Source: Minisyncoccia bacterium (GTDB lineage Bacteria; Patescibacteriota; Minisyncoccia; Phycocordibacterales; UBA2100). From it: a DNA stretch of 64,000 nt. The position numbers and the translations under genes were made by a program. Numbering within the stretch: the stretch's first letter is position 1; the number at the start of each line of letters is the position of its first letter. The DNA lies in contig JBAQUX010000017.1 in the NCBI GenBank assembly GCA_049297775.1, forward strand, positions 21,337 to 85,336, written 5' to 3'. Shown in pieces: positions 1-64,000 of the stretch. Under the pieces are notes generated by a model. It saw nothing but the letters and a program-made list of their open reading frames with translations. It was not told the origin of the DNA and made no database searches.

Positions 1-1
1 G

Positions 2-1105
2 CGAGTTCCTACAGTAGCGATTATTGTCCCCTGCTACAACGAAGAAAAGACTGTTGCCGGGACCATACAGTCACTACTACACCTTGAATACCCAAAGGAT
101 AAGCTCTCTATCTTAGTTGTGGACGATGGTTCGAAAGACACCACATTTAGCGTTGCGTCACAATTTTGTAATCAAGCGCAGGTACAGGTGTTCCATAAAG
201 AGAATGGCGGAAAACACAGCGCAATGAACTTTGCATTACATAAAACAAACGCAGAGATAATTGGCTGTCTTGACGCAGACTCATTTGTCGAAAAAAATGC
301 ACTTCGCGCAAGCATTAAACAAATGATTGAAAGTAACGCTGACGCAGTAACTCCTGCGATTGTGGTACATGAACCTAAAAATATGCTCCAGCTCATTCAA
401 AAGGCTGAATATTCTTTGGGAGTCTTTATACGCCGTGCTTTTTCAGCGGCAGGTGCCATCTTTATTACTCCAGGTCCATTATCACTCTTTAAGCGTGACG
501 TCATTATTACACTTGGTGGCTGGAAACATGCGCACGGCACCGAGGATTTGGAAATGGGATTACGGTTACAGAACAATTTTTATAAAATTACTAACACTCC
601 CCGTTCTCATGTCCAAACAAAATCCCCTGACACAATTGTAAAGCTCTACAAACAACGCGTACGATGGACGTATGGGTTCATTATGAATGCCCTTGATTAC
701 CGTCATATGTTCTTTAACAGAAAGTACGGCTCACTTGGTATGGTGCTACTCCCTGCAGCATTCTTTTCTATTTTTACTGTTATTTACTTTACCATCACCA
801 TTGGTTCACATCTTATCTCTAATGGCTACAACACGTTGGTGAAGTACAGCATTCTTGGTGTGCACATGCCTTCGCTGTCGAACTTTGATATCTTCTTTGT
901 GAACACTTCTTCTATTGCGCTCCTCGCCTATGTCCTCTTCTCAATCGCGCTCACGCTTATGTGTATCGGGAAACGACTCTCTGGAGGCAGAATATTCGCT
1001 CTCGATGTACCTCTATACCTCACGTTTTACGGATTCCTAGCACCACTATGGATTGTAGGCGCCGTAGCACGTGCTATTACTCGCACGCAAGCTCCATGGA
1101 GATAA
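2..1105 (+). CDS. Processive family-2 glycosyltransferase (cellulose/chitin-synthase-like), 5' end truncated by window start
   Basis: Frame continues open to position 2 (..IIVPCYNEEKTVAG..); DDGSKD and DADS D-x-D motifs; QRVRW (QxxRW) processive motif; C-terminal TM helices. Confidence 0.8.
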   Translation, partial: RVPTVAIIVPCYNEEKTVAGTIQSLLHLEYPKDKLSILVVDDGSKDTTFSVASQFCNQAQVQVFHKENGGKHSAMNFALHKTNAEIIGCLDADSFVEKNALRASIKQMIESNADAVTPAIVVHEPKNMLQLIQKAEYSLGVFIRRAFSAAGAIFITPGPLSLFKRDVIITLGGWKHAHGTEDLEMGLRLQNNFYKITNTPRSHVQTKSPDTIVKLYKQRVRWTYGFIMNALDYRHMFFNRKYGSLGMVLLPAAFFSIFTVIYFTITIGSHLISNGYNTLVKYSILGVHMPSLSNFDIFFVNTSSIALLAYVLFSIALTLMCIGKRLSGGRIFALDVPLYLTFYGFLAPLWIVGAVARAITRTQAPWR

Positions 1106-1113
1106 TATAAACT

Positions 1114-1794
1114 ATGCATATTCAACGATACATAATGGCCTTTTTACTTACGAGCTTTCTCTTTGGGACAGCGCTTTTCGTAAGTAACTATTTCAACGAG
1201 CGCCGTGTACAAAACGTAAGAACAATTCAAGAGAATATGGCGATTGATATTCTTTCGCTTGAAACTCAATTCCAACTCCTGCAAGAACTATCTTGTAAAG
1301 ACATAAAGGAAAACTCTGTACTCTCGCGTGAGGTTGCAAATCTGTCTGCACGACTTTCGTACACAGAAGGTCAGCTCGGTTCCGACAATGAGGAGGTGTT
1401 ACGCCTAAAACGCCAATATTCACTTCTGCAGATAAAGGACATGCTACTCATGAAGCGTGTTTCTCAAAAATGTAAACTCGAACCAGTCTTCATCCTTTAT
1501 TTCTACTCCAATAAAAAGGATTGCCCAGAGTGCGTAAGACAAGGATTGGTACTCACCGCCCTTTCAGAAAAGTATCCTCGATTGCGCATCTACTCATTTG
1601 ATTACAACCTTGATGTACCTGCGTTGAACACGCTTATAAAAATTAGTGATGTTACTGGCGAACTTCCTGTCCTTGTTATAAACGAAAAAGTAGTGAACGG
1701 CTTCCAGTCAGTTGCAGATGTTGAGAAACTCATTCCAGAAATACAAACGCTCGTAGAGAAAGTTGAGCCTGAAAATACACCTAAGAAAAAATAA
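1114..1794 (+). CDS. Membrane-anchored coiled-coil protein with C-terminal thioredoxin-like CPEC (CxxC) domain
   Basis: N-terminal TM helix, central heptad-rich segment, C-terminal CPEC motif in Trx-like context; ATG at 1114. Confidence 0.6.
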   Translation: MHIQRYIMAFLLTSFLFGTALFVSNYFNERRVQNVRTIQENMAIDILSLETQFQLLQELSCKDIKENSVLSREVANLSARLSYTEGQLGSDNEEVLRLKRQYSLLQIKDMLLMKRVSQKCKLEPVFILYFYSNKKDCPECVRQGLVLTALSEKYPRLRIYSFDYNLDVPALNTLIKISDVTGELPVLVINEKVVNGFQSVADVEKLIPEIQTLVEKVEPENTPKKK

Positions 1795-1809
1795 CCTGCT
1801 CGCGTTACG

Positions 1810-1844
1810 TATTCAAAAGCATCCATAAAGGATGCTTTTGAATA
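1810..1844. terminator. Hairpin (attcaaaagcatcc...ggatgcttttgaat) downstream of the 1114..1794 CDS
   Basis: 14-bp perfect inverted repeat with 5-nt loop. Confidence 0.45.
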
Positions 1845-1936
1845 TCCGTCCAACTTAATGCAGCCGCTCAGACTAAACTGATGTACATGTGACCGCATTG
1901 CACTACTGCTGAACCTATCTACGCACTATATTTTCT

Positions 1937-2012
1937 TGGAGCCGCCTGTCAGATTTGAACTGACGACCTACTCATTACAAGTGAGTTGCTCTACCAACTG
2001 AGCTAAGGCGGC
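1937..2012 (-). tRNA. tRNA-Thr (anticodon TGT), CCA encoded
   Basis: Reverse complement folds as cloverleaf: acceptor GCCGCCT/AGGCGGC, D arm GCTC..GAGC, anticodon stem ACTCA/TGAGT loop CTTGTAA, T arm GTCAG TTCAAAT CTGAC, 3' TCCA. Confidence 0.85.
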
Positions 2013-2026
2013 ATTATGTCTGAACA

Positions 2027-2416
2027 TTACTGTTCCGACGCGGTATTATTACCTTTTTTTATACTCCTGTCTAGTGCCTCATCCTTAACATCTTCTAAGT
2101 AATGCGCCTGTTTGCGCACACGACGCGCTGTACGGTGCACAACTGTGCGTGCCCGATATTCGAGCATATGAGCAAAACGAGCCATAAGGCGGGCACCGTG
2201 GTGCGTTATATATGTTGCTATATGTTGACCATGTTGCAATAGTTTTTCAGGAGTGACATTTTCTTCGAGCCATGTCTGCAGTCGGGCAACATGTACATCT
2301 GCCCGCGCACGTATCGATTCAAAGTAGCGCTCACCGCGAGTAAGTTCGCGATGCCACACATAAAATAATATACCGAGTACTCCTGCAGATAGTACAAAGA
2401 GGTATATAAAAAACAT
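2027..2416 (-). CDS. Hypothetical membrane protein (N-terminal TM helix, basic/His-rich C-terminal part)
   Basis: 129-codon ORF with hydrophobic N-terminus; no recognisable family. Confidence 0.45.
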   Translation of the reverse strand: MFFIYLFVLSAGVLGILFYVWHRELTRGERYFESIRARADVHVARLQTWLEENVTPEKLLQHGQHIATYITHHGARLMARFAHMLEYRARTVVHRTARRVRKQAHYLEDVKDEALDRSIKKGNNTASEQ

Positions 2417-2427
2417 AGTATGCTCTC

Positions 2428-3006
2428 CTAGAGGGCAACGCGCTCTGCTCGAACGACCTCAACTTTTTCTCCAAACTTCTGCACTGCTTCTTCGATGAGT
2501 TGCTTTATAGTGTGTGAACCGTCTTTAACGAAAGTTTGCTCAAGAAGTACTTTCTCTTTCAAGTATGAGTCTACTTTTCCTGCAACTATTTTTTCGCGCA
2601 TCTCTGCTGGCTTTCCTGCTGCCTCTTCTTCAAAGACTGCCTTAGCCGCAACGACATCTGCATCAGATACTGATTCACGAGTAATGAATTGAGGTGCCAT
2701 CGCTGCTACGTGCATGGCTATGTCATACGCAAGCTTTACGAAATCTGGGTTACGCGCAACGAAATCCGTCTCACATGCGAGGGCAACAATTGCTGCTACG
2801 GTGTTATTACTGTGTACGTACGCCTGAATTGCACCTGCGCCAAGCACTCTATCGGCTTTTTTTGCAGCGGCTTGTGCACTGATTTTTCGCAATATAACTT
2901 TTGCCTTCTCTAAATCACCACCCGTTTCTTCAAGTGCTTTTTTGCACTGCATAACTGCGACACCTGTTTCATCTCGAAGTTGTTTAACAACATTCATGTC
3001 TACCAT
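2428..3006 (-). CDS. tsf: Elongation factor Ts (short form)
   Basis: N-terminal UBA-like region MVDMNVVKQLRDETGVAVMQCKKALEETGGDLEKA typical of EF-Ts; immediately downstream of rpsB as in the conserved rpsB-tsf operon. Confidence 0.9.
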   Translation of the reverse strand: MVDMNVVKQLRDETGVAVMQCKKALEETGGDLEKAKVILRKISAQAAAKKADRVLGAGAIQAYVHSNNTVAAIVALACETDFVARNPDFVKLAYDIAMHVAAMAPQFITRESVSDADVVAAKAVFEEEAAGKPAEMREKIVAGKVDSYLKEKVLLEQTFVKDGSHTIKQLIEEAVQKFGEKVEVVRAERVAL

Positions 3007-3065
3007 AAGAAAATATTTAAGATTATAAATTATGCAGAAAAGTGGTACAAAACCACAGTCCGCTA

Positions 3066-3755
3066 TTATTTCACACTTGCGTTCAACGCGCGTGCGATTG
3101 ACTGTGTCACGTGTGCAATACTCTTGTTTGTTGCGTCGTTTCCAGGGATTGGGTATTGGATTTTTGAGAAATCACAGTCAGAGTTTGCAAGTGCAATAAC
3201 AGGAATGCCAAGATCGTTTGCTTCAAGTACTGCATCCTCTTCAAATTTTGTATCAACGATGAATACTGCTTGTGGGCGCTCCTTCATAGACATGATGCCA
3301 CCAAACTTTTCAGTGAGCTTATCAATCTCGCGATCAATCATAAGACGTTCACGTTTTGTGTACTTTACCAGTGCACCAGACTCCTTGTCAGCCAAATGCT
3401 TCTCAAGTCTGTCCACACGCTTTTTTATTTCTTTAAAGTTTGTGAGCGTACCTCCTATCCAGCGACCTGACACATACGGCATTGCGCATGACTCAGCTGC
3501 AGAGCGTACGATTTCTCGCGCTTCGTTCTTACCACCGATGAAAAGTACCTTACCGCCATTCTTGTAGACATGAGTGACAAACTCAAGAGCCGCCTTAAGG
3601 TGCTCTGCTGTTCGTTCGAGCTCAAAAATATCGTTTCTGTTCTTCTGACTGTAAATAAATTTTTGTGCGCTTGGGTGTCTGCGTGTACGTGAATACCCGT
3701 AGTGAAGTCCCGCGTCAAAAAGTGCTTGTATTTCCGGCTGTACGTGTGTAACCAT
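3066..3755 (-). CDS. rpsB: 30S ribosomal protein S2
   Basis: MVTHVQPEIQALFDAGLHYGYSRTRRHP matches S2 N-terminus; start chosen at conserved MVT (ATG 3753-3755) although the ORF is open to 3797. Confidence 0.88.
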   Translation of the reverse strand: MVTHVQPEIQALFDAGLHYGYSRTRRHPSAQKFIYSQKNRNDIFELERTAEHLKAALEFVTHVYKNGGKVLFIGGKNEAREIVRSAAESCAMPYVSGRWIGGTLTNFKEIKKRVDRLEKHLADKESGALVKYTKRERLMIDREIDKLTEKFGGIMSMKERPQAVFIVDTKFEEDAVLEANDLGIPVIALANSDCDFSKIQYPIPGNDATNKSIAHVTQSIARALNASVK

Positions 3756-3797
3756 ATTGGGCAGGATAATATCAAATATACGTGAGGAAAGCAACAC

Positions 3798-4421
3798 TTA
3801 GGCACCTGGAACGACTGCGACAACCCTAATAGGACCAGCATCAGCCTCAAGCTTCATGGGAAGTGCCACAATTTGAAACGACTCTTCAGCAGTGAGCAGG
3901 CTCAGATTCGTGAGATTTTCAACTATGAGCACGTCATTTTTAAGTAGAATCTTATGAGTTGCAAAAGGCTGAGCGTCTGGGCTTGGTGTGTCCATACCTA
4001 TAATCAAAACTTCTGTATCAACTAAATATTCAGCACAATCTTCCGTAATATACGGATAGTTTGCAAAATAGGCTTCTGTGCCAAAGTGCGCACTGTGTCC
4101 GGTCATAAAAAGCACTATGTCTCCCTTCTGTATGCGAGCACCAACAATGGTCTCTTTTGAAATTTCATGTAGCCCGCGTGCGTCTACAAGCACACCTCGT
4201 CCAAAAAACTTTTTAACTTCAAACTCTGAGAGGCTCTTCCCTCCGCTAATCATATGCAGTGGCGCATCGATGTGTGTACCAACATGCATTGAGGTATGCA
4301 AGGTATGGTCGGTAAATCCGTCTACATCAATCGTTGCACTCTGGTGCAATTCGGTCTGTGGATCACCTGGATATACGGGCATGACGGATGAAAACGTGTG
4401 TGTGAGGTCAATGTATTTCAT
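3798..4421 (-). CDS. Cyclase-family protein (kynurenine formamidase-like metal hydrolase)
   Basis: HxGTHxDAPxH motif (HVGTHIDAPLH) and overall cyclase-family pattern; start at MKYIDL (ATG 4419-4421) inside a longer ORF. Confidence 0.75.
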   Translation of the reverse strand: MKYIDLTHTFSSVMPVYPGDPQTELHQSATIDVDGFTDHTLHTSMHVGTHIDAPLHMISGGKSLSEFEVKKFFGRGVLVDARGLHEISKETIVGARIQKGDIVLFMTGHSAHFGTEAYFANYPYITEDCAEYLVDTEVLIIGMDTPSPDAQPFATHKILLKNDVLIVENLTNLSLLTAEESFQIVALPMKLEADAGPIRVVAVVPGA

Positions 4422-4456
4422 GCGTAAACTGTAACACAGAATGAATTTGATACTGA

Positions 4457-4485
4457 AAACACCAATGCTACGCATTGGTGTTTTT
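4457..4485 (-). terminator. Intrinsic terminator hairpin (aaaacaccaatgc..gcattggtgttttt); a second GC hairpin lies at 4501..4525
   Basis: 13-bp stem followed by T-run on the minus strand, directly after the stop of the 4542..4940 gene. Confidence 0.55.
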
Positions 4486-4541
4486 AACAGGTAAAAGTTC
4501 GGGTCGCGGTGATGAAGCGCGACCCAGGCAAGGCGCATGGC

Positions 4542-4940
4542 TTAGCGCATAAGCAACCTTGGTCCAATCGTCATCGCAATGACGACAAGTGACAAGATTG
4601 TGACGCTTACGCCGAAAACCACCGCACCAGGCCTTTGAAGAGCAGGCCATCTACCGTCCGCCAACATCATGGCAGCACCAAACAAGGCAATGCAAACGCC
4701 GAACACGATAATGCCACTACTCAGGTACTTGGGGATGGGTCCCTTCCAGTGGTTCAACACAATCATCGCTCCGCCGATTAAGGCAAACACGATGCACTCC
4801 ATCGCAACATGCGCCCAAAACGAACCTTGCTCCCATATAGTAAATGTGAGAACAACGTAGCCGTAGGCGACTGCGAGGCAAATAAAAAGCAGGACCAGTA
4901 CCGCACGCACAGAATCACTCATGGCCATCTCCGGAACCAT
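4542..4940 (-). CDS. Hypothetical 4-TM membrane protein
   Basis: 132 codons, four hydrophobic helices, ATG start, own terminator. Confidence 0.5.
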   Translation of the reverse strand: MVPEMAMSDSVRAVLVLLFICLAVAYGYVVLTFTIWEQGSFWAHVAMECIVFALIGGAMIVLNHWKGPIPKYLSSGIIVFGVCIALFGAAMMLADGRWPALQRPGAVVFGVSVTILSLVVIAMTIGPRLLMR

Positions 4941-5001
4941 GTACGTGCCGACCCTCTGTCGGACACTAAAAATATTATAACACTAAATTTAAAAAAATCA
5001 A

Positions 5002-6933
5002 TTATAGAAGCACGCCCTTGATTCTGCGAATTCCAGCGGCTACCGCCTCCTCTTTCTGAATTTTAAATGTACCACCCTGCTCTATCTCTGAAGTATTCGT
5101 TACGTGTGGCCCACCACAGAACTCAATAGAAAATGCCTTATCGAACTGAGGGTTCTCAAGCGTTGCGCCAACAGGACCGAGTGAGTACACCGAAACAGTG
5201 TCAGGATATTTTGCACCGAACTCGTGTTCTGCATTCAACTTCTCTGCTTCTTCTTTTTGCATCGTTGAACGAGTCATTGGAAGATGTAACGTTATTTGTT
5301 CGTTCACGATATCCTCAACTCGCTTCTTCTCGTCGTCAGTCATTTTTGCCGTGTGTGAAAAGTCGATTCTGAGGCGCTCACCAGTGATATTACTTCCTCG
5401 CTGTTTTACCTGGGGGCCAAGGACTATCTGCAATGCCTTCAACAATAAGTGGTGCGTCGTGTGGAGACGTGTCGTTGCCTCAGACTGGTCTGCAAGTCCC
5501 CCTTTAAACTTTTGTTCTGCACCGGCACGTGATGCATCCTTATGGGCCTCCATTTCTTTCTTAAAGCCCTCTATGTCAACGGTAAGGCCTCGCTCGTGAG
5601 CAATCTCTTGTGTAACCTCAAATGGGAATCCGTGAGTCGTAAAGAGCACGTAGGCATCATGACCTGAGATGACCTTCCCTTCCGTTACTGCAGTTTTCTC
5701 AAACTCTTTCAATCCACGGGCAAGTGTCGCGCGGAATTTTGCTTCTTCATCAGAAACTGCTTTTTCAATATCTGCCGACTTCTCTGCAATTTCTGGATAG
5801 GCGTCTTTGTACATGTCAGAAATACTGCCAACAATCGCCGCAAACGCTTCATGCTTAACACTCAACTTATCTGCATGCATGACTGAGCGTCGAATGAGAC
5901 GACGAACGAAGTATCCTTGGTCAGCATTCGCTGGCAACACCCCATCAGCAATGAGAAACACCGCTGCCTTCATGTGGTCACAGATGATTCTGAAACTCTT
6001 TGTGTCTTGGTCGTTCTGTAAATAGACCTTTCCAGATAAATATTCGATGTAATTGATAACCGGCTTGTGGTTACACACAAAGACGTCCTTTGAATTTGTT
6101 GCGGCCATAACTATGCGCTCAAGTCCACCACCGAAGTCAACGTTCTGCTTAGGCAATAAGGCAAACGAGCCATCTGGCTGTTTCAAATACTGCATGAAGA
6201 CAGAGTTTCCGATTTCAACAAAACGTCCACAGTCACAGTTTGGATGACAGTGCTCGCCCCAAACTGGGTCATGCGGTGTGCCAAAATCATAGAAGACTTC
6301 TGAATCTGGTCCTCCTGGCTCACCTGCTGGCATATTTTCTGGGACACCTGCACGTGACCACCAGTTCTTTTTTGCATCGTAGGCAAAAATACGGTATTCA
6401 CTTCCATCACTAGCAATCATTCCTTTTTTGTACCCCTCTGCTTCACTTCCTATCTCTACATCATTTGCGATAATGTTTTTATTTGCAAATAACTCTTTCC
6501 AGACAGCAATTGATTCCGTATCTTTCGGCGTTCCGTTTTTCTCATCTCCGATGAAAGTGGTGACGTACAATTTTTTAGGATCGAGTCCGACACCATCTAC
6601 GGTGTCCGTAAGGAAATGGAAAAAGAATGGAAGTTGCTCTTTCTTAAAGTAATCACCGAGTGACCAGTTACCGAGCATCTCGAAAAAAGTTGTGTGACGG
6701 TTATCACCCACCTCTTCTATGTCACCTGAACGAAAGCACTTCTGTGAGTCACTGATACGAACACCTTCTGGGTGTGGAGCTCCCAAGAGATACGGCATGA
6801 ACGGTTGCATACCAGAACCAGTAAAGAGTGTTGTTGGGTCATTTGCAGGAACGAGCGATGCTGACGGCACAATAGCGTGACCGTTTTTTCTCATAAATTG
6901 TAAATACTTGGTGCGTACTTCGTTTGGGGTCAT
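5002..6933 (-). CDS. alaS: Alanine--tRNA ligase (short form; catalytic plus editing-type HxxxH domain)
   Basis: Class-II core SLVPANDPTTLFTGSGMQPF; later HTTHHLLLKALQIVLG HxxxH motif; alternative ATG at 6951. Confidence 0.85.
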   Translation of the reverse strand: MTPNEVRTKYLQFMRKNGHAIVPSASLVPANDPTTLFTGSGMQPFMPYLLGAPHPEGVRISDSQKCFRSGDIEEVGDNRHTTFFEMLGNWSLGDYFKKEQLPFFFHFLTDTVDGVGLDPKKLYVTTFIGDEKNGTPKDTESIAVWKELFANKNIIANDVEIGSEAEGYKKGMIASDGSEYRIFAYDAKKNWWSRAGVPENMPAGEPGGPDSEVFYDFGTPHDPVWGEHCHPNCDCGRFVEIGNSVFMQYLKQPDGSFALLPKQNVDFGGGLERIVMAATNSKDVFVCNHKPVINYIEYLSGKVYLQNDQDTKSFRIICDHMKAAVFLIADGVLPANADQGYFVRRLIRRSVMHADKLSVKHEAFAAIVGSISDMYKDAYPEIAEKSADIEKAVSDEEAKFRATLARGLKEFEKTAVTEGKVISGHDAYVLFTTHGFPFEVTQEIAHERGLTVDIEGFKKEMEAHKDASRAGAEQKFKGGLADQSEATTRLHTTHHLLLKALQIVLGPQVKQRGSNITGERLRIDFSHTAKMTDDEKKRVEDIVNEQITLHLPMTRSTMQKEEAEKLNAEHEFGAKYPDTVSVYSLGPVGATLENPQFDKAFSIEFCGGPHVTNTSEIEQGGTFKIQKEEAVAAGIRRIKGVLL

Positions 6934-6994
6934 AGTAGACACAGTATACATAACTACATATTTTTTTCACTATGTTCTTGTTGTACCATAGGGT

Positions 6995-7495
6995 ATGTCT
7001 AAAAAATCAGAAAAACTGGACACTGAGCCGTGCACAGCTCTACTCTACGACCCCACAATAGTATCGTGGGAAACAATTCGACATGACATTCTCAACATTG
7101 AACATGCGACATTCCCAAGCAAGCCGTTTGATGAGAAAGATTTAGAGGCTTTCTTCAAGAACAAAAGTTCTGTAATTGTCTTTCTAAAGGCGGGTACATC
7201 AATAGTAGGATATACATTAGGACACCCAGACCAAGAGCACTATAAATCCCTCTATATCTTTACTACGGGCATTGAGGAACGTTTTCAAGGCAAAGGTCAT
7301 GTAGCGGAACTGATGCGCACTCTTGAACATGAAGCGAAAAAGCGTGGGTTCACACATATAACGAGAGATGCACGAATAGATAATGGATACGCAGATGCAA
7401 TCAGTAGGCATTACGGTTCTCGGATTGATTCATTGCAGACGAGTGAACATGACTCTCCATGGGGTAGACAGCGTTTTTTTAAGATTGCTTTGTAA
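6995..7495 (+). CDS. GNAT family N-acetyltransferase
   Basis: Acetyl-CoA motif RFQGKGHVAELMRTLEHEAKKRG (Q/RxxGxG/A). Confidence 0.75.
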   Translation: MSKKSEKLDTEPCTALLYDPTIVSWETIRHDILNIEHATFPSKPFDEKDLEAFFKNKSSVIVFLKAGTSIVGYTLGHPDQEHYKSLYIFTTGIEERFQGKGHVAELMRTLEHEAKKRGFTHITRDARIDNGYADAISRHYGSRIDSLQTSEHDSPWGRQRFFKIAL

Positions 7496-9257
7496 CCAGT
7501 GCTTCAAATTCTGCAACATCTCTCTCCACCGCACGAATACCTTCTGTAAAGAAATCTTGCTTTGATACGTCAATGCCAATTGCTTTAAATATGTCTGCAG
7601 GACGAGCTGAACTTCCAGCGGAAAGGAATTTTTTTACCTTTTCAATATATGCTGGATCTTTCTCTACGCGAGCATACAGCGCACGCGCAACAATACTCCC
7701 AAAGGCATATGAGTAAAGATAATATCTGAGACGGAAATGTGAAATGTAAATAATACGATTACCATCCTCAGGGTACAGAGTAAGTGCGTCACCGCCAAAC
7801 TTTTTATTCTCGTCGACAAAGATGTCGCACATTTCACTAAATGGTACGAATCCCTTTGCGTACACGCTTTGATAGAAGCGGTGTTCGACGTTAAAATCTG
7901 CTACCGCATGAAAGATGTTATTCATATCTTCGAAAAGCACCTTCATGCGTAACGCTACCTGCTCATCGTGAGTAAGGGTAGGTAGTATATGCGCATAGTA
8001 CACCCTCTCGGTGAAGCGACTTGCGACTTCCGCTGCTGCAGTCGAGTAATCTTGATAGAGCGGTTTTTGGTTTTCTTCAGAAAGTGAGGAATGCACTAGA
8101 TGTCCCATTTCGTGGGCCAACGTAAATGCAGAGCGAAAATCGGGTACGTAGTTGAGCAAAATCACTCCTGGATTACCTAGTGTCTTAGAATGAAACCCAC
8201 CACCTGACTTTCCTTGTCGTGCGTACACATCAACATGCCCCTCTGCGAATGCACGGTCGAATATGCGAAGAAAGTCACTATCAAAGTTTTTTAGTGCCTC
8301 GCGTACTGTTCGATACCCTTCTTCAAACGGCATTGCTTTTTGTTTGTCGTTAAACGGCGCATTCAAATCTGAAATACGCATCTCGTTTATACCAAGCAAT
8401 TTTTTCTTAAGCGCAAAAAACTTTTGAGCAACATGCATGTGTGCATTGACTGCATCAACAAGAGCAAATACTGTTTTTGCATCCATTTCATGACTCTTGA
8501 GTGTTGCGTCATATGGATTTTTGTACCCGCGAAGTTCGTCAGAAATCTTCTTTGTTGTATAAAAGGCGTTAAGCTCAGACTCTGTAAAATCTTTGAGCGT
8601 ATCTAGTTCGGCAGAAATTCCCTTCCAGAGTGCATCTCTATCATCTTTTGATGCCAAGGTAGGCATTTTTGGTATAGCTTCATTTATTGGTATCTGCTCA
8701 CCCTTAAACGAGACCACTCTCTTGTTCAATGCGCGATCAACACCATCAACCCACATTCCATCCGTTTGACCCTTCAGGCTGAGTATTCGTTCTTCAGGCT
8801 CACTTAATGTGTACTTGCCGGAATCGAAAGTATTTTTAAGCATCTGTCTATAAAATGCGAGTTTTTTACTGGCAAGATATTTTTTTTGCAGAGGGAGAGG
8901 AGTTTTACTGAGCTGTATATCAAAGAAGAGTAGCTTATTTCCTGCTTTCGTCATACGCTCACCAAGTTGCGCAATCTGCGCAGAGACATACGCATCTGAT
9001 GAGTTCAATGCCTGCTGATAGTAAAAATATACTAACGGTTTTGCACCGCTCACCAACACATGCAATTTTTCAAATGTTTGAAGTGCCTCAAAGAGTGTCT
9101 TCTCGTTTTTTGTGAATTGCGTGCCACGGTATTTCTTTTCAAAGGTTGCGCATACGCGCTCAAGTGACTGCATATCCTTTTCAATCTGAGGATCTTTAGT
9201 GTTTGTATAGAACAACGTGAGGTCCCAAGCGGTCTGAATGTCTTTCTGCATATACAA
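7479..9257 (-). CDS. pepF: Oligoendopeptidase F (M3 family zinc metallopeptidase)
   Basis: HEMGH zinc-binding motif (TLAHEMGHLVHS) in M3B context, ~590 aa. Confidence 0.85.
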   Translation of the reverse strand: MYMQKDIQTAWDLTLFYTNTKDPQIEKDMQSLERVCATFEKKYRGTQFTKNEKTLFEALQTFEKLHVLVSGAKPLVYFYYQQALNSSDAYVSAQIAQLGERMTKAGNKLLFFDIQLSKTPLPLQKKYLASKKLAFYRQMLKNTFDSGKYTLSEPEERILSLKGQTDGMWVDGVDRALNKRVVSFKGEQIPINEAIPKMPTLASKDDRDALWKGISAELDTLKDFTESELNAFYTTKKISDELRGYKNPYDATLKSHEMDAKTVFALVDAVNAHMHVAQKFFALKKKLLGINEMRISDLNAPFNDKQKAMPFEEGYRTVREALKNFDSDFLRIFDRAFAEGHVDVYARQGKSGGGFHSKTLGNPGVILLNYVPDFRSAFTLAHEMGHLVHSSLSEENQKPLYQDYSTAAAEVASRFTERVYYAHILPTLTHDEQVALRMKVLFEDMNNIFHAVADFNVEHRFYQSVYAKGFVPFSEMCDIFVDENKKFGGDALTLYPEDGNRIIYISHFRLRYYLYSYAFGSIVARALYARVEKDPAYIEKVKKFLSAGSSARPADIFKAIGIDVSKQDFFTEGIRAVERDVAEFEALVTKQS

Positions 9258-9310
9258 TTAATTATCGAGTAAACGACTCTTGGGTTGGCCCGAGAGTATT
9301 GATACACATT

Positions 9311-10639
9311 CTAACTTTTTTCTTGTAACATTTCACGCACTTCTCGCACCAGATACAGTGAGCCACAGACACAGACAAGCGTACGTGGATCGCTCCCTAT
9401 GCACGCAGTATCAAGTGCCTGCGGTGTACTCGCCTGTACAGAAACAGAGGCGTATATATGCGCCGCAACGTTTTCTAGAACTGAGAGAGAAAGTCCTCGT
9501 GTATGCTCTATTTCTGTAATGACTATTGTTTCAGAAACAGCATGTAACTCACGTAACATCTCTTCAAATGGCTTTCCCGCGAGCGCGCTAAACAACAGCG
9601 TAACGTGTGATTCTAGCTCATGCTTTTTTATGTACGCGACAAGTGTACGTATACCATCAAGATTATGTGCGCCGTCTAATAATACGGGCGTATTTTTATA
9701 CATGCTGTACTCGAGGCGCCCAGGCCACTGCACACTTGCAAGCCCTGCACTATACGCATCAATCGGAATGGTAAGTCCACTATCAACAAGACGTTCTACC
9801 AGCATAATCGCGAGACATGCGTTCTGAACCTGATGCTCACCATGCATTTTGAGAACAATAGGATATGTGCCCTTCTCTGAAACGTAGGTAAACGCATAGG
9901 CACCATTACTATTGGTAACAGCTCGTACACTGTCTTGCATCGAGAGAAAGACTGGCACACCACCACGAGCAGTTATTTCGGTGTTCAGTACTTCGGTGCA
10001 CTCACCGTGTGGTTGGTATCCGATAATGAGTGGAATATTCTCTTTTGCGATTCCTGCTTTTTCTACAGCAATTTCAGTAATGGTGTCACCAAGAAAATCT
10101 TGGTGGTCATACCCAAGTGCAGCTATAGCGCACACGGTGGGCACACATACATTTGTTGCGTCGAGCCTTCCGCCGAGTCCTACCTCAAGAATCGCCACAT
10201 CTACTTGTAACTCGTTGAAATACCAAAACGCAAGGATGGTCATTTTCTCAAAAAAACTTAACTCATCGAGCAGACGCTCATCCGAAGCGAGTATTTCACA
10301 AGTCTCTTTAATACGCATTATTCCCCGACAAAAATCGTCATTTGAAATTGAAACGCCGGAAACTTGGATACGTTCATTAACGGATGAAATGTGTGGCGAT
10401 GTATATAATCCTGTCGCATACCCCGCAGAACGCACGATACTCTCTGTCATCGCAGAGGTTGAACCTTTACCATTTGTACCTGCTACATGCACTACGCGAT
10501 AGCCGTAATGCGGGTTCTGTAAGGCAGTAAGTACCATACGCACCCTTTCTAACCCAGGTTTCATTTTTGTTACCTCATCTCCAGCTTGTGAGAGATATGC
10601 GACTGCTTCATCATATGTCATGTGCCTCAACTCTATCAT
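9311..10639 (-). CDS. folC: Folylpolyglutamate synthase / dihydrofolate synthase (Mur ligase family)
   Basis: P-loop VVHVAGTNGKGST and Mur-ligase middle/C-terminal pattern. Confidence 0.82.
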   Translation of the reverse strand: MIELRHMTYDEAVAYLSQAGDEVTKMKPGLERVRMVLTALQNPHYGYRVVHVAGTNGKGSTSAMTESIVRSAGYATGLYTSPHISSVNERIQVSGVSISNDDFCRGIMRIKETCEILASDERLLDELSFFEKMTILAFWYFNELQVDVAILEVGLGGRLDATNVCVPTVCAIAALGYDHQDFLGDTITEIAVEKAGIAKENIPLIIGYQPHGECTEVLNTEITARGGVPVFLSMQDSVRAVTNSNGAYAFTYVSEKGTYPIVLKMHGEHQVQNACLAIMLVERLVDSGLTIPIDAYSAGLASVQWPGRLEYSMYKNTPVLLDGAHNLDGIRTLVAYIKKHELESHVTLLFSALAGKPFEEMLRELHAVSETIVITEIEHTRGLSLSVLENVAAHIYASVSVQASTPQALDTACIGSDPRTLVCVCGSLYLVREVREMLQEKS

Positions 10640-10663
10640 AGAGCTCGGCGCTGACGAGATTTT

Positions 10664-10686
10664 AAAAAATCCCCTTTCGGGGATTT
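10664..10686 (-). terminator. Intrinsic terminator (aatcccctttcggggatt followed by T-run on the minus strand) after rplU
   Basis: 7-bp GC-containing stem, 4-nt loop, TTTTTT on minus strand. Confidence 0.6.
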
Positions 10687-10688
10687 AA

Positions 10689-11045
10689 TTACGCTACTTT
10701 TTCAACGATAACTTTCATAAATGGCTGGCGATGACCATTCTTTTTGAAGTATCTACTTTTTTGGCGATATCTGATAACAACAACCTTCTTTGCGCGCCCT
10801 TCTACAGCAACCTTTCCTGTAACCTTTACACCTGAGAGGTATGGAGTACCTACTTTTTGAGTTGTCCCGTCGTCCACGAGGAGCACCTTATCAAAAGTGA
10901 CAGTACCACCCTCTTCTGCGCCGAAAATAGATTCAACAGTAATTGTAGTACCTTCATGCACAATGTATTGCTTGCCACCCGTCTCAACAATAGCCATTGT
11001 AGTTCCGAGCTTTTTTGTTTCTTTTTTAGCTGTTTTTTCTGACAT
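10689..11045 (-). CDS. rplU: 50S ribosomal protein L21 with basic N-terminal extension
   Basis: MAIVETGGKQYIVHEGTTI matches the L21 N-terminus; a K-rich extension precedes it, so the start is uncertain (alternative ATG 10997; ORF open to 11081). Confidence 0.75.
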   Translation of the reverse strand: MSEKTAKKETKKLGTTMAIVETGGKQYIVHEGTTITVESIFGAEEGGTVTFDKVLLVDDGTTQKVGTPYLSGVKVTGKVAVEGRAKKVVVIRYRQKSRYFKKNGHRQPFMKVIVEKVA

Positions 11046-11125
11046 GGGCGCTATACTAGCTGAAACTACTCGTAAATGCAAGGCTCCTAGCCCACCAGGC
11101 TTGTCGTGTTGCCTTGTTTTAACCT

Positions 11126-12277
11126 CTATTTGATAGCCTTCGCGACTGCTTTTGCTACACGTGGATCAAACGTCTTCGGAAGAATTTGCTTTGCGGTAGG
11201 TTTTGCAACGAGTTTTGCCAATGCCTCAGCAGCACGAACAAGCATACTATCAGTGATGTTGCGCACTTTATTATCGAGTGCGCCTCTAAATATTCCTGGG
11301 AATCCCAGTGAATTATTTACTTGATTTGGAAAATCAGACCGTCCAGTCGCAATAACAACTGCCCCGCCTCTTTTTGCCTCTTCAGGCATTATTTCAGGAA
11401 TTGGATTTGCCATGGCAAACACAATAGCGTTTTTATTCATAAGCTGTATCATTTCAGCAGTGACGGTGTTCCCTTTTGAAACACCAATAAAAACATCTGC
11501 TCCTAAGAGTGCATCAATGAGAGTGCCCACAACCAAATGCTTATTAGTTCGCTCAGCAAGAGATTTTTTATATCCGGTGAGGGTGATATCTGAAAGTGCG
11601 AGCACGCCCTTACTATCTACAACGAGCACATCGTGTATTCCGTACCCTAAAAGCATTTCTGTAATTGCAGCACCAGCGGCGCCAGCTCCAGCAACCACAA
11701 CCTTCACTGATTCTTTTTTCTTTTTTACAACTTTTAGCGCATTAATAAGCCCGGCAAGTACTACCATTGCAGTACCGTGTTGGTCATCATGCATTACTGG
11801 GATATCGAGCATTTCCTTGAGTCGTTTCTCGATTTCAAAACAACGAGGTGCCGCGATATCTTCAAGATTAATTCCGGCAAACGATGGTGCGATGTTTTTT
11901 ATTGTGGCAATGATTTCTTCAGTATCATGGGTTCCAAGGACGACAGGCACAGCATCAACATTTGCAAGTGCCTTAAAGAGATACGACTTCCCTTCCATCA
12001 CAGGAAGAGCACCTTCAGGACCAATATTACCCAACCCAAGCACTGCAGACCCATCTGAAACTACAGCAACAGTATTTCCGCGCCATGTGTAAGTATTTGT
12101 GTCTGCCTTGTTTTTTGCTACATGTGATGAGACAGCAGCAACACCAGGAGTGTACGCGAGGCGGAGCACTTCTTGCGTGAGTTTTGTCTTTGGCTTAATT
12201 TCAATTTTACCTCTATTTTTTTTATGAAATTCAAGCGCTAATATCTCAACTGATTTTTTATTTATTTTTTTCTTCAT
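11126..12277 (-). CDS. NAD(P)-dependent malic enzyme (short, MaeB-type catalytic domains)
   Basis: YTPGVAAVSSHVA motif and dinucleotide fold VVAGAGAAGAA. Confidence 0.85.
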   Translation of the reverse strand: MKKKINKKSVEILALEFHKKNRGKIEIKPKTKLTQEVLRLAYTPGVAAVSSHVAKNKADTNTYTWRGNTVAVVSDGSAVLGLGNIGPEGALPVMEGKSYLFKALANVDAVPVVLGTHDTEEIIATIKNIAPSFAGINLEDIAAPRCFEIEKRLKEMLDIPVMHDDQHGTAMVVLAGLINALKVVKKKKESVKVVVAGAGAAGAAITEMLLGYGIHDVLVVDSKGVLALSDITLTGYKKSLAERTNKHLVVGTLIDALLGADVFIGVSKGNTVTAEMIQLMNKNAIVFAMANPIPEIMPEEAKRGGAVVIATGRSDFPNQVNNSLGFPGIFRGALDNKVRNITDSMLVRAAEALAKLVAKPTAKQILPKTFDPRVAKAVAKAIK

Positions 12278-12497
12278 TGTTTTATCCTAGCACAAAAAAA
12301 GGGCCGTACTCTACACATACCGACCCACTACGCACTACGCTACTGACCTAAGATCCAAGTCGCAACTCCCAAAAGTGGACCACCTACCGCAGCAGCGACG
12401 ATGATCATGGCATTTTGAGCGAAGTAACCCATCGGGGTCTCCATCAGCTATACGCGCGCACAGATTAATACTATACAATAAATTTTTAAAAAAGCAA

Positions 12498-13556
12498 CTA
12501 ATCCTCCATCGGCTTATCAATGGTAAGTGGCGTTACGCCAATAGATTCCCCAGAAATTTTCAGTACATCTTTCTCAATTTTACCAAGCTCTTTATAGCCA
12601 GCATTGTAATGATTTACCGATGTTGAGAGTGTCGCCCCAAGTTTTTTATAATACTCTTCCCACTTCCCTATATGCTTCCCGAGATCTTCCACTCGCGCAC
12701 GTATCTCCTTTGCTGATTCCTCAATTTGCATAGCTTTCAGACCCTGAAGGACCGTTTGAAGATACGCTAAAAATGATGTTGGTGAAACAATGATTACTTT
12801 TCGCGCAAATGCATACTTAATAAGATCTTGTGCTGAAATGGCGGAACCAGTACCAATGAGTATGTCGTAGTACACACCCTCTGATGGTATGAACATAAAA
12901 GCGAAGTCCATCGTATTTTCATTCGGACGTACATATTTACTTGTTTCATCAATACGCATTTTAAGGTCTTGTTTGAACAACTTTTCGAACTGAGCTTTCT
13001 CATCCGCATTTTGTGCTTGTATAAAACGGTTGTAATTTTCAAGTGAAAACTTCGAGTCAACGGGTATGACTTTATCCTTTACAAATATTGCCGCATCAAC
13101 AATCTCGCCATTTTCAAAACCATACTGCATAACAAATGATTTTGGAGGAAGTACATTTTGCAAAACCGCTTCGAGATAGTACTCACCGAGGACTCCACGT
13201 TGTTTAGGGTTTTTGAGCACGTCCGAAAGTTGTTTTAACTGCTCGGCGAAAGAAACTACTTGTTTATTTGTCTCACCAAGCTTGGTCAGTCCTTCTGTTA
13301 CCTCTCGTACTATCTTTACAGATTCAGACAATTGCTTTTGCACAGAGGTATTTATGTCCCTCGATGCTTCGCCGATGCGCGTGTCAACTGAGCGGCGTAC
13401 GTCTTGGACATCACGCTGAAGAAATGACAGTGCATCAGTAAGTGCTGTGTCTGGAACCTTGGGTTTATTCTCTTTAAGTAAGAACCAGAGCATAAACGCC
13501 ACGTTTAATACGACGAGCAGTACTAGAAAAATGATTAGGATAAGAAATTCACTCAT
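12498..13556 (-). CDS. rmuC: DNA recombination protein RmuC
   Basis: N-terminal TM helix, long coiled coil, C-terminal RmuC domain (RGVLGEYYLEAVLQNVLP..). Confidence 0.8.
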   Translation of the reverse strand: MSEFLILIIFLVLLVVLNVAFMLWFLLKENKPKVPDTALTDALSFLQRDVQDVRRSVDTRIGEASRDINTSVQKQLSESVKIVREVTEGLTKLGETNKQVVSFAEQLKQLSDVLKNPKQRGVLGEYYLEAVLQNVLPPKSFVMQYGFENGEIVDAAIFVKDKVIPVDSKFSLENYNRFIQAQNADEKAQFEKLFKQDLKMRIDETSKYVRPNENTMDFAFMFIPSEGVYYDILIGTGSAISAQDLIKYAFARKVIIVSPTSFLAYLQTVLQGLKAMQIEESAKEIRARVEDLGKHIGKWEEYYKKLGATLSTSVNHYNAGYKELGKIEKDVLKISGESIGVTPLTIDKPMED

Positions 13557-13565
13557 ATATGCACA

Positions 13566-16217
13566 TTATACCTGATGGTGCAGTGTCCCACATGCTAATT
13601 TAGATGACTCTACAAAAAGAACACGAGCAAGCGCAAAGCTGAATGCAATAACGACGTATTCATAGCGAATCGGCACCAGGGAGAGAACCTCACGCAACCA
13701 CGGAATAGCAAAGACGCCAGCAAACAGAATGATACTAAACCCAAAACTTACAATTATCGTCCTATTCAGATTGGTCATATTCGTGAGCACTGTTTCCTGA
13801 ATATCTCTAAAGCAAAATGCGGAGAGTATTGCACTGAGAGAAAGACTCATAAAAATGATTGTTTTAATCTCAGCCTGATCTGTTAACATAAACGAAAGAA
13901 ACACATAGAGCAGAAGCAGAAGGACACCCGTTCCCACACTTGTAATCGAAACAAGCTTCATCAGTTGTGGTGTCAGGATATTTGTAATTGCAGGCTCTCT
14001 TCCAATCATGCTGTCTTTCCGAGCCGGATTAAGTGCAAACGGAAAACTCATAAACCCTTCCTGGACAATATTTGCCCATAAAATTTGTACTGGCACGAGC
14101 GGTAGCGCAAGCCCACTGATAAGCGAGCCAGTGATGAGCACGACTTCCCCAAGACTCACTGAGAGTAGATACACGAGTACCGTCCGAATATTTTGCAGGG
14201 CCCGCCGTCCTTCTTGTATCGCATCAATAATTACTTTAAAGTTATCTTGCAGAAGGACCATATCACTTGCCTCTTTTGCAATATCAGTAGCAGAAGATAA
14301 CGAGACGCCAATATTCGCAGCAGTGAGTGCAGGTGCATCATTTATACCATCTCCGGTCATTGCGACTATCTCTCCCGATTCTTGCAGTAAATGTACAATA
14401 CGCAATTTATGTTCAGGAAGAACGCGTGCAAATATCTTGTGCGTCTTTAGTGCTTCGTGCAATTCATTATCAGTCATCTTTTCAACCGCTTCACCAAGAA
14501 GTACGTTCTTATACTCTGGACCTGTAAGCCCAATTTGTTCAGCGATATACAGTGCCGTTCCCGGGTGGTCACCGGTCGCGATGCAGATCTGAATATGCGC
14601 CTTCTCGGCAGTTTGCACTAATTCACGGACGCCATCACGTAACGTATCAGAAAAGAAAACGAGTCCTAAAAAAACAAACCCGAGGCGCTCACCGTGTTGT
14701 GGAACTTTTACATCCTCGGAAATAAAACGTTCAGTTGAAGCACGATACGCAACAGCAATAAACCGTTTTCCTTCTGCTGCTGCAAGCTTTTCTTCGATCA
14801 AAAAATGATTCGTCACTGCATCGGTAACAGGCTCAACTCCAGATGCCGTGGCGTACTTGGAGCATACCGCAAGAATGTGCTCGGGAGAGCCAGTCAAATA
14901 CATGCGCGCACCATCTTCTGGATGCTCGTTTAAGGTAATCGCGAAACGGCGAGTTGGCTCAAATTGCACAAGTTCTTTTTGTTCATGTCCAAGTTCCTTT
15001 AGTGCACGCTTATCAATGCCATGATCTAACCCGGCTCGCACTATCGCAATTTCAATAGGCCTTCCGTGCACCTGTAATGCACCATGCTCGTCAACCTCAA
15101 TAAAGGCGTCAGAGGCACGCACTGCCGTGCTCAGTATTTCAATTCCAAGAGCGCTCAAGGCATCCTTTTTCTCAGGACCAATCCCTGTAGAAACGCCTGA
15201 GAAGTGCATCTCTCCTGTTGTAAGTGTTCCAGTCTTATCTGTAAGAATTGTAGAAACTGAACCAAACGTTTCAGCAGAGTAGAGTCGCTTAATTAAGCCA
15301 CCACTAGCATGCACAGATTGCATTGCGGAAGAGAGCACGACGGTCATAACCGCTGGCAATCCTTCAGGCATAGCAGCGATTGATACGGCAAGGGCAACGA
15401 GCAACATCGTATACAAGTCCTCACCTCGTAGTGTTCCAGTGGCAATTATAAGTACTGCAACTGCAAGAATGAAGTACACAATGTGATACGACAATGACTG
15501 TAAGTTTTTCTGTAAAGGAGTCTCATCTTCAAAGGAAGAGAGGACGCTCGACGCGATTGAGCCAAATCGTGTTGCCGTGCCCACAGACGTTACAAGCATT
15601 TTCCCGTAGCCTGATGAGATATACGAACTCCCCCATGCCATATTTGTCATATCTTGAGCACCAACATCACTACGAAGTGACGCAGTGGTCTTTGCTTGGG
15701 GTTTCCACTCTCCAGTTAATGCAGATTCATTTATTGCCAATTCATTTACTTCAATAAGTCTTCCATCTGCTGGTACTCGCACACCACCAGTAAGCAATAC
15801 GATATCACCGACGACAACATCTTCTGCTTGGATGTTTTTCTCCACACCATCACGAAGTACCACAGTCATGTGATGCACAGTTCCTTGTAAGGTTTCAAAT
15901 ATTTTTGACGACTGGCGTTCTTGATAGACACTCACTGAAACATTTATAAACACAACAAAAGCTATCACTGCACAGTCAACATAGGCACCTAAGAAAAAGG
16001 TTACGAGGAGTGCACCGAAAAGCACGAGCGCGAGTGGCTCTTTACATGCACGGAATACGGAACGTAGAAACGAGAACCCAAGCGCATTAGGTAGTATATT
16101 CTTTCCAAATTGTTTTGCGCGCAGCCCAAGCTCAGCATCTGGAACGCCTTGTAAAAGGTCAATATTAAACCTTGCTCCTATTTCAGAAACTGGCACATCA
16201 TGAAAGGTATTACTCAT
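13566..16217 (-). CDS. P-type cation-transporting ATPase (P2-type, Ca2+/Mg2+-like)
   Basis: PEGLP, DKTGTLT, TGDHPGTA and GDGINDAPAL motifs; about 10 TM segments; start taken at MSNTF (ATG 16215-16217), alternative 16235. Confidence 0.85.
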   Translation of the reverse strand: MSNTFHDVPVSEIGARFNIDLLQGVPDAELGLRAKQFGKNILPNALGFSFLRSVFRACKEPLALVLFGALLVTFFLGAYVDCAVIAFVVFINVSVSVYQERQSSKIFETLQGTVHHMTVVLRDGVEKNIQAEDVVVGDIVLLTGGVRVPADGRLIEVNELAINESALTGEWKPQAKTTASLRSDVGAQDMTNMAWGSSYISSGYGKMLVTSVGTATRFGSIASSVLSSFEDETPLQKNLQSLSYHIVYFILAVAVLIIATGTLRGEDLYTMLLVALAVSIAAMPEGLPAVMTVVLSSAMQSVHASGGLIKRLYSAETFGSVSTILTDKTGTLTTGEMHFSGVSTGIGPEKKDALSALGIEILSTAVRASDAFIEVDEHGALQVHGRPIEIAIVRAGLDHGIDKRALKELGHEQKELVQFEPTRRFAITLNEHPEDGARMYLTGSPEHILAVCSKYATASGVEPVTDAVTNHFLIEEKLAAAEGKRFIAVAYRASTERFISEDVKVPQHGERLGFVFLGLVFFSDTLRDGVRELVQTAEKAHIQICIATGDHPGTALYIAEQIGLTGPEYKNVLLGEAVEKMTDNELHEALKTHKIFARVLPEHKLRIVHLLQESGEIVAMTGDGINDAPALTAANIGVSLSSATDIAKEASDMVLLQDNFKVIIDAIQEGRRALQNIRTVLVYLLSVSLGEVVLITGSLISGLALPLVPVQILWANIVQEGFMSFPFALNPARKDSMIGREPAITNILTPQLMKLVSITSVGTGVLLLLLYVFLSFMLTDQAEIKTIIFMSLSLSAILSAFCFRDIQETVLTNMTNLNRTIIVSFGFSIILFAGVFAIPWLREVLSLVPIRYEYVVIAFSFALARVLFVESSKLACGTLHHQV

Positions 16218-16252
16218 TGCACGAAAGTATAGCATCCCGTAGAATAGAGCTC

Positions 16253-16711
16253 ATGATTAGTACACAACTTATTCGAGAAAAAATGAAGGATGCAATGCGC
16301 GCAAAAGACGCCCTTGCAACGGAAGTATTACGAGGAATGATGGCCGCGAGTACAAACGAACTTATTACACTGGGGAGAAAACCGAGTGATACACTTTCAG
16401 AACCTGAACTTGTTGCAGTAGTAAAACGAATGCTCAAACAACGTAAAGACGCTGCAGAACAATTCACTAATGGTGGCCGTGAAGATCTGGCATCAAAAGA
16501 GATTGCTGAACAAAAAATTATTGAACAATTCCTTCCCACACAAGCCTCTGAGGCAGAGATTGAGGTCGTCGTTCGAGAAAAAATTGCCGAATCAGGAGTT
16601 TCCGATAAAGCAGGCGCAGGAAAACTTATGGGAGCAGTTATAAAACATTTTGCCGGAAATGCAGACGGATCACTGGTCAAATCTGTTGTAGAACGCATAC
16701 TTGCCGCATAA
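16253..16711 (+). CDS. GatB/YqeY domain protein
   Basis: Full-length similarity pattern to YqeY; start at MISTQ (ATG 16253) inside a longer ORF. Confidence 0.7.
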   Translation: MISTQLIREKMKDAMRAKDALATEVLRGMMAASTNELITLGRKPSDTLSEPELVAVVKRMLKQRKDAAEQFTNGGREDLASKEIAEQKIIEQFLPTQASEAEIEVVVREKIAESGVSDKAGAGKLMGAVIKHFAGNADGSLVKSVVERILAA

Positions 16712-16714
16712 TCT

Positions 16715-17308
16715 ATGTCATTCACTGGTGAAGGCACATCCCCTTTCACTCACGAAGTGCCCGCACGCATCCCTTTTGAATTGGAGAGTCACAAAGAAGT
16801 TTTAGGTATCAAAAAAGATACCATCAAGTTCAAAGCGGCTAATCGTATACTTGAGGAACTCGCCAAAAGCGCAGAGACACTTTTACCTCCCCAGGTGGTA
16901 CGTCATGTTCAGGCGCGCACCGCATCGCTTTCAGAATATTTTACATACCCATTAATGTATGTAGATGTTTTTGCGAATAACCACACCGCGCGACGCGCCT
17001 GGAGGCAGTCCCTCGCACAAAACGATCCGCCAGCATTTACCCTCTACGAGCGGCAGCGAATAAAAAATAATGAACGTCAACGCCTTGGGGACATGGTATT
17101 TCTTATCATGCTTTTCAGTTCTCAATCTGAACAAGCGACCTCCTTACTGAATGAGGCGAACGAATTTCAAGATTCCTTACTTACTGCGGAAGCATACGGA
17201 CAACTCACCTCGGACGAAAAAATCGCATATGTCGATGAATTCGATAGAAATATTGTAAGATACATTAAGGGGCTCGGAGTCTGCGTTGGGTTGAAAATAG
17301 AGACGTAA
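16715..17308 (+). CDS. Hypothetical protein
   Basis: 197-codon ORF, co-directional and tightly spaced with neighbours; no recognisable family. Confidence 0.5.
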   Translation: MSFTGEGTSPFTHEVPARIPFELESHKEVLGIKKDTIKFKAANRILEELAKSAETLLPPQVVRHVQARTASLSEYFTYPLMYVDVFANNHTARRAWRQSLAQNDPPAFTLYERQRIKNNERQRLGDMVFLIMLFSSQSEQATSLLNEANEFQDSLLTAEAYGQLTSDEKIAYVDEFDRNIVRYIKGLGVCVGLKIET

Positions 17309-17340
17309 GTAGCATCGCTTCTGTGGTACATTAGTGACCT

Positions 17341-19098
17341 ATGGACCAGATACGCATAGTCTACCGTCAGTACGTACCTCATTTGCGCAATAATAAGCGG
17401 TATATAACGCTCACGCTGATAGGATTTGGAACAGCAACGATTGTTTCAGCTATCTTCTCTCCGCTCATCCTAAAAAGCATCATTGACACGGTATCAACTG
17501 GCACTCCAACTCCAGCAACCGCAACTACACTGTACTGGCTTTTTTTGGGACTCATTGCGACACGCACAATTACGTGGGCTTCGTACCGTATTGGCGATTA
17601 CTACACAACGTATTTTCAAGTTAATGTAATGCGAGATTTGTCGCATGCAATATTTACGCGCCTCACAAAGCACTCATACGAATTCTTTACACATCAATTT
17701 ACTGGATCACTGGTGTCGCACACCAATAAGCTCGTGCGTGCATTTGAGCAACTTGCAGACTTTATAACCTTCAACTTGTTCTCAGAAGGTATGCGTCTAG
17801 TAATTTCAGTAGCAGTACTCACATATATTGCTCCAATCCTTGGACTACTCTTTTTTGTACTCGTATCTATTTACTTTATAATTTATGCATACTACTTTAA
17901 GGAATCGTATGCCCTTAAAGAAGAATTAAGCACCACAGAGTCAAAAACTACCGGTGTTCTTGCTGACGCACTATCAAATATACTTTCGATAAAAATGTTT
18001 GCTCAAACAGAAGCTGAGTGGGCGCGCTTTAAGGACACTGTTTCCTACGAGAGTGACCGGCGACTAGCATCGTGGACATTTCAAGCAAAGCAAGGAACTA
18101 TTCAGCGCGCGAGCATGCTGCTCTTTGAGCTCCTAGCAATGGGGACAGCGCTTTACCTATGGGCTCATGCACAGATAACCGCGGGAACGATTGTGCTCTT
18201 GCAAATATATATCTTTGCAGCTCTCGATATCGTTTATAATGTCACCCGTAACCTCTCACGAGCACTTGGGTCTCTTGCAGACGCAACCCTCATGGCAACT
18301 GTTCTCGAAACTCCGGAATCCGTGCAAGACCCAAAAATACCGGAAGTGTTAAAAATCAAAGATGGTGAAATACGTATTAACAATATACATTTTAAATACG
18401 AGAAAAGCTCGGAGGTTTTTACAGACTTTTCTCTTGCCATTGGCGTAAAGGAAAAAGTAGGCTTAGTAGGTCATTCGGGTTCAGGAAAAACAACGATCAC
18501 CAAGCTCTTACTTAGATTTGCTGACGTCCAGTCAGGCTCCATAACGATTGATGGTCAAGATATACGAAACATAACGCAAGAAGACCTGCGATCTCAAATT
18601 GCGTATGTCCCTCAAGACCCACTTTTATTCCACAGAAGCATAAAAGAAAACATTCGATATGGGCGACCCACAGCGACTGATGAAGAAGTAATTGCGGTTG
18701 CAAAGAGAGCGCATGCGCATGATTTTATATCGTCACTCCCCCATGGATACGACACCCTTGTTGGCGAACGTGGCATTCGTCTCTCCGGTGGTGAGCGCCA
18801 GCGCGTCGCAATTGCGCGGGCAATGATTAAGAACGCACCAATACTTATTCTCGATGAGGCAACTAGTGCGCTTGATTCAATGAGTGAGCGCAATATTCAG
18901 CACGCATTTAAAGAGCTTATGTATGGAAAGACAGTTATCGTTATTGCACACAGACTTTCTACGATTCAAGAAATGGATCGCATTGTGGTCTTTGATTCAG
19001 GAGCAATTATAGAAGAAGGGACTCACAGTAAACTTGTTGAGAAAAACGGCGTCTACGCCGAGTTCTGGAAGGAGCAGACCAGTGCGTATATTGATTAA
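17341..19098 (+). CDS. ABC transporter, fused permease/ATP-binding protein (exporter type)
   Basis: 6-TM N-terminal domain; Walker A GHSGSGKTT, signature LSGGERQRVAIARA, Walker B ILILDEATSALD. Confidence 0.88.
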   Translation: MDQIRIVYRQYVPHLRNNKRYITLTLIGFGTATIVSAIFSPLILKSIIDTVSTGTPTPATATTLYWLFLGLIATRTITWASYRIGDYYTTYFQVNVMRDLSHAIFTRLTKHSYEFFTHQFTGSLVSHTNKLVRAFEQLADFITFNLFSEGMRLVISVAVLTYIAPILGLLFFVLVSIYFIIYAYYFKESYALKEELSTTESKTTGVLADALSNILSIKMFAQTEAEWARFKDTVSYESDRRLASWTFQAKQGTIQRASMLLFELLAMGTALYLWAHAQITAGTIVLLQIYIFAALDIVYNVTRNLSRALGSLADATLMATVLETPESVQDPKIPEVLKIKDGEIRINNIHFKYEKSSEVFTDFSLAIGVKEKVGLVGHSGSGKTTITKLLLRFADVQSGSITIDGQDIRNITQEDLRSQIAYVPQDPLLFHRSIKENIRYGRPTATDEEVIAVAKRAHAHDFISSLPHGYDTLVGERGIRLSGGERQRVAIARAMIKNAPILILDEATSALDSMSERNIQHAFKELMYGKTVIVIAHRLSTIQEMDRIVVFDSGAIIEEGTHSKLVEKNGVYAEFWKEQTSAYID

Positions 19099-19102
19099 AT
19101 CT

Positions 19103-20320
19103 CTAGCGAGAAAGGTAGACAGTAAAATGTCTTTTAAAAACAATAAGAAACAGGGTCACGAGCGCGGCACAAATAAAGACGCTGCGCATGGTGAAATATG
19201 TAAGTAACACTCCACAAACAAAGAACATGAGTATTTTACCCGTTTGATACGAAATTTCTGCAATTGTTGTGTACTCGTCTATGTAATGTCCGCTATCTGC
19301 TGCACCACTAAACCCCGTCACATTTCTTGAAAGTCGAGCAACAGAATCGCCAAATTTATGATATGTATCAACAATGTACACTTCAAATGGAGTGCCCACA
19401 AAAGCTTTGAGGAGCCAACCAGACATTGAGAGCAAGACACCGACACCCATCACCTTTTCTACTCCATACTTATCAATATAGCGACCAAGAAGGATGTTAA
19501 GTAATAAGATTGAAATGAGTGAGAGTGTGGTAACGATACCCACGGCAATATATTTTTCATTGAGCACCTCGAAAAGAAAGATAGGCCAAAGCACCGTTGC
19601 TACACCCAACTGCGCACCATCAGCTCCGTAACCAATCAATAACTTTCTATTTTTTTTGTGGAATAAACGACGAAAAGTTTCTAGGTATGTCCACGAAAAT
19701 CGCTCATATGTTTCATGTATGAAAAGCACTGGGAGAAGTGCGGTAAAACACAACAAAGAGACGAAGAGGAGCGTGTCATTAAAACCAGTAACAACGATTA
19801 AAATCGCACCTATAAGCGGAGTAGCGATTGAGACAAGTTCAAGCAAATCTTCGTACCATCCAAGAGTTACTCCTCTGTTTTGCTTTCCGAGTGCCTCCGC
19901 AAAATTCACATGATACGGCACCCAATACAGTGAGTGATGAATACCGAACAAAATCGCAAACAACATGGCTGCGGCTACTGGTGAAATATCAAAAAAAGAA
20001 AGCGCCCACACAGACATTGCCGCAAATGGTACCGAGAGAGCGATGAGTTTTCGTACGCCTACCTGTGCGAGCAATCGTGCAGATATCGGCGTACATATAA
20101 TTATTATTAATGATATAAGAATATATACCCCTAAAATTCTAATACCGAACAGCTGATACAAAAGTACTGGAACAAACACATTTACGAACCCAAATGCCAT
20201 TTTCAAAATCATTCTGTTTACCAAAAGAGCACCTGCGTGCTTTGAGAATGACGCGATAGCGCTTGAAGTGGTCTTAATCGCAGTATGAGGAGATTTTCTG
20301 CCACGAGTTCTATAAGTCAT
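19103..20320 (-). CDS. MFS-type transporter
   Basis: About 12 hydrophobic helices in a 6+6 arrangement. Confidence 0.65.
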   Translation of the reverse strand: MTYRTRGRKSPHTAIKTTSSAIASFSKHAGALLVNRMILKMAFGFVNVFVPVLLYQLFGIRILGVYILISLIIIICTPISARLLAQVGVRKLIALSVPFAAMSVWALSFFDISPVAAAMLFAILFGIHHSLYWVPYHVNFAEALGKQNRGVTLGWYEDLLELVSIATPLIGAILIVVTGFNDTLLFVSLLCFTALLPVLFIHETYERFSWTYLETFRRLFHKKNRKLLIGYGADGAQLGVATVLWPIFLFEVLNEKYIAVGIVTTLSLISILLLNILLGRYIDKYGVEKVMGVGVLLSMSGWLLKAFVGTPFEVYIVDTYHKFGDSVARLSRNVTGFSGAADSGHYIDEYTTIAEISYQTGKILMFFVCGVLLTYFTMRSVFICAALVTLFLIVFKRHFTVYLSR

Positions 20321-20391
20321 CTGCGCATTTTAGCGTAGATATTGCAAAAGCTCTTCGTTCGGCGGAGCGGAGCTGTGGACTACGTAGTATT

Positions 20392-20925
20392 TTATCTTAA
20401 AAATTTTATTAACGTTGAAGGGGACGCATCACACACACCTCCCTCAATGCAGATATCGATACCTTCCGGAAACTGTAGAAGTACTTCTTTTGTCGTAGTT
20501 GCTGGTGACTTCCCTTTCATGTTTGCTGATGTTGAAATAATAGGACCGACACGCTGTATCCACTTAATTAAGTCAGGGTGTTGCGGGAGTCGGCATGCAA
20601 GCGTTCCGTCTGAAGACAAATGATTCCATGTGTCAGAAATTCCTGAAAAAATAATTGAGACTGGCCCAGGCCACACTTGAGAAAGTACGTGCAACTGCCC
20701 TTCCGTAGGTACAATACCAAACATCTGTAGGTCATCTACTGAACCAATAAGGACAATGAGGTGCTTCTCGCTGTTTTCCCCTCGAGACTTCAATTGCTGA
20801 ATTTTAGCAATGGCACTCACGTCTGTAACAGCGCACGAAAGGCCATACACGGTATCAGTGGGACATGCAATTACTAGCCCTGCGGGCATAACGTGCACAT
20901 CATCGAATGATACAGTCTTAGTCAT
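20392..20925 (-). CDS. tsaC: L-threonylcarbamoyladenylate synthase (YrdC/TsaC family)
   Basis: YrdC fold signature LVIACPTDTVYGLSCAVTD; start at MTKTV (ORF open to 20955). Confidence 0.78.
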   Translation of the reverse strand: MTKTVSFDDVHVMPAGLVIACPTDTVYGLSCAVTDVSAIAKIQQLKSRGENSEKHLIVLIGSVDDLQMFGIVPTEGQLHVLSQVWPGPVSIIFSGISDTWNHLSSDGTLACRLPQHPDLIKWIQRVGPIISTSANMKGKSPATTTKEVLLQFPEGIDICIEGGVCDASPSTLIKFLR

Positions 20926-21913
20926 CGTCTTCTGCGTCTTCAACGTCACTATCACCCATCTCAGGAATTCGTGCCATTGCGGTTAACAACTTTCCTATAT
21001 CCCCCTCCATCATGAGATCTACACCAGAGAATGATTCTTTGAGTCGGTGGTCCGTAACTCTATCTTGTGGAAAATTATACGTGCGAATCTTCGCTGAACG
21101 ATCTGTCTTTCCCACTTGCTGCTTTCTGTTTTCTGAACGCTCAGCTGCTTCTGTTTCATCCTTTAATTCTTGAAGGCGCGACATAAGTAACAACATTGCC
21201 TTTTCACGGTTTTGTTGTTGGCTACGTTCTGAAGTACAACGCACGTCAAGACCTGTCGGCTTGTGAATAATGCGCACAGCACTTTCGACTTTGTTCACAT
21301 TTTGGCCACCTTTTCCACCAGCACGAGAAAACTCTATTTCGAAATCTGTTGGTGCGACGACAATGTTTGTCTTTTTGTAGATTGGCAATATCGCTACTGA
21401 TGATGTGGATGTGTGTACCCGGCCCATTTTTTCTGTTGCTGGGATTCTCTGCACACGATGCACACCTGTCTCAAAGCGCATTTTTTTGTAACAGTCCTTT
21501 CCATGTATCTCAAATGTTGCCTCCTTGTAACCGCCGAGCGCAGCACGTGATTCGTAAAGTATTTTCCACTGCCATCCAGAATTATCTGCGAAACGTAAGT
21601 ACATTCGCGCGAGCTCTTCAGCAAAAAGTGCCGCCTCTTCACCTCCTGCACCTGGCCGAACTTCAAGCACAATTTCATTTGGGTACTCCTTAGCAGGATT
21701 ACTACTCACGGCAATTTTTTCAATTTGCATTACGAGCGCTTCTTTCTGAGTACCAATGTCCTCAAGCTCCTTCTCAACAAGTTCTCGCATAGTAGGGTCA
21801 ACTTCAAGTAATTCTTCTGCTTCTTTTTCGCTTGCGCTCAGACGCTTCCATTCTTCCACAAAGTACATGACTCGAGGGTCTTGTGCATACTTTTCTGGAT
21901 TAAACGTTGCCAT
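20918..21913 (-). CDS. prfA: Peptide chain release factor 1 with acidic C-terminal extension
   Basis: GGQ motif (SRAGGKGGQNVN) and PAT tripeptide (RIPATEKMGRVHTS) typical of RF1, not the SPF of RF2; start at MATFNPEKY. Confidence 0.85.
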   Translation of the reverse strand: MATFNPEKYAQDPRVMYFVEEWKRLSASEKEAEELLEVDPTMRELVEKELEDIGTQKEALVMQIEKIAVSSNPAKEYPNEIVLEVRPGAGGEEAALFAEELARMYLRFADNSGWQWKILYESRAALGGYKEATFEIHGKDCYKKMRFETGVHRVQRIPATEKMGRVHTSTSSVAILPIYKKTNIVVAPTDFEIEFSRAGGKGGQNVNKVESAVRIIHKPTGLDVRCTSERSQQQNREKAMLLLMSRLQELKDETEAAERSENRKQQVGKTDRSAKIRTYNFPQDRVTDHRLKESFSGVDLMMEGDIGKLLTAMARIPEMGDSDVEDAEDDD

Positions 21914-21936
21914 AGATGTGTATATATTATAATTAC

Positions 21937-21993
21937 AAAAAAGCACTCAACGGAATATGGCACTACTGTACCACAAACCTATGAGTGCTTTTA
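21937..21993 (-). terminator. Hairpin (aaaagcactca...tgagtgctttt) with T-run on the minus strand after rpmE
   Basis: 11-bp stem with a large loop followed by TTTTTT on the minus strand. Confidence 0.4.
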
Positions 21994-22000
21994 TAGAAAG

Positions 22001-22258
22001 CTATTTCTTCTTTGAAGCTGCTGCACGCGTCTTAAATTTCTCAACACGTCCTGCGGTGTCAACCATTGTAGATTTACCTGTGTAGAATGGGTGCGATGCT
22101 GAAGAAATTTCAACATAGAAAACTGGGTACTCTTTGCCGTCTGTCCAAGCAGCTGTCTGACTTGTCTTAACTGTAGAAGATATCAAAAAGCGTTCTCCTG
22201 AAGTGTTATCGTGAAAAATCACGAGCTTATAGTCTTGTGGGTGTATGTCTGTTTTCAT
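22001..22258 (-). CDS. rpmE2: 50S ribosomal protein L31, type B (no CxxC zinc ribbon)
   Basis: [17 protein letters not shown]...SHPFYTG matches L31; Cys pairs absent, as in the type-B (YkgM-like) form. Confidence 0.8.
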
Positions 22259-22304
22259 GGACGATACTATACAGGATTACCCGAAAAATGCAAAATTACG
22301 CCAC

Positions 22305-23606
22305 TTATTGTCCGCGTACTGTTTTTATCTCTCTCTCGTATCGCTCAACATGTGCCATAACCTCATTTCCATAAAATTGATATGCGGGCTTTGTCGCATT
22401 TGCCCAACCAGCGAGATATCGCTGTGCGGCAAGGCGTTCAGCAGAGCGTGTTTGTGCTTTTGCGCCTGCATCCTTTAAGTAGAGTGCTGTTGCGAACACG
22501 GCAGTACGTGGATTCCAAGGATTTGGTGGATTTTCACCTGTTACTGACGCAACACGAGAACGTATCCCCTTCCATGTAGAAGGAATGAATTGCCCAGGAC
22601 CCATGGCCCCTCCATAGCCATACCACACCTTCTTTGAAACAGGCATCTTGTCTGGGTCGAGCCCAAGCTCAGCACAAATTTCTTTAAATACTGGCCTATC
22701 ACGTGTCGGGTGCATGTCTACAGTCCATGTGCCCTTACCTACATTTTTTCCAAGATTTGATTCAGTTGTTAAAATACCAAGTATCAGTTCTGCTCGAACA
22801 CCAGTAACCGCCTGTGCCTCATCTGCATACTTAAGCATCGTGCCGAAGGATACGGGACCGGTTGTAGAATCACGAAGAGAGAAAAGTGCATTTTTTATTT
22901 GTGACGCAGTTTTTTCCTGTTGCTTAATATAAGTTTCGTAATTCTTTTCTTGACCTTTTGTTACCTTCAAAATCTCTGCCTTCTCTCGTTCGCGAGCTTC
23001 TGCAACTTTTTTTTCTTGCTCCTGTACTAATCGCAGTTGCTCATGCTCTTCTTGCTTTTCTTCAAGTTCTGTTTTCTTAGCTCCAAGTGCACGCTTTGAG
23101 TGCTCAATCTCATCATATGCTTCACTCAGAGACTCTTGTACTGTGGCGACATTATCTGAGTCGGTAATCATTCCCGTGATAGATTCCCCGCGCAAAATAA
23201 CCTCGACAAGTGTTTGGTCATCACGTGTTCTCTTCTGCCGTATCATTTGTGCTAGCGATGCACGAGCACGCGTTGTTCTATCGCTAAGAGCACTGATTTG
23301 CTTTTCTGTGTGTTGAATATCTGAAACCACCCCACTGATCACCAAGTCTCTTCGTTTAAGTGAAAGCTTTGCTTCCTTAACCTTCCCATCAAGTATCGCG
23401 ATGTCCCGTTCGATACTTTTTCTTTCTTGCTTTTTTGAATCAAGCTGACCTTTATTTGTTTCAATATCCTTTTCGAGAATTTTAAGTTGTTGCTCCAGCT
23501 GTTCACGTGTAAGCCCTTCAATAGCTGTTTGAGCAGATACGAACGGCACATACATCAATATGCACAAGAAAAGACTTACAGACACGGAAGCAAGTTTCAT
23601 ATCCAT
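22305..23606 (-). CDS. Secreted coiled-coil protein with C-terminal MltB-like lytic transglycosylase domain
   Basis: Signal peptide, about 230 aa of heptad-rich coiled coil, C-terminal YGYGGAMGPGQFIPSTW motif characteristic of family-3 lytic transglycosylases. Confidence 0.7.
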   Translation of the reverse strand: MDMKLASVSVSLFLCILMYVPFVSAQTAIEGLTREQLEQQLKILEKDIETNKGQLDSKKQERKSIERDIAILDGKVKEAKLSLKRRDLVISGVVSDIQHTEKQISALSDRTTRARASLAQMIRQKRTRDDQTLVEVILRGESITGMITDSDNVATVQESLSEAYDEIEHSKRALGAKKTELEEKQEEHEQLRLVQEQEKKVAEAREREKAEILKVTKGQEKNYETYIKQQEKTASQIKNALFSLRDSTTGPVSFGTMLKYADEAQAVTGVRAELILGILTTESNLGKNVGKGTWTVDMHPTRDRPVFKEICAELGLDPDKMPVSKKVWYGYGGAMGPGQFIPSTWKGIRSRVASVTGENPPNPWNPRTAVFATALYLKDAGAKAQTRSAERLAAQRYLAGWANATKPAYQFYGNEVMAHVERYEREIKTVRGQ

Positions 23607-23662
23607 GAAGAGTAATGATAAAAGTGCCTGAGCGCAAGCGAGATTCCTTGTATAGTATGTAT

Positions 23663-23690
23663 AAAAAATGGACCCATTGGTCCATTTTTT
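23663..23690 (-). terminator. Intrinsic terminator (aaaaatggaccc attg ggtccatttttt) after rplY
   Basis: Perfect stem flanked by A-run and T-run, so bidirectional in principle. Confidence 0.6.
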
Positions 23691-23692
23691 AA

Positions 23693-24352
23693 TTAATCTG
23701 ATTTCTTTTTATCCTTGTCTGGGGCTTTTGCTGCTGCGGCTGCGGCTGCTGCAGCTTGAGCTTCAGCAACTGCAGGAATTACATCTGGAGCAAGGTTAGA
23801 TACAACTTCCTCAACTGCCTCTGATGCGAGTGCAATGATTTCATCCTGAGAAAGCTCAGCTTCAGCACTTGGTGGAAGTGGAAGGTCAGCAACAGTAATG
23901 TGATCACCCATCTTTGCAAGCTTAGCAAGATCTACATCAACATGTGACGGAAGCTCATTTGGCAAAACTTCAATAGTTATTTCGTGAAGCACTTTAACAA
24001 TAACCGCTCCTGATTTTTCAGCAGCTGACATACCGATAAAATGAAGTGGGATTGTCGCCGTGAGCTTTTTAGACTTGTCGAAAGCATAAAAGTCTACGTG
24101 GAGCGCGTCACCTGAAAGTGGATGTACCTGCACGTCATGGACGAGAACATCCATTGAAGTACCGAGGCCAGCAATTGATATAATTGTTGACTCACCAGCT
24201 TTCTTCCAGACCTTAGTAAATTCTTTTGTATTAAGAGTTATAGATTTCGCAGGAGTCTGTGGTCCATACACAACAGCCGGGACCATTCCTTGGTCTCGTA
24301 ATTGTGTTACTGACACACCATCTGTGCGCTCTGTTGCGGTTACGGTAAGCAT
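23693..24352 (-). CDS. rplY: 50S ribosomal protein L25 / general stress protein Ctc, with Ala/Lys-rich C-terminal tail
   Basis: L25 N-terminal domain (VTQLRDQGMVPAVVYG), Ctc-type C-terminal domain, tail AAAAAAAAKAPDKDKKKSD. Confidence 0.82.
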   Translation of the reverse strand: MLTVTATERTDGVSVTQLRDQGMVPAVVYGPQTPAKSITLNTKEFTKVWKKAGESTIISIAGLGTSMDVLVHDVQVHPLSGDALHVDFYAFDKSKKLTATIPLHFIGMSAAEKSGAVIVKVLHEITIEVLPNELPSHVDVDLAKLAKMGDHITVADLPLPPSAEAELSQDEIIALASEAVEEVVSNLAPDVIPAVAEAQAAAAAAAAAKAPDKDKKKSD

Positions 24353-24419
24353 GGGCGCTAGTATACCTATTTTTCCCTCCTCTGCAACATGCGACGCATG
24401 CTAACGTAAGAAAACACTA

Positions 24420-24447
24420 TTGACGCATACCTACACTACTATATACT
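24420..24447 (+). promoter_or_regulatory. Sigma-70-like promoter (TTGACG - 16 nt - TATACT)
   Basis: Near-consensus -35 and -10 hexamers about 130 nt upstream of the 24590 start. Confidence 0.5.
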
Positions 24448-24468
24448 CACTCTATGAAACAGTTTTTT

Positions 24469-24554
24469 GGTGCACGTCGTACAACAACCTCAGCCCTCGG
24501 CTAAGTTGTTTGTGTGCACCTCTCATATGAACACCCTAGCCGGACAGGCTGAGG
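24469..24554 (+). ncRNA. Structured 5' leader with alternative pairings (possible riboswitch or attenuator)
   Basis: Long imperfect hairpin ggtgcacgtcgtacaacaac[..]gttgtttgtgtgcacc encloses cctcagcc. That segment can pair locally with ggct or with ggctgagg 45 nt downstream, so the two structures are mutually exclusive. GGAGG SD follows at 24580-24584. Confidence 0.35.
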
Positions 24555-24589
24555 TGGTCTTTGCCTGACGGGAGCATATGGAGGCGAGC

Positions 24590-25060
24590 ATGCACAACAT
24601 GCGGAAAAGTGCGTTTGTGAAAGTGAGCGGTGACCTAGTTTTACATCGAAAGGTGCTGAAATGGGTACGTCGACTTGCTGGGCAGTTTCATGTTGTAATT
24701 TGCACCGGCGGAGGTACTCAGATTAACGAGGCCCTCATAGCTGCAGGTTATGAATTACGGAAACATGGCCCGCTCGGACGCGAACTCGGTACATTCGAGG
24801 AGCGTCAACTTGCACGAAACGTACTTGAGATGAACAAGGCGCAACTTGAAGATCGGCTTGCGATGGAGAACATCCATGCGCATGTCGTGATTCCAGTTTT
24901 GGAAGTCGGAGGTGTGCTCTGTCATGTGAATGGTGATACATTCCTTGAAACAGCATATATTGGATTTGATTTATTGTTCGTGGTAACTACAAAGGAACGC
25001 GAACAAAATAAGTCAGATACATTTAGACATCTTCCGAAAGTCCGAGTGCGTTCGTTCTAA
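24590..25060 (+). CDS. Short amino-acid-kinase-fold protein (UMP kinase / carbamate-kinase-like motifs)
   Basis: VKVSGDL and VVICTGGGTQI resemble the N-terminal AAK nucleotide/phosphate loops; GDTFLETAYIGFDLLFVVT resembles the AAK C-terminal motif; only about 156 aa. Start taken at the second ATG with GGAGG 5 nt upstream (ORF open from 24578). Confidence 0.55.
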   Translation: MHNMRKSAFVKVSGDLVLHRKVLKWVRRLAGQFHVVICTGGGTQINEALIAAGYELRKHGPLGRELGTFEERQLARNVLEMNKAQLEDRLAMENIHAHVVIPVLEVGGVLCHVNGDTFLETAYIGFDLLFVVTTKEREQNKSDTFRHLPKVRVRSF

Positions 25061-25072
25061 CCCCATACGACG

Positions 25073-25101
25073 ATACCCTGACGCTTCACACGTCAGGGTA
25101 T
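25073..25101 (+). terminator. Intrinsic terminator (ataccctgacg..cgtcagggtat then T-rich) after the 24590..25060 gene
   Basis: 11-bp perfect stem, T-rich 3' flank. Confidence 0.55.
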
Positions 25102-25154
25102 TCTTATTCATTATATTTTAAAAAAGAAAAATATATTACTTACTAACAAAAAAT

Positions 25155-25179
25155 CTCCCAGAGGGAGATTTTTTGAGAA
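25155..25179. terminator. Bidirectional terminator hairpin (aaaaatctccc aga gggagattttttg)
   Basis: 7-bp stem flanked by A-run and T-run; ends immediately 3' of the minus-strand micro-ORF at 25182. Confidence 0.5.
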
Positions 25180-25181
25180 GC

Positions 25182-25253
25182 TTATTTCTTCTTCTTAGCT
25201 GCTGCCTTTTTCTTAGCAGGAGCCTTTTTTGCTACCTTTTTCTTTGCTGCCAT
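25182..25253 (-). CDS. 23-codon Lys/Ala-rich micro-ORF (MAAKKKVAKKAPAKKKAAAKKKK)
   Basis: ATG..TAA open frame; own bidirectional terminator 3 nt downstream; AT-rich promoter-like region upstream; coding status unproven. Confidence 0.3.
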   Translation of the reverse strand: MAAKKKVAKKAPAKKKAAAKKKK

Positions 25254-25395
25254 AGTGCGGAGTTATCTTTGTAAATTTAGAGCTCGACCTCTACACATAA
25301 GTATACGTTCGATTGCGCATGAGAGAAATATTTTTTCATGCAAGGTGTGAATAACTTTTATAAAACAAAAGTACAAAAAATATTTTTATATTTTT

Positions 25396-26433
25396 TTATA
25401 CTGATAATATTTTTTGTATACCTTTTATTTTTCGCATTGATTGCAACATCTGTATTTTAAATTTTTCATCAGTAGATATTTTCTTAAGTATCATGTCATA
25501 TGCGCTATGCACATCTTTCGGGAACAGCGCAATGTCTGCTCCTGCGACGAGTGCATCTAGTGGTGCAGTAGATATATTTGAAACTGCTCCCATGTTAAGC
25601 GCATCGGTAATTACAATTCCAGAATAGTGCAATGTATTTTTTAAAAGCTTCGTCATAATAATAGGACTCAGTGATGCAGGGAGATGCTTACTATCCCACT
25701 CTCCACCTTTCACAACCAAATGACCCACCATCATAAATGGTACAGCATCAGCGATTGCCGCTTTAAACTGCGGCAGTTCTAAGAGTGTGCCGGGAATTGT
25801 TTGCAAGCTTGTGTGTGTATCACCAAGAGCCATACCATGACCAGGAAAATGCTTTGCTGTGGCGTACACACCTGCATCATGCGTACCACGTACATACGCG
25901 CGAGTTAAAGAAATGATGCTTTTGCTATCGCTACCGAATGAGCGTGTTCCTATTACTGCCTTATTCTTATTTGAATCGTACACAGGTGCAAAAGTAACCG
26001 TTACGCCTGAATCATGTAGTTTTTTTGCGATTTTTTGCGCCATTGCATATGCCTTTTTTTCCGTCGTTAGAGTTGAGGTTTTTTGTGCCACAAGTGTCGG
26101 CATTCTGCTTTTTAATAGTGATGGCTCTGCATCAATAGCAACAATGAGTAACCCACTTCCCTGTCCACAAAGTGCATCGTGCTCACTTTGGATAGTATCT
26201 ATCATTTTTTTATTCCAGTCAGGGCGTAAGAGCATGTAGCTTATTGCATGTACTTCGCACAGAGTCTGCGCAAACTTTTTTGGATCTACATTCTTTTCAA
26301 GCGCGGGCATAATCACTGCTCCAGCAATTTCAGCATTTGTGATTGTTGCTTGCGCAATACTCGGGTCAATTTGAGTAACTGCAGTGGCATGGTGTGCGAA
26401 AAACAATAGAGCTGTAACGAAAAAATATATCAT
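25396..26433 (-). CDS. Glycoside hydrolase family 3 beta-N-acetylhexosaminidase (NagZ-like), secreted
   Basis: KHFPGHGMALGDTHT motif (KHFPGHG..D.H) of the GH3 N-terminal domain; N-terminal signal peptide. Confidence 0.8.
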   Translation of the reverse strand: MIYFFVTALLFFAHHATAVTQIDPSIAQATITNAEIAGAVIMPALEKNVDPKKFAQTLCEVHAISYMLLRPDWNKKMIDTIQSEHDALCGQGSGLLIVAIDAEPSLLKSRMPTLVAQKTSTLTTEKKAYAMAQKIAKKLHDSGVTVTFAPVYDSNKNKAVIGTRSFGSDSKSIISLTRAYVRGTHDAGVYATAKHFPGHGMALGDTHTSLQTIPGTLLELPQFKAAIADAVPFMMVGHLVVKGGEWDSKHLPASLSPIIMTKLLKNTLHYSGIVITDALNMGAVSNISTAPLDALVAGADIALFPKDVHSAYDMILKKISTDEKFKIQMLQSMRKIKGIQKILSV

Positions 26434-26437
26434 ATAA

Positions 26438-28150
26438 CTACGATAACATACTCACGAGCCGCAACTCATCGTATGTATACGCACCCTTAAAGTGATCGAA
26501 CACAGGTTGTAGTTTTGAATCGTCTGTATCCTTAATAACTTTAATAATCTGCGGAAGCGCATCTTGCACTCGTTCTGGGAGAAGTGCGAGCACAGTATCG
26601 CGTTCAATTTTTTGTTGCATGTATAAATCAAACACATGTGAACAGATGGTGCCAACAGTAAGACCTCGCTCAGCTGAAATCTCTGCAAGTGACATCCCCT
26701 TCTGTATGCGTGCAAGTGTTTCATCTTTTGTGGTAACTGCACTTTTTTTCACTCCCTTTTTTTTCTTTATCTGAACCCCACCTTCCGGCTTTCCACCGCA
26801 CGCACGCACAAAGGCATCGACGAGTTTCGTGTGCTCATCATTATTCATTCCTTCAAATAACACGCGCGCTTCGGCTGAAAGCAGTTTAAATTGTGTGTCT
26901 TGCGCATACATATCTGCATGCAACAAAAGTGCCTGTTCGTTTATACCAATAATGTACAACTGGGAGAGTGATGTGACACGCGATAACGCAACGTATCCTT
27001 GCCCATATTCAAAAGTTCGCGACAAATCTATTACTGCTCCGGAGAGTGTCATGCCCTGGCTTTTGTGTATCGTAATTGCCCATGCAAGTCGTAGTGGGAT
27101 TTGTGTTATGCGTGCCAAAACTTTTCCGCCATCAGATAGTGTCCACTCTACAGGCACCGCAGTAATCGTTGTTCCACCAACAGTTTTGACTTCGGGATAC
27201 CCATGCGCATTAAATCCAGTTACCTCACCGGTAGTGCCATTTACATACGCACCATCGAGGTCATTTTTTGTAAACATAACACGTGCCCCTACCTTGAGTG
27301 TCAGCACTTCAGGTGAGAGGCACCCTTTCTTAAGAGATAACACGAGAGCATCGCTTCCTCTATCTGTCATTAAGAACGACTCTGATTGTTCAGTGATTTT
27401 TGCAAGCCGTGCGTTATTTACAGAATCTACAGAATCGTTGTGTGTATACAAATGAGGAACATCTGTTGGCACTGCATCACCACTCACCATTCTTGTCTGA
27501 AGAATTTCTAACGCAGCATCTGTTGATGCGCTCTTTCTTAAATTACGCAGTAGTGTAAATAATTCTGTATCACTTTGTCTATGTTGTTCGTGCAAATAAC
27601 ACACGATTGGATTCAACTCTGTCCACGATTTTGATCTAAAGGCAAAGGGTATTTTTGGTTCGTCATCATATTCCATATCAACACCGTCTTCAATTGATTC
27701 GTACGAACGACGCACGATGGGTGGTAATTGAAAAAAGTCGCCAACAAGCACAATTTGTATACCTCCAAATGGAATTTCGCGCTGTTTAACCGCACGGCAC
27801 ACAGTATCAACCATGGTAAGCGTTGCATCAGACAGCATGGATATCTCATCAATAACGAGCACATGCGTTTCTGCGATACGTCTGAATACTTTTTCTCGTG
27901 TAAGAATGGCTTCAATATCATATTCGGTAAGAAATTTTCTTATACCGATACCACTCCATGCGTGTATAGTCATTCCCCCGACGTGTGTTGCCGCAATTCC
28001 GGTTGATGCAGTAATTGCTGGCTCGATGCCGTGCGCACGCAACCATGCAATATACTGATTTACCACAAATGTCTTTCCACTTCCTGGCTCTCCAGTCAAA
28101 AAAACATGGGCACCTGTTTGGAGTACCTGTAGTGCAGTTGTCTGTAACAT
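26438..28150 (-). CDS. Pif1/RecD-family ATP-dependent DNA helicase with C-terminal HTH domain
   Basis: Walker A GEPGSGKT, Walker B VLVIDEISM, Pif1-type motifs (VLVGDFFQLPPI), C-terminal helix-turn-helix (SLAEISAERGLTVGTICSHV). Confidence 0.8.
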   Translation of the reverse strand: MLQTTALQVLQTGAHVFLTGEPGSGKTFVVNQYIAWLRAHGIEPAITASTGIAATHVGGMTIHAWSGIGIRKFLTEYDIEAILTREKVFRRIAETHVLVIDEISMLSDATLTMVDTVCRAVKQREIPFGGIQIVLVGDFFQLPPIVRRSYESIEDGVDMEYDDEPKIPFAFRSKSWTELNPIVCYLHEQHRQSDTELFTLLRNLRKSASTDAALEILQTRMVSGDAVPTDVPHLYTHNDSVDSVNNARLAKITEQSESFLMTDRGSDALVLSLKKGCLSPEVLTLKVGARVMFTKNDLDGAYVNGTTGEVTGFNAHGYPEVKTVGGTTITAVPVEWTLSDGGKVLARITQIPLRLAWAITIHKSQGMTLSGAVIDLSRTFEYGQGYVALSRVTSLSQLYIIGINEQALLLHADMYAQDTQFKLLSAEARVLFEGMNNDEHTKLVDAFVRACGGKPEGGVQIKKKKGVKKSAVTTKDETLARIQKGMSLAEISAERGLTVGTICSHVFDLYMQQKIERDTVLALLPERVQDALPQIIKVIKDTDDSKLQPVFDHFKGAYTYDELRLVSMLS

Positions 28151-28180
28151 GTGCGGAGTATAGCAGACTGCGCTTATGAC

Positions 28181-28906
28181 TTATTCAAGCAAATACACAG
28201 CGCGCACAGTAAGCATAACGTCTTTCTCACGAGTAGAAGTATCGTATTCACCATAATCGGAAACTGCGGTTGCGTTTGGCGCGAGTACTTGCACGACGCC
28301 ACTTGATGCACTTTTCATTTTACCCACCTTTTGTTCCATAGAGCCAGCAAGTTCTTGAGCTCGTTTTTGAGCATCTTTTACTGCCTCGCCAATAAGTCGA
28401 ATACGCATCTCAGGAAGTGTAGAGATAAGATACTCCGGAGTTCGTGCTGTAAAACGTATTCCCTCTTGCGCAAGTACAAGCGTGTTTTGGGAAACTGTTT
28501 CGACACGTGCAACATCTTTCGTTTCTATAGTAACAGTTTGCCGAACTGATGTTTTTCGTATTTGGTTTTCTCCAGAACCAGTATAGTAGTCACTGGTACT
28601 AATTGGCGACGTGGTAATCTCTTCTGGTTTAAATCCATTGAGCGCAGAGTATTTCTTTACTTTAGCAGTGTCTTCGGCAACCCCTTCATAGCCCTTAACT
28701 ACAGCACCTTCTTCAACAATACGTTCTACATCAATACTCCACTTCGCGCTATCAGACATGACGCGCTCCTTTGTAGATCCGGTCACACTCAGTGTGTTAT
28801 CGAGCGCATGTACAGAGTAAAACGCATATGCACCAACACAAGACGCAAGTAGTATCGAGATGCCTATGATAAAAGCTGAAAGTGGCTGCTGAACGTTAGT
28901 ATTCAT
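28181..28906 (-). CDS. SIMPL-domain (BP26/OMP28-like, DUF541) protein
   Basis: N-terminal TM/signal and overall SIMPL-family pattern. Confidence 0.65.
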   Translation of the reverse strand: MNTNVQQPLSAFIIGISILLASCVGAYAFYSVHALDNTLSVTGSTKERVMSDSAKWSIDVERIVEEGAVVKGYEGVAEDTAKVKKYSALNGFKPEEITTSPISTSDYYTGSGENQIRKTSVRQTVTIETKDVARVETVSQNTLVLAQEGIRFTARTPEYLISTLPEMRIRLIGEAVKDAQKRAQELAGSMEQKVGKMKSASSGVVQVLAPNATAVSDYGEYDTSTREKDVMLTVRAVYLLE

Positions 28907-28930
28907 ATATAAAGTATATCACTACTACAT

Positions 28931-30058
28931 TTAGTGTGCATGGCTATGCGCATGTCCGTGCCCCGCATGATTTCCTGATTTTCTTCCTTTAAGGAAATAG
29001 ACCGCAAGCGCGGTAGTAACCGGTACCGCCACAATAAGCCCGAGAGACCCGACGACTGAACGAACAATTTCCGTAGCAAACACTTCCATATTTATGATGT
29101 TGAGTGTAGCGAGTCCGCCTTGGAAGAAAAGGAGCAGTAGTGGTAACGATGCGCCGGTATACGCAAGCACAAGCGTATTCACTAGAGCGGCGACGTGTGC
29201 GCGTCCTACAGTAAGTGCGCGTGAATATACAGCCCTACGAGATAGTGATGGGTCAGTTGCATACAGCTCCTCCACCACAGCAACCTGTGTGGCGGCGATA
29301 TCGTCGAGCACACCGAGAGAGCCAATAATAAATCCTGCGAGGAGCAAACCAAACATATCGAGTTGACCCATTGAGCCCAAATTCAGGTACGCAGCTTCTT
29401 CTGAAGCCATGCCGGTTAATCGAGTACTATATGCAAACGCATACGAAAGTACTCCCGTAAACATAACGGCAATACTCGTACCAGCAAACGCAATACATGA
29501 CGACATGCGGATACCGTACGTAGCAAAAATTGCTACGAACAAAATTCCAGAAGCAACTGCAGTACTCGTCAGTATTGGCGAATATCCCGCAAGAAGCATT
29601 GGGATAAGCACAAAAACAATTGCAAGAAGACTTACGAGAAGTGCTATAAGTGAACGTAATCCTTGCATGCCACCAAAAGCAACAACGATTATGGCAAATA
29701 TCCCGAGTAAGAAGTAAATTGATGTACGTCTGTTATAGTCAAAAACGTTATACAATTTCTTTCCTGAAATATCTTGCAAACTATTTATAAAGAACGTATC
29801 ACCGGCACGAAGTTGAATGTAATCATTTTTAAACTGGACCTCCTCACCAGCCTCTGGCCCAGACATGATGCGCACTTTTAGTTCCTGCGTGGGGTACCCC
29901 GTACCATCTATGAGTGCGGTCGTGTCTGATGAAACTACCTCGAGCACTTTTGCGCTCCATGTTCCCTGCACATCATCATGCAATTCCTGCGCTGATGCGG
30001 GCGTGACCCAGAGACTCAGAAAAGCAAACGTAATGATTAGCGAGCGCATTTTGTACAT
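28931..30058 (-). CDS. YibE/F-family membrane protein with His-rich C-terminal tail (GNHAGHGHAHSHAH)
   Basis: Signal peptide, extracytoplasmic domain, then about 7 TM helices typical of YibE/F; metal-binding His tail. Confidence 0.7.
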   Translation of the reverse strand: MYKMRSLIITFAFLSLWVTPASAQELHDDVQGTWSAKVLEVVSSDTTALIDGTGYPTQELKVRIMSGPEAGEEVQFKNDYIQLRAGDTFFINSLQDISGKKLYNVFDYNRRTSIYFLLGIFAIIVVAFGGMQGLRSLIALLVSLLAIVFVLIPMLLAGYSPILTSTAVASGILFVAIFATYGIRMSSCIAFAGTSIAVMFTGVLSYAFAYSTRLTGMASEEAAYLNLGSMGQLDMFGLLLAGFIIGSLGVLDDIAATQVAVVEELYATDPSLSRRAVYSRALTVGRAHVAALVNTLVLAYTGASLPLLLLFFQGGLATLNIINMEVFATEIVRSVVGSLGLIVAVPVTTALAVYFLKGRKSGNHAGHGHAHSHAH

Positions 30059-30453
30059 AGGCCAAAAAATTCTAATGAGTGACTAGTAATAACTTTGAAC
30101 TTTTGCGATTCAATTCGGGCTTTCTTTAATACTGTTTCTGAGATGCACGAATCCACTTCTTCTCGCACACCACAGCCACTGCACGTCACATGATGATGGT
30201 GATGAGTCTGATACTCAAAAAAGGCTTTACCTTGTCTAAAATCTGCTTGGTAAACGATACCTTTTTCTACTAATTGTTTTAAAACTCGATACAGGGTTAC
30301 GTAATTTGCCTGTGAACCTACTTTTTTTTCAATACTATCAATTGAGCATGGACCATGTGTATCCATAAGTACACAAAGAACCGCGAGTCTACTTTTCGTC
30401 ACCGAAAGACCTGCGCGCGAAAGTATTATTTCTGCTTGTTCGGATGAATTCAT
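30037..30453 (-). CDS. zur: Fur-family metalloregulator, probably Zur
   Basis: Winged-helix N-terminus, HHHHH and CxxC..CxxC metal sites; zinc-transporter neighbours and palindromic boxes in the upstream region. Confidence 0.78.
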   Translation of the reverse strand: MNSSEQAEIILSRAGLSVTKSRLAVLCVLMDTHGPCSIDSIEKKVGSQANYVTLYRVLKQLVEKGIVYQADFRQGKAFFEYQTHHHHHVTCSGCGVREEVDSCISETVLKKARIESQKFKVITSHSLEFFGLCTKCAR

Positions 30454-30495
30454 AGGAAAAGTGTACCATATTAATATACTACATTTTTTTCTAAA

Positions 30496-30510
30496 TGCAA
30501 TTTAGTTGCA
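30496..30510. promoter_or_regulatory. Candidate Zur/Fur box 1 (TGCAAtttagTTGCA)
   Basis: Inverted repeat in the divergent zur / 30569 intergenic region. Confidence 0.45.
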
Positions 30511-30532
30511 AATAAATACGATATATGTAATT

Positions 30533-30549
30533 ATGCAACTTAATTGCAT
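30533..30549. promoter_or_regulatory. Candidate Zur/Fur box 2 (ATGCAActtaaTTGCAT)
   Basis: 6-bp inverted repeat ATGCAA/TTGCAT with 5-nt spacer, 20 nt upstream of the 30569 start. Confidence 0.5.
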
Positions 30550-30568
30550 TATTAATTAATAAAAAAGC

Positions 30569-31930
30569 ATGCGTTCATTAATTTTCTTGTTTGCGTTAGG
30601 TATATATTTATTTACTGCAGACCATGTATCTGCGCAAACTACATGCAACTACACAAGTAACAGAACATTGGGGCTAGGGTCACGTGGAGTCGATGTATCT
30701 GTACTGCAAAATATACTTAACGATTCTTTAAGTGATGGCGCTTCACCTCTTGCGGTTTCCGGGTATTATGGCTCAAAAACTCGACTGAGAGTAATTGAGT
30801 ACCAGAAAAAATTTCTTGGCATTTCTGTCTCAAACAGTTATGGCATTGTAGGTCCTAGAACAAGAGATCACTTGAAGAAATCCTGTGCATTAGCGGCGAC
30901 ATCAGTACAACTCAAAAATAGTTCATCTGGTGCTCAGGGTGAAACACCACACGGGGTCCGAGTGACGCAACAACATATTTCTGAAGGATTACTTCCCCCT
31001 GGAGCTTTGAGAGTCCCCTTTAACAAGGTTGCAATTACTTCAACAAATGAAGCCGTATCGGTTTCAAAAATTAAAATTGTACGCGCAGGGGTTGCAGCAG
31101 ACGGCATCTTTGAAAGTATTGTCATCCTCGATCATGAAGGCAACCCAATTTCAGACGAGAAAATCTTAACCGCAAATCATGATGCTGTCATACCGGTTGA
31201 CCTAACAATTAACGCTGGCAGTGAGGTAATAGTGATGGTTGCTGGGAACATTTCAAGTGAACTCACGGATTTTAGAGGTCAAAGACCAGAGTTGCATATA
31301 CAATCCATAGAAAGTACATCACAGATAGATACTCCATTCCCGCTACTTGGTACCACACATCTTGTTGTTGACTCCTTGAGCATCGGATCTCTTGACGCAT
31401 CACTTGCGGGAGAAGACCCTTCTTCTGACAGAACGATGTACATACATGACCCTAGAACAATATTCTCTGCCATACGTCTCACTGCTCGCAGTGCAGAGGA
31501 TATAATTCTAACGTCAATTTCGTGGGAGCAGAATGGTACCGCGAGCAGTGAAGATATTACAGACGTGGAAATTGTCATTGAGGGGCAAAATTTTGCAACT
31601 ACAAAAAATGGCAGGGAGTATTCTGCCGACGTTGGAGAAATTAAAATACAAAAAGGTCGTTCTATAGTGGCACAGATTCGAGGCGCTTTTACAGGAACCG
31701 GATCTGCGAGAACGGTAAAATTTGATATTGCAGGAAGTGATGCTATCGTTGCACGAGGATCGAGCTATAAGTTCCTTGTGCCCACACAGGCCTCAAGTAA
31801 TACAAGCACTTCAGGAAACTCAGTATTTCTTACTTCAGATGGCACAAGTGACGGCGACGCTCTCGAGCCGTTTTTTAGTGGCTCGCTGGTCACAATCAAT
31901 CCTGGCTCATTTAATTCAATATCAAAATAA
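30569..31930 (+). CDS. Secreted protein with N-terminal peptidoglycan-binding (PG_binding_1-like) domain and large beta-rich C-terminal part
   Basis: Signal peptide; GSRGVDVSVLQNILN...GYYGSKTRLRVIEYQKKFLGIS..GIVGPRT matches the PGBD repeat pattern; sits behind the Zur boxes. Confidence 0.65.
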   Translation: MRSLIFLFALGIYLFTADHVSAQTTCNYTSNRTLGLGSRGVDVSVLQNILNDSLSDGASPLAVSGYYGSKTRLRVIEYQKKFLGISVSNSYGIVGPRTRDHLKKSCALAATSVQLKNSSSGAQGETPHGVRVTQQHISEGLLPPGALRVPFNKVAITSTNEAVSVSKIKIVRAGVAADGIFESIVILDHEGNPISDEKILTANHDAVIPVDLTINAGSEVIVMVAGNISSELTDFRGQRPELHIQSIESTSQIDTPFPLLGTTHLVVDSLSIGSLDASLAGEDPSSDRTMYIHDPRTIFSAIRLTARSAEDIILTSISWEQNGTASSEDITDVEIVIEGQNFATTKNGREYSADVGEIKIQKGRSIVAQIRGAFTGTGSARTVKFDIAGSDAIVARGSSYKFLVPTQASSNTSTSGNSVFLTSDGTSDGDALEPFFSGSLVTINPGSFNSISK

Positions 31931-31940
31931 AAAATATCAT

Positions 31941-32762
31941 ATGACTGAATTTCTAACTACGTACGGATACGTACTACTCGCCGGACTTGTTCTGTTAGCC
32001 CCGACACTGGTCGGAGTACTATTTGGCAGTGCGCGAATTCAGAAATTTTTGCAAAGCCGAACACACACAATACTCGCCTTTTCTGTGGGCGTATATAGCG
32101 TTGTTGCATGGGGACTATTTTCAGAAGCATACGAACATATGCCGCTTCTACATGTACTTGGAGCAAGCTTAGGTGCTTTTCTCTTTTTAGAAATTCTTAT
32201 GCGCCTGTTAAGTAACACCCACCATCACCACCACAGCGACGGACACGACCACGAGCACGGCCCTGTAGATGCACGCGCAATGCTCATCTCCGACTCAGTA
32301 CATAATGTTACTGACGGACTATTGCTCGTACCTGCATTTGCCGTAAGTCCAATACTCGGTATTGCAACAACATTTAGTATATTTGCTCACGAATCAGTTC
32401 TCGAAACCGCAAAATACTTTGTACTTCGTGAAAGCGGGTACACACATGCACAGGCAATTGCTCGTGGGTTTTTTGCAGGATGCACCGTATTTATTGGTAT
32501 TGCGCTCGCGCTCTTTATTTCAGGGAGCGATACACTTGAACCATGGCTTCTCGCTGCGGCAACTGGTTCAATTGTATATGTATTACTACGCGACCTACTT
32601 CCAGACGTCTTCTTTCATACCTCAGAGGAAGAATCCTACACGAAAACACTCATAGCACTCATTCTAGGCGTAGTAACATTACTTGCAGTGCAAAGCATGC
32701 TCCCGCACGAACACGAATCTGAACATGCAGAGACAGGTGAAGCAGTGCACTTACTTGAGTAA
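31941..32762 (+). CDS. zupT: ZIP-family zinc transporter (ZupT-like)
   Basis: 8-TM ZIP topology, His-rich loop HHHHHSDGHDHEHG, conserved HESVLE motif; start at MTEFL (ATG 31941); the longer ORF from 31722 overlaps the upstream gene. Confidence 0.8.
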   Translation: MTEFLTTYGYVLLAGLVLLAPTLVGVLFGSARIQKFLQSRTHTILAFSVGVYSVVAWGLFSEAYEHMPLLHVLGASLGAFLFLEILMRLLSNTHHHHHSDGHDHEHGPVDARAMLISDSVHNVTDGLLLVPAFAVSPILGIATTFSIFAHESVLETAKYFVLRESGYTHAQAIARGFFAGCTVFIGIALALFISGSDTLEPWLLAAATGSIVYVLLRDLLPDVFFHTSEEESYTKTLIALILGVVTLLAVQSMLPHEHESEHAETGEAVHLLE

Positions 32763-33818
32763 GAAAGCGCAAATCTTTTTTATATCTGAAAGTGAGTGTT
32801 GTGGAAAATTCGCGATACGAATTTTTGTATCTTTATCTTTATTGTAACCAGATGCGATAAGAATACCTTTTGCTTTAATTGCCTCAATAATTGTTTTTGA
32901 GCCAGTAGGTGTAAGTGCAACAATGACTGTTTCTGAGCGCCACGCTGGATTTGAAATTGCTGGCGTCGCAATTTTTGATTTTGCGAGTGTTGCATAAACC
33001 AACTTAGCCTTCTCTTTCTGCTCCTTTCGCATACGTGTAACACCGAGCTTAAGCATCATTTTTATATCTTCATTGAGGAGATGCATGAAGAGCACATTAG
33101 GTGTTTCCAAGGTTTTACATTCACGGCCCTGCTTTACTAATGATGGAAACGAGTGAAATAAACCATTGTAGGTTCCTTCTGCAAAAAGACTTGCAGAATA
33201 TGCAATTGCACGTGGTGACAAAATCCCTACCCCAATACCAGCCGGTAACCCCATTCCCTTTTGGACAGAAAAGAACGTACAATCCATGAGTGCAGTAGGA
33301 ATATCTGCAGTCGGCGCAGATGACACAATATCAATTGCGATAAGCGCATCAGGAAATTTGCTTCGAATTGATTCAATAAACTTTCTTGGAAGCTGACTAC
33401 CGACACTAGTCTCAGAGTGAGTGAGAAATAATAGCTGAGGTCGTGACGATGCAGGGATATCATCAAGCGAGAAGGAGCCATCAGCCCGCGCATCAATACG
33501 CACAGCGTTTCTACCAGCAGTTTTGGCAAAAATATATGCTCGTTCACCAAAGTTACCGGAAACCAAGTGCAATGTTTCTGTGGTAGACATATTCTGAACG
33601 GTGCGTTCCATAAATTCAGTTGCAGACCCGAGAAATACTGTCTCAAAGTCCTTAGGTGCTTTAAATAATTTCTTTGTGTTCTCACAGAGTTCACGGTACA
33701 TGGTTGTAAAATATGCACTACGGTGAGATACAGAAGGTACATCTTTTTTAAGTGCCTCATCAAGATGCTTTTTAAAATACGCGTGAGTTTGTGAAGGGCC
33801 GACAGTAAAATATTTCAT
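32751..33818 (-). CDS. serC: Phosphoserine aminotransferase (class-V aminotransferase)
   Basis: FTVGPS...VSHRS N-terminal pattern and PLP-lysine context FFSVQKGMGLPAGIG; directly downstream of serA. Confidence 0.75.
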   Translation of the reverse strand: MKYFTVGPSQTHAYFKKHLDEALKKDVPSVSHRSAYFTTMYRELCENTKKLFKAPKDFETVFLGSATEFMERTVQNMSTTETLHLVSGNFGERAYIFAKTAGRNAVRIDARADGSFSLDDIPASSRPQLLFLTHSETSVGSQLPRKFIESIRSKFPDALIAIDIVSSAPTADIPTALMDCTFFSVQKGMGLPAGIGVGILSPRAIAYSASLFAEGTYNGLFHSFPSLVKQGRECKTLETPNVLFMHLLNEDIKMMLKLGVTRMRKEQKEKAKLVYATLAKSKIATPAISNPAWRSETVIVALTPTGSKTIIEAIKAKGILIASGYNKDKDTKIRIANFPQHSLSDIKKICAFLLK

Positions 33819-33819
33819 G

Positions 33820-35052
33820 TTAGTTGCAATGTATTACCCGAATGGTGCCTTTAATGTTTGATAAATCAGCAAGTAATTCTGGAGTGCATTTCCCTACAAA
33901 ATCAACAACTGCATACCCTACTTTTTCATTGGTACGCAATGATTGTCCGACGACGTTAATTTTCCTTTCTGCGAGCACTTCGTTGATTTGTGCAAGCATA
34001 CCCGGCACGTTTGCATGTATATGCACCAAACGAGCTGTCTTTTCTTGCTGAGGCATATTAGTTTGAGGAAAATTCACCGACAGCATGGAATCCCCAGTAG
34101 TACAGAAAGAAACGAGCTTGGCACTGACATACTGACCGATAGCGAGCTGTGCCTCCTCAGTACTCCCACCCACGTGTGGTGTAAGAATAACGTTTGGAAT
34201 GCCTTGTAATGGCGACAGAAACCTCTCGTCATTTCCCTTTGGTTCATGAGGAAAAACGTCTACCGATGCGCCAGCAAGTGCTCCGCTTCTAAGCGCCGCC
34301 GCGAGCGCATCGACAACAACAACGTGCCCACGACTCAGATTTAATAAATATGCACCCTTTTTCATAGACTTTAATTCTGGCGCATCAATTAAATCTGCAT
34401 TCTCTACTCGCCCATCAACATGCAGTGTTACCACATCAGCCCATGCAAGGAGTTCTTTTTGAGTTTTCATTTTTCTTGCGTTACCTAAGGCGAGCTTTTC
34501 TTGTATATCAAAAAATGCTACCTGCATGCCAAGCCCTTCTGCTACAACGGAAAGCTGTGAACCAATATTTCCATACCCAATGATGCCGAGTTTCTTGCCC
34601 CGAATCTCATAACTGCCTTTAGAAGATTTGTCCCAACCGCCTGCATGCGCTTCGATACTCTGAGAGAAAGTGCGACGCATCAGCATGATAATTTCTCCAA
34701 TCGCTAATTCGACTACCGAACGAGTGTTAGAGTATGGTGCATTAAAAACAGCAATTCCTTTTGCGGTACAGGTAGGAATATCAATCTGATTCGTGCCAAT
34801 ACAAAATGCACCAATCGCTCGTAACTGTGGTGCTGCAGAAATTACTGCCTGAGTAACTTTTGTCTTTGAACGAATACCCAAAAGTGCGACACCAGGAATT
34901 GCGGCAATGAGCTCTTGCTCACTGAGAGCCTTTGCGTGTGTCACAACCTGATATCCTGCATCTTCGAAGGTCTTTACTGCGTCACTGTTAATATTTTCTA
35001 GGAGAAGAACTTTTTGCTTAGTAAGCTTTTTTTGTTTCTTTACTGTAGACAT
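33820..35052 (-). CDS. serA: D-3-phosphoglycerate dehydrogenase with C-terminal ACT domain
   Basis: 2-hydroxyacid dehydrogenase fold, NAD motif GIIGYGNIGSQ, catalytic region, C-terminal ACT-like segment. Confidence 0.82.
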   Translation of the reverse strand: MSTVKKQKKLTKQKVLLLENINSDAVKTFEDAGYQVVTHAKALSEQELIAAIPGVALLGIRSKTKVTQAVISAAPQLRAIGAFCIGTNQIDIPTCTAKGIAVFNAPYSNTRSVVELAIGEIIMLMRRTFSQSIEAHAGGWDKSSKGSYEIRGKKLGIIGYGNIGSQLSVVAEGLGMQVAFFDIQEKLALGNARKMKTQKELLAWADVVTLHVDGRVENADLIDAPELKSMKKGAYLLNLSRGHVVVVDALAAALRSGALAGASVDVFPHEPKGNDERFLSPLQGIPNVILTPHVGGSTEEAQLAIGQYVSAKLVSFCTTGDSMLSVNFPQTNMPQQEKTARLVHIHANVPGMLAQINEVLAERKINVVGQSLRTNEKVGYAVVDFVGKCTPELLADLSNIKGTIRVIHCN

Positions 35053-35132
35053 CGGTATATCCTACCGCGCATAAGAACGCACCACAATACCAGCTTGATA
35101 TAAAGCTCTGCACATACTTGTGTGTGCTAGTA

Positions 35133-35618
35133 CTAAGAGTTTCGAAGGGCACAGACCACCTCAGGCTCAGATGCACGTAACGCAATGAGTCGCTCGCCAG
35201 CAGTAATAAATGTACGCATTTCAGATTGCATAAGTAGACGCTGTTCTGGAGATGCCTCGGAAAATTTCTGTGCAAGCTGATGTGAAGTTGCATAGTTATC
35301 ATCCTCGAGAAACGGCGCCACTACGGTCTTCGCGAGCTTTTCTGCCTCAATATAGGCAGGGTACTTTTGCGCCACGGTAACAGAGAGAACATTTTTTCCA
35401 TAACACGCTTTGTCCCACCCACCAAGAACTTCGTTTACGACACGTGCAACTTTTCTCATTAAGAGCTGTGGTGTCTCCTTTTGGCTTGATGGTGCACCTT
35501 CCTCCGTTGGAGAATTTGCGTACACACCTGCGGTAGGGACTCCCAACATCCATGCAGCAAGAAAGCCAGCACGAAATATTTTTCCTAACGTTGTTCCAGC
35601 TTTTTTTCGCTCAATCAT
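35133..35618 (-). CDS. Hypothetical secreted protein
   Basis: 161 codons, N-terminal signal-like segment, 4-nt overlap with the upstream gene (operon). Confidence 0.5.
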   Translation of the reverse strand: MIERKKAGTTLGKIFRAGFLAAWMLGVPTAGVYANSPTEEGAPSSQKETPQLLMRKVARVVNEVLGGWDKACYGKNVLSVTVAQKYPAYIEAEKLAKTVVAPFLEDDNYATSHQLAQKFSEASPEQRLLMQSEMRTFITAGERLIALRASEPEVVCALRNS

Positions 35619-36598
35619 TTTTGTAATTTAAATTGTTGTAGGTAGTATGATGAACGTGTAGGCTCAAATCCTCGCACGTAGTCTGTTCTCCCCTCCTTAT
35701 ATGTTGAAAACTCAGGGACATACGTTGGAGTAAATGTAACTTTTCCAGTACCAACTTCTTCTGTAATACCAATTGCATTCGCAGCTGCGGGCGACAAGTC
35801 GTAATTTCTCCCAAAACGATCGTAAAATGCACCGCTATTATTAACTACTATTGGAATTTCCTGACCATTTGGACCTTTCATAACACCAACAGTACCATCA
35901 GGATAGTGCTGACTGGCCATGTGATACAAATCGTCATCACGAATTGCTCCAGAGGCAGTCACTATACTACCTGCCATTTTGTCGCCCGGATCACCATAGC
36001 GCGATGCGATACCACTCTCCGGAACTCCAATCTTTTTTTCTGCTTCATCATTAGTAAGATATCGTCCATTGGTATTCCTTCGTCCCTCTTGTTTACCAAG
36101 GACGTCATCGAGAGCACTTCTTTTTTCCTCTTGTCGGCACATAACAATGTACCCATTCGTAGCTGTATCATCACACACTTCAGTACGTTTACTTGCTGCC
36201 GCAATACCCTGGGCTTGTGACTTTTTGTCACTACCAAAAAAACCTCGTGACATGACCGCAACTCCCTTCGTGCAATTTTTCTGACATTTTTCACCATAAT
36301 TATGTTTAATGTCTGTCTCTTTCATACAGCGTCTATGTTCAACTTTTCCAGTTTTATTTTTTATGACTAATTCAACACCTTCAAGTCGTGCATCCTCATG
36401 GCATTTTTTTAACTCCGCACCTTTGAGACGACGTTCATTACAGTCACTAATTCTTAGTTTTTCTTTTGCCTCGCATTGCGGATCCAGTGTGTCTGCCTTC
36501 TTTGTGTTTTGGGGCGCTGCCTTCTTTGTTTGTGCAAGAGCAAGCGAGCCAGAACAAAGAATGAGTACGAGACTGCACGCAAATAAAATTCTTTTCAT
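35615..36598 (-). CDS. RlpA-like lipoprotein with double-psi beta-barrel domain; Cys/Lys-rich N-terminal region
   Basis: Signal peptide from MKRILFACSLVLILCSGSLA; C-terminal GIASRYG..GSIVTASGA..DPBB pattern; start at ATG 36596-36598 (ORF open to 36745). Confidence 0.7.
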   Translation of the reverse strand: MKRILFACSLVLILCSGSLALAQTKKAAPQNTKKADTLDPQCEAKEKLRISDCNERRLKGAELKKCHEDARLEGVELVIKNKTGKVEHRRCMKETDIKHNYGEKCQKNCTKGVAVMSRGFFGSDKKSQAQGIAAASKRTEVCDDTATNGYIVMCRQEEKRSALDDVLGKQEGRRNTNGRYLTNDEAEKKIGVPESGIASRYGDPGDKMAGSIVTASGAIRDDDLYHMASQHYPDGTVGVMKGPNGQEIPIVVNNSGAFYDRFGRNYDLSPAAANAIGITEEVGTGKVTFTPTYVPEFSTYKEGRTDYVRGFEPTRSSYYLQQFKLQK

Positions 36599-36638
36599 GG
36601 GTGAAGTATAACAGAAGCACAGTAATGCAAAAGCAGTG

Positions 36639-37295
36639 CTAGAGTAATTTGAGCAACTGAGCAAAGTCAGTAATTTCATGGTCGGCAACTGCGACGACTG
36701 GCTCTCTTCGAGCGTGTTCAGTGTAGGCGATAAATGTACTAGCAACTCCTTGCCTCTTTACATCGTAATCAGTCATACCATCTCCTACCATATATATCTT
36801 TCCCGTAAGTCCGAGGGAGCGAATTTGTTCTGCTTTCCCTCCTTTCTGCGATGCTGGACGCATCGTATCTACGCCAACCACCCTACCCTCTGTATCGTAG
36901 ACAAAATTATTTGCAAATACATGTGACCGAGGAATAGACAACACGTCAGTGACGGGAAAAATAAGATCGTCAAAACCACCTGATACTACATATATAGTAT
37001 CTGCGTGCTGAGTAAAAAAATCTACATGTTCGCTAAATGAACGGGTCACGTACTTTGTCATGGTCGGCGCAAAAGCATGTACATCACTCACTGTCAGAGA
37101 CAAAAGCGGCATGCGACGCGAAAGTGATTCCTCATAGGGAATGGTCCCGTCCATACCCAAATTAGTAATTTCTTTCATTTTTTTGAGAATATCTTCTTTC
37201 TCTGAATTATTTCTGAGTGCGTATTCCGCGAGAACTTCAAGTGATTCTACGCTTGCAATAGTGCTATCAAAATCGAAAACAAGAATGGGATTCAT
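36639..37295 (-). CDS. serB: HAD-IB phosphoserine phosphatase-like hydrolase
   Basis: DFDST motif I, GDGMTD motif IV; in the same operon as serA/serC. Confidence 0.65.
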   Translation of the reverse strand: MNPILVFDFDSTIASVESLEVLAEYALRNNSEKEDILKKMKEITNLGMDGTIPYEESLSRRMPLLSLTVSDVHAFAPTMTKYVTRSFSEHVDFFTQHADTIYVVSGGFDDLIFPVTDVLSIPRSHVFANNFVYDTEGRVVGVDTMRPASQKGGKAEQIRSLGLTGKIYMVGDGMTDYDVKRQGVASTFIAYTEHARREPVVAVADHEITDFAQLLKLL

Positions 37296-37303
37296 ACGGT
37301 ACG

Positions 37304-38878
37304 TTACGAACGAATGATGTATTTCTCAATATGGGCTACAGTTCCACCTATTTTTTTTGAAGGATTAAAAATATTTTCTGCGTCGAATAGAGTTTTTATT
37401 GCACCGAAGACTCCATACGTCTCACTGCCATAAAATTTATCAAGAAATGGTGTACGAATAATGCCATCGCCATGGTCTGCGCTCATGTGCCCGTCCATTT
37501 CATTAACCAGAGCAAAAGTCACATCACAGAGCTCAACAATTTTTTGTGCCACATCGGGCAAAGACATATCGAACACGGGAATAATACGTAACGCCCCATC
37601 GCCAATATGCCCATGGAATCCATATGTTATGTGGCGGTCTTCAAGAATCTTTACGAGCTGAGGGACGAACTCATCAAACTTCTCTATAGGCACAATGATA
37701 TCTTCGATGCACGGCACGGCATGATGCGCCCCCTCATGACTATCACGCATTACTTTGAAGCTTGAACGACGTATTTTCCATAAGTTATCAGCAAGTACTG
37801 GGTCTGCAACTACATGCGATTCAATGCGTTTACGCGCTAACTCAGACATGCATCCCCATGCTTGTAAACTAGTCGCGTTTGCATTCTTTTCACTAAACTG
37901 CGCGAGAATCATTAAGTGTGCACCCGACATTAAGTCTGCGGTTGCGGCTGTTTCAGTGGGGAGTAATTGTTTTGCGTATTCATACGTATGTATATCAAAT
38001 GTCTCACACCCTTCTGGATTATGCGCCATAACAGTTAGGAGTACTTCCGGGAGATGCAGGAGGTCGAGCACAGGAATAGCGAGTAGCTGTGGATGCTGTG
38101 GAATTGGCACCAGTGTCAGTTGTGCGCGAGTAATAATGCCCAATGTCCCTTGTGAGCCGACAAAGAGTTTTGCCATATTTACTGTTCCATCTTTTTGGTT
38201 ATAGATACGCTCTATGCGGTACCCTGATGCGCACTTGGTCACGGGACGGTTTAGCGTGCGAAGTGCACCAGCACTGCCAAACAATATGTGTGCAATTTCT
38301 CTATATATTTCACCCTCAAAGCTTTCAAGTCCCTGCTTTTCTTGAAACTGCTCTGGGCTGAGCTGACCAAACTCGTACTCAACACCGTCTGAAAGAACCA
38401 CCCACACACGCTCAACGTTATCTATGGTTGCACCAAACCGCACACTTTTTTCACCAGACGCATTGTTACCAATCATGCCACCAATACCACAGACGTCTTT
38501 AGATGATGTATACGGTGCAAACATAAGACCATGAGGGAGTGCGATATGTTCAATATCTCTATAATACGCACCCATGTCTACGATTGCGCGTTTTTTTTCT
38601 ACATCTATCACCACTTGGTGCATGTACTTCTTCAAATCAACAATGAGCCCTTCAGTTAGCGAACCCCCAGACATACAAGTCCCTCCTGCGCGCGGTGAGA
38701 GCGTAAAGTTACCCGGAGCATTCTTCACCAAGAGGCCAAGCTCCTCGACCATGCGTGGATACACCACAGCACACGGAGGAACTACGAAAACACTTGAATC
38801 CTTTGAAGCAATTTTTATATCATCCGCATCCACTGAGAAATCAAAATTATTCTCCTCTAAAAATTGTACTGCGTTCAT
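37304..38878 (-). CDS. FAD-linked oxidase (PCMH-type FAD-binding domain plus FAD-oxidase C-terminal domain; GlcD/D-lactate dehydrogenase-like)
   Basis: FAD_binding_4 pattern (RAGGTCMSGGSLTEGLIVDL..CGIGGMIGNNASG), about 520 aa; start at MNAVQ. Confidence 0.75.
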   Translation of the reverse strand: MNAVQFLEENNFDFSVDADDIKIASKDSSVFVVPPCAVVYPRMVEELGLLVKNAPGNFTLSPRAGGTCMSGGSLTEGLIVDLKKYMHQVVIDVEKKRAIVDMGAYYRDIEHIALPHGLMFAPYTSSKDVCGIGGMIGNNASGEKSVRFGATIDNVERVWVVLSDGVEYEFGQLSPEQFQEKQGLESFEGEIYREIAHILFGSAGALRTLNRPVTKCASGYRIERIYNQKDGTVNMAKLFVGSQGTLGIITRAQLTLVPIPQHPQLLAIPVLDLLHLPEVLLTVMAHNPEGCETFDIHTYEYAKQLLPTETAATADLMSGAHLMILAQFSEKNANATSLQAWGCMSELARKRIESHVVADPVLADNLWKIRRSSFKVMRDSHEGAHHAVPCIEDIIVPIEKFDEFVPQLVKILEDRHITYGFHGHIGDGALRIIPVFDMSLPDVAQKIVELCDVTFALVNEMDGHMSADHGDGIIRTPFLDKFYGSETYGVFGAIKTLFDAENIFNPSKKIGGTVAHIEKYIIRS

Positions 38879-38961
38879 ATAGAAACATAGTAGCATTTAA
38901 TACATAAAGTTACAGACGCACAGCCTGGAAAATATATGGCTTCTGTGAGAATATACTGCTC

Positions 38962-40281
38962 ATGAACGAACAACTCGCGCGCATAGGTATATATGCTTTT
39001 TTTATCGGTAACGTCTGTACAATTATTTTTTTGTGGTGGAGCGGTTCAAGCTCACTTTTTCTTGCAGATACACCTGGAGCCCTAGTCTCACTCGGACGAC
39101 TGACGGGACTCATGGCACAAGCATGTCTCCTACTCCAAATTATATTGATTGCACGTGTAAAGTTTATTGAGCGTTTTTTTGGAAACGACAAAATGAATAC
39201 AGTACATCGCTGGCTCGGCTTTTCTCTCTTAGGATTTTTTCTTGCACATCCATTCTTCCTGGTACTTGGGTACGCATATAAAAATGAAGCTACGCTGGCG
39301 CATCAGTTTGTAGAGTTCCTCACTGACTGGCATGACGTTGCAAATGCGCTCCTTGCTGTAATTATTTTTATAATTGTTGGCATAAGTTCGCTTAAAATCA
39401 TCCGAAGTCGTGTACGTTACGAAACATGGTATCTAACTCATTTTCTTACCTATCTTGCTATTTTTCTTGCATTTGATCACCAGACTAAATTTGGTACGGT
39501 AAGTGATGGCGCACCACTCTACTACTGGCTCACACTTAACTTTGGCATTGGTGGCCTCTTCTTACTCTACCGATGGATTCGTCCGCTCTACCGCGGGTGG
39601 TACCACAAATTTTCTATTTCAAAAATCGTAAAGGAGAACGATACCATTACGTCAGTACATATTACCGGAAACGATCTCGCTTCATTCACGTTCGAAGCAG
39701 GACAATATGCAACGCTTCGCTTTCACCAAAAAGGGTTCTTCTTCCCCCACCCTTTTTCTTTTTCAAAGGCATATGACGGAACAGAGCTTCGTTTCTCTAT
39801 AAAAAATCTTGGCGACTTCACCAGTAAAATTCCAACACTTGCTGTTGGTACTCGAGTCACACTTGGAGGACCGCTTGGAAAATTTACGCGTGCATCTCGT
39901 AAAAAAAATAAAATTCTCTTAATCGCTGGCGGTGTTGGGATAACACCTATTCGCGCACTTGCTGAAGACTGTTCAAAAAATGGCGATGATGTGGTGGTTC
40001 TCTACTCGGCGCGAACTAAGGCAGACCTAGCGCTCAGCGCAGAGATGCGTGCCATGCCTCTACGCTTAGTATGTTTTTGTAGCGATGCAACACCAGAAGA
40101 TGGCGCAGGGTTTGTAAATGGCTTCCTTGACGGAAATGCTATAGAGAAGGCAGTACCAGACTTTTTGGAACGTGATGCATTTGTATGTGGCCCAGGACCA
40201 ATGATGGAAGCCATGATAACAGCTCTAAAAGACCGCGGAGTACACAAAGAGAACATTCACTTCGAGCGCTTTGCTTACTAG
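38962..40281 (+). CDS. NOX/ferric-reductase-family membrane flavocytochrome (bis-heme TM domain plus FAD/NAD(P)H domain)
   Basis: Two His pairs spaced 13-14 residues apart in TM helices (HRWLGFSLLGFFLAH; HFLTYLAIFLAFDH); HPFS FAD motif; GGVGITP NAD(P)H motif; CGPGPM. Confidence 0.8.
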   Translation: MNEQLARIGIYAFFIGNVCTIIFLWWSGSSSLFLADTPGALVSLGRLTGLMAQACLLLQIILIARVKFIERFFGNDKMNTVHRWLGFSLLGFFLAHPFFLVLGYAYKNEATLAHQFVEFLTDWHDVANALLAVIIFIIVGISSLKIIRSRVRYETWYLTHFLTYLAIFLAFDHQTKFGTVSDGAPLYYWLTLNFGIGGLFLLYRWIRPLYRGWYHKFSISKIVKENDTITSVHITGNDLASFTFEAGQYATLRFHQKGFFFPHPFSFSKAYDGTELRFSIKNLGDFTSKIPTLAVGTRVTLGGPLGKFTRASRKKNKILLIAGGVGITPIRALAEDCSKNGDDVVVLYSARTKADLALSAEMRAMPLRLVCFCSDATPEDGAGFVNGFLDGNAIEKAVPDFLERDAFVCGPGPMMEAMITALKDRGVHKENIHFERFAY

Positions 40282-40287
40282 CGCCAA

Positions 40288-41943
40288 TTAGACTCTCCTG
40301 TCTATATGCTTTAAAGATTCTTCCCAGGTGCCACCTACCTTCTTCCCTGGGTTAAAAATACCGAGAGGGTCAAATATAGATTTTGTTTCTTTGAATAGTT
40401 CAATCATCTGAGAGCTAAACATCATATGTAGAAATGGTGTACGTACTAATCCGTCATTGTGCTCACCTGAGATTGAACCATTAAATTCATGGATGAGTTC
40501 ATACACTTTTTCTGACAGTTCCTTGATGGTCTGAATTGAAACATCATCATGCAATTTCATAAGTGGTATGACATGTAAATTTCCATCACCTACGTGTCCT
40601 GCAATCGTGTAGATAAGCTTGTACGAATCGAGTAATTTTTCAAAACGAGGCATAAATGCTGGAAAATCCTTTGCATGTATAACCACATCTTCAATAAATG
40701 GTGCCGTGCGTAAACCCTTGAGCTTTGAGCGCAGTAAGTTGAAGCTCTCTCGTCTGAATGTCCAGTATTTTTGTGCTTCCCGTTCTGTGGTGATGCGTCG
40801 TACTGAAACACCTGGGTGTGTTTTCTTAAGTTCAGAAAGCGCGCTATATGCAGCGGATACTTCTGCTTCTACCTCAGCTTCGGTGGTTCCCGTAAATTCT
40901 GCGAGGAGTACCACTTTTGGTATACCACCGGTGAGAACCATGAGAAACTCTGGAATAAATTGTATACCCAGAGAAATAATATTTCCTCCCATACGCTTTG
41001 CAATATCGAAAAAGAAACGCATCGCGATTTTAAAGGTGTGGTCATCAAATAACTCAAAACTTTCTGGTGTATGTGCAAGCACTGCTTCGGTTACGGCAGG
41101 AATGAGAGATACGTCTTTCACCATCACTACCATCATCTTTGAAACAGGAGTAACTGGCACGAGTCCAATTTTCATTTTCGTGACCATACCCAAGGTCCCC
41201 TGTGCTCCACAAATGAGCTTTGATAGATCGAGTGTATCCGTAGCTTTGTCATACACTTCCCACAAATAATATCCCGACGAGTTCTTGCTTACGGTTGGGC
41301 GAGCATGTTCAATTTCTTCCGCATGCTTCTGTATCAATGCGTAGATTGCACGATGGATATCGCCAAAAAAGGTCGTGTCATTTTCTAAAATATTTTTTAA
41401 TTCGATACCAGAAAAAGCCTTAAATAGGTACTCATTCCCATCTGCGCATACCATTGAGACTTCACGCACATAGTTAAGTGTTTTACCATAACGCAATGTT
41501 TTTTCACCGCCGGAGTTATTATTTAAAATACCACCGAGCGCACATAATTCGCGCGATGCTGGATAACTTGCAAATATAAGTCCTTTTTTTAATGTTTCTT
41601 TTTCTAGGTCTCGGTAATAACAGCCCGGCTCAACAACTGCATAGTCTGGACCGATTTCATGAATCGCATGTAAATATTTTGTGCACGAAAGTACTACTGA
41701 GTCGGTAAGTGGTCCCCCAGACATATCTGTTCCTGCTGAGCGAGCGGTAAGCGATATTTTTGCGTCTCCCGCGATGCGTTCACTTCTCACCGCACGGACA
41801 ACGGCACAGACATCAGCGCTATTTTTTGGCTCTATAACCTCTGCGGGCGTAATTTCAAAAATACTTGCATCATGCGCAAATTGCGCAAGCACTTCGGGTG
41901 CACTACTTCGCGTACCTTCTAAAGTTAGATTTTTTAATGACAT
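40288..41943 (-). CDS. FAD-linked oxidase, second paralogue (PCMH-type)
   Basis: FAD_binding_4 pattern (RSAGTDMSGGPLT..CALGGILNNNSGG); start at MSLKNL (ORF open to 42015). Confidence 0.72.
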   Translation of the reverse strand: MSLKNLTLEGTRSSAPEVLAQFAHDASIFEITPAEVIEPKNSADVCAVVRAVRSERIAGDAKISLTARSAGTDMSGGPLTDSVVLSCTKYLHAIHEIGPDYAVVEPGCYYRDLEKETLKKGLIFASYPASRELCALGGILNNNSGGEKTLRYGKTLNYVREVSMVCADGNEYLFKAFSGIELKNILENDTTFFGDIHRAIYALIQKHAEEIEHARPTVSKNSSGYYLWEVYDKATDTLDLSKLICGAQGTLGMVTKMKIGLVPVTPVSKMMVVMVKDVSLIPAVTEAVLAHTPESFELFDDHTFKIAMRFFFDIAKRMGGNIISLGIQFIPEFLMVLTGGIPKVVLLAEFTGTTEAEVEAEVSAAYSALSELKKTHPGVSVRRITTEREAQKYWTFRRESFNLLRSKLKGLRTAPFIEDVVIHAKDFPAFMPRFEKLLDSYKLIYTIAGHVGDGNLHVIPLMKLHDDVSIQTIKELSEKVYELIHEFNGSISGEHNDGLVRTPFLHMMFSSQMIELFKETKSIFDPLGIFNPGKKVGGTWEESLKHIDRRV

Positions 41944-42070
41944 ATAGATTATTTTATCATGTGTTTTGCGCATTACTCTACGATAAATGTAGATACTGAA
42001 ATACGAATGCGCCACGCCTTTGTCCCTGAGTAGCGCAAGTGGGCTCAGATACGTATACTAACGACACGCT

Positions 42071-43378
42071 ATGTCACTCACTCACAGTACAAAAATTTGG
42101 GATGTAATCGTTATAGGTGGTGGACCAGCCGGGATGACGGCCGCTGCAGAAGCTGCCGCACTGGGCGCATCTGTGCTCTTACTTGAGAAGAACCCAAAGT
42201 TGGGTAAAAAACTACTCATTACCGGTGGCGGTCGTTGCAATGTCACCAATGCAGAGACAGACACACGTACATTACTCTCAAAATATAAAGACGCTCATAA
42301 ATTTCTCTACTCACCCTTTTCACAATGGAACGTTACTGATACCCTCACGTATTTTACTTCTCGTGGAATGGCAATTAAGGAAGAGAACGAAAAGCGTATC
42401 TTCCCTGTAAGTGACACTGCACAATCAGTATGGGACGTACTTGTGGCACACATGAAAGAAACAGGAGTGCGCATTCGACATACTGGAGTAAAGCAATTAA
42501 AAATAGTTCGAGGAAAGGTTACCGCAGTGCAGTTGGTGAACGGTGAGGAAATTCAAGCCCGCACCTATATTATTGCAACGGGCGGAACTTCACATCCAGA
42601 AACTGGGTCAACCGGTGACGCATATGCGTGGTTACAAAAACTCGGACATACGGTACATACACCATCACTAGCACTCGTACCTGTAGCACTCAAAGATGCA
42701 TGGATAAAAAAGTTACAGGGTACGACACTTTCGTCAATACGCATCTCTGTACTTCAAAACGGAAAGGTGTACCACAAAAAGGATGGGCGTGTCTTACTCA
42801 CCCACTTTGGTATTACTGGGCCAACTATTTTAAATCTCAGTAGCGATATCGGAGAACTTTTAAAATATGGCAGTGTCGAACTTGCCCTCGATTTGTTCCC
42901 GACCGAAGACTATGAATCTTTTGATAAACGCGTGATGGGAATAATACGAACAGACGCAAATAAAAAATTAAAAAATGTTCTCGCCACGCTCATTCCTTCA
43001 GGCGCCACTACCGCATTCATGGGACTCGCAAATATTCCAGAGGATAGTGTCTGTAATTCAGTCACCAGAGATGAACGGAGACGACTCACCCACATTTTAA
43101 AAAAAATACCTTTAACCGTTTCAGGACTACTGGGTACTGACAAGGCTGTCGTTTCAAATGGCGGCCTTGATTTGCACGAGGTAGACACTCGTACGATGCA
43201 ATCGCGTCATCATCCGACCGTCTTTGTAATTGGTGACATGCTCAATATCGATAGACCTTCTGGTGGATACAGCCTTCAATTGTGTTGGACTACTGGAGTT
43301 GTTGCTGGTCGCGCTGCTGCACAGCTTTCTTTGCATCCTGAATCTCATCAAACAGACGCACCAAAAACCAAAGCGTAA
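42071..43378 (+). CDS. HI0933/BaiN-family NAD(P)/FAD-dependent flavoprotein
   Basis: VIVIGGGPAGMTAA dinucleotide motif and TGGGRCNVTN signature of the HI0933 family. Confidence 0.8.
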   Translation: MSLTHSTKIWDVIVIGGGPAGMTAAAEAAALGASVLLLEKNPKLGKKLLITGGGRCNVTNAETDTRTLLSKYKDAHKFLYSPFSQWNVTDTLTYFTSRGMAIKEENEKRIFPVSDTAQSVWDVLVAHMKETGVRIRHTGVKQLKIVRGKVTAVQLVNGEEIQARTYIIATGGTSHPETGSTGDAYAWLQKLGHTVHTPSLALVPVALKDAWIKKLQGTTLSSIRISVLQNGKVYHKKDGRVLLTHFGITGPTILNLSSDIGELLKYGSVELALDLFPTEDYESFDKRVMGIIRTDANKKLKNVLATLIPSGATTAFMGLANIPEDSVCNSVTRDERRRLTHILKKIPLTVSGLLGTDKAVVSNGGLDLHEVDTRTMQSRHHPTVFVIGDMLNIDRPSGGYSLQLCWTTGVVAGRAAAQLSLHPESHQTDAPKTKA

Positions 43379-44024
43379 GCGCCGACAGAACAAAAGTCCA
43401 TGAAAACATAAGCGGTATTGCGCGTTCACCTAAAAGAGATACCACTACTCCCCAAAAGCTACACCATGCAACAGTAGCCATGAGCCCAATACTTAAAAAA
43501 CGAATTGTGGGCATCTGTAAAATTCCTGCAGCAGTTGCAGTAAATGAACCAAGACCAGGATTCCAAAAACTCAGAAACAGCGCGCGCTCACCACGCTGTT
43601 CAAGATTCTTCTTCGCATCATCTAATTGTTGTCGTAACCCCAATTTCAGAAAAATGGTATACCATCCATATTTACCCAACAAAAAACTGCAGATGTACCC
43701 CATATATAAACCGACAGCAACGACGCATACAGATATAACAGCAACGAGTGTTGTAGGCGCAGTGATGACAGATATAAAAATCAAAAAACTTCCTGGAAAG
43801 TACCAGCCGATAACAAGTAGTGCCTCGAAGAACGAACCTACAAGTATTAACGGTAGACCATACTGCTGTATGTACTTTGTAAGCATCGCTATCTCTCCAC
43901 TTTGCTCAGGCATACCGAGCAATAGCCATACTACACGGAGTGAAATAACTACAAGCAGTGCATATACAGGCAATCGTACCGCGCTCAAGACTCTTTCTTT
44001 CGTTATAAATTGTAAATAGTGCAT
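43290..44024 (-). CDS. DedA/TVP38-family membrane protein
   Basis: DedA signature region (GSFFEALLVIGWYFPGSFLIF); convergent 89-nt overlap with the 3' end of 42071..43378. Confidence 0.65.
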   Translation of the reverse strand: MHYLQFITKERVLSAVRLPVYALLVVISLRVVWLLLGMPEQSGEIAMLTKYIQQYGLPLILVGSFFEALLVIGWYFPGSFLIFISVITAPTTLVAVISVCVVAVGLYMGYICSFLLGKYGWYTIFLKLGLRQQLDDAKKNLEQRGERALFLSFWNPGLGSFTATAAGILQMPTIRFLSIGLMATVAWCSFWGVVVSLLGERAIPLMFSWTFVLSALTLWFLVRLFDEIQDAKKAVQQRDQQQLQ

Positions 44025-44025
44025 G

Positions 44026-44715
44026 TTATTTCTTTATTTTCTCTGTCCGCTCTACAATCTTTTTTTTCTGCGCAATGGGAGCTGTATCAAGTGACCGCCA
44101 TAAATACAACGCAGCGACACTCCGATAGGGTGCAAATGGAAGTCCTGCTTTCATAAACATTTTCTCTTTCTTCTTTCCTTTGAGTCGTTTACTTTTTTTC
44201 TCCACTTCTGGGTAATGCATCTCTAATGCACGCTGAATACCTAAATCCCCCGTTGGCCAAATATCCGGCATTTCCAAATGAAACAATGCAAACATGTGTA
44301 TGGTCCAATGACCGATACCAGGAACAGCAATAAGCGCCGTATGAATCTCATCAAATGTATGTGTGGCAAAATAACTGTCTGAAATATGTGCATCAATGAA
44401 CCATTGCGCGAGCGCTTTACAGTAGGTTGTTTTTTGTGCGGAGAGACCAGCACTTCGTAAGGTAGTGGTATCTAAGGCAGCAACACATTCTGGTGTTACC
44501 TCACCACCACACACCTCTCCTACCCTTTTCCAGACACTTGCAGCTGCAGATGTAGAAATTTGCTGACCAACGATTGAGCGCGTGAGCGCCTGGAAGGAAG
44601 TTCTTTGCTCTCGTTCTTCTATTTCAATTTTTGAACTGAGTATCTTGGCAAATACTGCATCACTTTTTTTTAGATGTTGTAGTGCGTCGTTCCAATAGTC
44701 TTTACGAGAGTGCAT
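44026..44715 (-). CDS. HhH-GPD DNA glycosylase (AlkA-like 3-methyladenine glycosylase II)
   Basis: Helix-hairpin-helix GPD motif (VPGIGHWTIHMF..D) with catalytic Asp; start at MHSRKDY. Confidence 0.75.
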   Translation of the reverse strand: MHSRKDYWNDALQHLKKSDAVFAKILSSKIEIEEREQRTSFQALTRSIVGQQISTSAAASVWKRVGEVCGGEVTPECVAALDTTTLRSAGLSAQKTTYCKALAQWFIDAHISDSYFATHTFDEIHTALIAVPGIGHWTIHMFALFHLEMPDIWPTGDLGIQRALEMHYPEVEKKSKRLKGKKKEKMFMKAGLPFAPYRSVAALYLWRSLDTAPIAQKKKIVERTEKIKK

Positions 44716-44716
44716 A

Positions 44717-45496
44717 TTATTTTTTAGGGAACCACGGAACAAACATGCTTGTCCGAGCGGCATACACCTCCCACTCTGGCACTCCTTTAAAATGCGCCTC
44801 GAGCAGTGGTACTCCAGAAACTTTGAGCAAGAGAGTGGTAATAAGCATAGGACTAATAAACACTACGTACGAAAATATGCCGAGAGGAGAAACCGCCCAG
44901 GCAGCAAGAGCCATGCCCCACCATATAAGTGATTCTCCAAAATAATTTGGGTGTCGTGAGTACTTCCACAAACCAGTAGTGAGTATTTTCTCCGTGCGAT
45001 TCTTTGTGCTTAAAAATACATCGAGCTGGTAGTCAGCCACAACTTCACAGATGTATCCGCAAATAACACCTGCAACACCAACAAAAAAGAGTACTGGCAG
45101 TGTGTCACTGAATACGGTCAGATTAGTCATGATGAGTGGCAATGATACAAGGCTGATGACGACACCTTGCAACATATAAATCTGAAAAAAGCTTCGCAGT
45201 GCAAAATTTCTTCCCCATGCCTCTCGCCATGCACGGTAGCGAAAGTCTTCAGTCTTTCCTCTATTTTTTAAGTAAATTCTTGCAGAGAGTCGCACTCCCC
45301 AAAAAATTGATAGCACCGTGAGTATGCATGCAGGTTCGTACTGGAAGCCAAAAAAGTGCGTGGATATCGCGAGTAGCACCACGCCTCCGCCATATGCGAT
45401 GTCTGCCACACCATTATCGGACCGTACCAGTGATACTACATATGCACCACACATATAGATACAAAGAATGGTGCCGGCAATCAGTGCTGAAGTCAT
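44717..45496 (-). CDS. DUF1295 / steroid-5-alpha-reductase-like membrane protein
   Basis: [15 protein letters not shown] motif characteristic of the DUF1295/ICMT-like family; multiple TM helices. Confidence 0.65.
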
Positions 45497-45499
45497 AGA

Positions 45500-45910
45500 T
45501 TACAAATGAAGAAAGTTCTTCCCAATGAGAAAGCTTACGGATGCGACGGTTCCTGAAAGGACCATACCCCAGAGTATGTCTATGACAGTGATGGTAAGTG
45601 GCCAATCACGCAGTGTCGCTAAGTTGGTAAGGTCGTATGTTGCATACGTAAAAAAACCAAATAACGCTCCATATATAATGGCGCTCTTCAGAGAACCCTC
45701 ATGCAACGCTGGAATGACCGCGAAATATAAAAGCCCAACTAAGAAAATGAAGTAAAAGAGAAACGCTGCGCTCCAAAGAATTGGCGTGCGCATTAAGTGC
45801 CCAAGGTATTGTACATATGTTGTCCGTGCAACTACCCCAAGCCACAGCATATCTACTGCAAAAAAGACCGGCACCGTTGCGAGATATAAATATATATATG
45901 AGAGAGTCAT
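45500..45910 (-). CDS. Hypothetical 4-TM membrane protein (DUF2177-like)
   Basis: 136 codons, four hydrophobic helices, in an operon with neighbours. Confidence 0.5.
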   Translation of the reverse strand: MTLSYIYLYLATVPVFFAVDMLWLGVVARTTYVQYLGHLMRTPILWSAAFLFYFIFLVGLLYFAVIPALHEGSLKSAIIYGALFGFFTYATYDLTNLATLRDWPLTITVIDILWGMVLSGTVASVSFLIGKNFLHL

Positions 45911-46596
45911 TACATCTTTGTAACAGTCAGTGAGTCTATATGCAAGAGAGAGCCATCTTGACCGAGATTGATGAATACTACTTTTGTAGGATTATGGGCA
46001 AAAACTTGGAAAAATCGTTGTCCATTCGCAGAAACGCCATATTCACCACATTCATCTTCTGGGACTTCTGCACGCTCGTTTGATGCCTCCATGCGAGCCT
46101 GGCGTGCACCAGTTGGTACAATTTCAAACACATCAAACAGCGCTGACGATTGCGCCACATTTTTTTCCATCACACATTCTGTCGCTGGTACACCAAGTAC
46201 CTGTAGTCGTGCAAGGATAGAATCCATGTCCTCATCTACCCCTTTAGTAAACACTTCAAGCTCACGAGAAAAAACTTTTTTATTGTTCGTCAGATTAAAC
46301 CCAGCAAATGTTCCCTGTTCATGATCCCAGATATCTGCACCATAAATACATTTTTCTGCCCAGATACCAACGCCAGAGATTTCTTTCCAGACCCATGTAC
46401 ATCGCTCATCAGAGTTAAAGACAGGCTGTGGAGGCCGTACCAGTCCCATTACCTCAGGAGACTCTATCTGTGGGGTCACGGTTGTTGGTGACTCAGTTTT
46501 TTCTTGACTTAAACTACGCACGAGAGTAATGCCAAGTGCGATAACCACTAATGCACCTGCGATAATAACTGAGTACGATACTTTGTTGAGATTCAT
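45910..46596 (-). CDS. Hypothetical secreted/membrane-anchored protein
   Basis: N-terminal TM/signal segment, 228 codons. Confidence 0.5.
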   Translation of the reverse strand: MNLNKVSYSVIIAGALVVIALGITLVRSLSQEKTESPTTVTPQIESPEVMGLVRPPQPVFNSDERCTWVWKEISGVGIWAEKCIYGADIWDHEQGTFAGFNLTNNKKVFSRELEVFTKGVDEDMDSILARLQVLGVPATECVMEKNVAQSSALFDVFEIVPTGARQARMEASNERAEVPEDECGEYGVSANGQRFFQVFAHNPTKVVFINLGQDGSLLHIDSLTVTKM

Positions 46597-46654
46597 GATA
46601 CGTAAAGTATATCATGTACGTGCAGACAGCAATGTAACACTGTAGAATACGCGC

Positions 46655-47308
46655 ATGTTTCATTCTATAACCACACTTTTATTTGATATTGACGGCACCT
46701 TGCTTGATACGAGCGAATTTATTATCCAAGCATACGAACATACGTTTAAAGCACACGGGCTACCGGCACCTTCGCGAGATGTGATACGAAAAAGCATCGG
46801 AAAACCTTTGACAGAGTGCTACCAGTCCTTCGTTCCAGAACAGAAAAAAGATGCGCAAGTGTTTGCAGAAACGCATAGACAATTCCAACTCAACAACTTA
46901 CAGCTTTCACAGCCATTCCCTCACACGCACGCGACACTTACACAGTTACGCGACGCCGGATTTAAAATGTCTGCCTGTACTACACGTTCGAAAACTACTG
47001 CCCTAGACACGTTGCGAAATGCCGGACTTTTAGAATATTTTGAGGTGGTTCTTTGTCTTGAGGATACATCCCTTTTAAAACCACACCCCGAACCGTTATT
47101 AAAAGCGCTCGCCCATATGCACAAAAAAACAACTGACGCGGTCATGATTGGCGATTCGCATGTTGATGTGGTCGCAGGAAAAAATGCAGGTACAAAAACT
47201 ATTCGTGCACTCTACGGCGTAAACCAAGAACATCTGCACAACCCAGAACCAGATGCGAGTATTCACGATATCAGTGAGTTGGTTGCACTACTTCCTGCGC
47301 GTATATAA
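46655..47308 (+). CDS. HAD-family hydrolase (phosphoglycolate phosphatase / PpaX-like)
   Basis: LLFDIDGTLLDT motif I, conserved Thr/Ser motif II, GDSHVDVVAG motif IV. Confidence 0.75.
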   Translation: MFHSITTLLFDIDGTLLDTSEFIIQAYEHTFKAHGLPAPSRDVIRKSIGKPLTECYQSFVPEQKKDAQVFAETHRQFQLNNLQLSQPFPHTHATLTQLRDAGFKMSACTTRSKTTALDTLRNAGLLEYFEVVLCLEDTSLLKPHPEPLLKALAHMHKKTTDAVMIGDSHVDVVAGKNAGTKTIRALYGVNQEHLHNPEPDASIHDISELVALLPARI

Positions 47309-47450
47309 AAGATGGCTCCTCAAGTCGCGATGACGAGAGGAGCCGAGAGACGGAACGAGGGGAACCGGGTAGTCGACGAGCGAAGCTACGATCGGGTAAC
47401 CACGTTACGCGCCAACTAAAAGCCTAGCATTGAGAACTACAAAGTCAAAC

Positions 47451-49436
47451 CTACTCCTCTTCTGTAATTCCTCCGTCCCAATCAGGGTTATAAACTATTT
47501 CCTGTACGTTTTCAGGCCACGGTGGCAAGTTCATTGCAGGGGCGGCTCTGTTGTAGTGACGCTTTGGAGTCTCGGGCTCAAGGATGAGCGACTCTATGAG
47601 TAAGAGTGTTTTCTTTGGATCATCGCTCGGGAATCGGTTGGCACTTGCTCTAATGCTTAACAACTTCATAAATGTTGCCGCCTGTTGTTCAAGGAAAAAT
47701 TCAACATTGTAGTTTGTACGATATGAATCACCAAAGCGCTCACGGACAAAATAATCTACGAGGAGTCTTCCCTGCTCTATGTGCTGTTCAGTATTAATGC
47801 CACTACCGAACAATGCATAGTAGAGACCAAAAACAGAATCGGAAGCTTCTGCCTTTTTTATGATTACTTCAATATCCTCATGCGTCGCCTCTGTCTCACC
47901 TTTCGTTATATCTGGCTGTGTCCGTTCGAGCTTGCCATAAACACGCTTAATTCTATCAAATCGCTTTTTTTCATTGTTAATGTATCTATTGATACGATTT
48001 TCCTTTTTTTCACTTTGCGTCGGATTACTTCCTTTTCGCGGATTTTCTTCAATAAGGCGCCTCAGGAGTCTCCGTCGTGCACCTACTGAAAGTGCTACTC
48101 CTTTCTCCTTTGCCTTATCGAGTGCCTCCTCTAATTGCGCTCGCGCATCGTTCAAAATACGCTCATGTAGTTTTTCTGGTCTGCGCACCACCATATTAAA
48201 AATTACTGACTGCAATTCATAGGTTTCAAAAAGTGGCTTGTCGGTATTACCACATAACTGCTCTGTGCACGGCTCAGTCGCAATCAATGCTTCTGCTTTA
48301 GTATTAAATTTTGAGAGTGCCTTTTCAAACCCATCTGGACTTGAACAACATTCACGCACGATAACATCATGAGGAATATAAGGATACCGCTGTGACAAGT
48401 CGTCGAAATGAACCTTTGTCATAGCGAGCCCCTCCACCACACTATGAGGATACATAAATATCAAATCGCGGAGACGCTCTTCGCTCGTCATCCATGGCAT
48501 CCGCTTACGCTCAGCTTCGTCTTCAGGACAGTATGTCGCTTTTAAATGTTGCCACACGTCTTTATACACTTCAAAGCGCACAAGTACCTGACTTGGATAG
48601 TATTTGAGTACGTGGGAAATTGTGCGCGGATCAAGTGGGTTCGGCTCCCCTTCCATTTTCTTAAATACATCTGCGCCAAAGCCGTATGCATGCGATGCAA
48701 TATTTGCCACATCTTCGATGGGTAAATTCCTCTGCATTGATGCGGTGACCAAAGGAAAAAACTCTGTGGCAAATAGGCGCAACTGTTCAACTGCGTACGC
48801 TTCTTTTGCTTGAGAGAGTTGTGCTGGTGAAAGTTGTGCTGTTTCTGTCTCAGCAATGCCATATTTTTTTGCAGCTCCACCTAACAGCTTTTTATGCAGT
48901 AACTCATGAGGCGTTGGCTGTTCGTCACGATAGAGAATCATGCGCCCGGTCTGGGAGTCCTTTGCTCGCTTTTGTGGATTTTGCACCCATTTTTTCTGCT
49001 CCTCGTTAAGACCGTAGCGATATCTAAATTTCAAAAAGAGCCCGAACCCGAACCAAAAGGCATCACCAATTTTCTTCTCAAATTCTGAGTGAGAAAGATG
49101 TTTTCCATTATATTCATGCTGTACCGTCACTGCCCCTTCTCCATCTCGTACAAAACACTGTTCGTTATAAATGGTTCGTATCGCACGGGTAAATGCCTTC
49201 TTGTAACGTAACCGCAATGCACCAATTTCTGAGTCTCTTCCGGTGTCAGGTGCCGCACGATGACTTTCAATTTTGCCCAAAAGCTCATCGAGAAATGGTC
49301 CGGGCTCTGCTTTTACCACCACCGGGTCCGAATTGCGTCGAGAGCTATCTTCACGCTCAGCGCGCATCACTGCCCTATCTCTCAAAATTGCATGTATTCC
49401 TGGCTTTTCTGCGGTCATTGCATACGAGTATACCAA
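47451..49436 (-). CDS. Hypothetical 661-aa protein (charged, helix-rich; no recognisable family)
   Basis: Long uninterrupted ORF; sits between the core genes and the tRNA-Gln/integrase junction. Confidence 0.55.
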   Translation of the reverse strand: MVYSYAMTAEKPGIHAILRDRAVMRAEREDSSRRNSDPVVVKAEPGPFLDELLGKIESHRAAPDTGRDSEIGALRLRYKKAFTRAIRTIYNEQCFVRDGEGAVTVQHEYNGKHLSHSEFEKKIGDAFWFGFGLFLKFRYRYGLNEEQKKWVQNPQKRAKDSQTGRMILYRDEQPTPHELLHKKLLGGAAKKYGIAETETAQLSPAQLSQAKEAYAVEQLRLFATEFFPLVTASMQRNLPIEDVANIASHAYGFGADVFKKMEGEPNPLDPRTISHVLKYYPSQVLVRFEVYKDVWQHLKATYCPEDEAERKRMPWMTSEERLRDLIFMYPHSVVEGLAMTKVHFDDLSQRYPYIPHDVIVRECCSSPDGFEKALSKFNTKAEALIATEPCTEQLCGNTDKPLFETYELQSVIFNMVVRRPEKLHERILNDARAQLEEALDKAKEKGVALSVGARRRLLRRLIEENPRKGSNPTQSEKKENRINRYINNEKKRFDRIKRVYGKLERTQPDITKGETEATHEDIEVIIKKAEASDSVFGLYYALFGSGINTEQHIEQGRLLVDYFVRERFGDSYRTNYNVEFFLEQQAATFMKLLSIRASANRFPSDDPKKTLLLIESLILEPETPKRHYNRAAPAMNLPPWPENVQEIVYNPDWDGGITEEE

Positions 49437-49527
49437 ATAATGAAGGCTCGTCAGCGTAAAAATTTCTGCGAACGTGGAATAGTATACAGATTGGCATCTG
49501 CATTTTTTTTTGCTATTCTACCCGTAT

Positions 49528-49598
49528 TGCTAGATCGTCTAATGGTAGGACAGCGCCCTCTGAAGGCGTTTATCTTGGTTCGAGTCCAAGTCTGGCAG
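49528..49598 (+). tRNA. tRNA-Gln (anticodon CTG), CCA not encoded
   Basis: Acceptor TGCTAGA/TCTGGCA with U1-A72, D arm GTCT..GGAC, anticodon stem GCGCC/GGCGT with loop CTCTGAA, T arm CTTGG TTCGAGT CCAAG, discriminator G. Confidence 0.75.
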
Positions 49599-51275
49599 CA
49601 AAGTAAACGAGTGAGCATCTAAACTGCTCTCACAGGCTTGTATAGAGCCAATTCTTTGTGGTTCTAACCTCGCATTAAGCGATTCTGCTACATTTGATAC
49701 GTTTTTAATGCCCAGTAGTGCTGCGGGCAAGCAAATACTGAGTTTTTTATCCTTGAGCGTGAGGTTCGAGCCAAGACCTTCAAGAACTTCTTTTTTAGCT
49801 TGCGGGTCGTTACTCGTAAGTTTCTCTTTTGCGTGTGTTGCAAAGTCTAAATATCCATTCGCAATGCCGGCCCAGTCGATTGCACGTTCGTGTACTTGTT
49901 GTGATGTATAGCGCACGTTGTTTAACTCCTTCTCTACTACACCTCGAGTTGCCAGTAGTTGCTCTGAACTAATCTCACCACTTGCTCGCATCATAACGAG
50001 GTTGTCCAGCTTTTTCATAAGTTCTGTCTCGCGCTTGCGGTTCTGCTGCACGATATGCTCTTGGTCATCAATTTCATTTCTGTGCAGATACTTTATTCCC
50101 TCGATTGCCCATTCATAGAAATCCTTCTCAATATGAATCTTTTGAACTTCCGCGAGTATCTGTGCTTCTAACTCTGCGGACTCCATGTACGGCTGCGCAC
50201 AGGCACCTCGCTTTTGCGTACAACGGTAATATGTTTTGTCTACAACCTTTAAACCTTTCATATCACTCGCATCGGTCCCACAGCGCGGGCACGCTGTAGA
50301 AATACGCATCGAAAACTTTTCTTTGCATTTGGGGCATCGAGCGTGCACTTTTCGTTCTGCCGTAATTGAACAGCCACATTCGCCGCAGTGTATATTTCCC
50401 CTAAATGGAAAAGTGTAAGTATTTATTTTTGTCGGCTTTCCACGCCTTCCAAGGAGTCTCTGGACCGTATTGAACTCGTATTCAGACACCATCACTTCAT
50501 GCTTCCCAATAAATTGGCCCTTATTGCCCTCTTCATCGTTCCACTCGAAATGCCCATAGTAGAAAGGGTTTGTGAAGATGTTGTAATAGCTTGCACGCGA
50601 ATAGATTTGACCACTCTTGTTCTTTAAGCCCAAAGCATCTCCCTCGCGCTTAATATCTGGCACAGAATACTGCCCAGAAATCATCTTCTTCCAAAGAACT
50701 TTCACAATTCCAAACGAATCAGACCGAACAATCTGATCTCCAAGCTTACCTTTGCCGCGGTGCGCGTAGCCTGGCGGCAATACAGACGCAGGGAACCATC
50801 CAAGTGAGGCTTTATATCTCTGACTGCGCTTTACGTCCGTACTTAAATCTTTTACATATTGATTCGACATGCCAAGCTCTACTGCCATCATCATGATATT
50901 GTCTGCAGGCTTGTAGACCCCAGAATGTGTTTGTATGTAAGCAATTTTTCCACTCTGCAACATGTGAATGATCTTCCCGCCATCTACAAAGTTTCGCGCG
51001 AGGCGATTTATCTTCCAACAGATAATCCCATTTGCCTCACCCTTTTCAATCCTTTTCAACATTGCATTAAAGGCGGGCCGTGCCTCTGGCTCTTTAGCGG
51101 ACTTGCTTTCCAAAATAACGTCGAGGATGTTTATCCCTAGTTTTAAAGCTAGGGACTTCATTTCACTTACTTGGTTATCAAGCGACAGGACCTGCTTATC
51201 CTCAGTGTCCGTAGACTTTCTTCCATACAGAAAGCACTTTATATCTCTACTTTTCAGGGGGTTAAAGTTGTTCAT
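49539..51275 (-). CDS. Large serine recombinase (integrase), 3' end overlapping tRNA-Gln
   Basis: N-terminal resolvase-type catalytic domain (FLYGRKSTDTEDKQ with catalytic Ser; ICWKINRLARN), recombinase domain, Cys-rich zinc-ribbon (CGECGC..CPKC..CPRCG), C-terminal coiled coil. Confidence 0.85.
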   Translation of the reverse strand: MNNFNPLKSRDIKCFLYGRKSTDTEDKQVLSLDNQVSEMKSLALKLGINILDVILESKSAKEPEARPAFNAMLKRIEKGEANGIICWKINRLARNFVDGGKIIHMLQSGKIAYIQTHSGVYKPADNIMMMAVELGMSNQYVKDLSTDVKRSQRYKASLGWFPASVLPPGYAHRGKGKLGDQIVRSDSFGIVKVLWKKMISGQYSVPDIKREGDALGLKNKSGQIYSRASYYNIFTNPFYYGHFEWNDEEGNKGQFIGKHEVMVSEYEFNTVQRLLGRRGKPTKINTYTFPFRGNIHCGECGCSITAERKVHARCPKCKEKFSMRISTACPRCGTDASDMKGLKVVDKTYYRCTQKRGACAQPYMESAELEAQILAEVQKIHIEKDFYEWAIEGIKYLHRNEIDDQEHIVQQNRKRETELMKKLDNLVMMRASGEISSEQLLATRGVVEKELNNVRYTSQQVHERAIDWAGIANGYLDFATHAKEKLTSNDPQAKKEVLEGLGSNLTLKDKKLSICLPAALLGIKNVSNVAESLNARLEPQRIGSIQACESSLDAHSFTLLPDLDSNQDKRLQRALSYH

Positions 51276-51328
51276 GGTTTTTGACTAGGTTGTTAAAGTA
51301 TACAAGAAAGTTTTGACTGGCGAAAATA

Positions 51329-51550
51329 TTACAATTTCCCCGAAACATTTTTCACAGAACTTATAAAGCGCATTAACCTCAATCCCTCTTCCTGAGCACA
51401 TTCATAGGATATATCTACACCAAAGTGTAACTTGTATAAACTCATGTATTTGAGTATATGTTCCTTTGGTAATACCATGTTTGTTTTGAAAACTTCTCCC
51501 TGCTTCTGGAGTATCAAAGGAATACGGTGAGGGAAGCTGTGTGTGGGCAC
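51329..51550 (-). CDS. Hypothetical small protein (73 aa)
   Basis: Only ORF between integrase start and a 340-nt ORF-free stretch; weak support. Confidence 0.25.
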   Translation of the reverse strand: MPTHSFPHRIPLILQKQGEVFKTNMVLPKEHILKYMSLYKLHFGVDISYECAQEEGLRLMRFISSVKNVSGKL

Positions 51551-51889
51551 AGATTCTCTTGTGTTGTCATTTTCTTCTCCCTGCCCCTGGATACACCATT
51601 AGGTTTCCGGCGATTTAGAAGACATATCAGCATTGTCTCCGTTGGGAAGTTTCTCTGTTTATGCCGCGTGTCAGTTTGGATTATATGCTGTGTTTATGGC
51701 GGGCATACGAGTACCACAAACACCAAACTGATCTATTTTAAAGTGCTCATCCCTCGGTCCAAGCACTTACGATGTTGACAACATCACGTATATTTCACTC
51801 GCTACACACACATCGCGTAGTAATGCGAGGTCCTTTAGCCTTACTCCTGCAAGGCATGGTCAAAGAATATATTTTGCTAGGTTAAAAAA

Positions 51890-51925
51890 ATATGCAAAAT
51901 AAGGTCGCGACCTTATTTTGCATAT
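51890..51925 (-). terminator. Perfect 36-nt palindrome (atatgcaaaataaggtcgc|gcgaccttattttgcatat) overlapping the stop of 51913..52665; T-run on the minus strand
   Basis: 18-bp perfect stem without loop spacer, followed by TTTTTTT on the minus strand. Confidence 0.55.
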
Positions 51926-52665
51926 TTCCTTATTTCGTCCCTTATTTCCTTGCGTATTCTTAATATATGAGCCTGCTCATACTTTTTCCCAAACTTTGAT
52001 TTCACGCTGTCACTAAGTTTACCGATACCCAACTCGACATTCTTCCGAATATGCTCCCTCAACTCTTGGGATGATTCCTTTGGCCTTCGTGCTATTCCGA
52101 GTTTCACCTTAGGATTTTTGTGATATTTTTGCATCGGCAAAATCTCTCTCTGGTACTGATTCTTTACAAAACTAAGAATATCTTCCTTTGACACATATGG
52201 TGAAATGAGAATGGCGACAGGGTGATTTTGTACATTATGGCGAAGACCGTCTTCAAAAACTTGCTTCTCCTCTTTGTCCCAGTGCGGACCATTCAACTCT
52301 AACTGTATATTTACAGTTTGGATAAGTCCGTGCATTTGCAAATCTAGAGAGCCGCTCGGAAGCCAATCGTTGTAACATACATAATAAGAAAAAGTTTCAA
52401 CCCATATTGGCTCGAGCTTGAGCTTTTCGAAAACAATCTTTTCTATATCCTGGTAGAATTGTTTAGGAAGCGATGGTGTAGTTATGTTTTTCTCCTTACC
52501 GGGGAATCCTTTAACGCGAGCAAATGTTTCGTACCCACCCAACGGGATACCGTACTTTTTTCTTATCTTCCTAATTGATTCTGAAAGAGGGCGTTTTTCA
52601 ACCGTACTCATTAAATAGCTCCACACTTTTTGGTTTGGGTCTTGCATACGGATTGTGTCACTCAC
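51913..52665 (-). CDS. Hypothetical protein (250 aa, Lys-rich C-terminus)
   Basis: Clean ORF with strong terminator; no recognisable family. Confidence 0.5.
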   Translation of the reverse strand: MSDTIRMQDPNQKVWSYLMSTVEKRPLSESIRKIRKKYGIPLGGYETFARVKGFPGKEKNITTPSLPKQFYQDIEKIVFEKLKLEPIWVETFSYYVCYNDWLPSGSLDLQMHGLIQTVNIQLELNGPHWDKEEKQVFEDGLRHNVQNHPVAILISPYVSKEDILSFVKNQYQREILPMQKYHKNPKVKLGIARRPKESSQELREHIRKNVELGIGKLSDSVKSKFGKKYEQAHILRIRKEIRDEIRKYAK

Positions 52666-52897
52666 AATTTTAGTCCCTATATGATAAAATAACCAGTACG
52701 CCCTGGAAGGGGTGGCACCTAACCCTATTCATCTCACGATGAGCAGGTATGGTGCACAGTCGCAAAAAGCATAGAAAACCCGTCATTGGGGTGCTTTTTG
52801 CGCCGTACAGGGAAACTTGTATGAGGGAGAAATCCCTACCTTCAGTGGCGGGTTTTTTGAGTGCCACGTTTTGCTTATCAATTTTCATTACAAAAAC

Positions 52898-53092
52898 ATG
52901 AATATAAAATGCGCACTCATTGCATTCATTGCCTACCTGGTACTCCTTATGATCGTAGTCACCTCTGGCATGGCGCATGGATCATCCGACATCGTAAGTA
53001 TGTTACTTGTTCTGGTTGCGATAGGAGTATATAAGCTGTGCGCAGTATACGAACCTAATGACAAGCAAGAGGAGAAAACAATCAAAGAATAA
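52898..53092 (+). CDS. Small 2-TM membrane protein
   Basis: MNIKCALIAFIAYLVLLMIVV.. start at ATG 52898 inside the ORF 52817..53092. Confidence 0.35.
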   Translation: MNIKCALIAFIAYLVLLMIVVTSGMAHGSSDIVSMLLVLVAIGVYKLCAVYEPNDKQEEKTIKE

Positions 53093-53094
53093 CT

Positions 53095-53478
53095 GTGAAA
53101 GACCCCGACTCGCTTTTATATGAATATTTGCAAGCATGCGCTGACCTATTACATGCGCAGTCTGTGAAAGATAAGTTCAAATGCAAACAGTATCTAGTCA
53201 TAACGACAATCCTCTTTTTTGCGGTCGCATGTATTGTGTTCGCAGTGGTTGACCGCTTATCATTCTGGGACCTAAGCATAATCATACTGCCCCTCTTATT
53301 TTTGGGCGCACCCCTTCCGTTCGAAGCTCACAGCAGCTATAGCCATAACAAATCCAATGCACTGGAAATTGAGGGTATATTGAGCAAATGGCAACGCAAA
53401 TATTCAGACGAAAGGATTACAGCAGAAATACATATCCTCAGGAAAGAAGCCGAGTCCATACTAAAAAAATATGAATAA
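53095..53478 (+). CDS. Hypothetical membrane protein (2 TM)
   Basis: 127 codons, 8-nt overlap with the next gene (operon). Confidence 0.45.
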   Translation: MKDPDSLLYEYLQACADLLHAQSVKDKFKCKQYLVITTILFFAVACIVFAVVDRLSFWDLSIIILPLLFLGAPLPFEAHSSYSHNKSNALEIEGILSKWQRKYSDERITAEIHILRKEAESILKKYE

Positions 53479-54211
53479 CGAATCCGGACTAGTGGCACTG
53501 ATGAAGTACGTTGAAGGCTCGGGCATGTGTCTCGAACACACCTGCACCACCTGCGGCAACCAAGACTTCCGCACCGCTCTCGCTTTTGTTGCCTATGGCC
53601 ACAGTCCCGCGAATAAACAAGACTGGACAGAGACAACGAAAAGCCATGACAGCACAGCGATACCGCTTTTGTATAGAGGTAACACGCAAACCCACCTACA
53701 AAACAAGCTGCTAGAGGCGATAAAAGGCACTCTCTGGCACGAAACTGTGCGTGTAGCACCAAAGTCCTGGTTCGATATGATGCGCATCATTCTGGACAGT
53801 TTTAGGGGTAATAAACGAGCAAAGGATGTCTCAATGGTTATCGCACGTGACATGCTGCAAGTTGCCGTACCCGGGACCGAACTGCATACACAGCTTGAGC
53901 GAGTCGCAGCAGTTGATACTGCTGATGTTCTCACAGGCACGCTACTGCTACTGTTTGCGCGAGAGGACAGAAGAAACGACACGCCGGAGAGCATGAATAG
54001 ACTCGAAGAGATAAACAAGCGCGCAGGCTCGCTATCACTTGCAGATGTAGAGATTCTCACCGATGCGGAGGTTTTGAGTATGTCGGTCCCACGCCCGGGG
54101 CACCCGACACATCGTGGTTTTATGCTCAATCCCAAGTATTTCAAAGACCAAGAGCACTTCTCGCAGATTACTCACACGCTCATGCAGCGACTAATGCGTA
54201 TCAAGCACTGA
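53471..54211 (+). CDS. Hypothetical protein with CxxC cluster (CLEHTCTTCGN)
   Basis: 246 codons, no recognisable family. Confidence 0.5.
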   Translation: MNNESGLVALMKYVEGSGMCLEHTCTTCGNQDFRTALAFVAYGHSPANKQDWTETTKSHDSTAIPLLYRGNTQTHLQNKLLEAIKGTLWHETVRVAPKSWFDMMRIILDSFRGNKRAKDVSMVIARDMLQVAVPGTELHTQLERVAAVDTADVLTGTLLLLFAREDRRNDTPESMNRLEEINKRAGSLSLADVEILTDAEVLSMSVPRPGHPTHRGFMLNPKYFKDQEHFSQITHTLMQRLMRIKH

Positions 54212-54440
54212 TTTTGTACGTAACCGTCACAACTCAGACAATTCCTTCAGGCCTGGTCTTTTCCGTCACTTTCCGTCATGACGGATTGCAACTTAACTTT
54301 TACACTTCTACGGCTTAAGTCTTGGAGGCTGGGTGACGGATTCTCCCACAAAACCTTCAGTCCTAGCGAATAATCTAAGCTGTATGTGCAGATTCGGCTC
54401 GTGTAGTTGTATCGTCTCGATTTAGGTCTATACTTGCCCT

Positions 54441-54659
54441 ATGTATATCCTCACACAGTACTTCATAACCTTCGGTTGGGCACTTACCGCCGCCCTCTCT
54501 ATGGCTGTTGCTATTAGCATTGGTCTTAAGATATTCACCTACCTTTCTCCTATTGATGAATGGGGAGAAATAAAGAATGGCAACATGGCTATGGCTGCAA
54601 TTCTTGTCGCCACCATTCTCGGTATGGCATACGTAGTAGCTGCTACCATTAACGCATAA
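54441..54659 (+). CDS. DUF350-like small 2-TM membrane protein
   Basis: 72 codons, two hydrophobic helices separated by EWGEIKNGN loop. Confidence 0.45.
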   Translation: MYILTQYFITFGWALTAALSMAVAISIGLKIFTYLSPIDEWGEIKNGNMAMAAILVATILGMAYVVAATINA

Positions 54660-54661
54660 CT

Positions 54662-54985
54662 ATGAAAGCTGTGGTGTGTCTCACTCTTGTACTTCTTGTC
54701 GCTCCCGCGGTTACATTTGCACACCCGGGTAGAACAGATGCTAGTGGGTGCCACACTAACAAGAAGACCGGTGAGTATCACTGTCACGGCACTACCCCAG
54801 ATGTTCGCACCGCCCGGACCGAGGCACGATCAGAAGCTCGTAATATCTATGACAAGGATTGCAAAGACTTCCATACACAACAAGAGGCGCAGGACTTCTT
54901 TATTTCACAGGGAGGTCCCACTTCAGACTCACATGACTTGGACCGAGATCATGATGGTGTGGCATGTGAAGACTTACGGAAATAG
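54662..54985 (+). CDS. Secreted protein with C-terminal Excalibur calcium-binding motif (DLDRDHDGVACE)
   Basis: Signal peptide; DxDxDGxxCE motif at C-terminus. Confidence 0.6.
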   Translation: MKAVVCLTLVLLVAPAVTFAHPGRTDASGCHTNKKTGEYHCHGTTPDVRTARTEARSEARNIYDKDCKDFHTQQEAQDFFISQGGPTSDSHDLDRDHDGVACEDLRK

Positions 54986-54987
54986 CC

Positions 54988-55497
54988 ATGAAGGGTATGT
55001 ACATAGTCGTAGGTGTTTTGGTATTGCTCGCAATGCTTTCCGGCGGCACGAACACTGTTGAAAAAGCCGGTGAAGCAGAGTCTGAGGCACATTCATTTGC
55101 AGTAAGCACACCTACCGCAACCCCGAGTACATATAACAACTACACGGGAGAGTACGATGAGCCCGAAGACATAACAATAGATCGTGTTGATGCAATATAT
55201 GATCATTGGGACGAGATCCGTGAGTATGTTAATGGCTCAGAGACAATAGAGGCATGTTCCTCCTCAAGTGGTAACTGTTATGACTTGGATGCTGATATAT
55301 CATCCGGCTCTATAGAGCAGATAGGCTTCGAGAATGGAGGATATCTCTACTTTTCAGCAGAGATTGATTCAGATGGAAATGCATCTGACACTGATGTGCG
55401 AGGTGACAGTTGGGATTTTACATTAGATATGGACTCTTCTATCGTTGATGATGCCGTACAGGAGTGGGCAGACTATGAAGGGTATGAGGTGGAGTAG
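54988..55497 (+). CDS. Secreted acidic (Asp/Glu/Ser-rich) protein
   Basis: Signal peptide, highly acidic low-complexity body. Confidence 0.5.
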   Translation: MKGMYIVVGVLVLLAMLSGGTNTVEKAGEAESEAHSFAVSTPTATPSTYNNYTGEYDEPEDITIDRVDAIYDHWDEIREYVNGSETIEACSSSSGNCYDLDADISSGSIEQIGFENGGYLYFSAEIDSDGNASDTDVRGDSWDFTLDMDSSIVDDAVQEWADYEGYEVE

Positions 55498-55499
55498 TC

Positions 55500-57791
55500 T
55501 CACATATTGTCAACCGTTGTCGCTTCATTTGCCAACGAGATACTCCCAGGACCTTCATCTGTTGAATCTTCCTTATCTAAAAAGAGCAACTCTCTTTCGT
55601 TCAATTTAGCTATGACTGGCTGTTTCAACTTCAATGCCTTTCCGATTATTATCGCATGTCTATCATCAAGTGTGGGAAGAATATTAGAGAAATCTGAACC
55701 GATATAGTTTTCTAGAAACTGTTTACCAGTGTCATCGAATACTCGCAAAGCGAATATTGTATTGCACTGATTCAAAATACTTTTACTTATATTTGCAGTG
55801 CGCTGAGTAACTACCATACTACCAAGACCGTACTTTCTTCCTTGCAATATAACTCTCGCCGTACCATTTGCAGCACTCTTGTCACCCTCATTTGCAACTG
55901 AGTTCCATTCTGGTATCAACGAATGAGCCTCTTCGTACACCAAAAATGCTTTTGCCTTTTCGGTTAAACCAGAGTCTCTACAGATTTCTAAAACTGTCTC
56001 GGACAATATCCGCGTAATCTCTGCAACAGACATCTCAGAGAATGGTGCGTACATCGACCAATTTTTCCCATCAAGTTGTCCGTTTTTTACATTCTCTTCT
56101 TGCTTCAGCGCAGTGATCTCCTCTGGATTTACTACTAAAACTCTTTTGGTGTTTTCTGTACTAAAAAATGCACCAAGCGCAGACCTCAGACATTCTTTGA
56201 GCAATTCAATGTCTCCACCGTCATGCTTAGAAACTTTTGGGATAGTTCTTGTTGTTTGCGTCGCAAGTTCGCTATTTAGTGTGGAAGTATCGAAAACCTA
56301 AAGTGCATCTTCTTGCAGGTATCGAGGTAAGCCGTGACTTTTATTCGCATACTGTCCTGTAATATCTATACATATTATTTTTGTCTCAGTTTTAGCACAA
56401 AGCTTTTGTATAAGTTCAAATGTTAAACATGACTTTCCTACACCAAGAATACCCAAAATAGCAGTATTATGTGTCACCAACGCATCGTAATCAGCAATTT
56501 GCATAACAAAATCTGTCCCCGGAAGTCTGCCGATACTATCTCCAGGTTTTATTTCCGCATGATTTTCCTGCGCGAATAGAGGCGCATACCCGTCCGGAAC
56601 CCATTTTGCCGTTAGTATTTCCTTTTTCTCTACGCTATATGTGCCAAGTTTTCTTGCGACACCCACAAGATATGAGTCGTTGTCGTGCCCAATGAGGTCA
56701 TCTCGTTTAGTAAATCCATCAAGTACTTGATATAGAACGTCTACGTTTCTAACCATAGAGCTCACAATCATCCCTTCTGTGATTTGAGAGCCCACATCGT
56801 TATTAAATATTCTAAACTGGACTTTATTAATATGTGAGTCTGGTAGAACATACCCTACGAGTGACTTACGGTTTTTGTATAACTCTGTGTTTTGTATGCG
56901 CCCCAGAGTTTCTGAATCAATATCCGCAGCATTCATTTTATATGCCTTATGGCTCGAGGTAATGTTTGTAGTTTCTGATTCAAAAACTTCACTGGTTAGC
57001 TCAGAAAGTACATGAACTAAAATCCAATTTTTGTCCAGTAGCATATTTTTTTGTACGACCACACCAAAACTCTTCTCCCCACGCTCATGAATCCTAACAA
57101 GGTCGCCCAAAGACACACTTTCTTGTGTATTCCTTGGATCTATTTCAACCTTAAATACGTATTTACTCTCATTACCAATTACTTTTCCTAAATATGTTTC
57201 TCGATCCCAAAGATTTCTCAAAAACTTAAATATGCCATCAATGACGTTTTCAACCAGGAAGCCTGAGATGAATACTACCCAAAAAGAAAAGAGTAAAATC
57301 TGGGCCACTTTATCTGATTGAAAATATGAGAATGTGGTGCTCAAGTAGATAACCGAATAAGCGACTTTTGATCTACCGAAATAAGTTAAGATGTTGCCGA
57401 AGATGTCAAAATATTTTGAATGTTCATATTTCCTAACAAGTAGTATGTAAAGGACGGAAAGTCCAACAAGCATTGAGGCGCACCCAATGAGAAAATCTCG
57501 CCCAATATATGCGTCAATGTCGTTTATGCCTAAGAGGAAGAGCAGGACACCAGTTGCATTAACCAGAACATCTGTAACTTTTGTAAAAAAAGGCTCGGCA
57601 ACATATGCGCCAAAAATAAGGAGTAGTCCGCCTGACACAAATATTTTGTTATACTGTGTTGAACTATCCAATATTGCCCAGAAATCTCCACCGGTTAGGT
57701 ACGTCAAGATTCCTAGTAGTACAAGTATATACACAACCACAACTAAAATCCTTTCTTTGAATCCCAGCTCTATTTTGGCTAGTGAAGACAT
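55500..57791 (-). pseudogene. Membrane-anchored HerA/FtsK-superfamily P-loop ATPase interrupted by a single in-frame TAG (56298-56300)
   Basis: N part (56298..57791): six TM helices, HAS-barrel-like segment, Walker A GILGVGKS. C part (55500..56204): Walker B FLVYEEAH and VVTQRTANISKS (TQRP-like) motif. Both parts are in the same frame; 31 sense codons lie between the TAG and the called TTG start. Confidence 0.7.
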
Positions 57792-57879
57792 GTCGAGAAG
57801 TATATCACTTTGCTTTATTTTTCGCCTTGGATGATTTTTCTACACTCATCCGTCCGAGAGAATAACGATCCTAACCTCC

Positions 57880-58284
57880 CTAAGGGTAGAGACTCGCGTA
57901 GTATTGTGCAATCTTCGTCATATCCGACTCAAAACGTTCCTTATCATCTTTGAATAAGCTCTGGGAACCAAACAGCGGTGAATCTGGCTCTGAAAAAACG
58001 TAAAAATCCCCCTGTACTGCTTCGCAGTGTGGGCATACATTTGCCCAATATTCACTATCACTCATTTGTGTGTAGCTTACTTTTACAGTTTTCGGTATTG
58101 GCTCAGGAGGTACTGATGGCTCATCTGCCCACTCATCTTCAGGCCACACGAACGCAACCATCTCCCCTTTACATTTCCAGCATTTATAGGGAGCGTAGCG
58201 GTATTTATATCCTTCAGGTAACGACACCTTAGTTGCCTCAGATATACGATTTATTACCAATAGAAACTGTTCGAGATTTTCCAT
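57880..58284 (-). CDS. Small zinc-ribbon protein (CWKC ... CPHC)
   Basis: 134 codons with two CxxC pairs; co-oriented between the 1011-aa gene and the ATPase. Confidence 0.55.
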   Translation of the reverse strand: MENLEQFLLVINRISEATKVSLPEGYKYRYAPYKCWKCKGEMVAFVWPEDEWADEPSVPPEPIPKTVKVSYTQMSDSEYWANVCPHCEAVQGDFYVFSEPDSPLFGSQSLFKDDKERFESDMTKIAQYYASLYP

Positions 58285-58333
58285 ATTTTATGATAGATCA
58301 CTGAAACTATTGCTTGCAAATAGATTTATTGCT

Positions 58334-61300
58334 CTAGTCTTTCTTAACAATATCGACCAGCGGCCAAAATGGCTCACTGCCTGCGGCGACTAAATCATTC
58401 ACAAGATCTCTCACAGCAGGCCTCAATTTTTCATTAGAGTAGAGGGCTGTAAACGCCTCTTCCCATGTTTCGTCAATATAGACCCACCGCAATTCATCGT
58501 TGCGTAACTTGTTATCACTTCCAAGGAAGTGTAGACGAATGATTGTAAGCGTATCTTCCGGTGCTGCGTTTGCCAGCAATGGGAGTGACTTGGTCATACC
58601 GTGATCCCAACTGAGGAGTCCCGAGGTCTTCTCCATAGTTGCTCTCAGGTGCTTTGCTAAATAAGGTAAGGATATCACACCCTCCTCCGCATCAACCCAA
58701 AGCCCAAACGACGAGAGTATTACTCGACTTTCAATATGCTCATTTGCCCAAGTCCAAAATGCGAGCAAACGTTCGAGGAAGAAGTGGTTGTTTTTTGTTT
58801 GTTCTTCTATCCATTTTTTGGCACCTGACCTTGAGAAGGCCTGCCCGCCAATAAACTTAATAAACTCTGAGAGTCTTTCTTCATTCTGTGTGTCAATAAA
58901 CCTCTTTAGAATCTCACTATTCTCCGGTGAAAAATTGTCGTAGTGCATGAACGCCAAACCGAAGTGCGTAGCAAGGCCTTCGTCTAGATCACGGAAGTAT
59001 TTGCGCTTCGTGTACCGATCTTTATTCAACTCCATTAGGTAAGAGTATTCGGGCTGCATTGCCGTGAACACGTCGTACCACAGACCAGACGTTAAATATC
59101 CCTCCATAGCGGCAAGGTACAAATCGTTATTATTTCTATCGAAAATCATCCCAAAATGCTCTTGCATCCATTTCGGGTCTCGTAGGTAAAATGTTGCGAG
59201 ATACTTACCAAACAAGAATCTAACCGCACGAGTCTTCTCATTCTGAGCTAGCAGTACGTAGATAGACTTCACATCATCGCTTAAACGTATTTCGTCAGTC
59301 TTCTTACCTTTCTTTTCCTGCAACTGCACGTCCTTATCCACAAACATTGCAAGTGCCTGAAAGGCACGGCCACGAACAGAGTTTATAGCCTTTGTAAAAG
59401 GATCTGACTCCGAATACTCCTCTTCACCATCGTACTTAGTTCTGAGCTTAGGAATCTCTTCCTCTGGCGTAGGATCACTACTGACAAGCAGATATGCAAG
59501 GGTCTCGATGAAAAATTGCCTATTCTTTTCAAAACTGACAGGCTCACCGTCATACCTAAGCAGGTGGTGCAATAAATCTGTCAATGCCACACAAACCCCA
59601 TCCCAGTCAGACAAAAAGAAATCCTGGTTATTCTTATCACGAGTAACCTTAGAAAAAGGATTCGATTTACCAGATTCAATTATTTTTTGAATAAAAGTTA
59701 TTACACTGCTCTGTTGGTCAGGAGTGAGCTTGCCGTCTTTTTTTAAGTAACCAATAACACCCCAAATATATTTGTATGTATAGCCGGGGTCGATACTTTC
59801 CCGATCAAAGAAGGATGCGGCATTGTCGAGGTATTCAGACGGTCTCTCCGCAAAATCCTCTTCAATTTCTGCCGCAACCCCAGAAGCACTAATTGGCCTC
59901 AGGAAGTTTTGACTTGTATCTTTAATATTTTCAGGCCTAAGACGAGTCTTAAGCAGCTCGATCACTTCGTTAAGTGGCTTACCCTTTACAGACTCTGGTG
60001 CCTGTGGAATAACAGTGCCACCTGTCACTCCACTCGACATTGGTGTAGGTATGTAGTTTGGGTCTAACTTCCAACCTAACCCTTGCATTTTTGCCTTCAG
60101 CTCTTCGTTTAAATGACTGTGAATACATGACGCAATGCGAGAGGCACGAATAAGCGAAAATCTTTTTTCGTCCTCTTTTTCATCAGCGGGAAAGAGCTTG
60201 AACAGGCCATCTATATATTCACTTTGTTGTTCATGAGACAGAAAGTTGAAATGTCGCTTTAGCAAAGTTGCATACTCAGCGCCATACATTAAGTCGTGCA
60301 GCTCTTCCTTATTCTTTACGTATAGTATTCGCTGAATTGCCTCCACGATTACATCCTTAAGTGCATCTGGAGTCAAAGACATCAGTGAGAGCTTTAGTCT
60401 CCATGTTGTCTCACTTTCAGTCAAAGCTCTTGGAAACTGTTCGTATACGTGCACAATATTTAGAGCAAAAGCATTCTCAACAGCCTTCTTATACAGCAAC
60501 TTGTAAACTGCAAAAAGACTTCTGATATCTTCCTGCGAGTAGCTCTCTATATTTAATACATCCAGTTCAAAAAAGTCTACATCGGAAAAATAAAGCCCAT
60601 CATCGAGTCCTGATTTTGATTCTTGAGGATACATTTCCATTGCGAGTTTTACTACACGGTTGAGTGCATCATGCACAATATTCAAGCTCTGCTCAGGTTC
60701 ATTTGTGGAGAGTAGTGCTTCCACAACTCCCGTTCGTTTAAGATCATCTACATAAAACCAGCGTCGTGAATACGAATGTTCAACGTCGCTATTCTTCTCG
60801 ACACCTTTTACCGTAAGGACAATTTGTGCCAACTTGTTGATGGTGGTATCGTCACCCGCACTCTTTAAAGTCTTAAACATTTCATCATACTCAAATCCCC
60901 AAGTTCTGTAAGCTGCAAGCCAGTGCACCCAATCTTCGGCAACCATTTTTTCAACAAACTTTGCAAGATTTTCTGGTGAAAACTTAGTGGCAATACTGCG
61001 GAAGCGAAGCGGGATATTCACATTTACATTTCCCTCTTTCAGAGGTAGCGATAGAATGTGCTTTGCAACCAAATCTTCATCAAACTCAACCATTCTTTCT
61101 AAAAAACGCATCTCGGGAGAGAAATATGTTTCTTTACCTATTGTATCAAGACTGAACTTTTCAATTGTCAGAAACTGATTTTCAATCAACCACAACAGCC
61201 ACTCTTTGCCAATTGTCGAAAAAATAAATCTTCTAGCATCTAAACTTGGGTTAGAAAGTTGAACAAACAATTTCGCGGCGGAGTTACTGTTAAAGTCGCC

Positions 61301-61369
61301 GTTCACGATCTTTGTAATCTCATTATGAATCTGAATTGGATCAGTTGCCATATTGGTTGTTTTCTTCAT
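58334..61369 (-). CDS. Large hypothetical protein (1011 aa, predominantly alpha-helical, no recognisable catalytic motif)
   Basis: Uninterrupted 3-kb ORF, 29-nt overlap with the upstream 250-aa gene. Confidence 0.6.
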   Translation of the reverse strand: MKKTTNMATDPIQIHNEITKIVNGDFNSNSAAKLFVQLSNPSLDARRFIFSTIGKEWLLWLIENQFLTIEKFSLDTIGKETYFSPEMRFLERMVEFDEDLVAKHILSLPLKEGNVNVNIPLRFRSIATKFSPENLAKFVEKMVAEDWVHWLAAYRTWGFEYDEMFKTLKSAGDDTTINKLAQIVLTVKGVEKNSDVEHSYSRRWFYVDDLKRTGVVEALLSTNEPEQSLNIVHDALNRVVKLAMEMYPQESKSGLDDGLYFSDVDFFELDVLNIESYSQEDIRSLFAVYKLLYKKAVENAFALNIVHVYEQFPRALTESETTWRLKLSLMSLTPDALKDVIVEAIQRILYVKNKEELHDLMYGAEYATLLKRHFNFLSHEQQSEYIDGLFKLFPADEKEDEKRFSLIRASRIASCIHSHLNEELKAKMQGLGWKLDPNYIPTPMSSGVTGGTVIPQAPESVKGKPLNEVIELLKTRLRPENIKDTSQNFLRPISASGVAAEIEEDFAERPSEYLDNAASFFDRESIDPGYTYKYIWGVIGYLKKDGKLTPDQQSSVITFIQKIIESGKSNPFSKVTRDKNNQDFFLSDWDGVCVALTDLLHHLLRYDGEPVSFEKNRQFFIETLAYLLVSSDPTPEEEIPKLRTKYDGEEEYSESDPFTKAINSVRGRAFQALAMFVDKDVQLQEKKGKKTDEIRLSDDVKSIYVLLAQNEKTRAVRFLFGKYLATFYLRDPKWMQEHFGMIFDRNNNDLYLAAMEGYLTSGLWYDVFTAMQPEYSYLMELNKDRYTKRKYFRDLDEGLATHFGLAFMHYDNFSPENSEILKRFIDTQNEERLSEFIKFIGGQAFSRSGAKKWIEEQTKNNHFFLERLLAFWTWANEHIESRVILSSFGLWVDAEEGVISLPYLAKHLRATMEKTSGLLSWDHGMTKSLPLLANAAPEDTLTIIRLHFLGSDNKLRNDELRWVYIDETWEEAFTALYSNEKLRPAVRDLVNDLVAAGSEPFWPLVDIVKKD

Positions 61370-62093
61370 GTTCTGATTCTAGTATCAAGGAGTACATTTG
61401 CTCGTCGATTTTATTGAAGACATGCTCAGTCAACTCCTTGTGACTTTCAAGCTTGTTATATCCATTGATCAAATCTTTAAACTTATTTAGACTCTCAGAG
61501 GTAGGGAGTAAGCATTCCTTTCTTGCAATTTCTCCTAGGAAACTTATTGCACTAACATAGTCCTTTCTATCTACACATCCACATGCACTCTTATATGATG
61601 TAATCGAGGAATTGTAACTGTAGATCTGTGGCATCTTTTCAATTATGTAGCTACGTCGCCCGCTTACTTTAAATGCTTCAGGCTCTGCACTTAGACTTCC
61701 AATACCACTTGACACAGGGCCGAAAAAAATACTTTCAATTGGGCCATTAACAACTGTTTGATGCACAGTCGATTGTTCGTTTGCAGAAGCGACTGCACTG
61801 GCCTTACTGAGGTCGGCATTGCCAGCTCCTATTGTATCTTCTCTTCTAAAAAAGCTCGTTGCGAGGCGATGAAAACCTGTGCCCATCAAGAACGTCGCGA
61901 ACAGCGTCATTGCGTATTGATAAGTAAAATCGTCTGCTTGAAAATCAGGGAAGAGAATATTATGTAGAAATGGGTATGCGATTGCAAAAGTCTGCCCGAA
62001 GACAAGTTCACCAGCACTAACAAGCCAGGGTGCAGAATCAACCGATTGATTCGCATCTGAGAACATTTTTTTAACTGATTCGAGTGCATTCAT
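61341..62093 (-). CDS. Hypothetical protein (250 aa, one hydrophobic segment)
   Basis: First gene of the minus-strand operon; preceded by a 380-nt AT-rich region with a palindrome. Confidence 0.5.
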   Translation of the reverse strand: MNALESVKKMFSDANQSVDSAPWLVSAGELVFGQTFAIAYPFLHNILFPDFQADDFTYQYAMTLFATFLMGTGFHRLATSFFRREDTIGAGNADLSKASAVASANEQSTVHQTVVNGPIESIFFGPVSSGIGSLSAEPEAFKVSGRRSYIIEKMPQIYSYNSSITSYKSACGCVDRKDYVSAISFLGEIARKECLLPTSESLNKFKDLINGYNKLESHKELTEHVFNKIDEQMYSLILESEHEENNQYGN

Positions 62094-62194
62094 CGATGGT
62101 CTGACTTAGATACACATTATACCACGCGCATAATACAGGTTCTAACCTTCCTAAGTTCTGCCAGCACATGAGCGGAGCGAAAGTGATGACAGAA

Positions 62195-62216
62195 GTTATC
62201 AAATAGTTTTGATAAC
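62195..62216. promoter_or_regulatory. Perfect 9-bp inverted repeat with 4-nt spacer (GTTATCAAA tagt TTTGATAAC), candidate operator
   Basis: In the intergenic region upstream of the 61341..62093 operon. Confidence 0.35.
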
Positions 62217-62270
62217 GCCTTGGACTCGAAGACCGGAGCGATGTTTTTGTTTGCAGTACTCTGCAAGGCA

Positions 62271-62292
62271 AAAACCGCGAGGTCCGGTTTTT
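62271..62292. terminator. Bidirectional terminator hairpin (aaaaccgcgaggtccggttttt)
   Basis: Stem aaaccg/cggttt flanked by A-run and T-run, downstream of the 62476 gene. Confidence 0.4.
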
Positions 62293-62475
62293 GGAAAAGT
62301 GAGTCAACACTTTTACCAAAAAGAGTCGAGTCTGGCAGCCAAGTTTAGTTAATAGAAGATAAAAAAAACGTTTATAAATAGTGTTTTTTATTAGAAAATT
62401 ATTTTTTCACTTTTACAATAATTTTTCATTACTGCCCAACTTTTGATACCCTGACAACAATTATCAATTTTATAA

Positions 62476-64000
62476 TTAATACTTGTTGTTAGCAGGAAAC
62501 AACTTTCTTGCTTCTGCCAAGTTAACTCTGAATTTATAGCCGTGCTTTTCTAGTAGCCCAAGTAGCTTTGCACCATCAAGCAATGTTATTGGTTTGTTTT
62601 GAACGAAAGCATAAGCATCTGCTCCAAAAGTACTAGTGGTAACAAGTATTCCTCTTGATGCACCTTCATGAGCGACAACTGCGACCAAGTCTCTTACAGC
62701 ACTCACATCTACAGTGTTTGTATATCTTTTAGCTTGAATTACATACTTACCACCCCTAATAGGGTCAGGATTAAAGACAATAGCATCGACGCCTTTATCA
62801 CGGCTCGATTGAGTTAATTTAATCTCTGTTCCTTCTTCAGAAAACTCTTTTTGGAAAAGCTCAGCAATAAGGTTTTCAAAATCCTGCCAATCCATTGATG
62901 CAAGGTTGGTTTGCGCATCTAGTGTTCCAATCACTTCCTTGGTCTTAATAAACCTCTTATCCTTTTTATCCAAAGACATTACAGGAGACACAGGAATAAT
63001 ATCTATCAATTTACCTGCAGACTTTCCTTTAAGACCTAAGAATGCCGACAACGGATCGAGCTTAGATAACTTAAGTTGAACTATTTGCTCTTTGGTTGTT
63101 GCAAGTGAAGCTGTATATGTACGAGTTAAATTACCTGTCGCAGGATCATCAAATTCTACCCAGCCATTAAGGACAAGGAGTTTAATTTTATCTGCATCAT
63201 CGTTGCGAAATATTTCATATGCAATTCGCAGCATAACAGAAGGATGTATATTCGGAATTAATTCCTTACCTTCTTTAATCGTGAGAGGTTTCTCAACTGT
63301 CTCCCTTTTGAGATGGACTTCCTTTAGGACTTGATTGTGTACAACATCAGGCAACTTTATTTCGACAATTGCAATACCCTCGTTAACGTCAAAGTCTATA
63401 TCCCAAACTTTAGGAATAGATGCTGGAACAGTGATGTTATCAATGACAAAGTTAAATCGTTTGATAACGTCTTCTTTTTCGCCTTTTTCATAACCACTTC
63501 TTATAGCTTTGAAGAAAGCTTTCGCTTCATTTCCTTCTTGAATATCCTTCTCGATTGTCTTATTAAACTCTGCTATTTCATTATTTAAGGCATAAATTGA
63601 AGCAAGGTTTGTAAGCTTGTTGCTCTCAACCTTTGAAGAAAACGACGGGAAAGGCTTGGTCTTATGCGGTTGTTTAACCAAATCTTTTTCAAGTTCATCC
63701 CAAGGGTGCAAATCGGCAGAAAGTATTAGAGGTATATCCTCAATACAAAGACTACCCTTCTCTTTTCTCTGTCGAGTTGATTTTAACTGTGAAGAATCTT
63801 TTCTTTCTGCTTTAACCTTGGCAAATTCTGCTCTATACCTTTTTACGTTACGCTCAACTTCTTTTATTGTTTCTTCCTGCTCCCATCTTTCCATTCTTAA
63901 TTTTCTTTCCTTTTCTGCTCGCTCATTATCCTCGGCTTGGTTTCGAGCTGTAATTATATCTTTTTCTGCTTGTAATTCTTTTTTTCTGTCAGCAAAGGCA
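62476..64000 (-). CDS. Mrr-cat (restriction-endonuclease-like) domain protein with long coiled-coil/charged N-terminal region; 5' end beyond window
   Basis: C-terminal MDWQDFENLIAELF...GVDAIVF...VIQAKRY...RGILVTTSTFGADA matches the Mrr N-terminal catalytic domain pattern. The reading frame stays open upstream of the called ATG (63894) to position 64000. Confidence 0.7.
   Translation of the reverse strand, partial: AFADRKKELQAEKDIITARNQAEDNERAEKERKLRMERWEQEETIKEVERNVKRYRAEFAKVKAERKDSSQLKSTRQRKEKGSLCIEDIPLILSADLHPWDELEKDLVKQPHKTKPFPSFSSKVESNKLTNLASIYALNNEIAEFNKTIEKDIQEGNEAKAFFKAIRSGYEKGEKEDVIKRFNFVIDNITVPASIPKVWDIDFDVNEGIAIVEIKLPDVVHNQVLKEVHLKRETVEKPLTIKEGKELIPNIHPSVMLRIAYEIFRNDDADKIKLLVLNGWVEFDDPATGNLTRTYTASLATTKEQIVQLKLSKLDPLSAFLGLKGKSAGKLIDIIPVSPVMSLDKKDKRFIKTKEVIGTLDAQTNLASMDWQDFENLIAELFQKEFSEEGTEIKLTQSSRDKGVDAIVFNPDPIRGGKYVIQAKRYTNTVDVSAVRDLVAVVAHEGASRGILVTTSTFGADAYAFVQNKPITLLDGAKLLGLLEKHGYKFRVNLAEARKLFPANNKY

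Follow-up and report, generated by a model that had tools for sequence, protein, structure and literature searches.

A large serine integrase gene that ends inside tRNA-Gln(CTG): a probable instance of an apparently undescribed T-loop-targeting integrase clade in Patescibacteria

In a 64,000-nt stretch of the genome of a Minisyncoccia bacterium (contig JBAQUX010000017.1 of assembly GCA_049297775.1; the whole stretch is called the window here), a gene for a large serine recombinase converges on a tRNA-Gln(CTG) gene and ends inside it. Why should the last codons of a recombinase be written on the reverse strand of a tRNA gene? Among integrases, tRNA targeting is standard for the tyrosine family and rare for the serine family, and to our knowledge serine integrases are thought to avoid tRNA genes. 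The characterised serine integrases recombine att sites of ~40-50 bp that share a central dinucleotide only, and their targets are protein genes or intergenic DNA. The first-pass annotation of this locus nevertheless took the overlap for a mark of integration, and its interpretation proves to be largely right. With a probability of roughly 0.8, we regard the recombinase as the integrase of an island of ~15-20 kb in this member of the Minisyncoccia (Patescibacteria), inserted in the T-loop of tRNA-Gln(CTG), and the locus as one instance of an apparently undescribed clade of T-loop-targeting serine integrases in Patescibacteria.

The tRNA-Gln(CTG) gene was located on the plus strand at 49528..49599 by ARAGORN and matches the Rfam tRNA model with 59.1 bits, against a cut-off of 29. 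Just 5' of it, on the host side, there is a promoter-like site (TTGGCA, a spacer of 17 nt, and TATTCT; 49491..49519, plus strand), called from its match to the consensus. The sole long ORF to the right of the tRNA is on the minus strand, from 51275 to 49539, and encodes 578 aa. Its stop codon therefore lies within the tRNA gene, as the first-pass annotation had said, and the overlap, estimated there at about 60 nt, is 61 nt when the ARAGORN end at 49599 is used. The DNA itself shows that tRNA positions 12 to 74, when reverse-complemented, spell codons 559-578 (LLPDLDSNQDKRLQRALSYH) and the TAG stop, in agreement with the earlier claim that the last ~20 codons are antisense to the tRNA, and the TAG itself is the complement of a CTA in the D-loop.

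The 578-aa protein (49539..51275, minus strand) has the catalytic, recombinase, and zinc ribbon domains by which large serine recombinases are defined at the sequence level. Pfam recognises the Resolvase (PF00239, E=5e-17) and Recombinase (PF07508, E=2e-7) domains, and Zn_ribbon_recom (PF13408) scores 25.1 bits, just below its cut-off of 25.3; the protein also matches PHROG 95, integrase, with E=3e-55. In an alignment of 30 homologues, the cysteines C297, C300, C314, C317, C329, C332, C352, and C359 are invariant, and R19 and S21 (context 'RKS') are kept in 90% or more of the sequences. The ORF is intact, and all the invariant catalytic and zinc-binding residues are present. The best PDB match is SPbeta SprA/YokA, a distant one (E=6e-8) that covers the N-terminal half only, and the AlphaFold2 model shows long helices between residues 366 and 501. 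The protein shares with the characterised large serine integrases (SPbeta SprA/YokA, A118, TP901-1, Bxb1, and phiC31) the catalytic and recombinase domains and the zinc ribbon with its invariant cysteines, and its long helices may correspond to their coiled-coil-like insertion; the serine-recombinase chemistry, with its 2-bp staggered cut, would be expected of it.

The C-terminal tail (residues 539-578; 49542..49661, minus strand) is predicted to be disordered, with an AlphaFold2 pLDDT <50, and is probably functionless. Among the homologues its length and sequence vary, the length also with the tRNA species, and in the 30-homologue alignment the tails resemble antisense translations of tRNA 3' halves; the tail motif 'DSN' is one such case, its codons GAT TCG AAC being complementary to the T-loop. 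Because the pLDDT is so low and the tail length varies with the tRNA species, we read the overlap as a by-product of the position of the attachment site and not as the source of a functional peptide.

The overlap is not peculiar to this genome. A protein search returned thousands of matches, from which 80 genome loci were fetched, and the stop codon and the tRNAs were located in each. An antisense tRNA lies at the 3' end of the integrase gene in 35 of the 80 loci, and the overlap is therefore not due to chance. In 32 of these 35 the genes overlap by 11 to 189 nt, and in three the ORF ends before the tRNA, which gives overlaps of anything between -69 and +189 nt. Six tRNA species are hit: Asn(GTT), Tyr(GTA), Gln(CTG/TTG), His, Lys, and Ile. 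In some six more loci an antisense T-arm escaped ARAGORN, because the tRNA-Asn is split by an intron or the contig breaks off at this point; the intron belongs to group I and is of the kind described in PMC13011429. The hosts of the tRNA-associated loci are all Patescibacteria or other small-genome or candidate lineages. It should be mentioned that tRNA targeting does not hold for the whole integrase family, because in the 37 remaining loci, mostly of the Bacteroidota type, no tRNA is recognisable at the equivalent position.

The nearest relatives of the window integrase (55-59% identity; L001, L149, L150, and L153) are all in tRNA-Gln, and throughout the tRNA-associated loci the target tRNA species follows the integrase clade and the position of the junction is constant. 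Conservation of the overlap by vertical inheritance had been named at the outset as the observation that would speak against an insertion. The overlap is indeed conserved, but the tRNAs and the cargo differ from locus to locus, which is a property of mobile elements. We therefore regard the overlap as a family trait of widespread and apparently undescribed islands of Patescibacteria that insert in the tRNA T-loop.

Where in the tRNA is the exchange made? In three relatives both ends of the element fell within the fetched DNA. The complete Kaiserbacteria genome CP070993.1 (L149), whose integrase is 59% identical to that of the window, has an 8.7-kb element in tRNA-Gln(CTG) with a 19-nt direct repeat; the Kaiserbacteria metagenome-assembled genome (MAG) JANPCG010000013.1 (L006) has one of 8.9 kb in tRNA-Tyr with a 22-nt direct repeat; and the Nomurabacteria MAG JACKGC010000002.1 (L045) has one of 7.8 kb in tRNA-Asn with a 21-nt direct repeat. 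All three repeats are exact, begin at the 3' terminal nucleotides of the tRNA, and end inside the T-loop. In L149 the identity on the antisense strand ends after ACTCG, which places the exchange at or 3' of C56, and the sequences as a whole leave room for the crossover anywhere between T-loop position 56 and the 3' terminus of the tRNA. No other recombinase was found in L006 and L149, in which the family integrase is the sole recombinase. The same junction is seen in mini-elements of 140-190 nt in tRNA-Cys (L064) and tRNA-Leu (L004), and orphan 3' fragments of tRNA-Gln in four metagenome contigs (L103, L107, L122, and L126) start at (G)TTCGAG.

By analogy with these three elements, the mini-elements, and the fragments, the crossover in the window would lie at about 49581-49583, in T-loop C56-A58 of TTCGAGT; analogy is our guide here because a search of 24.8 kb revealed no distal junction for this copy. 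The element would then supply ~19 nt of the tRNA, and the predicted element-borne 3' copy (the P' arm and expected direct repeat, 49581..49599) is the counterpart of the 19-nt repeat of L149. On the strength of the direct repeats in the three relatives, tRNA-Gln at 49528..49599 is predicted to be a chimera, of host origin up to ~49580 and of element origin from ~49581 to 49599. Of the integrase, residues 559-565 would thus be read from the copy that the element brought, and the 13 codons that remain (residues 566-578), with the stop, from the 5' part of the host tRNA, so that the ORF would be a hybrid across the junction. A U4-G69 wobble in the acceptor stem of the window tRNA-Gln was also considered as a mark of the chimera and was rejected, because the same pair occurs in L120, where the tRNA has no integrase hit downstream.

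Two suggestions of the first-pass annotation have to be modified in this light. The proposal that the element provides the 3' part of the tRNA agrees with the three relatives, but the shared sequence is not the overlap of 60 nt: it is only the ~19-22 nt from the T-loop to the 3' end. The overlap had also been put forward as a possible att crossover region of an enzyme of a kind that does not normally duplicate its target, and here the family departs from what was expected, in that it keeps an identity with the target as long as a half-site, where textbook serine integrases have one of 2 bp.

The relatives share further features around the junction. A terminator-like hairpin with a T run, on the sense strand of the tRNA, at most 110 nt past it and inside the integrase ORF, is present in 29 of 38 relatives, compared with 11 of 38 for control windows further inside the ORF; its counterpart in our window is a weak hairpin with a T-rich tail (49635..49659, plus strand). 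The semi-conserved protein motif 'EPKK...KQG' is the antisense translation of this hairpin. Over the final 330 nt of the integrase genes the hexamer TCGAAC is enriched 44-fold. Its spacing is fixed, 186 and 83 nt away from the T-loop; the step of 103 nt is seen in 37 loci and the 186-nt spacing in 23 of the 38 relatives. In the window, the second T-loop-core repeat (GTTCTA; 49661..49666, plus strand), 83 nt from the T-loop, is degenerate in sequence, at a spacing that is conserved in the relatives; the third (GTTCGA; 49764..49769, plus strand), 186 nt from the T-loop, falls on the Ser-Asn codons of a GSNL motif. This Ser-Asn pair is encoded by TCG AAC in 29 of 31 cases, which points to a constraint on the DNA rather than on the protein. 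Bacteroidota members have a conserved sequence, GCATAGAGAAA, downstream of the third repeat.

At the other end, the complete elements open with a conserved block of ~150 nt, which has a small palindrome where it meets the junction and, at +72 to +74, a T-loop motif in inverted orientation. In L006 and L045 the acceptor-side repeat is present in the block as well, inverted and in agreement with the tRNA of each locus. A further GTT(C/A)GAACC lies at about +189. The block folds as a long rod on either strand. It was considered as a tRNA, a tmRNA, or a known RNA family, and these identities were discarded, ARAGORN and Rfam having called nothing there. Two other components accompany the integrase. 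A 49-aa ORF lies directly 5' of it in 23 loci of Patescibacteria and Bacteroidota, as found by tblastn (51329..51478, minus strand, in the window), and has no Pfam or PHROG match. LOOT RNA (Rfam RF03000) occurs in ~19 related loci, 0.2-5.7 kb upstream of the integrase and mostly on the opposite strand, and in none of the 37 loci without a tRNA; the window copy (52716..52837, plus strand) matches the full-length model with 74.3 bits, against a gathering threshold of 46.4.

What, then, does the integrase of the window belong to? Left of tRNA-Gln there are housekeeping-like genes (a HAD hydrolase, FAD oxidases, DUF2177, and others), and on its right there is defence cargo, as identified by PADLOC and Pfam. 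Beyond the integrase and the 49-aa ORF, the conserved core of the island includes a 250-aa ORF (51913..52665, minus strand) that is 98% identical in a second assembly (L081, GCA_021733565.1) and has no family match in Pfam, PHROG, or PADLOC. Past LOOT there are plus-strand genes for 127, 246, 107 (Excalibur), and 169 aa (53095..55497) that are common to the L081 variant. Next comes a variable defence cassette (55498..62130, minus strand; PADLOC) with a split HerA-like ATPase (55500-56204 and 56298-57791, minus strand), a 134-aa ORF, a Dsr1-like protein of 1011 aa (58334-61369, minus strand), and a 250-aa ORF. It is followed by an Mrr-type (type IV) restriction endonuclease (62476..64000, minus strand; Pfam and PADLOC), the gene of which runs past the window end and encodes a full protein of 649 aa (P0124/L157).

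The L081 assembly has an identical integrase protein at the same junction, with 99.4% DNA identity over window positions 49475-52867, and its contig includes tRNA-Gln and 53 nt to the left; in place of 55498-62130 it has a Gabija-like pair, OLD-TOPRIM/AAA and UvrD. The locus thus has an integrase that adjoins a tRNA and foreign, variable cargo on one side of it, as tRNA-integrated islands do. The view that the tRNA/integrase junction is one boundary of an element is upheld by the housekeeping-like genes on its left, the defence genes on its right, and a cargo that differs between two assemblies with the same integrase. Nothing points to a known phage, because no more than 12 weak loci came out of a scan of viral contigs, and PHROG matches within the island are limited to the integrase and part of the HerA/terminase-like ATPase. 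A further 10.4 kb beyond the window are covered by a Logan contig, L157, and host-like genes (an EngB-like GTPase and an EamA transporter) resume 3-5 kb past the window, from which the size of the island is put at about 15-20 kb.

The main weakness of this account is the far end of the island. The other junction had been expected beyond 64000 and was not found in the 10.4 kb past the window. No second copy of the tRNA-Gln 3' end is present in the window (searched with the 3' 21-mer at up to 6 mismatches) or in the 10.4-kb extension, and a search of the window for a repeat of either half of the tRNA was also negative. Over 24.8 kb (14.4 kb of the window and 10.4 kb beyond it) there is neither a distal direct repeat of the tRNA part nor a distal end block; L157 is also without a tRNA fragment, a tRNA, or LOOT, and a general repeat search over 47-64 kb gave chance-level repeats only. 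The distal junction of this copy has been lost, is unrecognisable, or is of another kind. An uninterrupted site was likewise sought, as the first-pass annotation had advised, and a metagenome scan with the 3' 21-mer gave no orthologous empty site: ~45 intact tRNA-Gln genes have an identical 3' 21-mer and unrelated downstream DNA, all of them in other organisms and none orthologous to the window flank. In two different runs, a Logan contig that matches the left flank at 100% identity stops where the tRNA does, at 49596 in one and 49600 in the other. These breaks are an indirect hint of a second allele, empty or differently occupied, that would diverge at the outer edge of the repeat.

Because no distal junction was found in these 24.8 kb, the window copy may be immobile, and our confidence in its present mobility is lower than in the rest of the account. 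A live rival is that it is a fixed and decayed island, the junction of which is the relic of an old integration and the distal att site of which is gone. We consider this rather unlikely, though well worth keeping in mind. It would explain why no distal repeat or end block appears in 24.8 kb although host-like genes resume there, and the split HerA-like gene and the degenerate second T-loop-core repeat fit with decay. Against it, the integrase ORF retains every invariant catalytic and zinc-binding residue, the integrase is 100% identical in a second assembly with different cargo, and two assemblies break off precisely where the tRNA ends, as a second allele diverging at this point would lead one to expect. 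It should be added that this rival concerns present activity and is compatible with our account of how the overlap arose.

The same evidence bears on two other views of the overlap itself. Mobile elements often carry tRNA genes, and the L081 contig has the tRNA and 53 nt to its left, so one might suppose that the whole tRNA gene is element-borne, that the true boundary lies left of 49528, and that the overlap is compact gene packing. This is highly improbable: only the 3' 19-22 nt are repeated distally in L149, L006, and L045, where identity ends in the T-loop, contigs with a housekeeping-like left flank run up to the tRNA 3' end and stop there, and the tRNA species changes with the integrase clade at a constant junction position. 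The other view is that the overlap is functional, either through an exchange of the C-terminus between the integrated and excised states or through antisense pairing of the mRNA and the tRNA, and regulates integrase level or directionality. SSV1-type integrases and the integration-dependent immunity of mycobacteriophages, both based on tyrosine integrases and on an att site within one of the element's own genes, are instances in which the exchanged part is functional (a split integrase and a degradation tag, respectively), and integration likewise alters the reading frame across the att site here, with the difference that only a disordered tail would be exchanged. The ORF crosses the junction in 32 of the 80 loci, so that the integrase tail differs between the integrated and excised states; in L006 the frame of the excised form would read a different tail of ~30 aa, and the integrase gene converges on the tRNA, to which its 3' end is complementary. 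A regulatory role is nonetheless distinctly unlikely, given an overlap that varies from -69 to +189 nt with a stop position that depends on the tRNA species, a tail that is predicted to be disordered and is not conserved as protein, and three loci in which the ORF ends before the tRNA.

Of these readings, site-specific integration in the T-arm has the strongest support, and we picture it as follows. In this family the attachment site of the element lies at the extreme 3' end of the integrase gene, where the strand opposite the coding end bears a copy of the 3' end of the target tRNA, from the T-loop to the discriminator (19-23 nt), in most cases together with a terminator-like hairpin. An exchange within the T-loop would join the host promoter and the 5' two-thirds of the tRNA to the 3' copy of the element, so that the tRNA would stay intact, its 3' end restored and a terminator provided by the element, and the original 3' end of the host tRNA would be moved to the far side of the island. 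The integrase frame would then read through the junction into the host tRNA until a chance stop, which in the window would be the TAG opposite the D-loop. The T-arm, as a natural inverted repeat, may suit a core site bound by a dimer. The element-side and host-side half-sites would be identical for ~17-19 bp from the centre, and the tRNA-side junction would therefore resemble an unoccupied site; immediate re-excision may be blocked by sequence just beyond the repeat, by the phased repeats, by the 49-aa protein, or by LOOT.

A bolder version of this scheme may be offered tentatively, and we hold it to be doubtful. Where a simple attachment site of 50 bp would be expected, the clade may use a region of ~380 bp in which T-loop-core repeats, five in number and helically phased (at -186, -83, 0, ~+73 inverted, and ~+189), are combined with the inverted tRNA 3' copy, and, because the half-sites of element and host are identical, directionality may come from the accessory sites and from the 49-aa protein or LOOT. 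If this were true, the system would be nearer to the accessory sites of small resolvases or the arm sites of the lambda type than to the logic of coiled coils and recombination directionality factors (RDFs), and LOOT, so far an orphan RNA, would take part in the life of a mobile element.

Compared with the characterised serine integrases, the target here is a tRNA T-loop, an identity of 19-23 bp rebuilds the tRNA, and the site overlaps the coding end of the integrase itself and is flanked by T-loop-core repeats at fixed spacing. The tRNA islands and phages of tyrosine integrases (P4-like; Islander/TIGER surveys) have the same adjoining tRNA, carried 3' part, and distal repeat, and differ in the enzyme family; the symmetric T-arm is already known as a target of tyrosine integrases (PMC7192596). 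That 2020 survey describes S-Ints as 'not known for targeting tRNA genes', with t(m)RNA use unreported and 14 of 297 predicted cases needing proof, and a large 2022 survey of serine integrases (PMC10083194) does not mention tRNA. The tycheposons of Prochlorococcus are likewise elements with cargo and defence genes at tRNA genes, in different hosts, and mostly have a tyrosine recombinase, with a large serine recombinase in 27 of 937; as far as the preprint was searched, it describes neither an overlap of an integrase ORF with a tRNA nor LOOT RNA (bioRxiv 10.1101/2020.12.28.424599). Our literature searches found no account of this clade, of tRNA-targeting serine integrases in Patescibacteria, of an overlap between an integrase ORF and a tRNA, or of a link between LOOT and an integrase.

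Serine integrases are valued for genome engineering on account of their short sites and one-way reactions. A large natural clade now appears to target the most conserved part of tRNAs, switching from one tRNA species to another, and T-loop targeting would give enzymes with predictable and nearly universal landing sites; the clade would also be a test case for the evolution of new specificities in serine integrases. LOOT RNA, so far just a conserved structure, is placed inside a defined mobile element. For the Patescibacteria, with their very small genomes, these islands are a main route by which genes for anti-phage defence are gained and exchanged.

The coding end of the large serine integrase carries repeated copies of the core of the tRNA T-loop. 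In the window, these hexamers (TCGAAC on the integrase strand, degenerate at 49661-49666) occur at 49578-49583, 49661-49666, and 49764-49769, and the spacing from the tRNA T-loop to the other hexamers within the integrase coding end, 83 and 186 nt, is constant, being the same in most of the fetched genome loci that encode homologues of this integrase (L001-L080). The hexamer is enriched 44-fold in the integrase coding end, and the Ser-Asn codons at its position are fixed as TCG AAC. In the Bacteroidota loci, the pattern is 103 + 87/88 nt. The Flavobacteriia-type loci (L010, L011, L014, L017, and L032) have a conserved sequence, GCATAGAGAAA, and then a hairpin beyond the end of the integrase gene, some 35-50 nt past the third GTTCGAAC motif; together they may represent a non-tRNA target or the other arm of the element.

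ARAGORN missed the tRNA-Asn genes in which the integrase terminates in two homologue loci, L050 (about 4630-4800) and L080 (about 11600-11760). The antisense tRNA-Asn sequence is broken after the anticodon region, and the insert looks like a group I intron; group I introns of this sort have been reported for Patescibacteria (PMC13011429). In L129 (1780-2040), roughly the last 55 nt of a tRNA-Gln gene, at its 3' end, are repeated 125 nt beyond it. This duplication is longer than, and different in type from, the T-loop junctions of the integrase elements, and may have been left by a different sort of element.

The integrase elements end, on the side opposite the tRNA/integrase junction, in about 150 nt of conserved sequence. 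This distal block is found in the tRNA-Tyr relative L006 (2746-2932 and 1729-1917), the tRNA-Asn relative L045 (3793-3977), the tRNA-Gln relative L149 (2928-3140), and the homologue loci L064 (2222-2400) and L004 (16084-16290). Inside it, the displaced tRNA 3' end is present as an inverted copy; in L006 and L045, this copy matches the tRNA targeted there. The block is predicted to fold into a long rod and matched no Rfam family. It also occurs alone, as mini-insertions of 140-190 nt in the T-loops of tRNA-Cys and tRNA-Leu.

The islands of the window and of L081, a second assembly (GCA_021733565.1) with an identical integrase, are near-identical outside a defence cassette, in which window 55498-62130 is swapped for L081 911-5140; window 62130-62338 is a flank common to both. 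The window cassette encodes a Dsr1-like protein and a HerA-like ATPase, apparently split on the reverse strand into an N-terminal part with the Walker region and a C-terminal part with its own ORF (56298-57791 and 55500-56204), which could reflect a frameshift or a genuine two-gene arrangement. The L081 cassette encodes an OLD-TOPRIM/AAA and UvrD pair that resembles Gabija.

Directly upstream of the integrase, a 49-aa ORF (51329-51478, reverse strand) is kept in this position in 23 loci of Patescibacteria and Bacteroidota, with the consensus L.EE.I.EFQ.LYKKHFG..IS.E.A.EEGL.L.RF. Its product matched no family and could be a regulator or directionality factor. A LOOT RNA (Rfam RF03000, an sRNA) lies at 52716-52837 on the forward strand, and others occur in L149 (7896-8018), L006 (4166-4287), L045 (7835-7956), L001 (6811-6926), and further relatives. 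In about 19 loci, it is located 0.2-5.7 kb upstream of the integrase, on the opposite strand in most, and it is absent from the 37 related loci in which the 3' end of the integrase gene has no tRNA. The LOOT RNA is a recurring part of these integrase elements.

Follow-up and report, generated by a model that had tools for sequence, protein, structure and literature searches.

Related mobile elements and defence systems

Islands integrated in tRNA genes, such as P4-type islands and tycheposons, share an integrase gene adjoining the tRNA 3' end, a partial repeat of the tRNA at the far end, variable cargo and atypical composition. Phage serine integrases, the Ccr recombinases of SCCmec and XisF belong to the large serine recombinases (LSRs), whose domain order is Resolvase, recombinase and zinc ribbon, and they mostly target protein-coding genes or rlmH. 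Among tycheposons, 27 of 937 carry an LSR in place of a tyrosine recombinase (10.1101/2020.12.28.424599). Several defence systems are also relevant here: the SIR2-HerA and DUF4297-HerA anti-phage systems, the type IV (Mrr-family) methyl-directed restriction enzymes, and the defence-associated sirtuins Dsr1 and DSR2, which have a large alpha-solenoid body. The C-terminal domain of DSR2 is described as an alpha-solenoid binding a phage tail-tube protein (PMC11850899).

The locus analyzed here is a mobile island of about 12.7 kb that occupies the 3' end of a gene for tRNA-Gln in an uncultured Patescibacteria genome. The host is assigned to Minisyncoccia, and a protein encoded in the flank is annotated "Minisyncoccia bacterium". 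The window, that is, the whole stretch of DNA that was analyzed, is 64 kb long, and its features are listed in Table 1. The nearest species representatives are Patescibacteria with at most 55% identity. As a kind of island it is ordinary, while some of its parts are unusual. It resembles P4-type islands and tycheposons in all the traits given above, but its recombinase is of the serine type, with a reading frame that itself enters the tRNA, its repeat is short and imperfect, and its host belongs to Patescibacteria. Its recombinase has the domain order of other LSRs; unlike phage serine integrases, Ccr and XisF, members of its clade adjoin the 3' ends of tRNA genes, which represent at least seven tRNA species.

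Table 1. Features of the tRNA-Gln locus, in window coordinates. L007 is a sister element described in the text.
Feature	Position	Strand	Basis or remark
tRNA-Gln(CTG)	49528..49599	+	ARAGORN; Rfam tRNA 59 bits
Large serine recombinase, 578 aa	49539..51275	-	Pfam domains and PHROG
73-aa basic protein	51329..51550	-	Directly upstream of recombinase
Palindrome, 25 + 25 nt, spacer-free	51883..51932		At 3' end of 250-aa gene
250-aa basic protein, recombinase-proximal module	51913..52665	-	L007 counterpart
LOOT RNA (Rfam RF03000), full-length	52716..52837	+	Covariance-model match
Two small proteins, 91 or 64 aa and 127 aa	52817..53478	+	Two hydrophobic segments each
246-aa CxxC protein	53471..54211	+	78% identical to L007 255-aa protein
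DUF350 small membrane protein	54441..54659	+	Pfam PF03994 2e-8
Secreted Excalibur-domain protein	54662..54985	+	Pfam PF05901 2e-8; N-terminal hydrophobic segment
169-aa very acidic protein	54988..55497	+	D+E 38, K+R 5; N-terminal hydrophobic segment
HerA-family ATPase	55500..57791	-	Pfam DUF87; TAG-interrupted
134-aa Zn-ribbon-like protein	57880..58284	-	Two CxxC pairs; 89% identical in L007
1011-aa all-alpha HEAT-like solenoid	58334..61369	-	PADLOC Dsr1 7e-21; AF2 model
250-aa upstream partner	61341..62093	-	29-nt overlap with solenoid gene
Imperfect direct repeat of tRNA-Gln 3' end (candidate attR)	62323..62344	+	Repeat search
Mrr-family type IV restriction enzyme	62476..63894	-	Pfam Mrr_cat 1e-31

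Recombinase and probable integration site

A first-pass annotation of the sequence had placed an integrase next to tRNA-Gln; the gene is there, and it encodes an LSR rather than the usual tyrosine type. The protein matches the Pfam families Resolvase (5e-17), Recombinase (2e-7) and Zn_ribbon_recom (2e-5) as well as PHROG 95, an integrase family (3e-55), and its best NCBIfam matches, all weak, are CcrA, XisF and CcrB. Over the final ~20 codons (49539-49599), the recombinase gene coincides with tRNA-Gln in reverse complement. The same antisense-tRNA tail is found in recombinase homologues, where C-termini such as "...LLPDLDSNQD.RLQR..SYH" or "...LCAGxDSN..." represent translated antisense tRNA. 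In total, 3068 homologues were found, the closest (55-59%) from Patescibacteria including Ca. Kaiserbacteria. Of 80 related metagenome loci, 36 have an opposite-strand tRNA where the recombinase gene ends, so this LSR clade appears to target tRNAs; those hit are of at least seven species (Asn, Tyr, Gln, His, Ser, Arg and Ala). No description of this clade was met with in the literature searched. The LSR is most likely the agent that inserted the island into the 3' end of tRNA-Gln(CTG); on this reading the tRNA is the integration target, and its 3' part is attL. In each of two samples, a Logan contig that is identical to the left flank stops at the tRNA 3' end, one at 49596 and the other at 49600.

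The 73-aa protein showed no family match in Pfam or PHROG. Homologues are encoded upstream of the recombinase in three related loci, at a distance of about 125 nt in L135 and L074 and of about 2.2 kb in L113; as a guess, it could be an accessory or directionality factor. The arms of the palindrome are 92% complementary in the repeat search, it also appears in the list of terminator-like sequences, and Logan contigs break inside it at 51898. It is possibly a bidirectional terminator. The adjacent 250-aa basic protein, with no Pfam, PHROG or NCBIfam match, is 34% identical to a 259-aa protein in the equivalent position of L007 and has a weak match in L121.

Probable right end and Mrr gene

The right end had been described as lying beyond the window, which is probably wrong for the recombinase element, since a copy of the tRNA 3' end is found 12.7 kb from the tRNA. 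The repeat (GAGT-CGAGTCTGGCAGCCAAGT, corresponding to GAGTCCAAGTCTGGCAGCAAAGT in the tRNA) has a local score of 14.0, against 10.2 +/- 0.9 and a maximum of 13.5 in 300 simulations. It lies between genes, and one Logan contig has its end at 62314, 9 nt away. The repeat thus probably marks the right end of the element. A caveat is that serine recombinases do not require long repeats, and therefore the expectation of a 22-nt imperfect repeat comes from tRNA restoration, not from the enzyme chemistry. The contig ends at 49596, 49600 and 62314 slightly miss the predicted junctions, and could represent other variants or sharing of the tRNA between organisms.

With the right end at about 62.34 kb, the Mrr gene lies outside the element, and we take it to be an independent accessory gene that shares the hotspot and lies immediately past the candidate attR. 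The earlier assignment of a minus-strand Mrr-cat protein holds. The protein also matches PADLOC mREase_IV (1e-45 over 349 residues) and in this resembles the type IV enzymes; it differs from them in ~100 N-terminal residues without assignment and in the position of its gene outside the candidate att repeat.

Composition and comparison with relatives

The region had been called visibly more AT-rich than the core. GC content is indeed lower overall (0.418 for 49600-64000, 0.436 for 1-49527), but the drop is slight and patchy. The element itself (49600-62344) has a GC content of 0.4256, marginally under the lowest equal-length core window (0.4273). By part, the values are 0.447 for the recombinase gene, 0.465 for the plus-strand operon, which thus exceeds the core, 0.39 for HerA and 0.375 for Mrr, and GC after 62344 is 0.36. 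Tetranucleotide composition, a check suggested with the first-pass annotation, is clearer than GC: all 4-kb windows starting at or after 50 kb deviate from the core mean by +2.5 to +9.8 SD, whereas the highest core window reaches +2.4 SD. From 51 kb on, the deviation amounts to 3-10 SD. It is strongest at 60-64 kb, and the Mrr gene there departs further from core composition than any other DNA of the window. As composition is still deviant past 62344, the accessory region exceeds the element. TGA stops are used by 1 of 40 core ORFs and 3 of 13 island ORFs (hypergeometric p about 0.04).

The sister element L007 shares five cargo genes with the island (78-96% identity, dS 0.74-0.94, dN/dS 0.02-0.18). 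Its recombinase is an unrelated LSR that abuts ychF, at a different site. The alignment jumps from window position 54976 to 57890, so that 54977-57889 is missing from L007. Island genes are absent from the tRNA-Gln neighbourhoods of distant relatives, and an empty tRNA-Gln site was not found in any close relative of this thinly sampled lineage. The tRNA-linked recombinase clade, the atypical k-mers, the lack of island genes in distant relatives and L007 all support the core of the first-pass annotation, an accessory island beside an integrase at tRNA-Gln, and every gene call named in it checks out.

LOOT RNA and plus-strand operon

A LOOT RNA, overlooked in the first-pass annotation, scores 74.3 bits (E 1e-12), 28 bits above the gathering score of 46.4, and ends about 60 nt 5' of the first ATG of the operon (52898). 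Rfam files LOOT as an sRNA gene, whereas in this serine-recombinase island and in those of three relatives (L142, L113 and L101) it lies close upstream of a same-strand gene or operon. No statement tying LOOT to such islands was found in a literature search.

The two small proteins have hydropathy peaks of 2.5-3.0. Their homologues are absent from L007, which encodes a 247-aa membrane protein instead, and this segment is a variable part of the element. The 246-aa protein, without a family match in Pfam, is conserved cargo (dN/dS 0.18 relative to L007). In L007 the DUF350 protein is 96% identical (dN/dS 0.02) and the Excalibur protein 92.5% identical (dN/dS 0.05). The gene for the acidic protein, which is read as exported, is part of the 2.9-kb segment absent from L007.

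HerA ATPase

The other gene in that segment encodes the HerA ATPase. A minus-strand "ATPase module" had been proposed: the HerA/DUF87 ATPase is confirmed, and the module consists of one HerA gene that an in-frame stop codon divides. The core best matches anti-phage HerA models and cryo-EM chains (PADLOC HerA 8e-25, NCBIfam anti-phage HerA 1.5e-17, PDB HerA chains 3e-20), as in SIR2-HerA and DUF4297-HerA systems. In contrast to those systems, the gene has no SIR2 or DUF4297 effector beside it, and the N-terminus, with about five hydrophobic segments, is a multi-pass membrane domain that anchors the ATPase. Because one in-frame TAG (56298-56300), seen in three independent metagenome assemblies, interrupts the gene, it is a probable pseudogene or split gene.

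Solenoid cassette

The gene for the 1011-aa protein and the small genes on either side of it make up a conserved cassette with swappable upstream partners. Residues 436-843 of the solenoid match positions 713-1076 of the 1227 in the PADLOC Dsr1 model, about 30% of the model, and no SIR2 domain was found with Pfam or PADLOC. The AF2 model (pLDDT 89.8) shows a generic HEAT/ARM fold, with importin and CAND1-like folds as structural matches; DSR2 chains are not among the top structural matches, and no sequence match to solved DSR2 chains was obtained. The family includes at least 670 clusters, and dN/dS relative to L007 is 0.15. By sequence, the solenoid is a relative of Dsr1 outside the SIR2 domain, and it is a candidate sensor. 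Compared with Dsr1 and DSR2, it lacks the SIR2 domain, and is encoded in a three-gene cassette rather than a single gene, with a soluble helical domain or a hydrophobic protein as partner.

The 250-aa upstream partner is a candidate effector, and its N-terminus is moderately hydrophobic, below the standard transmembrane hydropathy threshold. The partner position is occupied by 2-TM proteins in L007 and L061 and by a soluble domain in L059 and L060, which is fused to the solenoid in ~1150-aa family members. The 134-aa protein (dN/dS 0.085) is the downstream member of the cassette; its position after another family member, P0007, is taken by a Zn_ribbon_Top1 protein. Elsewhere, neighbours of solenoid-family members include Mrr_cat (L060) and a MazG-like protein with a Schlafen-type helicase (L144). 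By analogy, the cassette looks like an anti-phage sensor and is a candidate abortive-infection or defence module. The defence reading draws on partial Dsr1 similarity, anecdotal gene neighbourhoods at five loci and analogy.

Alternative explanations

With good confidence, the interval from 49.6 to 62.34 kb is assigned to an integrative chromosomal island inserted by the LSR at the 3' end of tRNA-Gln(CTG), with candidate defence cargo. The boundary would be misplaced if a larger composite island or tandem array continued past 64000, with the repeat as a chance match or an internal junction and Mrr in the same unit. The extreme composition at 60-64 kb and the low GC after 62344 favour this, as do the Mrr-type gene near the solenoid-family member in L060 and the L142 element, which is longer than 10 kb and showed no repeat in the sequence that could be reached. 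Yet the repeat outscores all 300 simulations and is intergenic with a contig break nearby, and even with tandem islands at the tRNA, 62.34 kb would be a true element boundary. This arrangement is rather unlikely. It is much harder to regard the region as lineage-specific, fast-evolving and not mobile, with a recombinase that acts in some other way, for example in inversion or developmental excision. In its favour, an empty site was not seen, GC nearly equals that of the core, and the flanking 661-aa "core" gene is almost without homologues. On the other side, the k-mer signature, the tRNA linkage of the recombinase family as a whole, the relatives without island genes and the presence of the same cargo in L007, with a different recombinase and chromosomal neighbour, make such a region very improbable.

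The two other explanations concern what kind of mobile element this is. A decayed prophage or phage satellite, with the serine integrase and cargo as the remnant of a temperate Patescibacteria phage, would account for the PHROG 95 match, for the similarity of the Excalibur protein to two PHROGs of unknown function, and for a Peptidase_S74 (tail-fibre chaperone-type) protein in L007, 2 kb past the shared region. Capsid, terminase, portal, tail and lysis families are absent from all 16 proteins, relatives of the recombinase and solenoid are missing among 2.9 million viral contigs, and related elements carry restriction-modification systems instead; a phage origin is improbable. A self-transferring or mobilisable element seems similarly doubtful. 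In actinomycete integrative elements, a single TraB-like protein suffices, and the membrane-anchored HerA/FtsK-superfamily motor, as a double-stranded DNA translocase, would have the architecture of a DNA pump, with faint NCBIfam matches to a VirB4-type ICE ATPase (0.008) and the CedD DNA-translocating ATPase (5e-4). Against transfer, the best matches of the ATPase are anti-phage HerA models and structures, its gene carries the interrupting stop codon in three samples and is absent from L007, and Pfam searches revealed neither a relaxase nor a coupling protein or replication initiator. Family profile searches found no phage structural or conjugation genes within the 64-kb window, and no replication or packaging genes were recognised in the island.

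Proposed mechanism and relation to other elements

For the preferred reading as an LSR-inserted island, we infer the integration steps from the standard LSR mechanism. The attP of the circular element would include an element-borne copy of the tRNA 3' end that overlaps the last part of the LSR gene. Dimers of the LSR would bring attP and the chromosomal tRNA into synapsis, cut both and rotate the ends at a central dinucleotide. The tRNA would be rebuilt with the element-borne 3' part (attL), and the original 3' fragment would be displaced to the far end as attR (62323-62344). The predicted empty junction would read ...GTCTGGCAGC of the tRNA and then CAAGTTTAGTTAATAG. The membrane-anchored HerA was probably gained as a 2.9-kb insert, and its gene is now broken by the nonsense codon. 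The solenoid may sense a phage component, by analogy with DSR2, and the interchangeable partner would be the effector of the cassette.

The cargo of related elements includes restriction-modification (R-M) systems. In L142, the LSR is 57% identical and sits on a tRNA-Gln(CTG) with 92% identity, and the cargo includes Fic and type I R-M; type III R-M is carried by L113, L095 and L124. Because type I and type III R-M are found in these related LSR/tRNA elements, the class behaves as small mobile defence islands.

The island and its composition

The DNA downstream of the tRNA-Gln(CTG) gene is indeed an accessory island, and islands of this kind are well known. Its less familiar features are a serine recombinase gene overlapping the tRNA, a LOOT RNA and an uncharacterised Dsr1-like solenoid cassette. 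All the genes named in the first-pass annotation were found: the tRNA-Gln, the integrase, the small membrane proteins, the CxxC, DUF350, Excalibur and acidic proteins, the ATPase and the Mrr_cat protein. Both small proteins of the plus-strand operon, which starts at the ATG at 52898, contain two strongly hydrophobic segments apiece, the 246-aa protein contains CxxC, and the 169-aa protein is strongly acidic (38 D+E against 5 K+R) with a hydrophobic N-terminus. The minus-strand block encodes the HerA/DUF87 ATPase and the Mrr_cat protein. The island carries a membrane/secreted operon and a defence-candidate cassette. The upstream 49 kb is ordinary chromosome, with genes for alanine-tRNA ligase, a P-type ATPase and FAD oxidases.

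Features of the island and its flank, and LOOT RNAs at related recombinase loci (identity is at the amino-acid level, to the counterpart on the sister contig L007)
Feature	Location	Strand	Remark	Identity
661-aa flank protein	47451-49436	-	core-like composition, adjoins the tRNA	
tRNA-Gln(CTG)	49528-49599	+		
Large serine recombinase	49539-51275	-	578 aa	
Basic protein	51329-51550	-	73 aa, directly upstream of the recombinase	
LOOT RNA	52716-52837	+	RF03000	
CxxC protein			246 aa	78%
DUF350 protein	54441-54659		domain confirmed	96%
Excalibur protein	54662-54985		domain confirmed	92.5%
HerA	55500-57791	-		
Zn-ribbon protein	57880-58284	-	downstream gene of the solenoid	89%
Solenoid protein	58334-61369	-	1011 aa	78%
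Solenoid partner	61341-62093	-		
Candidate attR	62323-62344		repeat of the tRNA 3' end	
Mrr gene	62476-63894	-		
LOOT RNA in L142	6832-6947	-		
LOOT RNA in L113	5006-5127	+		
LOOT RNA in L101	6276-6394	-		

The island had been described as visibly more AT-rich than the core. This holds for the overall GC content (0.418 for 49600-64000 against 0.436 for 1-49527), but the shift is just 1-2 points and patchy: the GC content of the recombinase gene (0.447) and of the plus-strand operon (0.465) exceeds that of the core, and a clear AT bias is confined to HerA (0.39) and Mrr (0.375). The k-mer signature is more telling and bore out the proposed shift. The tetranucleotide distance was 2.5-9.8 SD from the core mean in all 4-kb windows starting at or beyond 50 kb, against a core maximum of 2.4 SD. 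No other DNA in the window departs as far from the core composition as the Mrr gene. TGA terminates 1 of 40 core ORFs and 3 of 13 island ORFs; the 40 long ORFs of the core (1-49527) end in TAA (28), TAG (11) or TGA (1). A genetic code with recoded TGA was ruled out: table 11 gives long, unbroken ORFs, and the stop of one core gene is part of an ATGA overlap.

The tRNA-Gln locus was also compared. In eight distant relatives, core-gene homologues follow the tRNA-Gln and none of the eight has the island genes there; between the tRNA-Gln and the FAD gene there are 1-7 kb, and the anticodon is CTG in one and TTG in seven. The linkage between tRNA-Gln and the FAD enzyme is loosely conserved among distant Patescibacteria. 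A tRNA-Gln was seen a few kb from an HI0933-like FAD enzyme gene at nine loci (L014, L022, L026, L027, L030, L031, L032, L037, and L142) and in the window itself (42071-43378 and 49528). The closest species representatives are Patescibacteria with at most 55% identity, for the conserved FAD enzyme; the lineage is thus sparsely sampled, which limits comparative tests, and no close relatives for comparing the tRNA-Gln site were found in the genome collections searched. The 661-aa flank protein, which NCBI assigns to a 'Minisyncoccia bacterium' MAG, has no relatives in 185,579 species genomes and just three clusters in 5.8 billion proteins, and its nearest homologues (42-46% identical) are in another context without a tRNA.

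The tRNA-overlapping serine recombinase and its relatives

The 578-aa ORF contains Resolvase, Recombinase and Zn_ribbon_recom domains and is therefore assigned to the large serine recombinases (LSRs). The Resolvase domain (PF00239, 5.4e-17) spans residues 15-139 and the Recombinase domain was matched at 1.8e-7 (PF07508), with a marginal zinc ribbon (PF13408, 25.1 bits against the cut-off 25.3). In an alignment of 30 sequences, S21, R19 and other residues of the catalytic domain are invariant, as are eight Cys. The protein is a predicted LSR with the resolvase nucleophile Ser, a recombinase domain and a zinc beta-ribbon.

The gene adjoins the 3' end of the tRNA, as expected of a tRNA-integrated island, and its frame overlaps the tRNA by 61 nt on the opposite strand. 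The closest homologues, from Patescibacteria and 51-59% identical, share the C-terminus '...LLPDLDSNQD.RLQR..SYH', and more distant homologues end in '...LCAGxDSN.RR...'. The 'DSN' motif of this C-terminal region (49539-49604) is encoded by GACTCGAAC, which is the conserved T-loop of the tRNA read as its reverse complement. Since the motif is a translated antisense T-loop, a part of the apparent protein conservation in this clade is really tRNA conservation. Judging from these C-termini, the antisense overlap is not accidental but characteristic of the family. A recombinase 100% identical to that of the window (P0155) is encoded on an NCBI contig of 11,490 bp, which is perhaps the island assembled alone in another metagenome-assembled genome (MAG).

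An alignment-based scan of JGI metagenomes yielded 80 loci with LSR relatives (34-49% identical), while a scan with the single recombinase sequence gave no match. An opposite-strand tRNA overlaps the 3' end of the LSR gene or lies within ~60 nt of it in 36 of the 80 loci, many contigs terminating right at the LSR/tRNA end; the tRNAs are Asn (22), Tyr (5), Gln (3), His (2), Ser (2), Arg (1), and Ala (1). At locus L142, from another Patescibacteria MAG, an LSR 57% identical to that of the window lies on a tRNA-Gln(CTG) 92% identical, with core genes on the tRNA side and Fic and a type I restriction-modification system opposite. Type III restriction-modification is encoded at L113, L095 and L124; other cargo is not common to the related loci. 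The tRNA placement and the restriction-modification cargo together indicate that this LSR clade marks small tRNA-integrated islands often with defence genes. At L128, a tRNA-Gln-associated relative, a c-di-GMP-I riboswitch (699-807, plus strand) lies ~9 kb upstream of the recombinase. A preprint on tycheposons (10.1101/2020.12.28.424599) reported an LSR in a minority of tRNA-integrating elements, and no description of the present clade was found in the literature searched.

The candidate right end

The first-pass annotation placed the right end outside the window. A candidate end was instead recognized inside it, at 62.34 kb. Over the 14.3 kb that follow, the tRNA 3' end is matched best by a copy located between two genes; the tRNA 3' end is GAGTCCAAGTCTGGCAGCAAAGT and the copy is GAGT-CGAGTCTGGCAGCCAAGT. 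Of the 23 aligned columns 20 are identical, and the others are two mismatches and one 1-nt gap. The score of the copy, 14.0, exceeds those of all 300 first-order Markov simulations (mean 10.2, SD 0.9, maximum 13.5). The copy is an imperfect distal repeat of the tRNA 3' end. Serine recombinases need identity at the crossover dinucleotide only, and an imperfect repeat therefore fits such an enzyme.

In the proposed mechanism, the element would bring its own tRNA 3' end and displace the original one to the position of the repeat; a distal repeat is expected from such a displacement. The predicted empty-site junction would be ...GGTTCGAGTCCAAGTCTGGCAGC + CAAGTTTAGTTAATAGAAG, and the predicted circle junction ...CTTTTACCAAAAAGAGTCGAGTCTGGCAGC + AAAGTAAACGAGTGAGC. 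On the evidence of the repeat, it is fairly probable that the element ends at 62.34 kb, which would make it 12.7 kb long and leave the Mrr gene outside. The Mrr protein (Mrr_cat of the PD-(D/E)xK type, PF04471, 9.9e-32; PADLOC mREase_IV, 1e-45) is probably encoded by a separate accessory gene at the same hotspot. From its sequence, the element is probably mobile.

The window is matched at 100% identity by contigs of independent metagenome assemblies. Left-flank contigs stop at 49596 and 49600, a contig covering the right part of the island stops at 62314, and others stop at 51898, within a 50-nt palindrome. The population may thus contain alternative paths, as the breaks close to the two att sites suggest; the breaks do not exactly match the predicted junctions, and so give weak support. 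The palindrome (51883-51932) consists of 25 + 25 nt with no spacer at the 3' end of the gene for the 250-aa recombinase-proximal protein, and Logan contigs from two samples start there. It is a candidate terminator or protein-binding site.

LOOT RNA

The LOOT RNA was detected with an Rfam score of 74.3 bits (gathering threshold 46.4) over model positions 1-121 of 121. It lies where the recombinase-side module and the plus-strand operon diverge, in the gap between them, ~60 nt before the first ATG of the operon. LOOT was also found in three of the 11 related LSR loci scanned. At two of them (L142 and L101) it is ~50 nt upstream of a same-strand gene heading the cargo, and at L113 it overlaps with the beginning of the ORF that follows on its strand. 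This position close upstream of same-strand genes suggests that LOOT is a leader and not a free sRNA. No literature on its function was found beyond the Rfam entry.

A sister element

The 1011-aa protein has a single close relative, encoded on L007, a Logan contig of 23.7 kb. Five genes are common to L007 and the window, with their order kept. Their dS is uniform (0.74-0.94) and their dN/dS is 0.02-0.18, which shows that all five are real genes under purifying selection. The 250-aa recombinase-proximal protein is also found in L007, at 34% identity. The LSR of L007 (14098-15822) is of unrelated sequence, with no BLASTP similarity to the recombinase of the window, and it is frameshifted, the catalytic N-terminus being in one frame and the remainder in another. 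It adjoins ychF and no tRNA, and its 3' end overlaps the ychF start by ~50 nt. The small membrane proteins and the upstream partner of the solenoid are replaced by others, and the segment corresponding to 54977-57889, with the acidic protein and HerA, is absent. This mosaic pattern is typical of mobile elements. No direct repeats bounding the L007 element were found.

HerA and the origin of the island

Two ORFs of 497 and 234 aa belong to one HerA gene, cut by a single in-frame TAG at 56298-56300. The TAG was found in three independent metagenome assemblies from different samples, and is therefore not a sequencing error. Recoding of TAG was ruled out, since TAG is a common stop here, ending 17 of the 53 ORFs in the window; the interruption is thus a nonsense mutation or a split gene. 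The Walker A (GILGVGKS) and Walker B (LVYEEAH region) motifs are present, and the N-terminal ~190 residues include about five hydrophobic segments. The best matches of the core are anti-phage HerA models and structures (PADLOC, NCBIfam, and PDB). The ATPase motifs are like those of the SIR2-HerA and DUF4297-HerA systems; unlike in those systems, the frame is interrupted and neither SIR2 nor DUF4297 is adjacent, the neighbours being the Zn-ribbon protein and the convergent acidic exported protein.

A minor alternative is that HerA is a DNA pump. Its core shows faint matches to VirB4 and CedD, and no relaxase, coupling protein or type IV secretion genes were found in the island. A phage origin of the island was rejected as unlikely: no Pfam or PHROG family of capsid, terminase, portal or tail genes was found among the island proteins within the window, and there were no relatives of the recombinase or the solenoid among the viral contigs searched.

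The solenoid cassette

A full HMMER search revealed for the 1011-aa protein a family of at least 670 clusters (at 50% identity) at E <=1e-3, including 187 at <=1e-30. Homology is full-length at 25-35% identity, and the members fall into size classes of ~1000 aa and ~1150-1200 aa. What sets the longer class apart is an additional helical domain of ~170 residues, in which S-x-R, Y, HH, Q, and H are invariant; in the numbering of P0009 the Ser, Arg and His-His are S81, R83 and H132-H133. At two loci (L059 and L060), this domain is encoded by a separate upstream gene that overlaps or abuts the solenoid gene. At three others (the window, L007 and L061), the product of the overlapping upstream gene is instead a protein of 240-250 aa whose N-terminal helices are hydrophobic; these are clearly transmembrane in L007 and L061 and below the threshold in the window copy (peaks 1.33 and 1.03). 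In most contexts examined, a small gene follows the solenoid gene: a Zn-ribbon protein in the window and L007, Zn_ribbon_Top1 in L060, a 111-aa protein in L061 and a MazG-like protein in L144. Other neighbours are Mrr_cat (L060) and, with the MazG-like protein, a Schlafen-type helicase (L144).

Pfam, NCBIfam and PADLOC are without a model for the family, and the sole library link is a partial match (7e-21) of the 1011-aa protein to the C-terminal part of PADLOC Dsr1 (PDLC04166). Five of eight tested family members also match this model, and one of them, P0020, aligns over model positions 295-1204, most of the non-SIR2 part. The large helical C-terminal region is homologous to that of Dsr1, but the N-terminal SIR2 NADase is absent: the alignment of the 1011-aa protein begins at model position 713, and no SIR2 was found in it with Pfam or PADLOC. 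The N-terminal extensions of the longer members are not SIR2 either. The AlphaFold model of the 1011-aa protein is a confident all-alpha solenoid (pLDDT 89.8). Among solved structures, importin-beta, CAND1, symplekin and CRM1 are closest in fold, all of them generic HEAT/ARM proteins, and no DSR2 chains were near the top of the structural matches.

The N-domain of the family gave no significant structural match. A HEPN reading was considered from an Rx4H-like 'RQIDxH', but the Arg is not invariant, the split partners are without that helix, and the fold search returned only insignificant HEPN chains (E > 2). As judged from the alignment and fold search, the N-domain is a helical domain, with the HEPN reading unsupported.

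According to PMC11850899, the solenoid of DSR2 binds the phage tail tube. This analogy, together with the conserved large repeat protein, the swappable small partners and the accessory contexts, makes it possible, if somewhat less than evenly balanced, that the solenoid is an immune sensor with exchangeable effectors. A joint reading, which is to be regarded as rather doubtful, is that the cassette (57880-62093) would be an undescribed widespread prokaryotic immune system. A Dsr1-type solenoid sensor would act with interchangeable effectors, either the ~170-aa helical domain, fused or split, or a membrane protein with two helices, replacing SIR2. The system would be carried by unrecognised serine-recombinase islands targeting tRNA 3' ends, with LOOT as the leader of the cargo operon.

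Implications

Characterised mobile elements and defence systems are, to our knowledge, few in the Patescibacteria, whose genomes are tiny. At this locus, a small island of such a genome is seen complete, along with its probable ends. If confirmed, tRNA-targeting LSRs would be compact site-specific integrases with naturally conserved targets, and possible tools for hosts without genetics. The solenoid family, large and outside the curated libraries searched (Pfam, NCBIfam, and PADLOC), is a testable defence candidate. The family shows a pattern of effector swapping that is typical of immune systems. The association of LOOT with the islands is an entry point for the role of this orphan RNA, and the joint reading, if true, would give LOOT its first biological context.

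Follow-up and report, generated by a model that had tools for sequence, protein, structure and literature searches.

The window, a stretch of 64,000 nucleotides of DNA from Minisyncoccia, a lineage of the CPR/Patescibacteria, probably holds a mosaic defence island within an integrated element, made up of independent units: a Mrr-type restriction enzyme, a sensor module of three genes (A, B and C) and an inactivated HerA cassette (Table 1). The integrated element predicted originally was borne out by a large serine recombinase adjoining tRNA-Gln at one visible end, and the element would have been integrated next to this tRNA gene by the recombinase. The nuclease next door was confirmed as having an Mrr_cat PD-(D/E)xK domain (Pfam Mrr_cat 109.9 bits, E 9.9e-32; PADLOC mREase_IV 1e-45) and would act as an independent neighbour of the remaining genes. 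Genes A, B and C and the HerA frame are co-oriented on the minus strand, at the positions first reported. The overlap of A with B measures 29 nt (61341-61369), again as reported, or 11 nt if Met7 is the start of B, which is where the public gene call P0001 places it; C starts 49 nt downstream of B. Scanning for promoters and terminators returned sites no more numerous than in shuffled sequence. An 82-aa ORF at 62071-62319 looks spurious.

Table 1. Features of the integrated element and their coordinates in the window.
Feature	Position	Strand	Description
tRNA-Gln(CTG)	49528-49599	+	At one visible end of the integrated element
Large serine recombinase	49539-51275	-	Beside tRNA-Gln, at the same visible end
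169-aa ORF	54988-55497	+	Hydrophobic N-terminal segment, acidic remainder
HerA 3' part	55500-56297	-	In the frame of the 5' ORF; Walker B YEEAH and TQR
HerA 5' ORF	56298-57791	-	497 aa; TM segments, barrel-like segment, Walker A
Gene C	57880-58284	-	134 aa; zinc-ribbon-like, CWKC...CPHC
Gene B	58334-61369	-	1011 aa; all-alpha solenoid, sensor-like, without enzymatic domain
Gene A	61341-62093	-	250 aa; small, moderately hydrophobic N-terminus
Mrr-type (type IV-like) restriction endonuclease	62476-63894	-	Pfam Mrr_cat, PADLOC mREase_IV

The original prediction had combined A, B, C and HerA into one module in which a membrane motor worked with a giant partner. A sister element was found in which the counterparts of A, B and C (B 78% and C 88% identical) are followed directly by the Excalibur gene, without HerA, the 169-aa ORF or Mrr; the Mrr gene has no match anywhere in the sister element. 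DNA homology between window and sister ends exactly at the C stop codon and restarts at the Excalibur gene. HerA and the 169-aa ORF occupy the interval between these two points, and would constitute a separately acquired cassette. The 169-aa ORF occurs only with HerA, within this 2.9-kb indel, and no homologue of it was found near other HerA or B genes or in any other locus retrieved. Neighbourhoods were surveyed with a simple ORF caller in a sample of about 60-80 loci from each family. At 63 genome loci with B homologues, located using a 14-sequence alignment, neither a membrane-type HerA nor a C homologue was found nearby (0 of 63), and A, B, C and the X domain described below were missing from all 82 loci surveyed for membrane-type HerA homologues.

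The idea that the four components make up one machine for defence or DNA handling, in which HerA is the membrane motor and B its giant partner, has thereby been largely refuted already and is now very improbable. The tight packing and common orientation of the genes favour it, as do the pairing of ATPase and effector in known HerA defence systems (the SIR2-HerA literature) and the finding that, in other genomes, the MTase-ResIII pairs that precede B-type modules are homologous to those that precede membrane HerA. Against these stand the sister element, the lack of any B-HerA adjacency in the 63 and 82 loci, the stop codon that interrupts HerA and the confinement of C to this lineage. Failure of the four genes to co-occur outside this genome had been named in advance as counting against a single module, and in the surveyed loci their co-occurrence was looked for and not found. 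The accompanying remark that the combination matches no named defence system still holds.

Assignment of the ATPase to the HerA/FtsK superfamily was upheld (Pfam DUF87/HerA 31.4 bits against a cut-off of 23.2). The motifs reported for it, Walker A GILGVGKS, Walker B YEEAH and TQR, are all present, but the gene is not one intact ORF. Membrane anchoring was borne out, with hydropathy giving 5-6 segments where six N-terminal TM helices had been counted, and the HAS-barrel-like segment drew only a weak match (E 0.079). An in-frame TAG at 56298-56300 interrupts the reading frame, so that 55500-57791 reads ...QEDAL*VFDTS..., and splits HerA into ORFs of 497 aa and 234 aa; the break lies in the P-loop domain, after Walker A and before Walker B. 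The gene therefore does not encode a single uninterrupted polypeptide containing the whole ATPase domain. The stop is not an assembly error, since an assembly made independently from a different sequencing run (L070, 9855 bp, 100% identical) has the same allele. Recoding can be rejected because TAG ends 14 of the 49 long ORFs of the window, B among them, and is an ordinary stop codon here; no suppressor tRNA was found.

HerA might nevertheless still function, either as two polypeptides (the 497-aa product and a restart at TTG 56204, where the listed 234-aa ORF begins) or by read-through of TAG, and so serve as an independent membrane-anchored DNA translocase in defence. The lesion is a single nonsense codon in a frame that is otherwise undamaged with all motifs conserved, its presence in two assemblies is real, and a GGAG-like sequence lies about 8 nt ahead of the TTG. 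The P-loop domain, however, is itself cut in two, TAG serves as an ordinary stop in this DNA, and full-length homologues are invariably single chains of about 750 aa (611 of 611 found). The usual nuclease, MTase and helicase partners are also absent, and continued function is unlikely. Lacking these partners and carrying a nonsense codon between its Walker motifs, the HerA of the window is most likely a recently inactivated gene.

Relatives of this HerA were examined for their usual setting. The membrane-anchored family normally resides in defence islands, often in operons of MTase, ResIII helicase, HerA and PD-(D/E)xK nuclease; its neighbours include MTases, ResIII, PD-(D/E)xK, DUF2779, HsdR/S, Schlafen/AlbA_2 and HNH proteins. 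Close homologues sit in MTase-ResIII-HerA-DUF2779/PDDEXK_1 operons, that is, type III-like R-M operons, and PADLOC labels one HerA model 'Type III coevolved'; the window lacks all the partner genes of such operons, its HerA standing by itself next to the 169-aa ORF. No description of the membrane-anchored clade was found in literature searches. SIR2-HerA (Nezha/Gao19) and DUF4297-HerA resemble the window protein in being HerA-family P-loop ATPases with a barrel-like segment, and anti-phage HerA models of this kind are its best PADLOC and NCBIfam matches (PADLOC matches of the 3' part down to 7.6e-25). It differs from them in its N-terminal block of 5-6 TM helices and its stop codon, and its scores fall well short of the equivalog cut-offs (63.6 against 850 bits for NCBIfam HerA_antiphage_2, 24.7 against 800 for another anti-phage HerA equivalog); no SIR2 or DUF4297 domain was detected in any neighbour using Pfam, PADLOC and NCBIfam. 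The archaeal HerA-NurA complex for DNA end resection belongs to the same ATPase superfamily, and a nuclease is a frequent partner among the homologues of the window HerA, but the window clade is membrane-anchored, occurs in bacterial defence islands and does not lie beside Mre11/Rad50; the window HerA reaches only 36.7 bits against a cut-off of 970 for NCBIfam helicase_HerA.

The position beside Mrr and an integrase had been taken to favour a defence or a DNA-transfer role. A defence setting is likely; transfer was rejected. That the module is a conjugative TraB/FtsK-like or Ced-like translocase moving the DNA of the integrated element is scarcely credible; the location in an element with a serine recombinase and weak matches to TrwB (E 0.046), VirB4_plasma (0.0079) and CedD (4.7e-4) could be cited for it. 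All matches to transfer families are below cut-off (TrwB 13.1 against 20.5 bits, VirB4_plasma 13.9 against 590), anti-phage HerA models match best, the homologues lie among R-M and nuclease genes and not relaxase or T4SS genes, and the HerA gene is broken. The statement in the original prediction that this is not a standard conjugative module stands.

Gene B belongs to the putative A-B-C operon. It had been described as a helical protein without catalytic motif, the ATPase being considered the only recognisable component. The all-alpha character and the absence of an enzymatic domain were confirmed, but B is recognisable as a homologue of Dsr1-type sensors, matching the PADLOC Dsr1 model PDLC04166 at E 7e-21 from model position 713 onwards only. 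Three B homologues match the same model at 1e-16 to 1e-19, reaching model position 1198. The match spans only about aa 436-843 of B (up to approximately 964 in the homologues). The AF2 model of B is a confident all-alpha solenoid consisting entirely of helical repeat. Searches with this model returned generic HEAT/ARM solenoids only, and no Dsr or Avs7 structure; membership of the Dsr1/Avs7 group therefore rests on HMM similarity. Sequence searches of the PDB with B or its profile gave no match. Pfam, PADLOC and NCBIfam detected no SIR2 domain in B or A, and no P-loop/NTPase (STAND) domain in B. On sequence grounds, B is predicted to be a non-enzymatic alpha-solenoid protein resembling a sensor, with homology to the sensor region of Dsr1 in its C-terminal half.

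The B family comprises about 670 cluster representatives, is common in CPR bacteria and has no Pfam or NCBIfam model. These 670 representatives were found by an exhaustive representative search; word-indexed searches with B alone or with a 49-sequence profile returned two close relatives only. The B profile also matches aa 869-1458 of a 1510-aa P-loop ATPase from a haloarchaeal plasmid (90 bits), and this same protein matches the Dsr1 model at 8.8e-37. According to a bioRxiv preprint of 2026 (PMC12803255), Dsr1 and Avs7 have one sensor in common; it binds the phage major capsid protein and is found combined with many effectors, TM and HEPN-like ones among them. The B family has the same organisation: a large alpha-helical repeat sensor common to Dsr1 and NTPase-containing proteins, in this instance a P-loop ATPase, as reported for Avs7, with variable, interchangeable N-terminal effectors. 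B differs from Dsr1 in having no SIR2 domain and from Avs/Avs7 in having no STAND NTPase. Instead of an enzyme fused to the sensor, the window lineage has in the effector slot a gene of its own, which overlaps B and encodes a small hydrophobic protein, and an additional zinc-ribbon gene follows B.

Variation in the effector slot was apparent among loci with full-length B, where 17 had the X domain fused to B and 19 had it encoded separately, by the gene immediately upstream; in that upstream position 6 had a small TM-type protein and 4 something else, including a weak CHAT match. N, D, Q, S, R and HH residues are invariant in the X domain, which also contains an R-x4-H motif, and 9 of its 21 members match Pfam pP_pnuc_1, a predicted nuclease. 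In the window this slot, upstream of the sensor and overlapping the start of B, is occupied by gene A. No Pfam, PADLOC, NCBIfam or PHROG match was obtained for A, and no homology could be detected between A and either the X domain or the TM-type upstream proteins of other loci; nor did hhalign detect similarity between the TM-type proteins, A included, and the X domain. The best 19-aa hydropathy of A is 1.33, below the usual TM threshold, leaving no clear TM helix. A single-sequence AF2 model reached a pLDDT of 37, and A is almost unrecognisable in its sister copy (BLASTP E 0.05). Given the lack of a clear TM helix and of homology, and the failure of the model, the effector role suggested for A is a positional analogy.

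A and the first approximately 150 aa of B diverge together (22-48% identity), the rest of B being 80-100% identical. Such joint divergence is consistent with an interface between A and the N-terminus of B, or with a module that is swapped as a unit; A and B may thus be in contact. Of the zinc ribbon claimed for C, the CWKC...CPHC pattern is present, but zinc-ribbon Pfam matches were only sub-threshold. The sister element apart, a C homologue downstream of B was absent from all other loci (63 surveyed), and no relative was found in viral contigs. C is best described, from its sequence, as a putative lineage-specific zinc-ribbon-like accessory.

In CPR bacteria many B relatives form part of R-M-like operons, a further departure from Dsr1/Avs7. 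A PLD-SNF2 helicase and an Eco57I-type MTase immediately precede B or X-B in at least 6 loci, and ResIII and an N6_N4 MTase do so in 2. Because so many homologues lie in R-M operons, B could, instead of being an autonomous phage sensor, serve such systems as an accessory or regulatory scaffold, for example by recruiting the nuclease domain to an MTase-helicase complex, A-B-C then being an orphaned remnant. This is unlikely, since an R-M pair is missing next to most B loci, those of the window and sister element included, what is conserved is the combination of B with an effector, and the sensor is common to Dsr1, a stand-alone defence protein, and to a P-loop ATPase.

If the favoured interpretation of three independent units is correct, B would recognise a phage structural protein, by analogy with Dsr1 and Avs7, for which the major capsid protein is the demonstrated trigger. 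Binding would cause B to release or activate the product of the upstream slot. In most relatives this product would be the predicted nuclease domain X, pP_pnuc_1-like and either fused to B or separate; in a minority that includes the window lineage it would be a small hydrophobic or membrane protein, A, which may act at the membrane as an abortive-infection effector.

A broader interpretation is offered tentatively. B and its approximately 670 relatives may form a CPR-enriched branch of the Dsr1/Avs7 capsid-sensor superfamily in which the effector is fused or supplied in trans, the sensor controlling either a pP_pnuc_1-like nuclease or, in the window, a small membrane protein, A, which evolves fast and varies together with the N-terminus of the sensor. 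The sensor module and membrane HerA would then be interchangeable add-ons to a type III-like MTase-helicase pair. If true, this would define a class of composite R-M systems with a second layer that is either protein-sensing or a membrane motor.

These results remove a false lead, in that there is no new four-gene HerA machine here. They place the unannotated family of the 1011-aa protein B in the Dsr1/Avs7 sensor superfamily, which makes its trigger and effector directly testable, and suggest that the effector of such sensors may be a small protein that diverges rapidly and is encoded in trans. They also document a widespread, uncharacterised clade of membrane-anchored HerA proteins in defence islands, often within type III-like R-M operons. 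Nothing here overturns current understanding; since the defence biology of CPR bacteria is little explored, these findings are usable starting points.

ORF calls on the minus strand between 55500 and 62093 agreed with the original prediction in that A, B and C are co-oriented with the downstream HerA gene, which encodes a membrane-anchored ATPase, and in the 29-nt overlap of A and B. The HerA-like gene starts 88 nt downstream of C. The surrounding integrated element extends from its recombinase and tRNA-Gln end to past the end of the window, its other end lying outside. The recombinase ORF overlaps the tRNA gene by approximately 60 nt on the opposite strand, an arrangement that insertion at or within a tRNA gene would be expected to leave. 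A LOOT RNA, a motif typical of Lentisphaerae, OD1, OP11 and TM7, lies within the element, and small ORFs on either strand overlap it. Taken with the taxa in which B homologues occur, this RNA hints that the host may be a CPR bacterium. A related element on other contigs (the sister element, L002) has in common with the window a 250-aa protein, a 246-aa protein, a DUF350 protein and an Excalibur-domain protein, which apart from the DUF350 and Excalibur matches are without known function. These shared genes form a conserved backbone around variable defence cassettes.

Features of the integrated element and of its comparison with the sister element
Feature	Coordinates	Strand	Details
tRNA-Gln(CTG)	49528-49599		end of integrated element
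Large serine recombinase	49539-51275		abuts tRNA-Gln
Gene common to sister element	51913-52665	minus	part of 250-aa/246-aa/DUF350/Excalibur set
LOOT RNA	52716-52837	plus	Rfam RF03000, 74.3 bits (gathering score 46.4)
Gene common to sister element	53471-54211	plus	part of 250-aa/246-aa/DUF350/Excalibur set
DNA match to sister element	53528-54976		
Gene common to sister element	54441-54985	plus	part of 250-aa/246-aa/DUF350/Excalibur set
Indel against sister element	about 54986-57879		2.9 kb; HerA and 169-aa ORF
HerA reading frame	55500-57791	minus	interrupted
TAG codon within HerA	56298-56300	minus	
C	57880-58284	minus	134 aa; CWKC and CPHC pairs
DNA match to sister element	57890-60974		
B	58334-61369	minus	1011 aa
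A	61341-62093	minus	250 aa

All of the ATPase motifs quoted in the prediction were found in the HerA sequence, and the Pfam DUF87/HerA match exceeds the cut-off. The HAS-barrel-like segment gave only a weak Pfam match, and hydropathy indicated five to six membrane segments where six N-terminal transmembrane (TM) helices had been claimed. The ATPase had been described as a single gene, but translation in one frame reads RYLQEDAL, a TAG codon and then VFDTSTL. The 497-aa piece preceding the TAG contains the membrane block, the barrel and Walker A, and the piece following it contains Walker B and the TQR motif. As TAG ends 14 of the 49 long ORFs in the window, that of B included, it is a normal stop here, and no suppressor tRNA was found. 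A second independent assembly from a different sequencing run (L070) was 100% identical over 9855 bp, with the same two ORFs. Homologues of HerA (n=611; identity 40-46%, with alignments covering more than 95% of the length) are single proteins of approximately 750 aa without a break at the position matching the TAG. The cassette is therefore most likely inactive, and there is only a small chance that the two pieces, which divide the motifs between them, work as a split protein. This clade of membrane HerA proteins is uncharacterised, and its one representative in the window is a damaged copy. Since the broken ATPase had been missed, the original observation is only partly confirmed.

The same prediction put forward A, B, C and HerA as a candidate undescribed four-gene module. 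B has a single close relative, P0002 of the sister element (78% identity), which is encoded in the order A’-B’-C’, followed directly by convergent Excalibur and DUF350 genes and without HerA; the two C proteins are 88% identical. DNA similarity between the elements stops exactly at the C stop codon, and its limits identify HerA together with the 169-aa ORF as an indel. The Mrr gene likewise has no counterpart in the sister element. An exhaustive search placed 670 cluster representatives in the B family, 187 of them below 1e-30, and a scan of genomes for B homologues gave 63 loci, mostly from Patescibacteria/CPR, Caldilineaceae and Gammaproteobacteria MAGs. Neither a C homologue nor a membrane-type HerA was present near B at any of these loci, although at one of them an unrelated HerA-like gene of 556 aa lies on the opposite strand, and the gene downstream of B varies almost everywhere. 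Conversely, the 82 loci surveyed for membrane HerA homologues were free of genes for A, B, C or the X domain. Absence of co-occurrence is what the prediction itself had set down as evidence against a module; the four-gene reading was consequently dropped, and a defence role for the region was upheld.

B matched no family in Pfam, NCBIfam or PHROG. Its residues 436-843 align with positions 713-1076 of the PADLOC Dsr1 model (E 7e-21), within the C-terminal, non-SIR2 part, and three B homologues extend this match as far as position 1198. A confident AlphaFold2 model of B built on a 49-sequence alignment (pLDDT 89, pTM 0.74) is a helical repeat throughout. The family alignment contained no conserved enzymatic motif, its invariant residues being mainly aromatic or glycine. 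Using tblastn, a 1510-aa P-loop ‘ATP-binding protein’ was found on a Natronorubrum bangense plasmid (NZ_CP031308.1; L153, 1581-6113), adjacent to a DUF4238 gene. The B profile aligns with its residues 869-1458 (90 bits) and the PADLOC Dsr1 model with its residues 652-1498 (8.8e-37), and the protein is probably an archaeal Avs7-like protein. The STAND NTPase Avs7 and Dsr1 have in common a sensor of bilobed helical repeats, which has the phage major capsid protein as its ligand and which is also found outside the STAND proteins, joined to NADase, nuclease, kinase, HEPN-like, MBL or TM effectors (2026 preprint, PMC12803255). Both B and the Natronorubrum protein fit this pattern. Full-length B homologues (31-32% identity) also occur on two IMG/VR contigs classed as viral (L151 and L152).

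Homologues of B are either approximately 1000 aa or approximately 1160 aa in length, the longer form carrying an additional N-terminal domain of about 170 aa, designated X. For the shorter form, an X HMM located X mostly as a separate gene immediately upstream. Among loci with full-length B, X was fused to B at 17 and encoded by the adjacent upstream gene at 19, whereas this position, the effector slot, held a small protein with N-terminal TM helices at six and other content at four. One of the latter, from Saccharibacteria (L020, 6870-7994), is a weak match to CHAT, a caspase-like protease (E 1.5e-4, below the Pfam cut-off), and follows a type IIG-like methyltransferase. The invariant residues of X are N, D, Q, S, R and HH, with an R-x4-H motif, and 9 of 21 members matched Pfam pP_pnuc_1, a predicted pPIWI-associated nuclease (best E 1.6e-4). 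These counts and nuclease matches indicate that what the family conserves is a sensor together with a fused or adjacent effector.

In the window the slot is filled by A, whose N-terminus is hydrophobic by hydropathy but under the usual TM threshold, whereas two TM helices are clear in A’. A showed no detectable homology to either X or the TM-type proteins that fill the slot at other loci, and it barely aligns even with A’ (BLASTP E 0.05). Identity between the B proteins is 22-48% over the first 150 residues (22% at aa 1-50, 48% at aa 101-150) and 80-100% over the rest, from aa 250 onwards (window 60900-62093 against L002 5973-7200). A and the N-terminus of B have thus changed jointly, a pattern that fits either an interface between the two proteins or their exchange as one module; from these alignments, direct contact between A and B may be proposed.

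B or X-B is frequently situated just downstream of restriction-modification (R-M)-like pairs, comprising a PLD-SNF2 helicase (DrmD-like/‘HKD+Snf2’) with an Eco57I/type IIG-like methyltransferase at at least six loci and ResIII with an N6_N4 methyltransferase at two. Six CPR loci (L009, L016, L032, L042, L061 and L063) have the helicase (~1100 aa), the methyltransferase (~900-1240 aa) and X-B in succession, a set that may represent an R-M-like composite system incorporating a protein sensor. Membrane HerA adjoins N6_N4 methyltransferases at 14 of 82 loci, its other neighbours being ResIII helicases, PD-(D/E)xK or DUF2779 nucleases, HsdR/HsdS, Schlafen/AlbA_2 and HNH nucleases; the order methyltransferase-ResIII-HerA-nuclease recurs. 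In L005 (3797-11781) such a pair precedes membrane HerA and DUF2779, and in L037 (3458-11024) X and B. The two methyltransferases and the two ResIII proteins are full-length homologues (37% and 31% identity, respectively), so that B and HerA appear as alternative additions to a like R-M pair. This likeness is the only link found between the families and is not evidence of partnership.

By homology with Dsr1 and Avs7, B would act as the sensor, probably with a phage structural protein as ligand, and binding would release or activate the effector encoded in the slot. In the window this effector would be the small hydrophobic A, which presumably targets the membrane and so aborts infection, with C as a conserved, lineage-specific zinc-ribbon accessory. 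The Mrr enzyme would work independently, on modified DNA, and the HerA cassette would have been gained or kept separately. Taken together, A-B(-C) is a Dsr1/Avs7-type sensor whose putative effector is encoded in trans.

Follow-up and report, generated by a model that had tools for sequence, protein, structure and literature searches.

A premature TAG codon within an accessory membrane HerA-type ATPase gene of a Minisyncoccia bacterium, probably a recent nonsense mutation

Organization of the disrupted gene and its product

The window, a 64,000-nucleotide stretch of contig JBAQUX010000017.1 from a Minisyncoccia bacterium, carries on its minus strand a disrupted gene for a membrane HerA-type ATPase (55500..57791), delimited by translation, end-to-end homology and a fold model. 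From the ATG at 57791, the frame runs for 764 codons to its natural stop, TGA at 55500-55502, and the joined product is counted as 763 codons plus an internal TAG. That TAG, codon 498 (56298-56300, minus strand), is the sole in-frame interruption of the gene. Upstream of it is an ORF of 497 aa (56301..57791, minus strand; listed as 56298..57791 when the stop is included) that encodes the membrane and barrel domains and the part of the ATPase that contains the P-loop. After the TAG, the first start-type codon in frame is TTG at 56204 (codon 530), from which a same-frame ORF of 234 aa (55500..56204, minus strand) encodes the Walker B half. Between the TAG and the TTG are 31 sense codons (56205..56297, minus strand), and the 265 codons downstream of the TAG contain no other stop and no frameshift.

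An initial annotation of this DNA had described two ORFs that share one frame and are separated by a single TAG and 31 sense codons, and minus-strand translation reproduced this description exactly. The TAG also falls, as had been proposed, between Walker A (GILGVGKS; codons 447-454, 56430..56453, minus strand), which precedes it, and Walker B (FLVYEE; codons 616-621, 55929..55946, minus strand), which follows it; both motifs occupy columns that do not vary in the family alignment. The 31 codons had been taken for a domain linker; according to the alignment and the fold model they are instead an insertion within the ATPase domain that varies across the family and is in part modeled with low confidence. 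Nowhere else in the whole window does a TAG lie between two stop-free stretches that share a frame and each span 120 codons or more. At the six further junctions of this kind in the window the single stop is TAA, and these were taken to be boundaries between adjacent genes. Because the joined product aligns over 95-98% of its length with more than 100 uninterrupted homologues and HerA profiles match on both sides of the TAG, the same-frame arrangement is far beyond chance.

The protein was matched by Pfam DUF87 (PF01935), the HerA central domain, at residues 420-485 (31.4 bits, cut-off 23.2), and by the PADLOC HerA profile with E=2e-8 for the N-terminal part and 1e-24 for the C-terminal part. 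Profile positions 146-212 were matched before the TAG and positions 415-530 after it, and thus the TAG divides one HerA domain. HerA chains were also matched in a profile search of the PDB (E down to 3.5e-22) and were the top Foldseek matches, with 450-627 aligned columns and a probability of 1.00. No FtsK_SpoIIIE or coupling-protein Pfam match was found in the protein, DUF87/HerA alone being detected. Five hydrophobic segments were evident in the hydropathy plot within residues 7-188. The fold model of the joined protein (mean pLDDT 72.8) consists of transmembrane helices (residues 11-195), a beta barrel (202-431) and a RecA-like ATPase domain (443-730), and in this model the TAG is positioned past the strand that follows the P-loop helix and just ahead of helix 502-511, near a loop (residues 514-525) with pLDDT below 50. 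The protein has three of the features that define the HerA clade, namely a DUF87/HerA match, Walker A followed by Walker B, and an all-beta domain N-terminal to the RecA-like core. Pfam, PADLOC, hydropathy, the fold model and Foldseek therefore agree with the earlier assignment as a membrane HerA-like ATPase. As translation stops at codon 498, the ATPase of the disrupted copy cannot be complete.

Authenticity and decoding of the TAG codon

The source is a metagenome-assembled genome, in which a single base difference would suffice to turn a sense codon into TAG, and an error in sequencing or assembly was one of the explanations initially offered. The TAG and its 30-nt flanks (63 nt) are identical in Logan assemblies of three different sequencing runs, SRR28011841 (contig of 9.9 kb), SRR28011690 (5.4 kb) and SRR28011830 (2.2 kb), and each contig matches the window with 100% identity. 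For both the 497-aa and the 234-aa product, two NCBI accessions exist, titled 'MAG: ... [Minisyncoccia bacterium]'. In JGI metagenome contigs, an exact-pattern scan for the flanks with the codon left free (GAAGATGCACTTNNNGTTTTCGATACT) gave 0 matches and no sense-codon variant. With the same TAG in three assemblies made independently from single runs, an error of assembly or consensus is excluded for practical purposes, and a true sense codon at this position is exceedingly improbable.

Some relatives within the Patescibacteria have altered genetic codes, and in Gracilibacteria and Absconditabacteria the altered codon is UGA. Another reading of the interruption is that TAG has been reassigned to an amino acid throughout the genome of this lineage. 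In the window, TAG terminates roughly one long ORF in every three or four, and TAG-ended proteins reach the last position of their NCBIfam profiles, as for FolC (400/400), a SerB-like protein (219/219) and a LuxG-type flavin reductase (232/232). The window also carries an RF1 gene (20918..21946, minus strand) with GGQ and PxT motifs. Its identification as prfA in the initial annotation was borne out by the best NCBIfam match (prfA, 366 bits, versus prfB, 233 bits), yet the score is under the curated cut-off of 400. Neither the absence of TAG as a terminator nor the loss of RF1, the marks of an alternative code, was found, and the HerA site is the only TAG in the window that divides two long same-frame stretches. 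TAG is an ordinary stop codon in this Minisyncoccia genome, and the probability that it has been reassigned is negligible.

Ordinary genes that end precisely on TAG, together with the presence of RF1, also weigh against meaningful read-through, in which the TAG would be decoded by tRNA-Gln(CUG) as a near-cognate, or by a suppressor tRNA whose gene lies elsewhere, so that a gene with potential toxicity would yield complete protein in small, adjusted amounts. Such a mechanism is consistent with the intact sequence downstream of the TAG, with the presence of a tRNA-Gln(CTG) gene at 49528..49599, and with Gln being the commonest residue at the TAG column of the family alignment. The only tRNA genes in the window are tRNA-Thr(TGT) and tRNA-Gln(CTG), and no tRNA with a CUA anticodon was found in the 64 kb searched. 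The base after the TAG is G, and TAG followed by G is not known to be a leaky context. RNA folding of 131 nt around and after the TAG gave a minimum free energy of -20.5 kcal/mol, compared with a mean of -23.7 kcal/mol for shuffled sequences (z=+0.93), and thus revealed no unusual structure that might stimulate read-through. A stop at this position is conserved in no homologue. Read-through or suppression, also among the initial proposals, found no positive support in the window and is quite unlikely.

In a more elaborate scheme, the TAG would act as a conditional switch that keeps a HerA defense gene off until a phage brings an amber-suppressor tRNA(Gln). The intact downstream half and the preference for Gln at the TAG column are compatible with this scheme; the island contains no second TAG-interrupted gene, no relative has a conserved stop, and we know of no TAG-recoded phage of these bacteria. 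A switch of this type is highly improbable, and it is to the same degree doubtful that a suppressor tRNA from a phage using TAG as a sense codon reads this TAG at a position where the family favors Gln.

Homologues, translation signals and loss of the gene

Searches of protein databases with the joined 763-aa sequence returned 603 relatives, of which the best 120 have 712-801 aa and align over 91-99% of the query with 39-46% identity (E down to 5e-195). These relatives combine a multi-pass membrane domain, a beta barrel and a HerA ATPase. None of the 120 listed proteins is split at the point of the TAG. For genome loci, one genome per species was scanned, 304 loci were found and the best 80 were examined; none of these 80 is split at the point of the TAG. 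A stop at the TAG column was likewise absent from 73 aligned genome copies and from 18 aligned proteins, and in solved HerA structures a single chain spans the equivalent position. The comparison with homologous loci suggested in the initial annotation thus revealed none that naturally ends at the TAG with a separate gene downstream. Three of the 80 loci are disrupted, each at another position (two by frameshifts, one by a late premature stop), and a few further loci are broken by contig ends. Given these three cases, disruption is nothing exceptional in the membrane-HerA family.

A -10-like box (TATACT; 57799..57804, minus strand) is located 7 nt upstream of the HerA ATG and is probably the promoter of the gene, which would imply a leaderless mRNA or one with a very short leader. 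In scans with promoter and terminator consensus sequences, counts around the HerA gene were no higher than in shuffled sequence. Across the window, a -10-like box (TA[TCG]A[ACT]T) is found within -18..-4 of the ATG at 16 of 41 gene starts, compared with 2.3% of random positions, and a Shine-Dalgarno core precedes 5 of 41 gene starts, compared with a background of 9%. As an observation in its own right, the abundance of -10 boxes and scarcity of Shine-Dalgarno sequences at the gene starts of the window suggest that this Patescibacteria genome relies largely on leaderless or very short-leader mRNAs.

These signals bear on the possibility that the gene is functionally split, with translation reinitiating at TTG 56204 and the 497-aa and 234-aa pieces assembling into an active ATPase. 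The downstream ORF is unbroken and resembles the family no less than intact members do, the break is within a variable, partly disordered insertion, and a Shine-Dalgarno-like GGTGGAG is found 8 nt before the TTG. This string is, however, a by-product of conserved Gly-Gly-Asp/Asn codons in a genome that hardly employs Shine-Dalgarno sequences and mostly places -10 boxes directly before the ATG; no -10-like box precedes any in-frame ATG, GTG or TTG within 130 codons downstream of the TAG (codons 530-625). Residues 499-529 are absent from any two-piece product, and no split member occurs among the 120 listed proteins and the 80 genome loci. A functional split is unlikely.

The condition of the sequence after the TAG was assessed in an alignment of 73 intact genome copies, with columns of at least 90% conservation counted as conserved. 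The post-TAG part of the disrupted protein retains 69 of 70 conserved columns, the mean for intact members being 97.4%. Dividing C-terminal by N-terminal identity gives 1.54 for this protein and 1.51 +- 0.10 for intact members. Because constraint on the post-TAG part shows no relaxation and neither a further stop nor a frameshift has arisen there, the nonsense event appears recent. Continued selection would leave the downstream part equally undecayed if the C-terminal piece were translated or a read-through product were made. Ratios of nonsynonymous to synonymous substitution (dN/dS) were not usable because the closest relative in a search of 5.8 billion proteins is only 46% identical. The TAG column of the family is variable, with Gln the commonest residue (16 of 60 non-gap entries), followed by Val, Lys and Glu, and the flanking stretch has indels. 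A single base change to TAG from CAG, or from AAG or GAG, is plausible, and the original codon was probably CAG (Gln).

The gene is part of a variable cargo segment (55499..62129) that comprises the HerA, 134-aa, 1011-aa and 250-aa genes and is replaced in a near-identical strain. A contig from GCA_021733565.1 is 99.4% identical to the window over 49475..52867, 95.6% over 53524..55498 and 99% over 62130..62338, and between these flanks (6351..10580 of that contig) contains a 143-aa gene together with UvrD-like and OLD/AAA_15-TOPRIM genes that form a Gabija-like pair. In eight contigs from another project, a 247/1007/133-aa module lies directly against the Excalibur gene (6003..10204 in one of these contigs), and both HerA and the 169-aa gene are absent. 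The hotspot of cassette exchange adjoins the large serine recombinase and tRNA-Gln genes, and the GC content of the HerA gene is 39.0%, compared with 43.6% in the first 49.5 kb of the window. Because HerA is absent from the eight contigs and the segment is replaced by Gabija-like genes in the near-identical strain, the gene appears to be dispensable cargo in this hotspot.

The disruption is likely a recent loss-of-function nonsense mutation in an accessory membrane HerA ATPase gene. Among the three explanations originally offered (recent nonsense inactivation, read-through or suppression, and a sequencing error), recent inactivation is favored, as relatives are unbroken, the TAG is real and an ordinary stop, and the downstream part is undecayed. 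The stop is premature with respect to homologues and is confirmed in three independent runs, as expected of a nonsense pseudogene. A single base change would have converted a sense codon to TAG. The gene so affected, dispensable and acquired horizontally, encodes a stand-alone membrane-anchored HerA-type ring ATPase and belongs to a hypervariable defense or mobile island. Ribosomes would then halt at codon 498 and release a 497-aa fragment, the only product predicted from normal decoding. This fragment would contain the membrane domain, the barrel and the P-loop and would be missing Walker B, the arginine finger and the sensor residues, for which reason we infer that it is inactive and cannot hydrolyze ATP. 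The 265 downstream codons would be an untranslated remnant, too young to have decayed. Loss of HerA may have been neutral or favored, for instance if the gene was costly or toxic.

The finding is correct yet biologically ordinary. Like ordinary nonsense pseudogenes of accessory and defense genes, this copy has one premature stop, unbroken relatives and a location in a turnover hotspot; it presents no material difference from them and was caught very early, before secondary decay. The NCBI calls 'DUF87 domain-containing protein' and 'ATP-binding protein' are best combined into a single gene annotated as disrupted, which offers a clean, small example of ongoing gene loss in a defense-island hotspot of a reduced-genome CPR bacterium.

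The membrane-HerA family and the neighboring island genes

The 304 family loci span Patescibacteria, Bacteroidota, Clostridia, Proteobacteria, Chloroflexota and others. When all flanking ORFs of the 80 loci were clustered, no conserved partner gene emerged. The largest flanking cluster was a large serine recombinase (13 of 80 loci), and the neighbors of HerA in the window were found beside family members at none of the 80 loci. Relatives were absent from the IMG/VR viral contigs scanned and are rare on plasmids, with only 2 full-length copies in 72,556. Members occur alone, some of them beside integrases, or inside type I and type III restriction-modification operons. Elsewhere an intact family gene follows N6/N4 methylase and ResIII genes, in some cases together with a PD-(D/E)XK-type gene; three contigs have the arrangement methylase, ResIII and HerA, and two of these also have a DUF2779 or PD-(D/E)XK gene. 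On an Arcobacter plasmid (CP146529.1, 519..13708), which carries the intact member WWW13109.1, a type I restriction-modification operon reads hsdS/hsdM ... SLATT, DUF87, RNA-binding protein, hsdR. This distribution and these contexts fit a passenger of defense islands. Among the papers listed by literature searches on membrane-anchored HerA in defense, none described the membrane-HerA family or experimental work on it. The family is widespread and apparently uncharacterized and is a reasonable candidate for a single-gene defense factor; the disrupted copy is not suited to such work.

The best profile and fold matches are the HerA proteins of the SIR2-HerA and DUF4297-HerA (Nezha) systems (PDB 8wiv/8wod, 8xau, 9c1m, 8ziq, 8j4u), with which the family shares a barrel and RecA-like core, Walker A and B motifs, a single chain and an occurrence in defense islands. 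Nezha HerA is soluble and is accompanied by an adjacent SIR2 or DUF4297 effector, whereas the family has an N-terminal membrane domain of about 190 aa and no conserved partner; identity to Nezha-type HerA is only 12-19%, and the copy in the window is cut by a stop. Among the neighbors of HerA in the window, neither Pfam nor PADLOC matched a SIR2 or DUF4297 effector, and the locus does not classify as Nezha. The fold and motifs are also those of archaeal HerA from the HerA-NurA end-resection machine (PDB 4d2i, 9x1m), but HerA in the window has no NurA, Mre11 or Rad50 context, is membrane-anchored and is part of a bacterial mobile island. Membrane-anchored DNA pumps of the FtsK/TraB/VirD4 type belong to the same superfamily as HerA and are built of an N-terminal membrane anchor followed by a ring ATPase. 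Their architecture is similar to that of membrane HerA, and 13 of 80 family loci have a serine recombinase nearby; in contrast to these pumps, the family has no conjugation genes nearby, and its contexts are mostly restriction-modification and defense genes.

Several neighbors of the HerA gene were also annotated. The three-gene module of 250, 1011 and 134 aa (57880..62093, minus strand) is present with 84% nucleotide identity in eight other metagenome contigs. Its 1011-aa protein matches the C-terminal region of Dsr1 only (PADLOC, E=7e-21, positions 713-1076 of 1227) and has no SIR2 domain, and the 250-aa and 134-aa proteins gave no matches; the module may be an uncharacterized defense module. 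Just past the variable segment, a 472-aa protein (62476..63894, minus strand) has a C-terminal Mrr_cat nuclease domain (Pfam, E=1e-31) and matches the PADLOC type IV methyl-directed restriction enzyme profile (E=1e-45).

To the left of the variable segment, tRNA-Gln(CTG) (plus strand) overlaps by about 60 nt the 3' end of the serine recombinase gene (49539..51275, minus strand), which encodes a large, Ccr/XisF-like protein of 578 aa. This overlap suggests that the region to the right of tRNA-Gln is an integrated element; with 13-nt seeds, no repeat of the 3' end of tRNA-Gln that could mark the far border was found within the window. Farther to the right, a LOOT RNA (Rfam RF03000; 52716..52837, plus strand) scored 74.3 bits against a gathering score of 46.4 and is antisense to a 102-aa ORF (52670..52978, minus strand), which public gene callers predict to be protein-coding.
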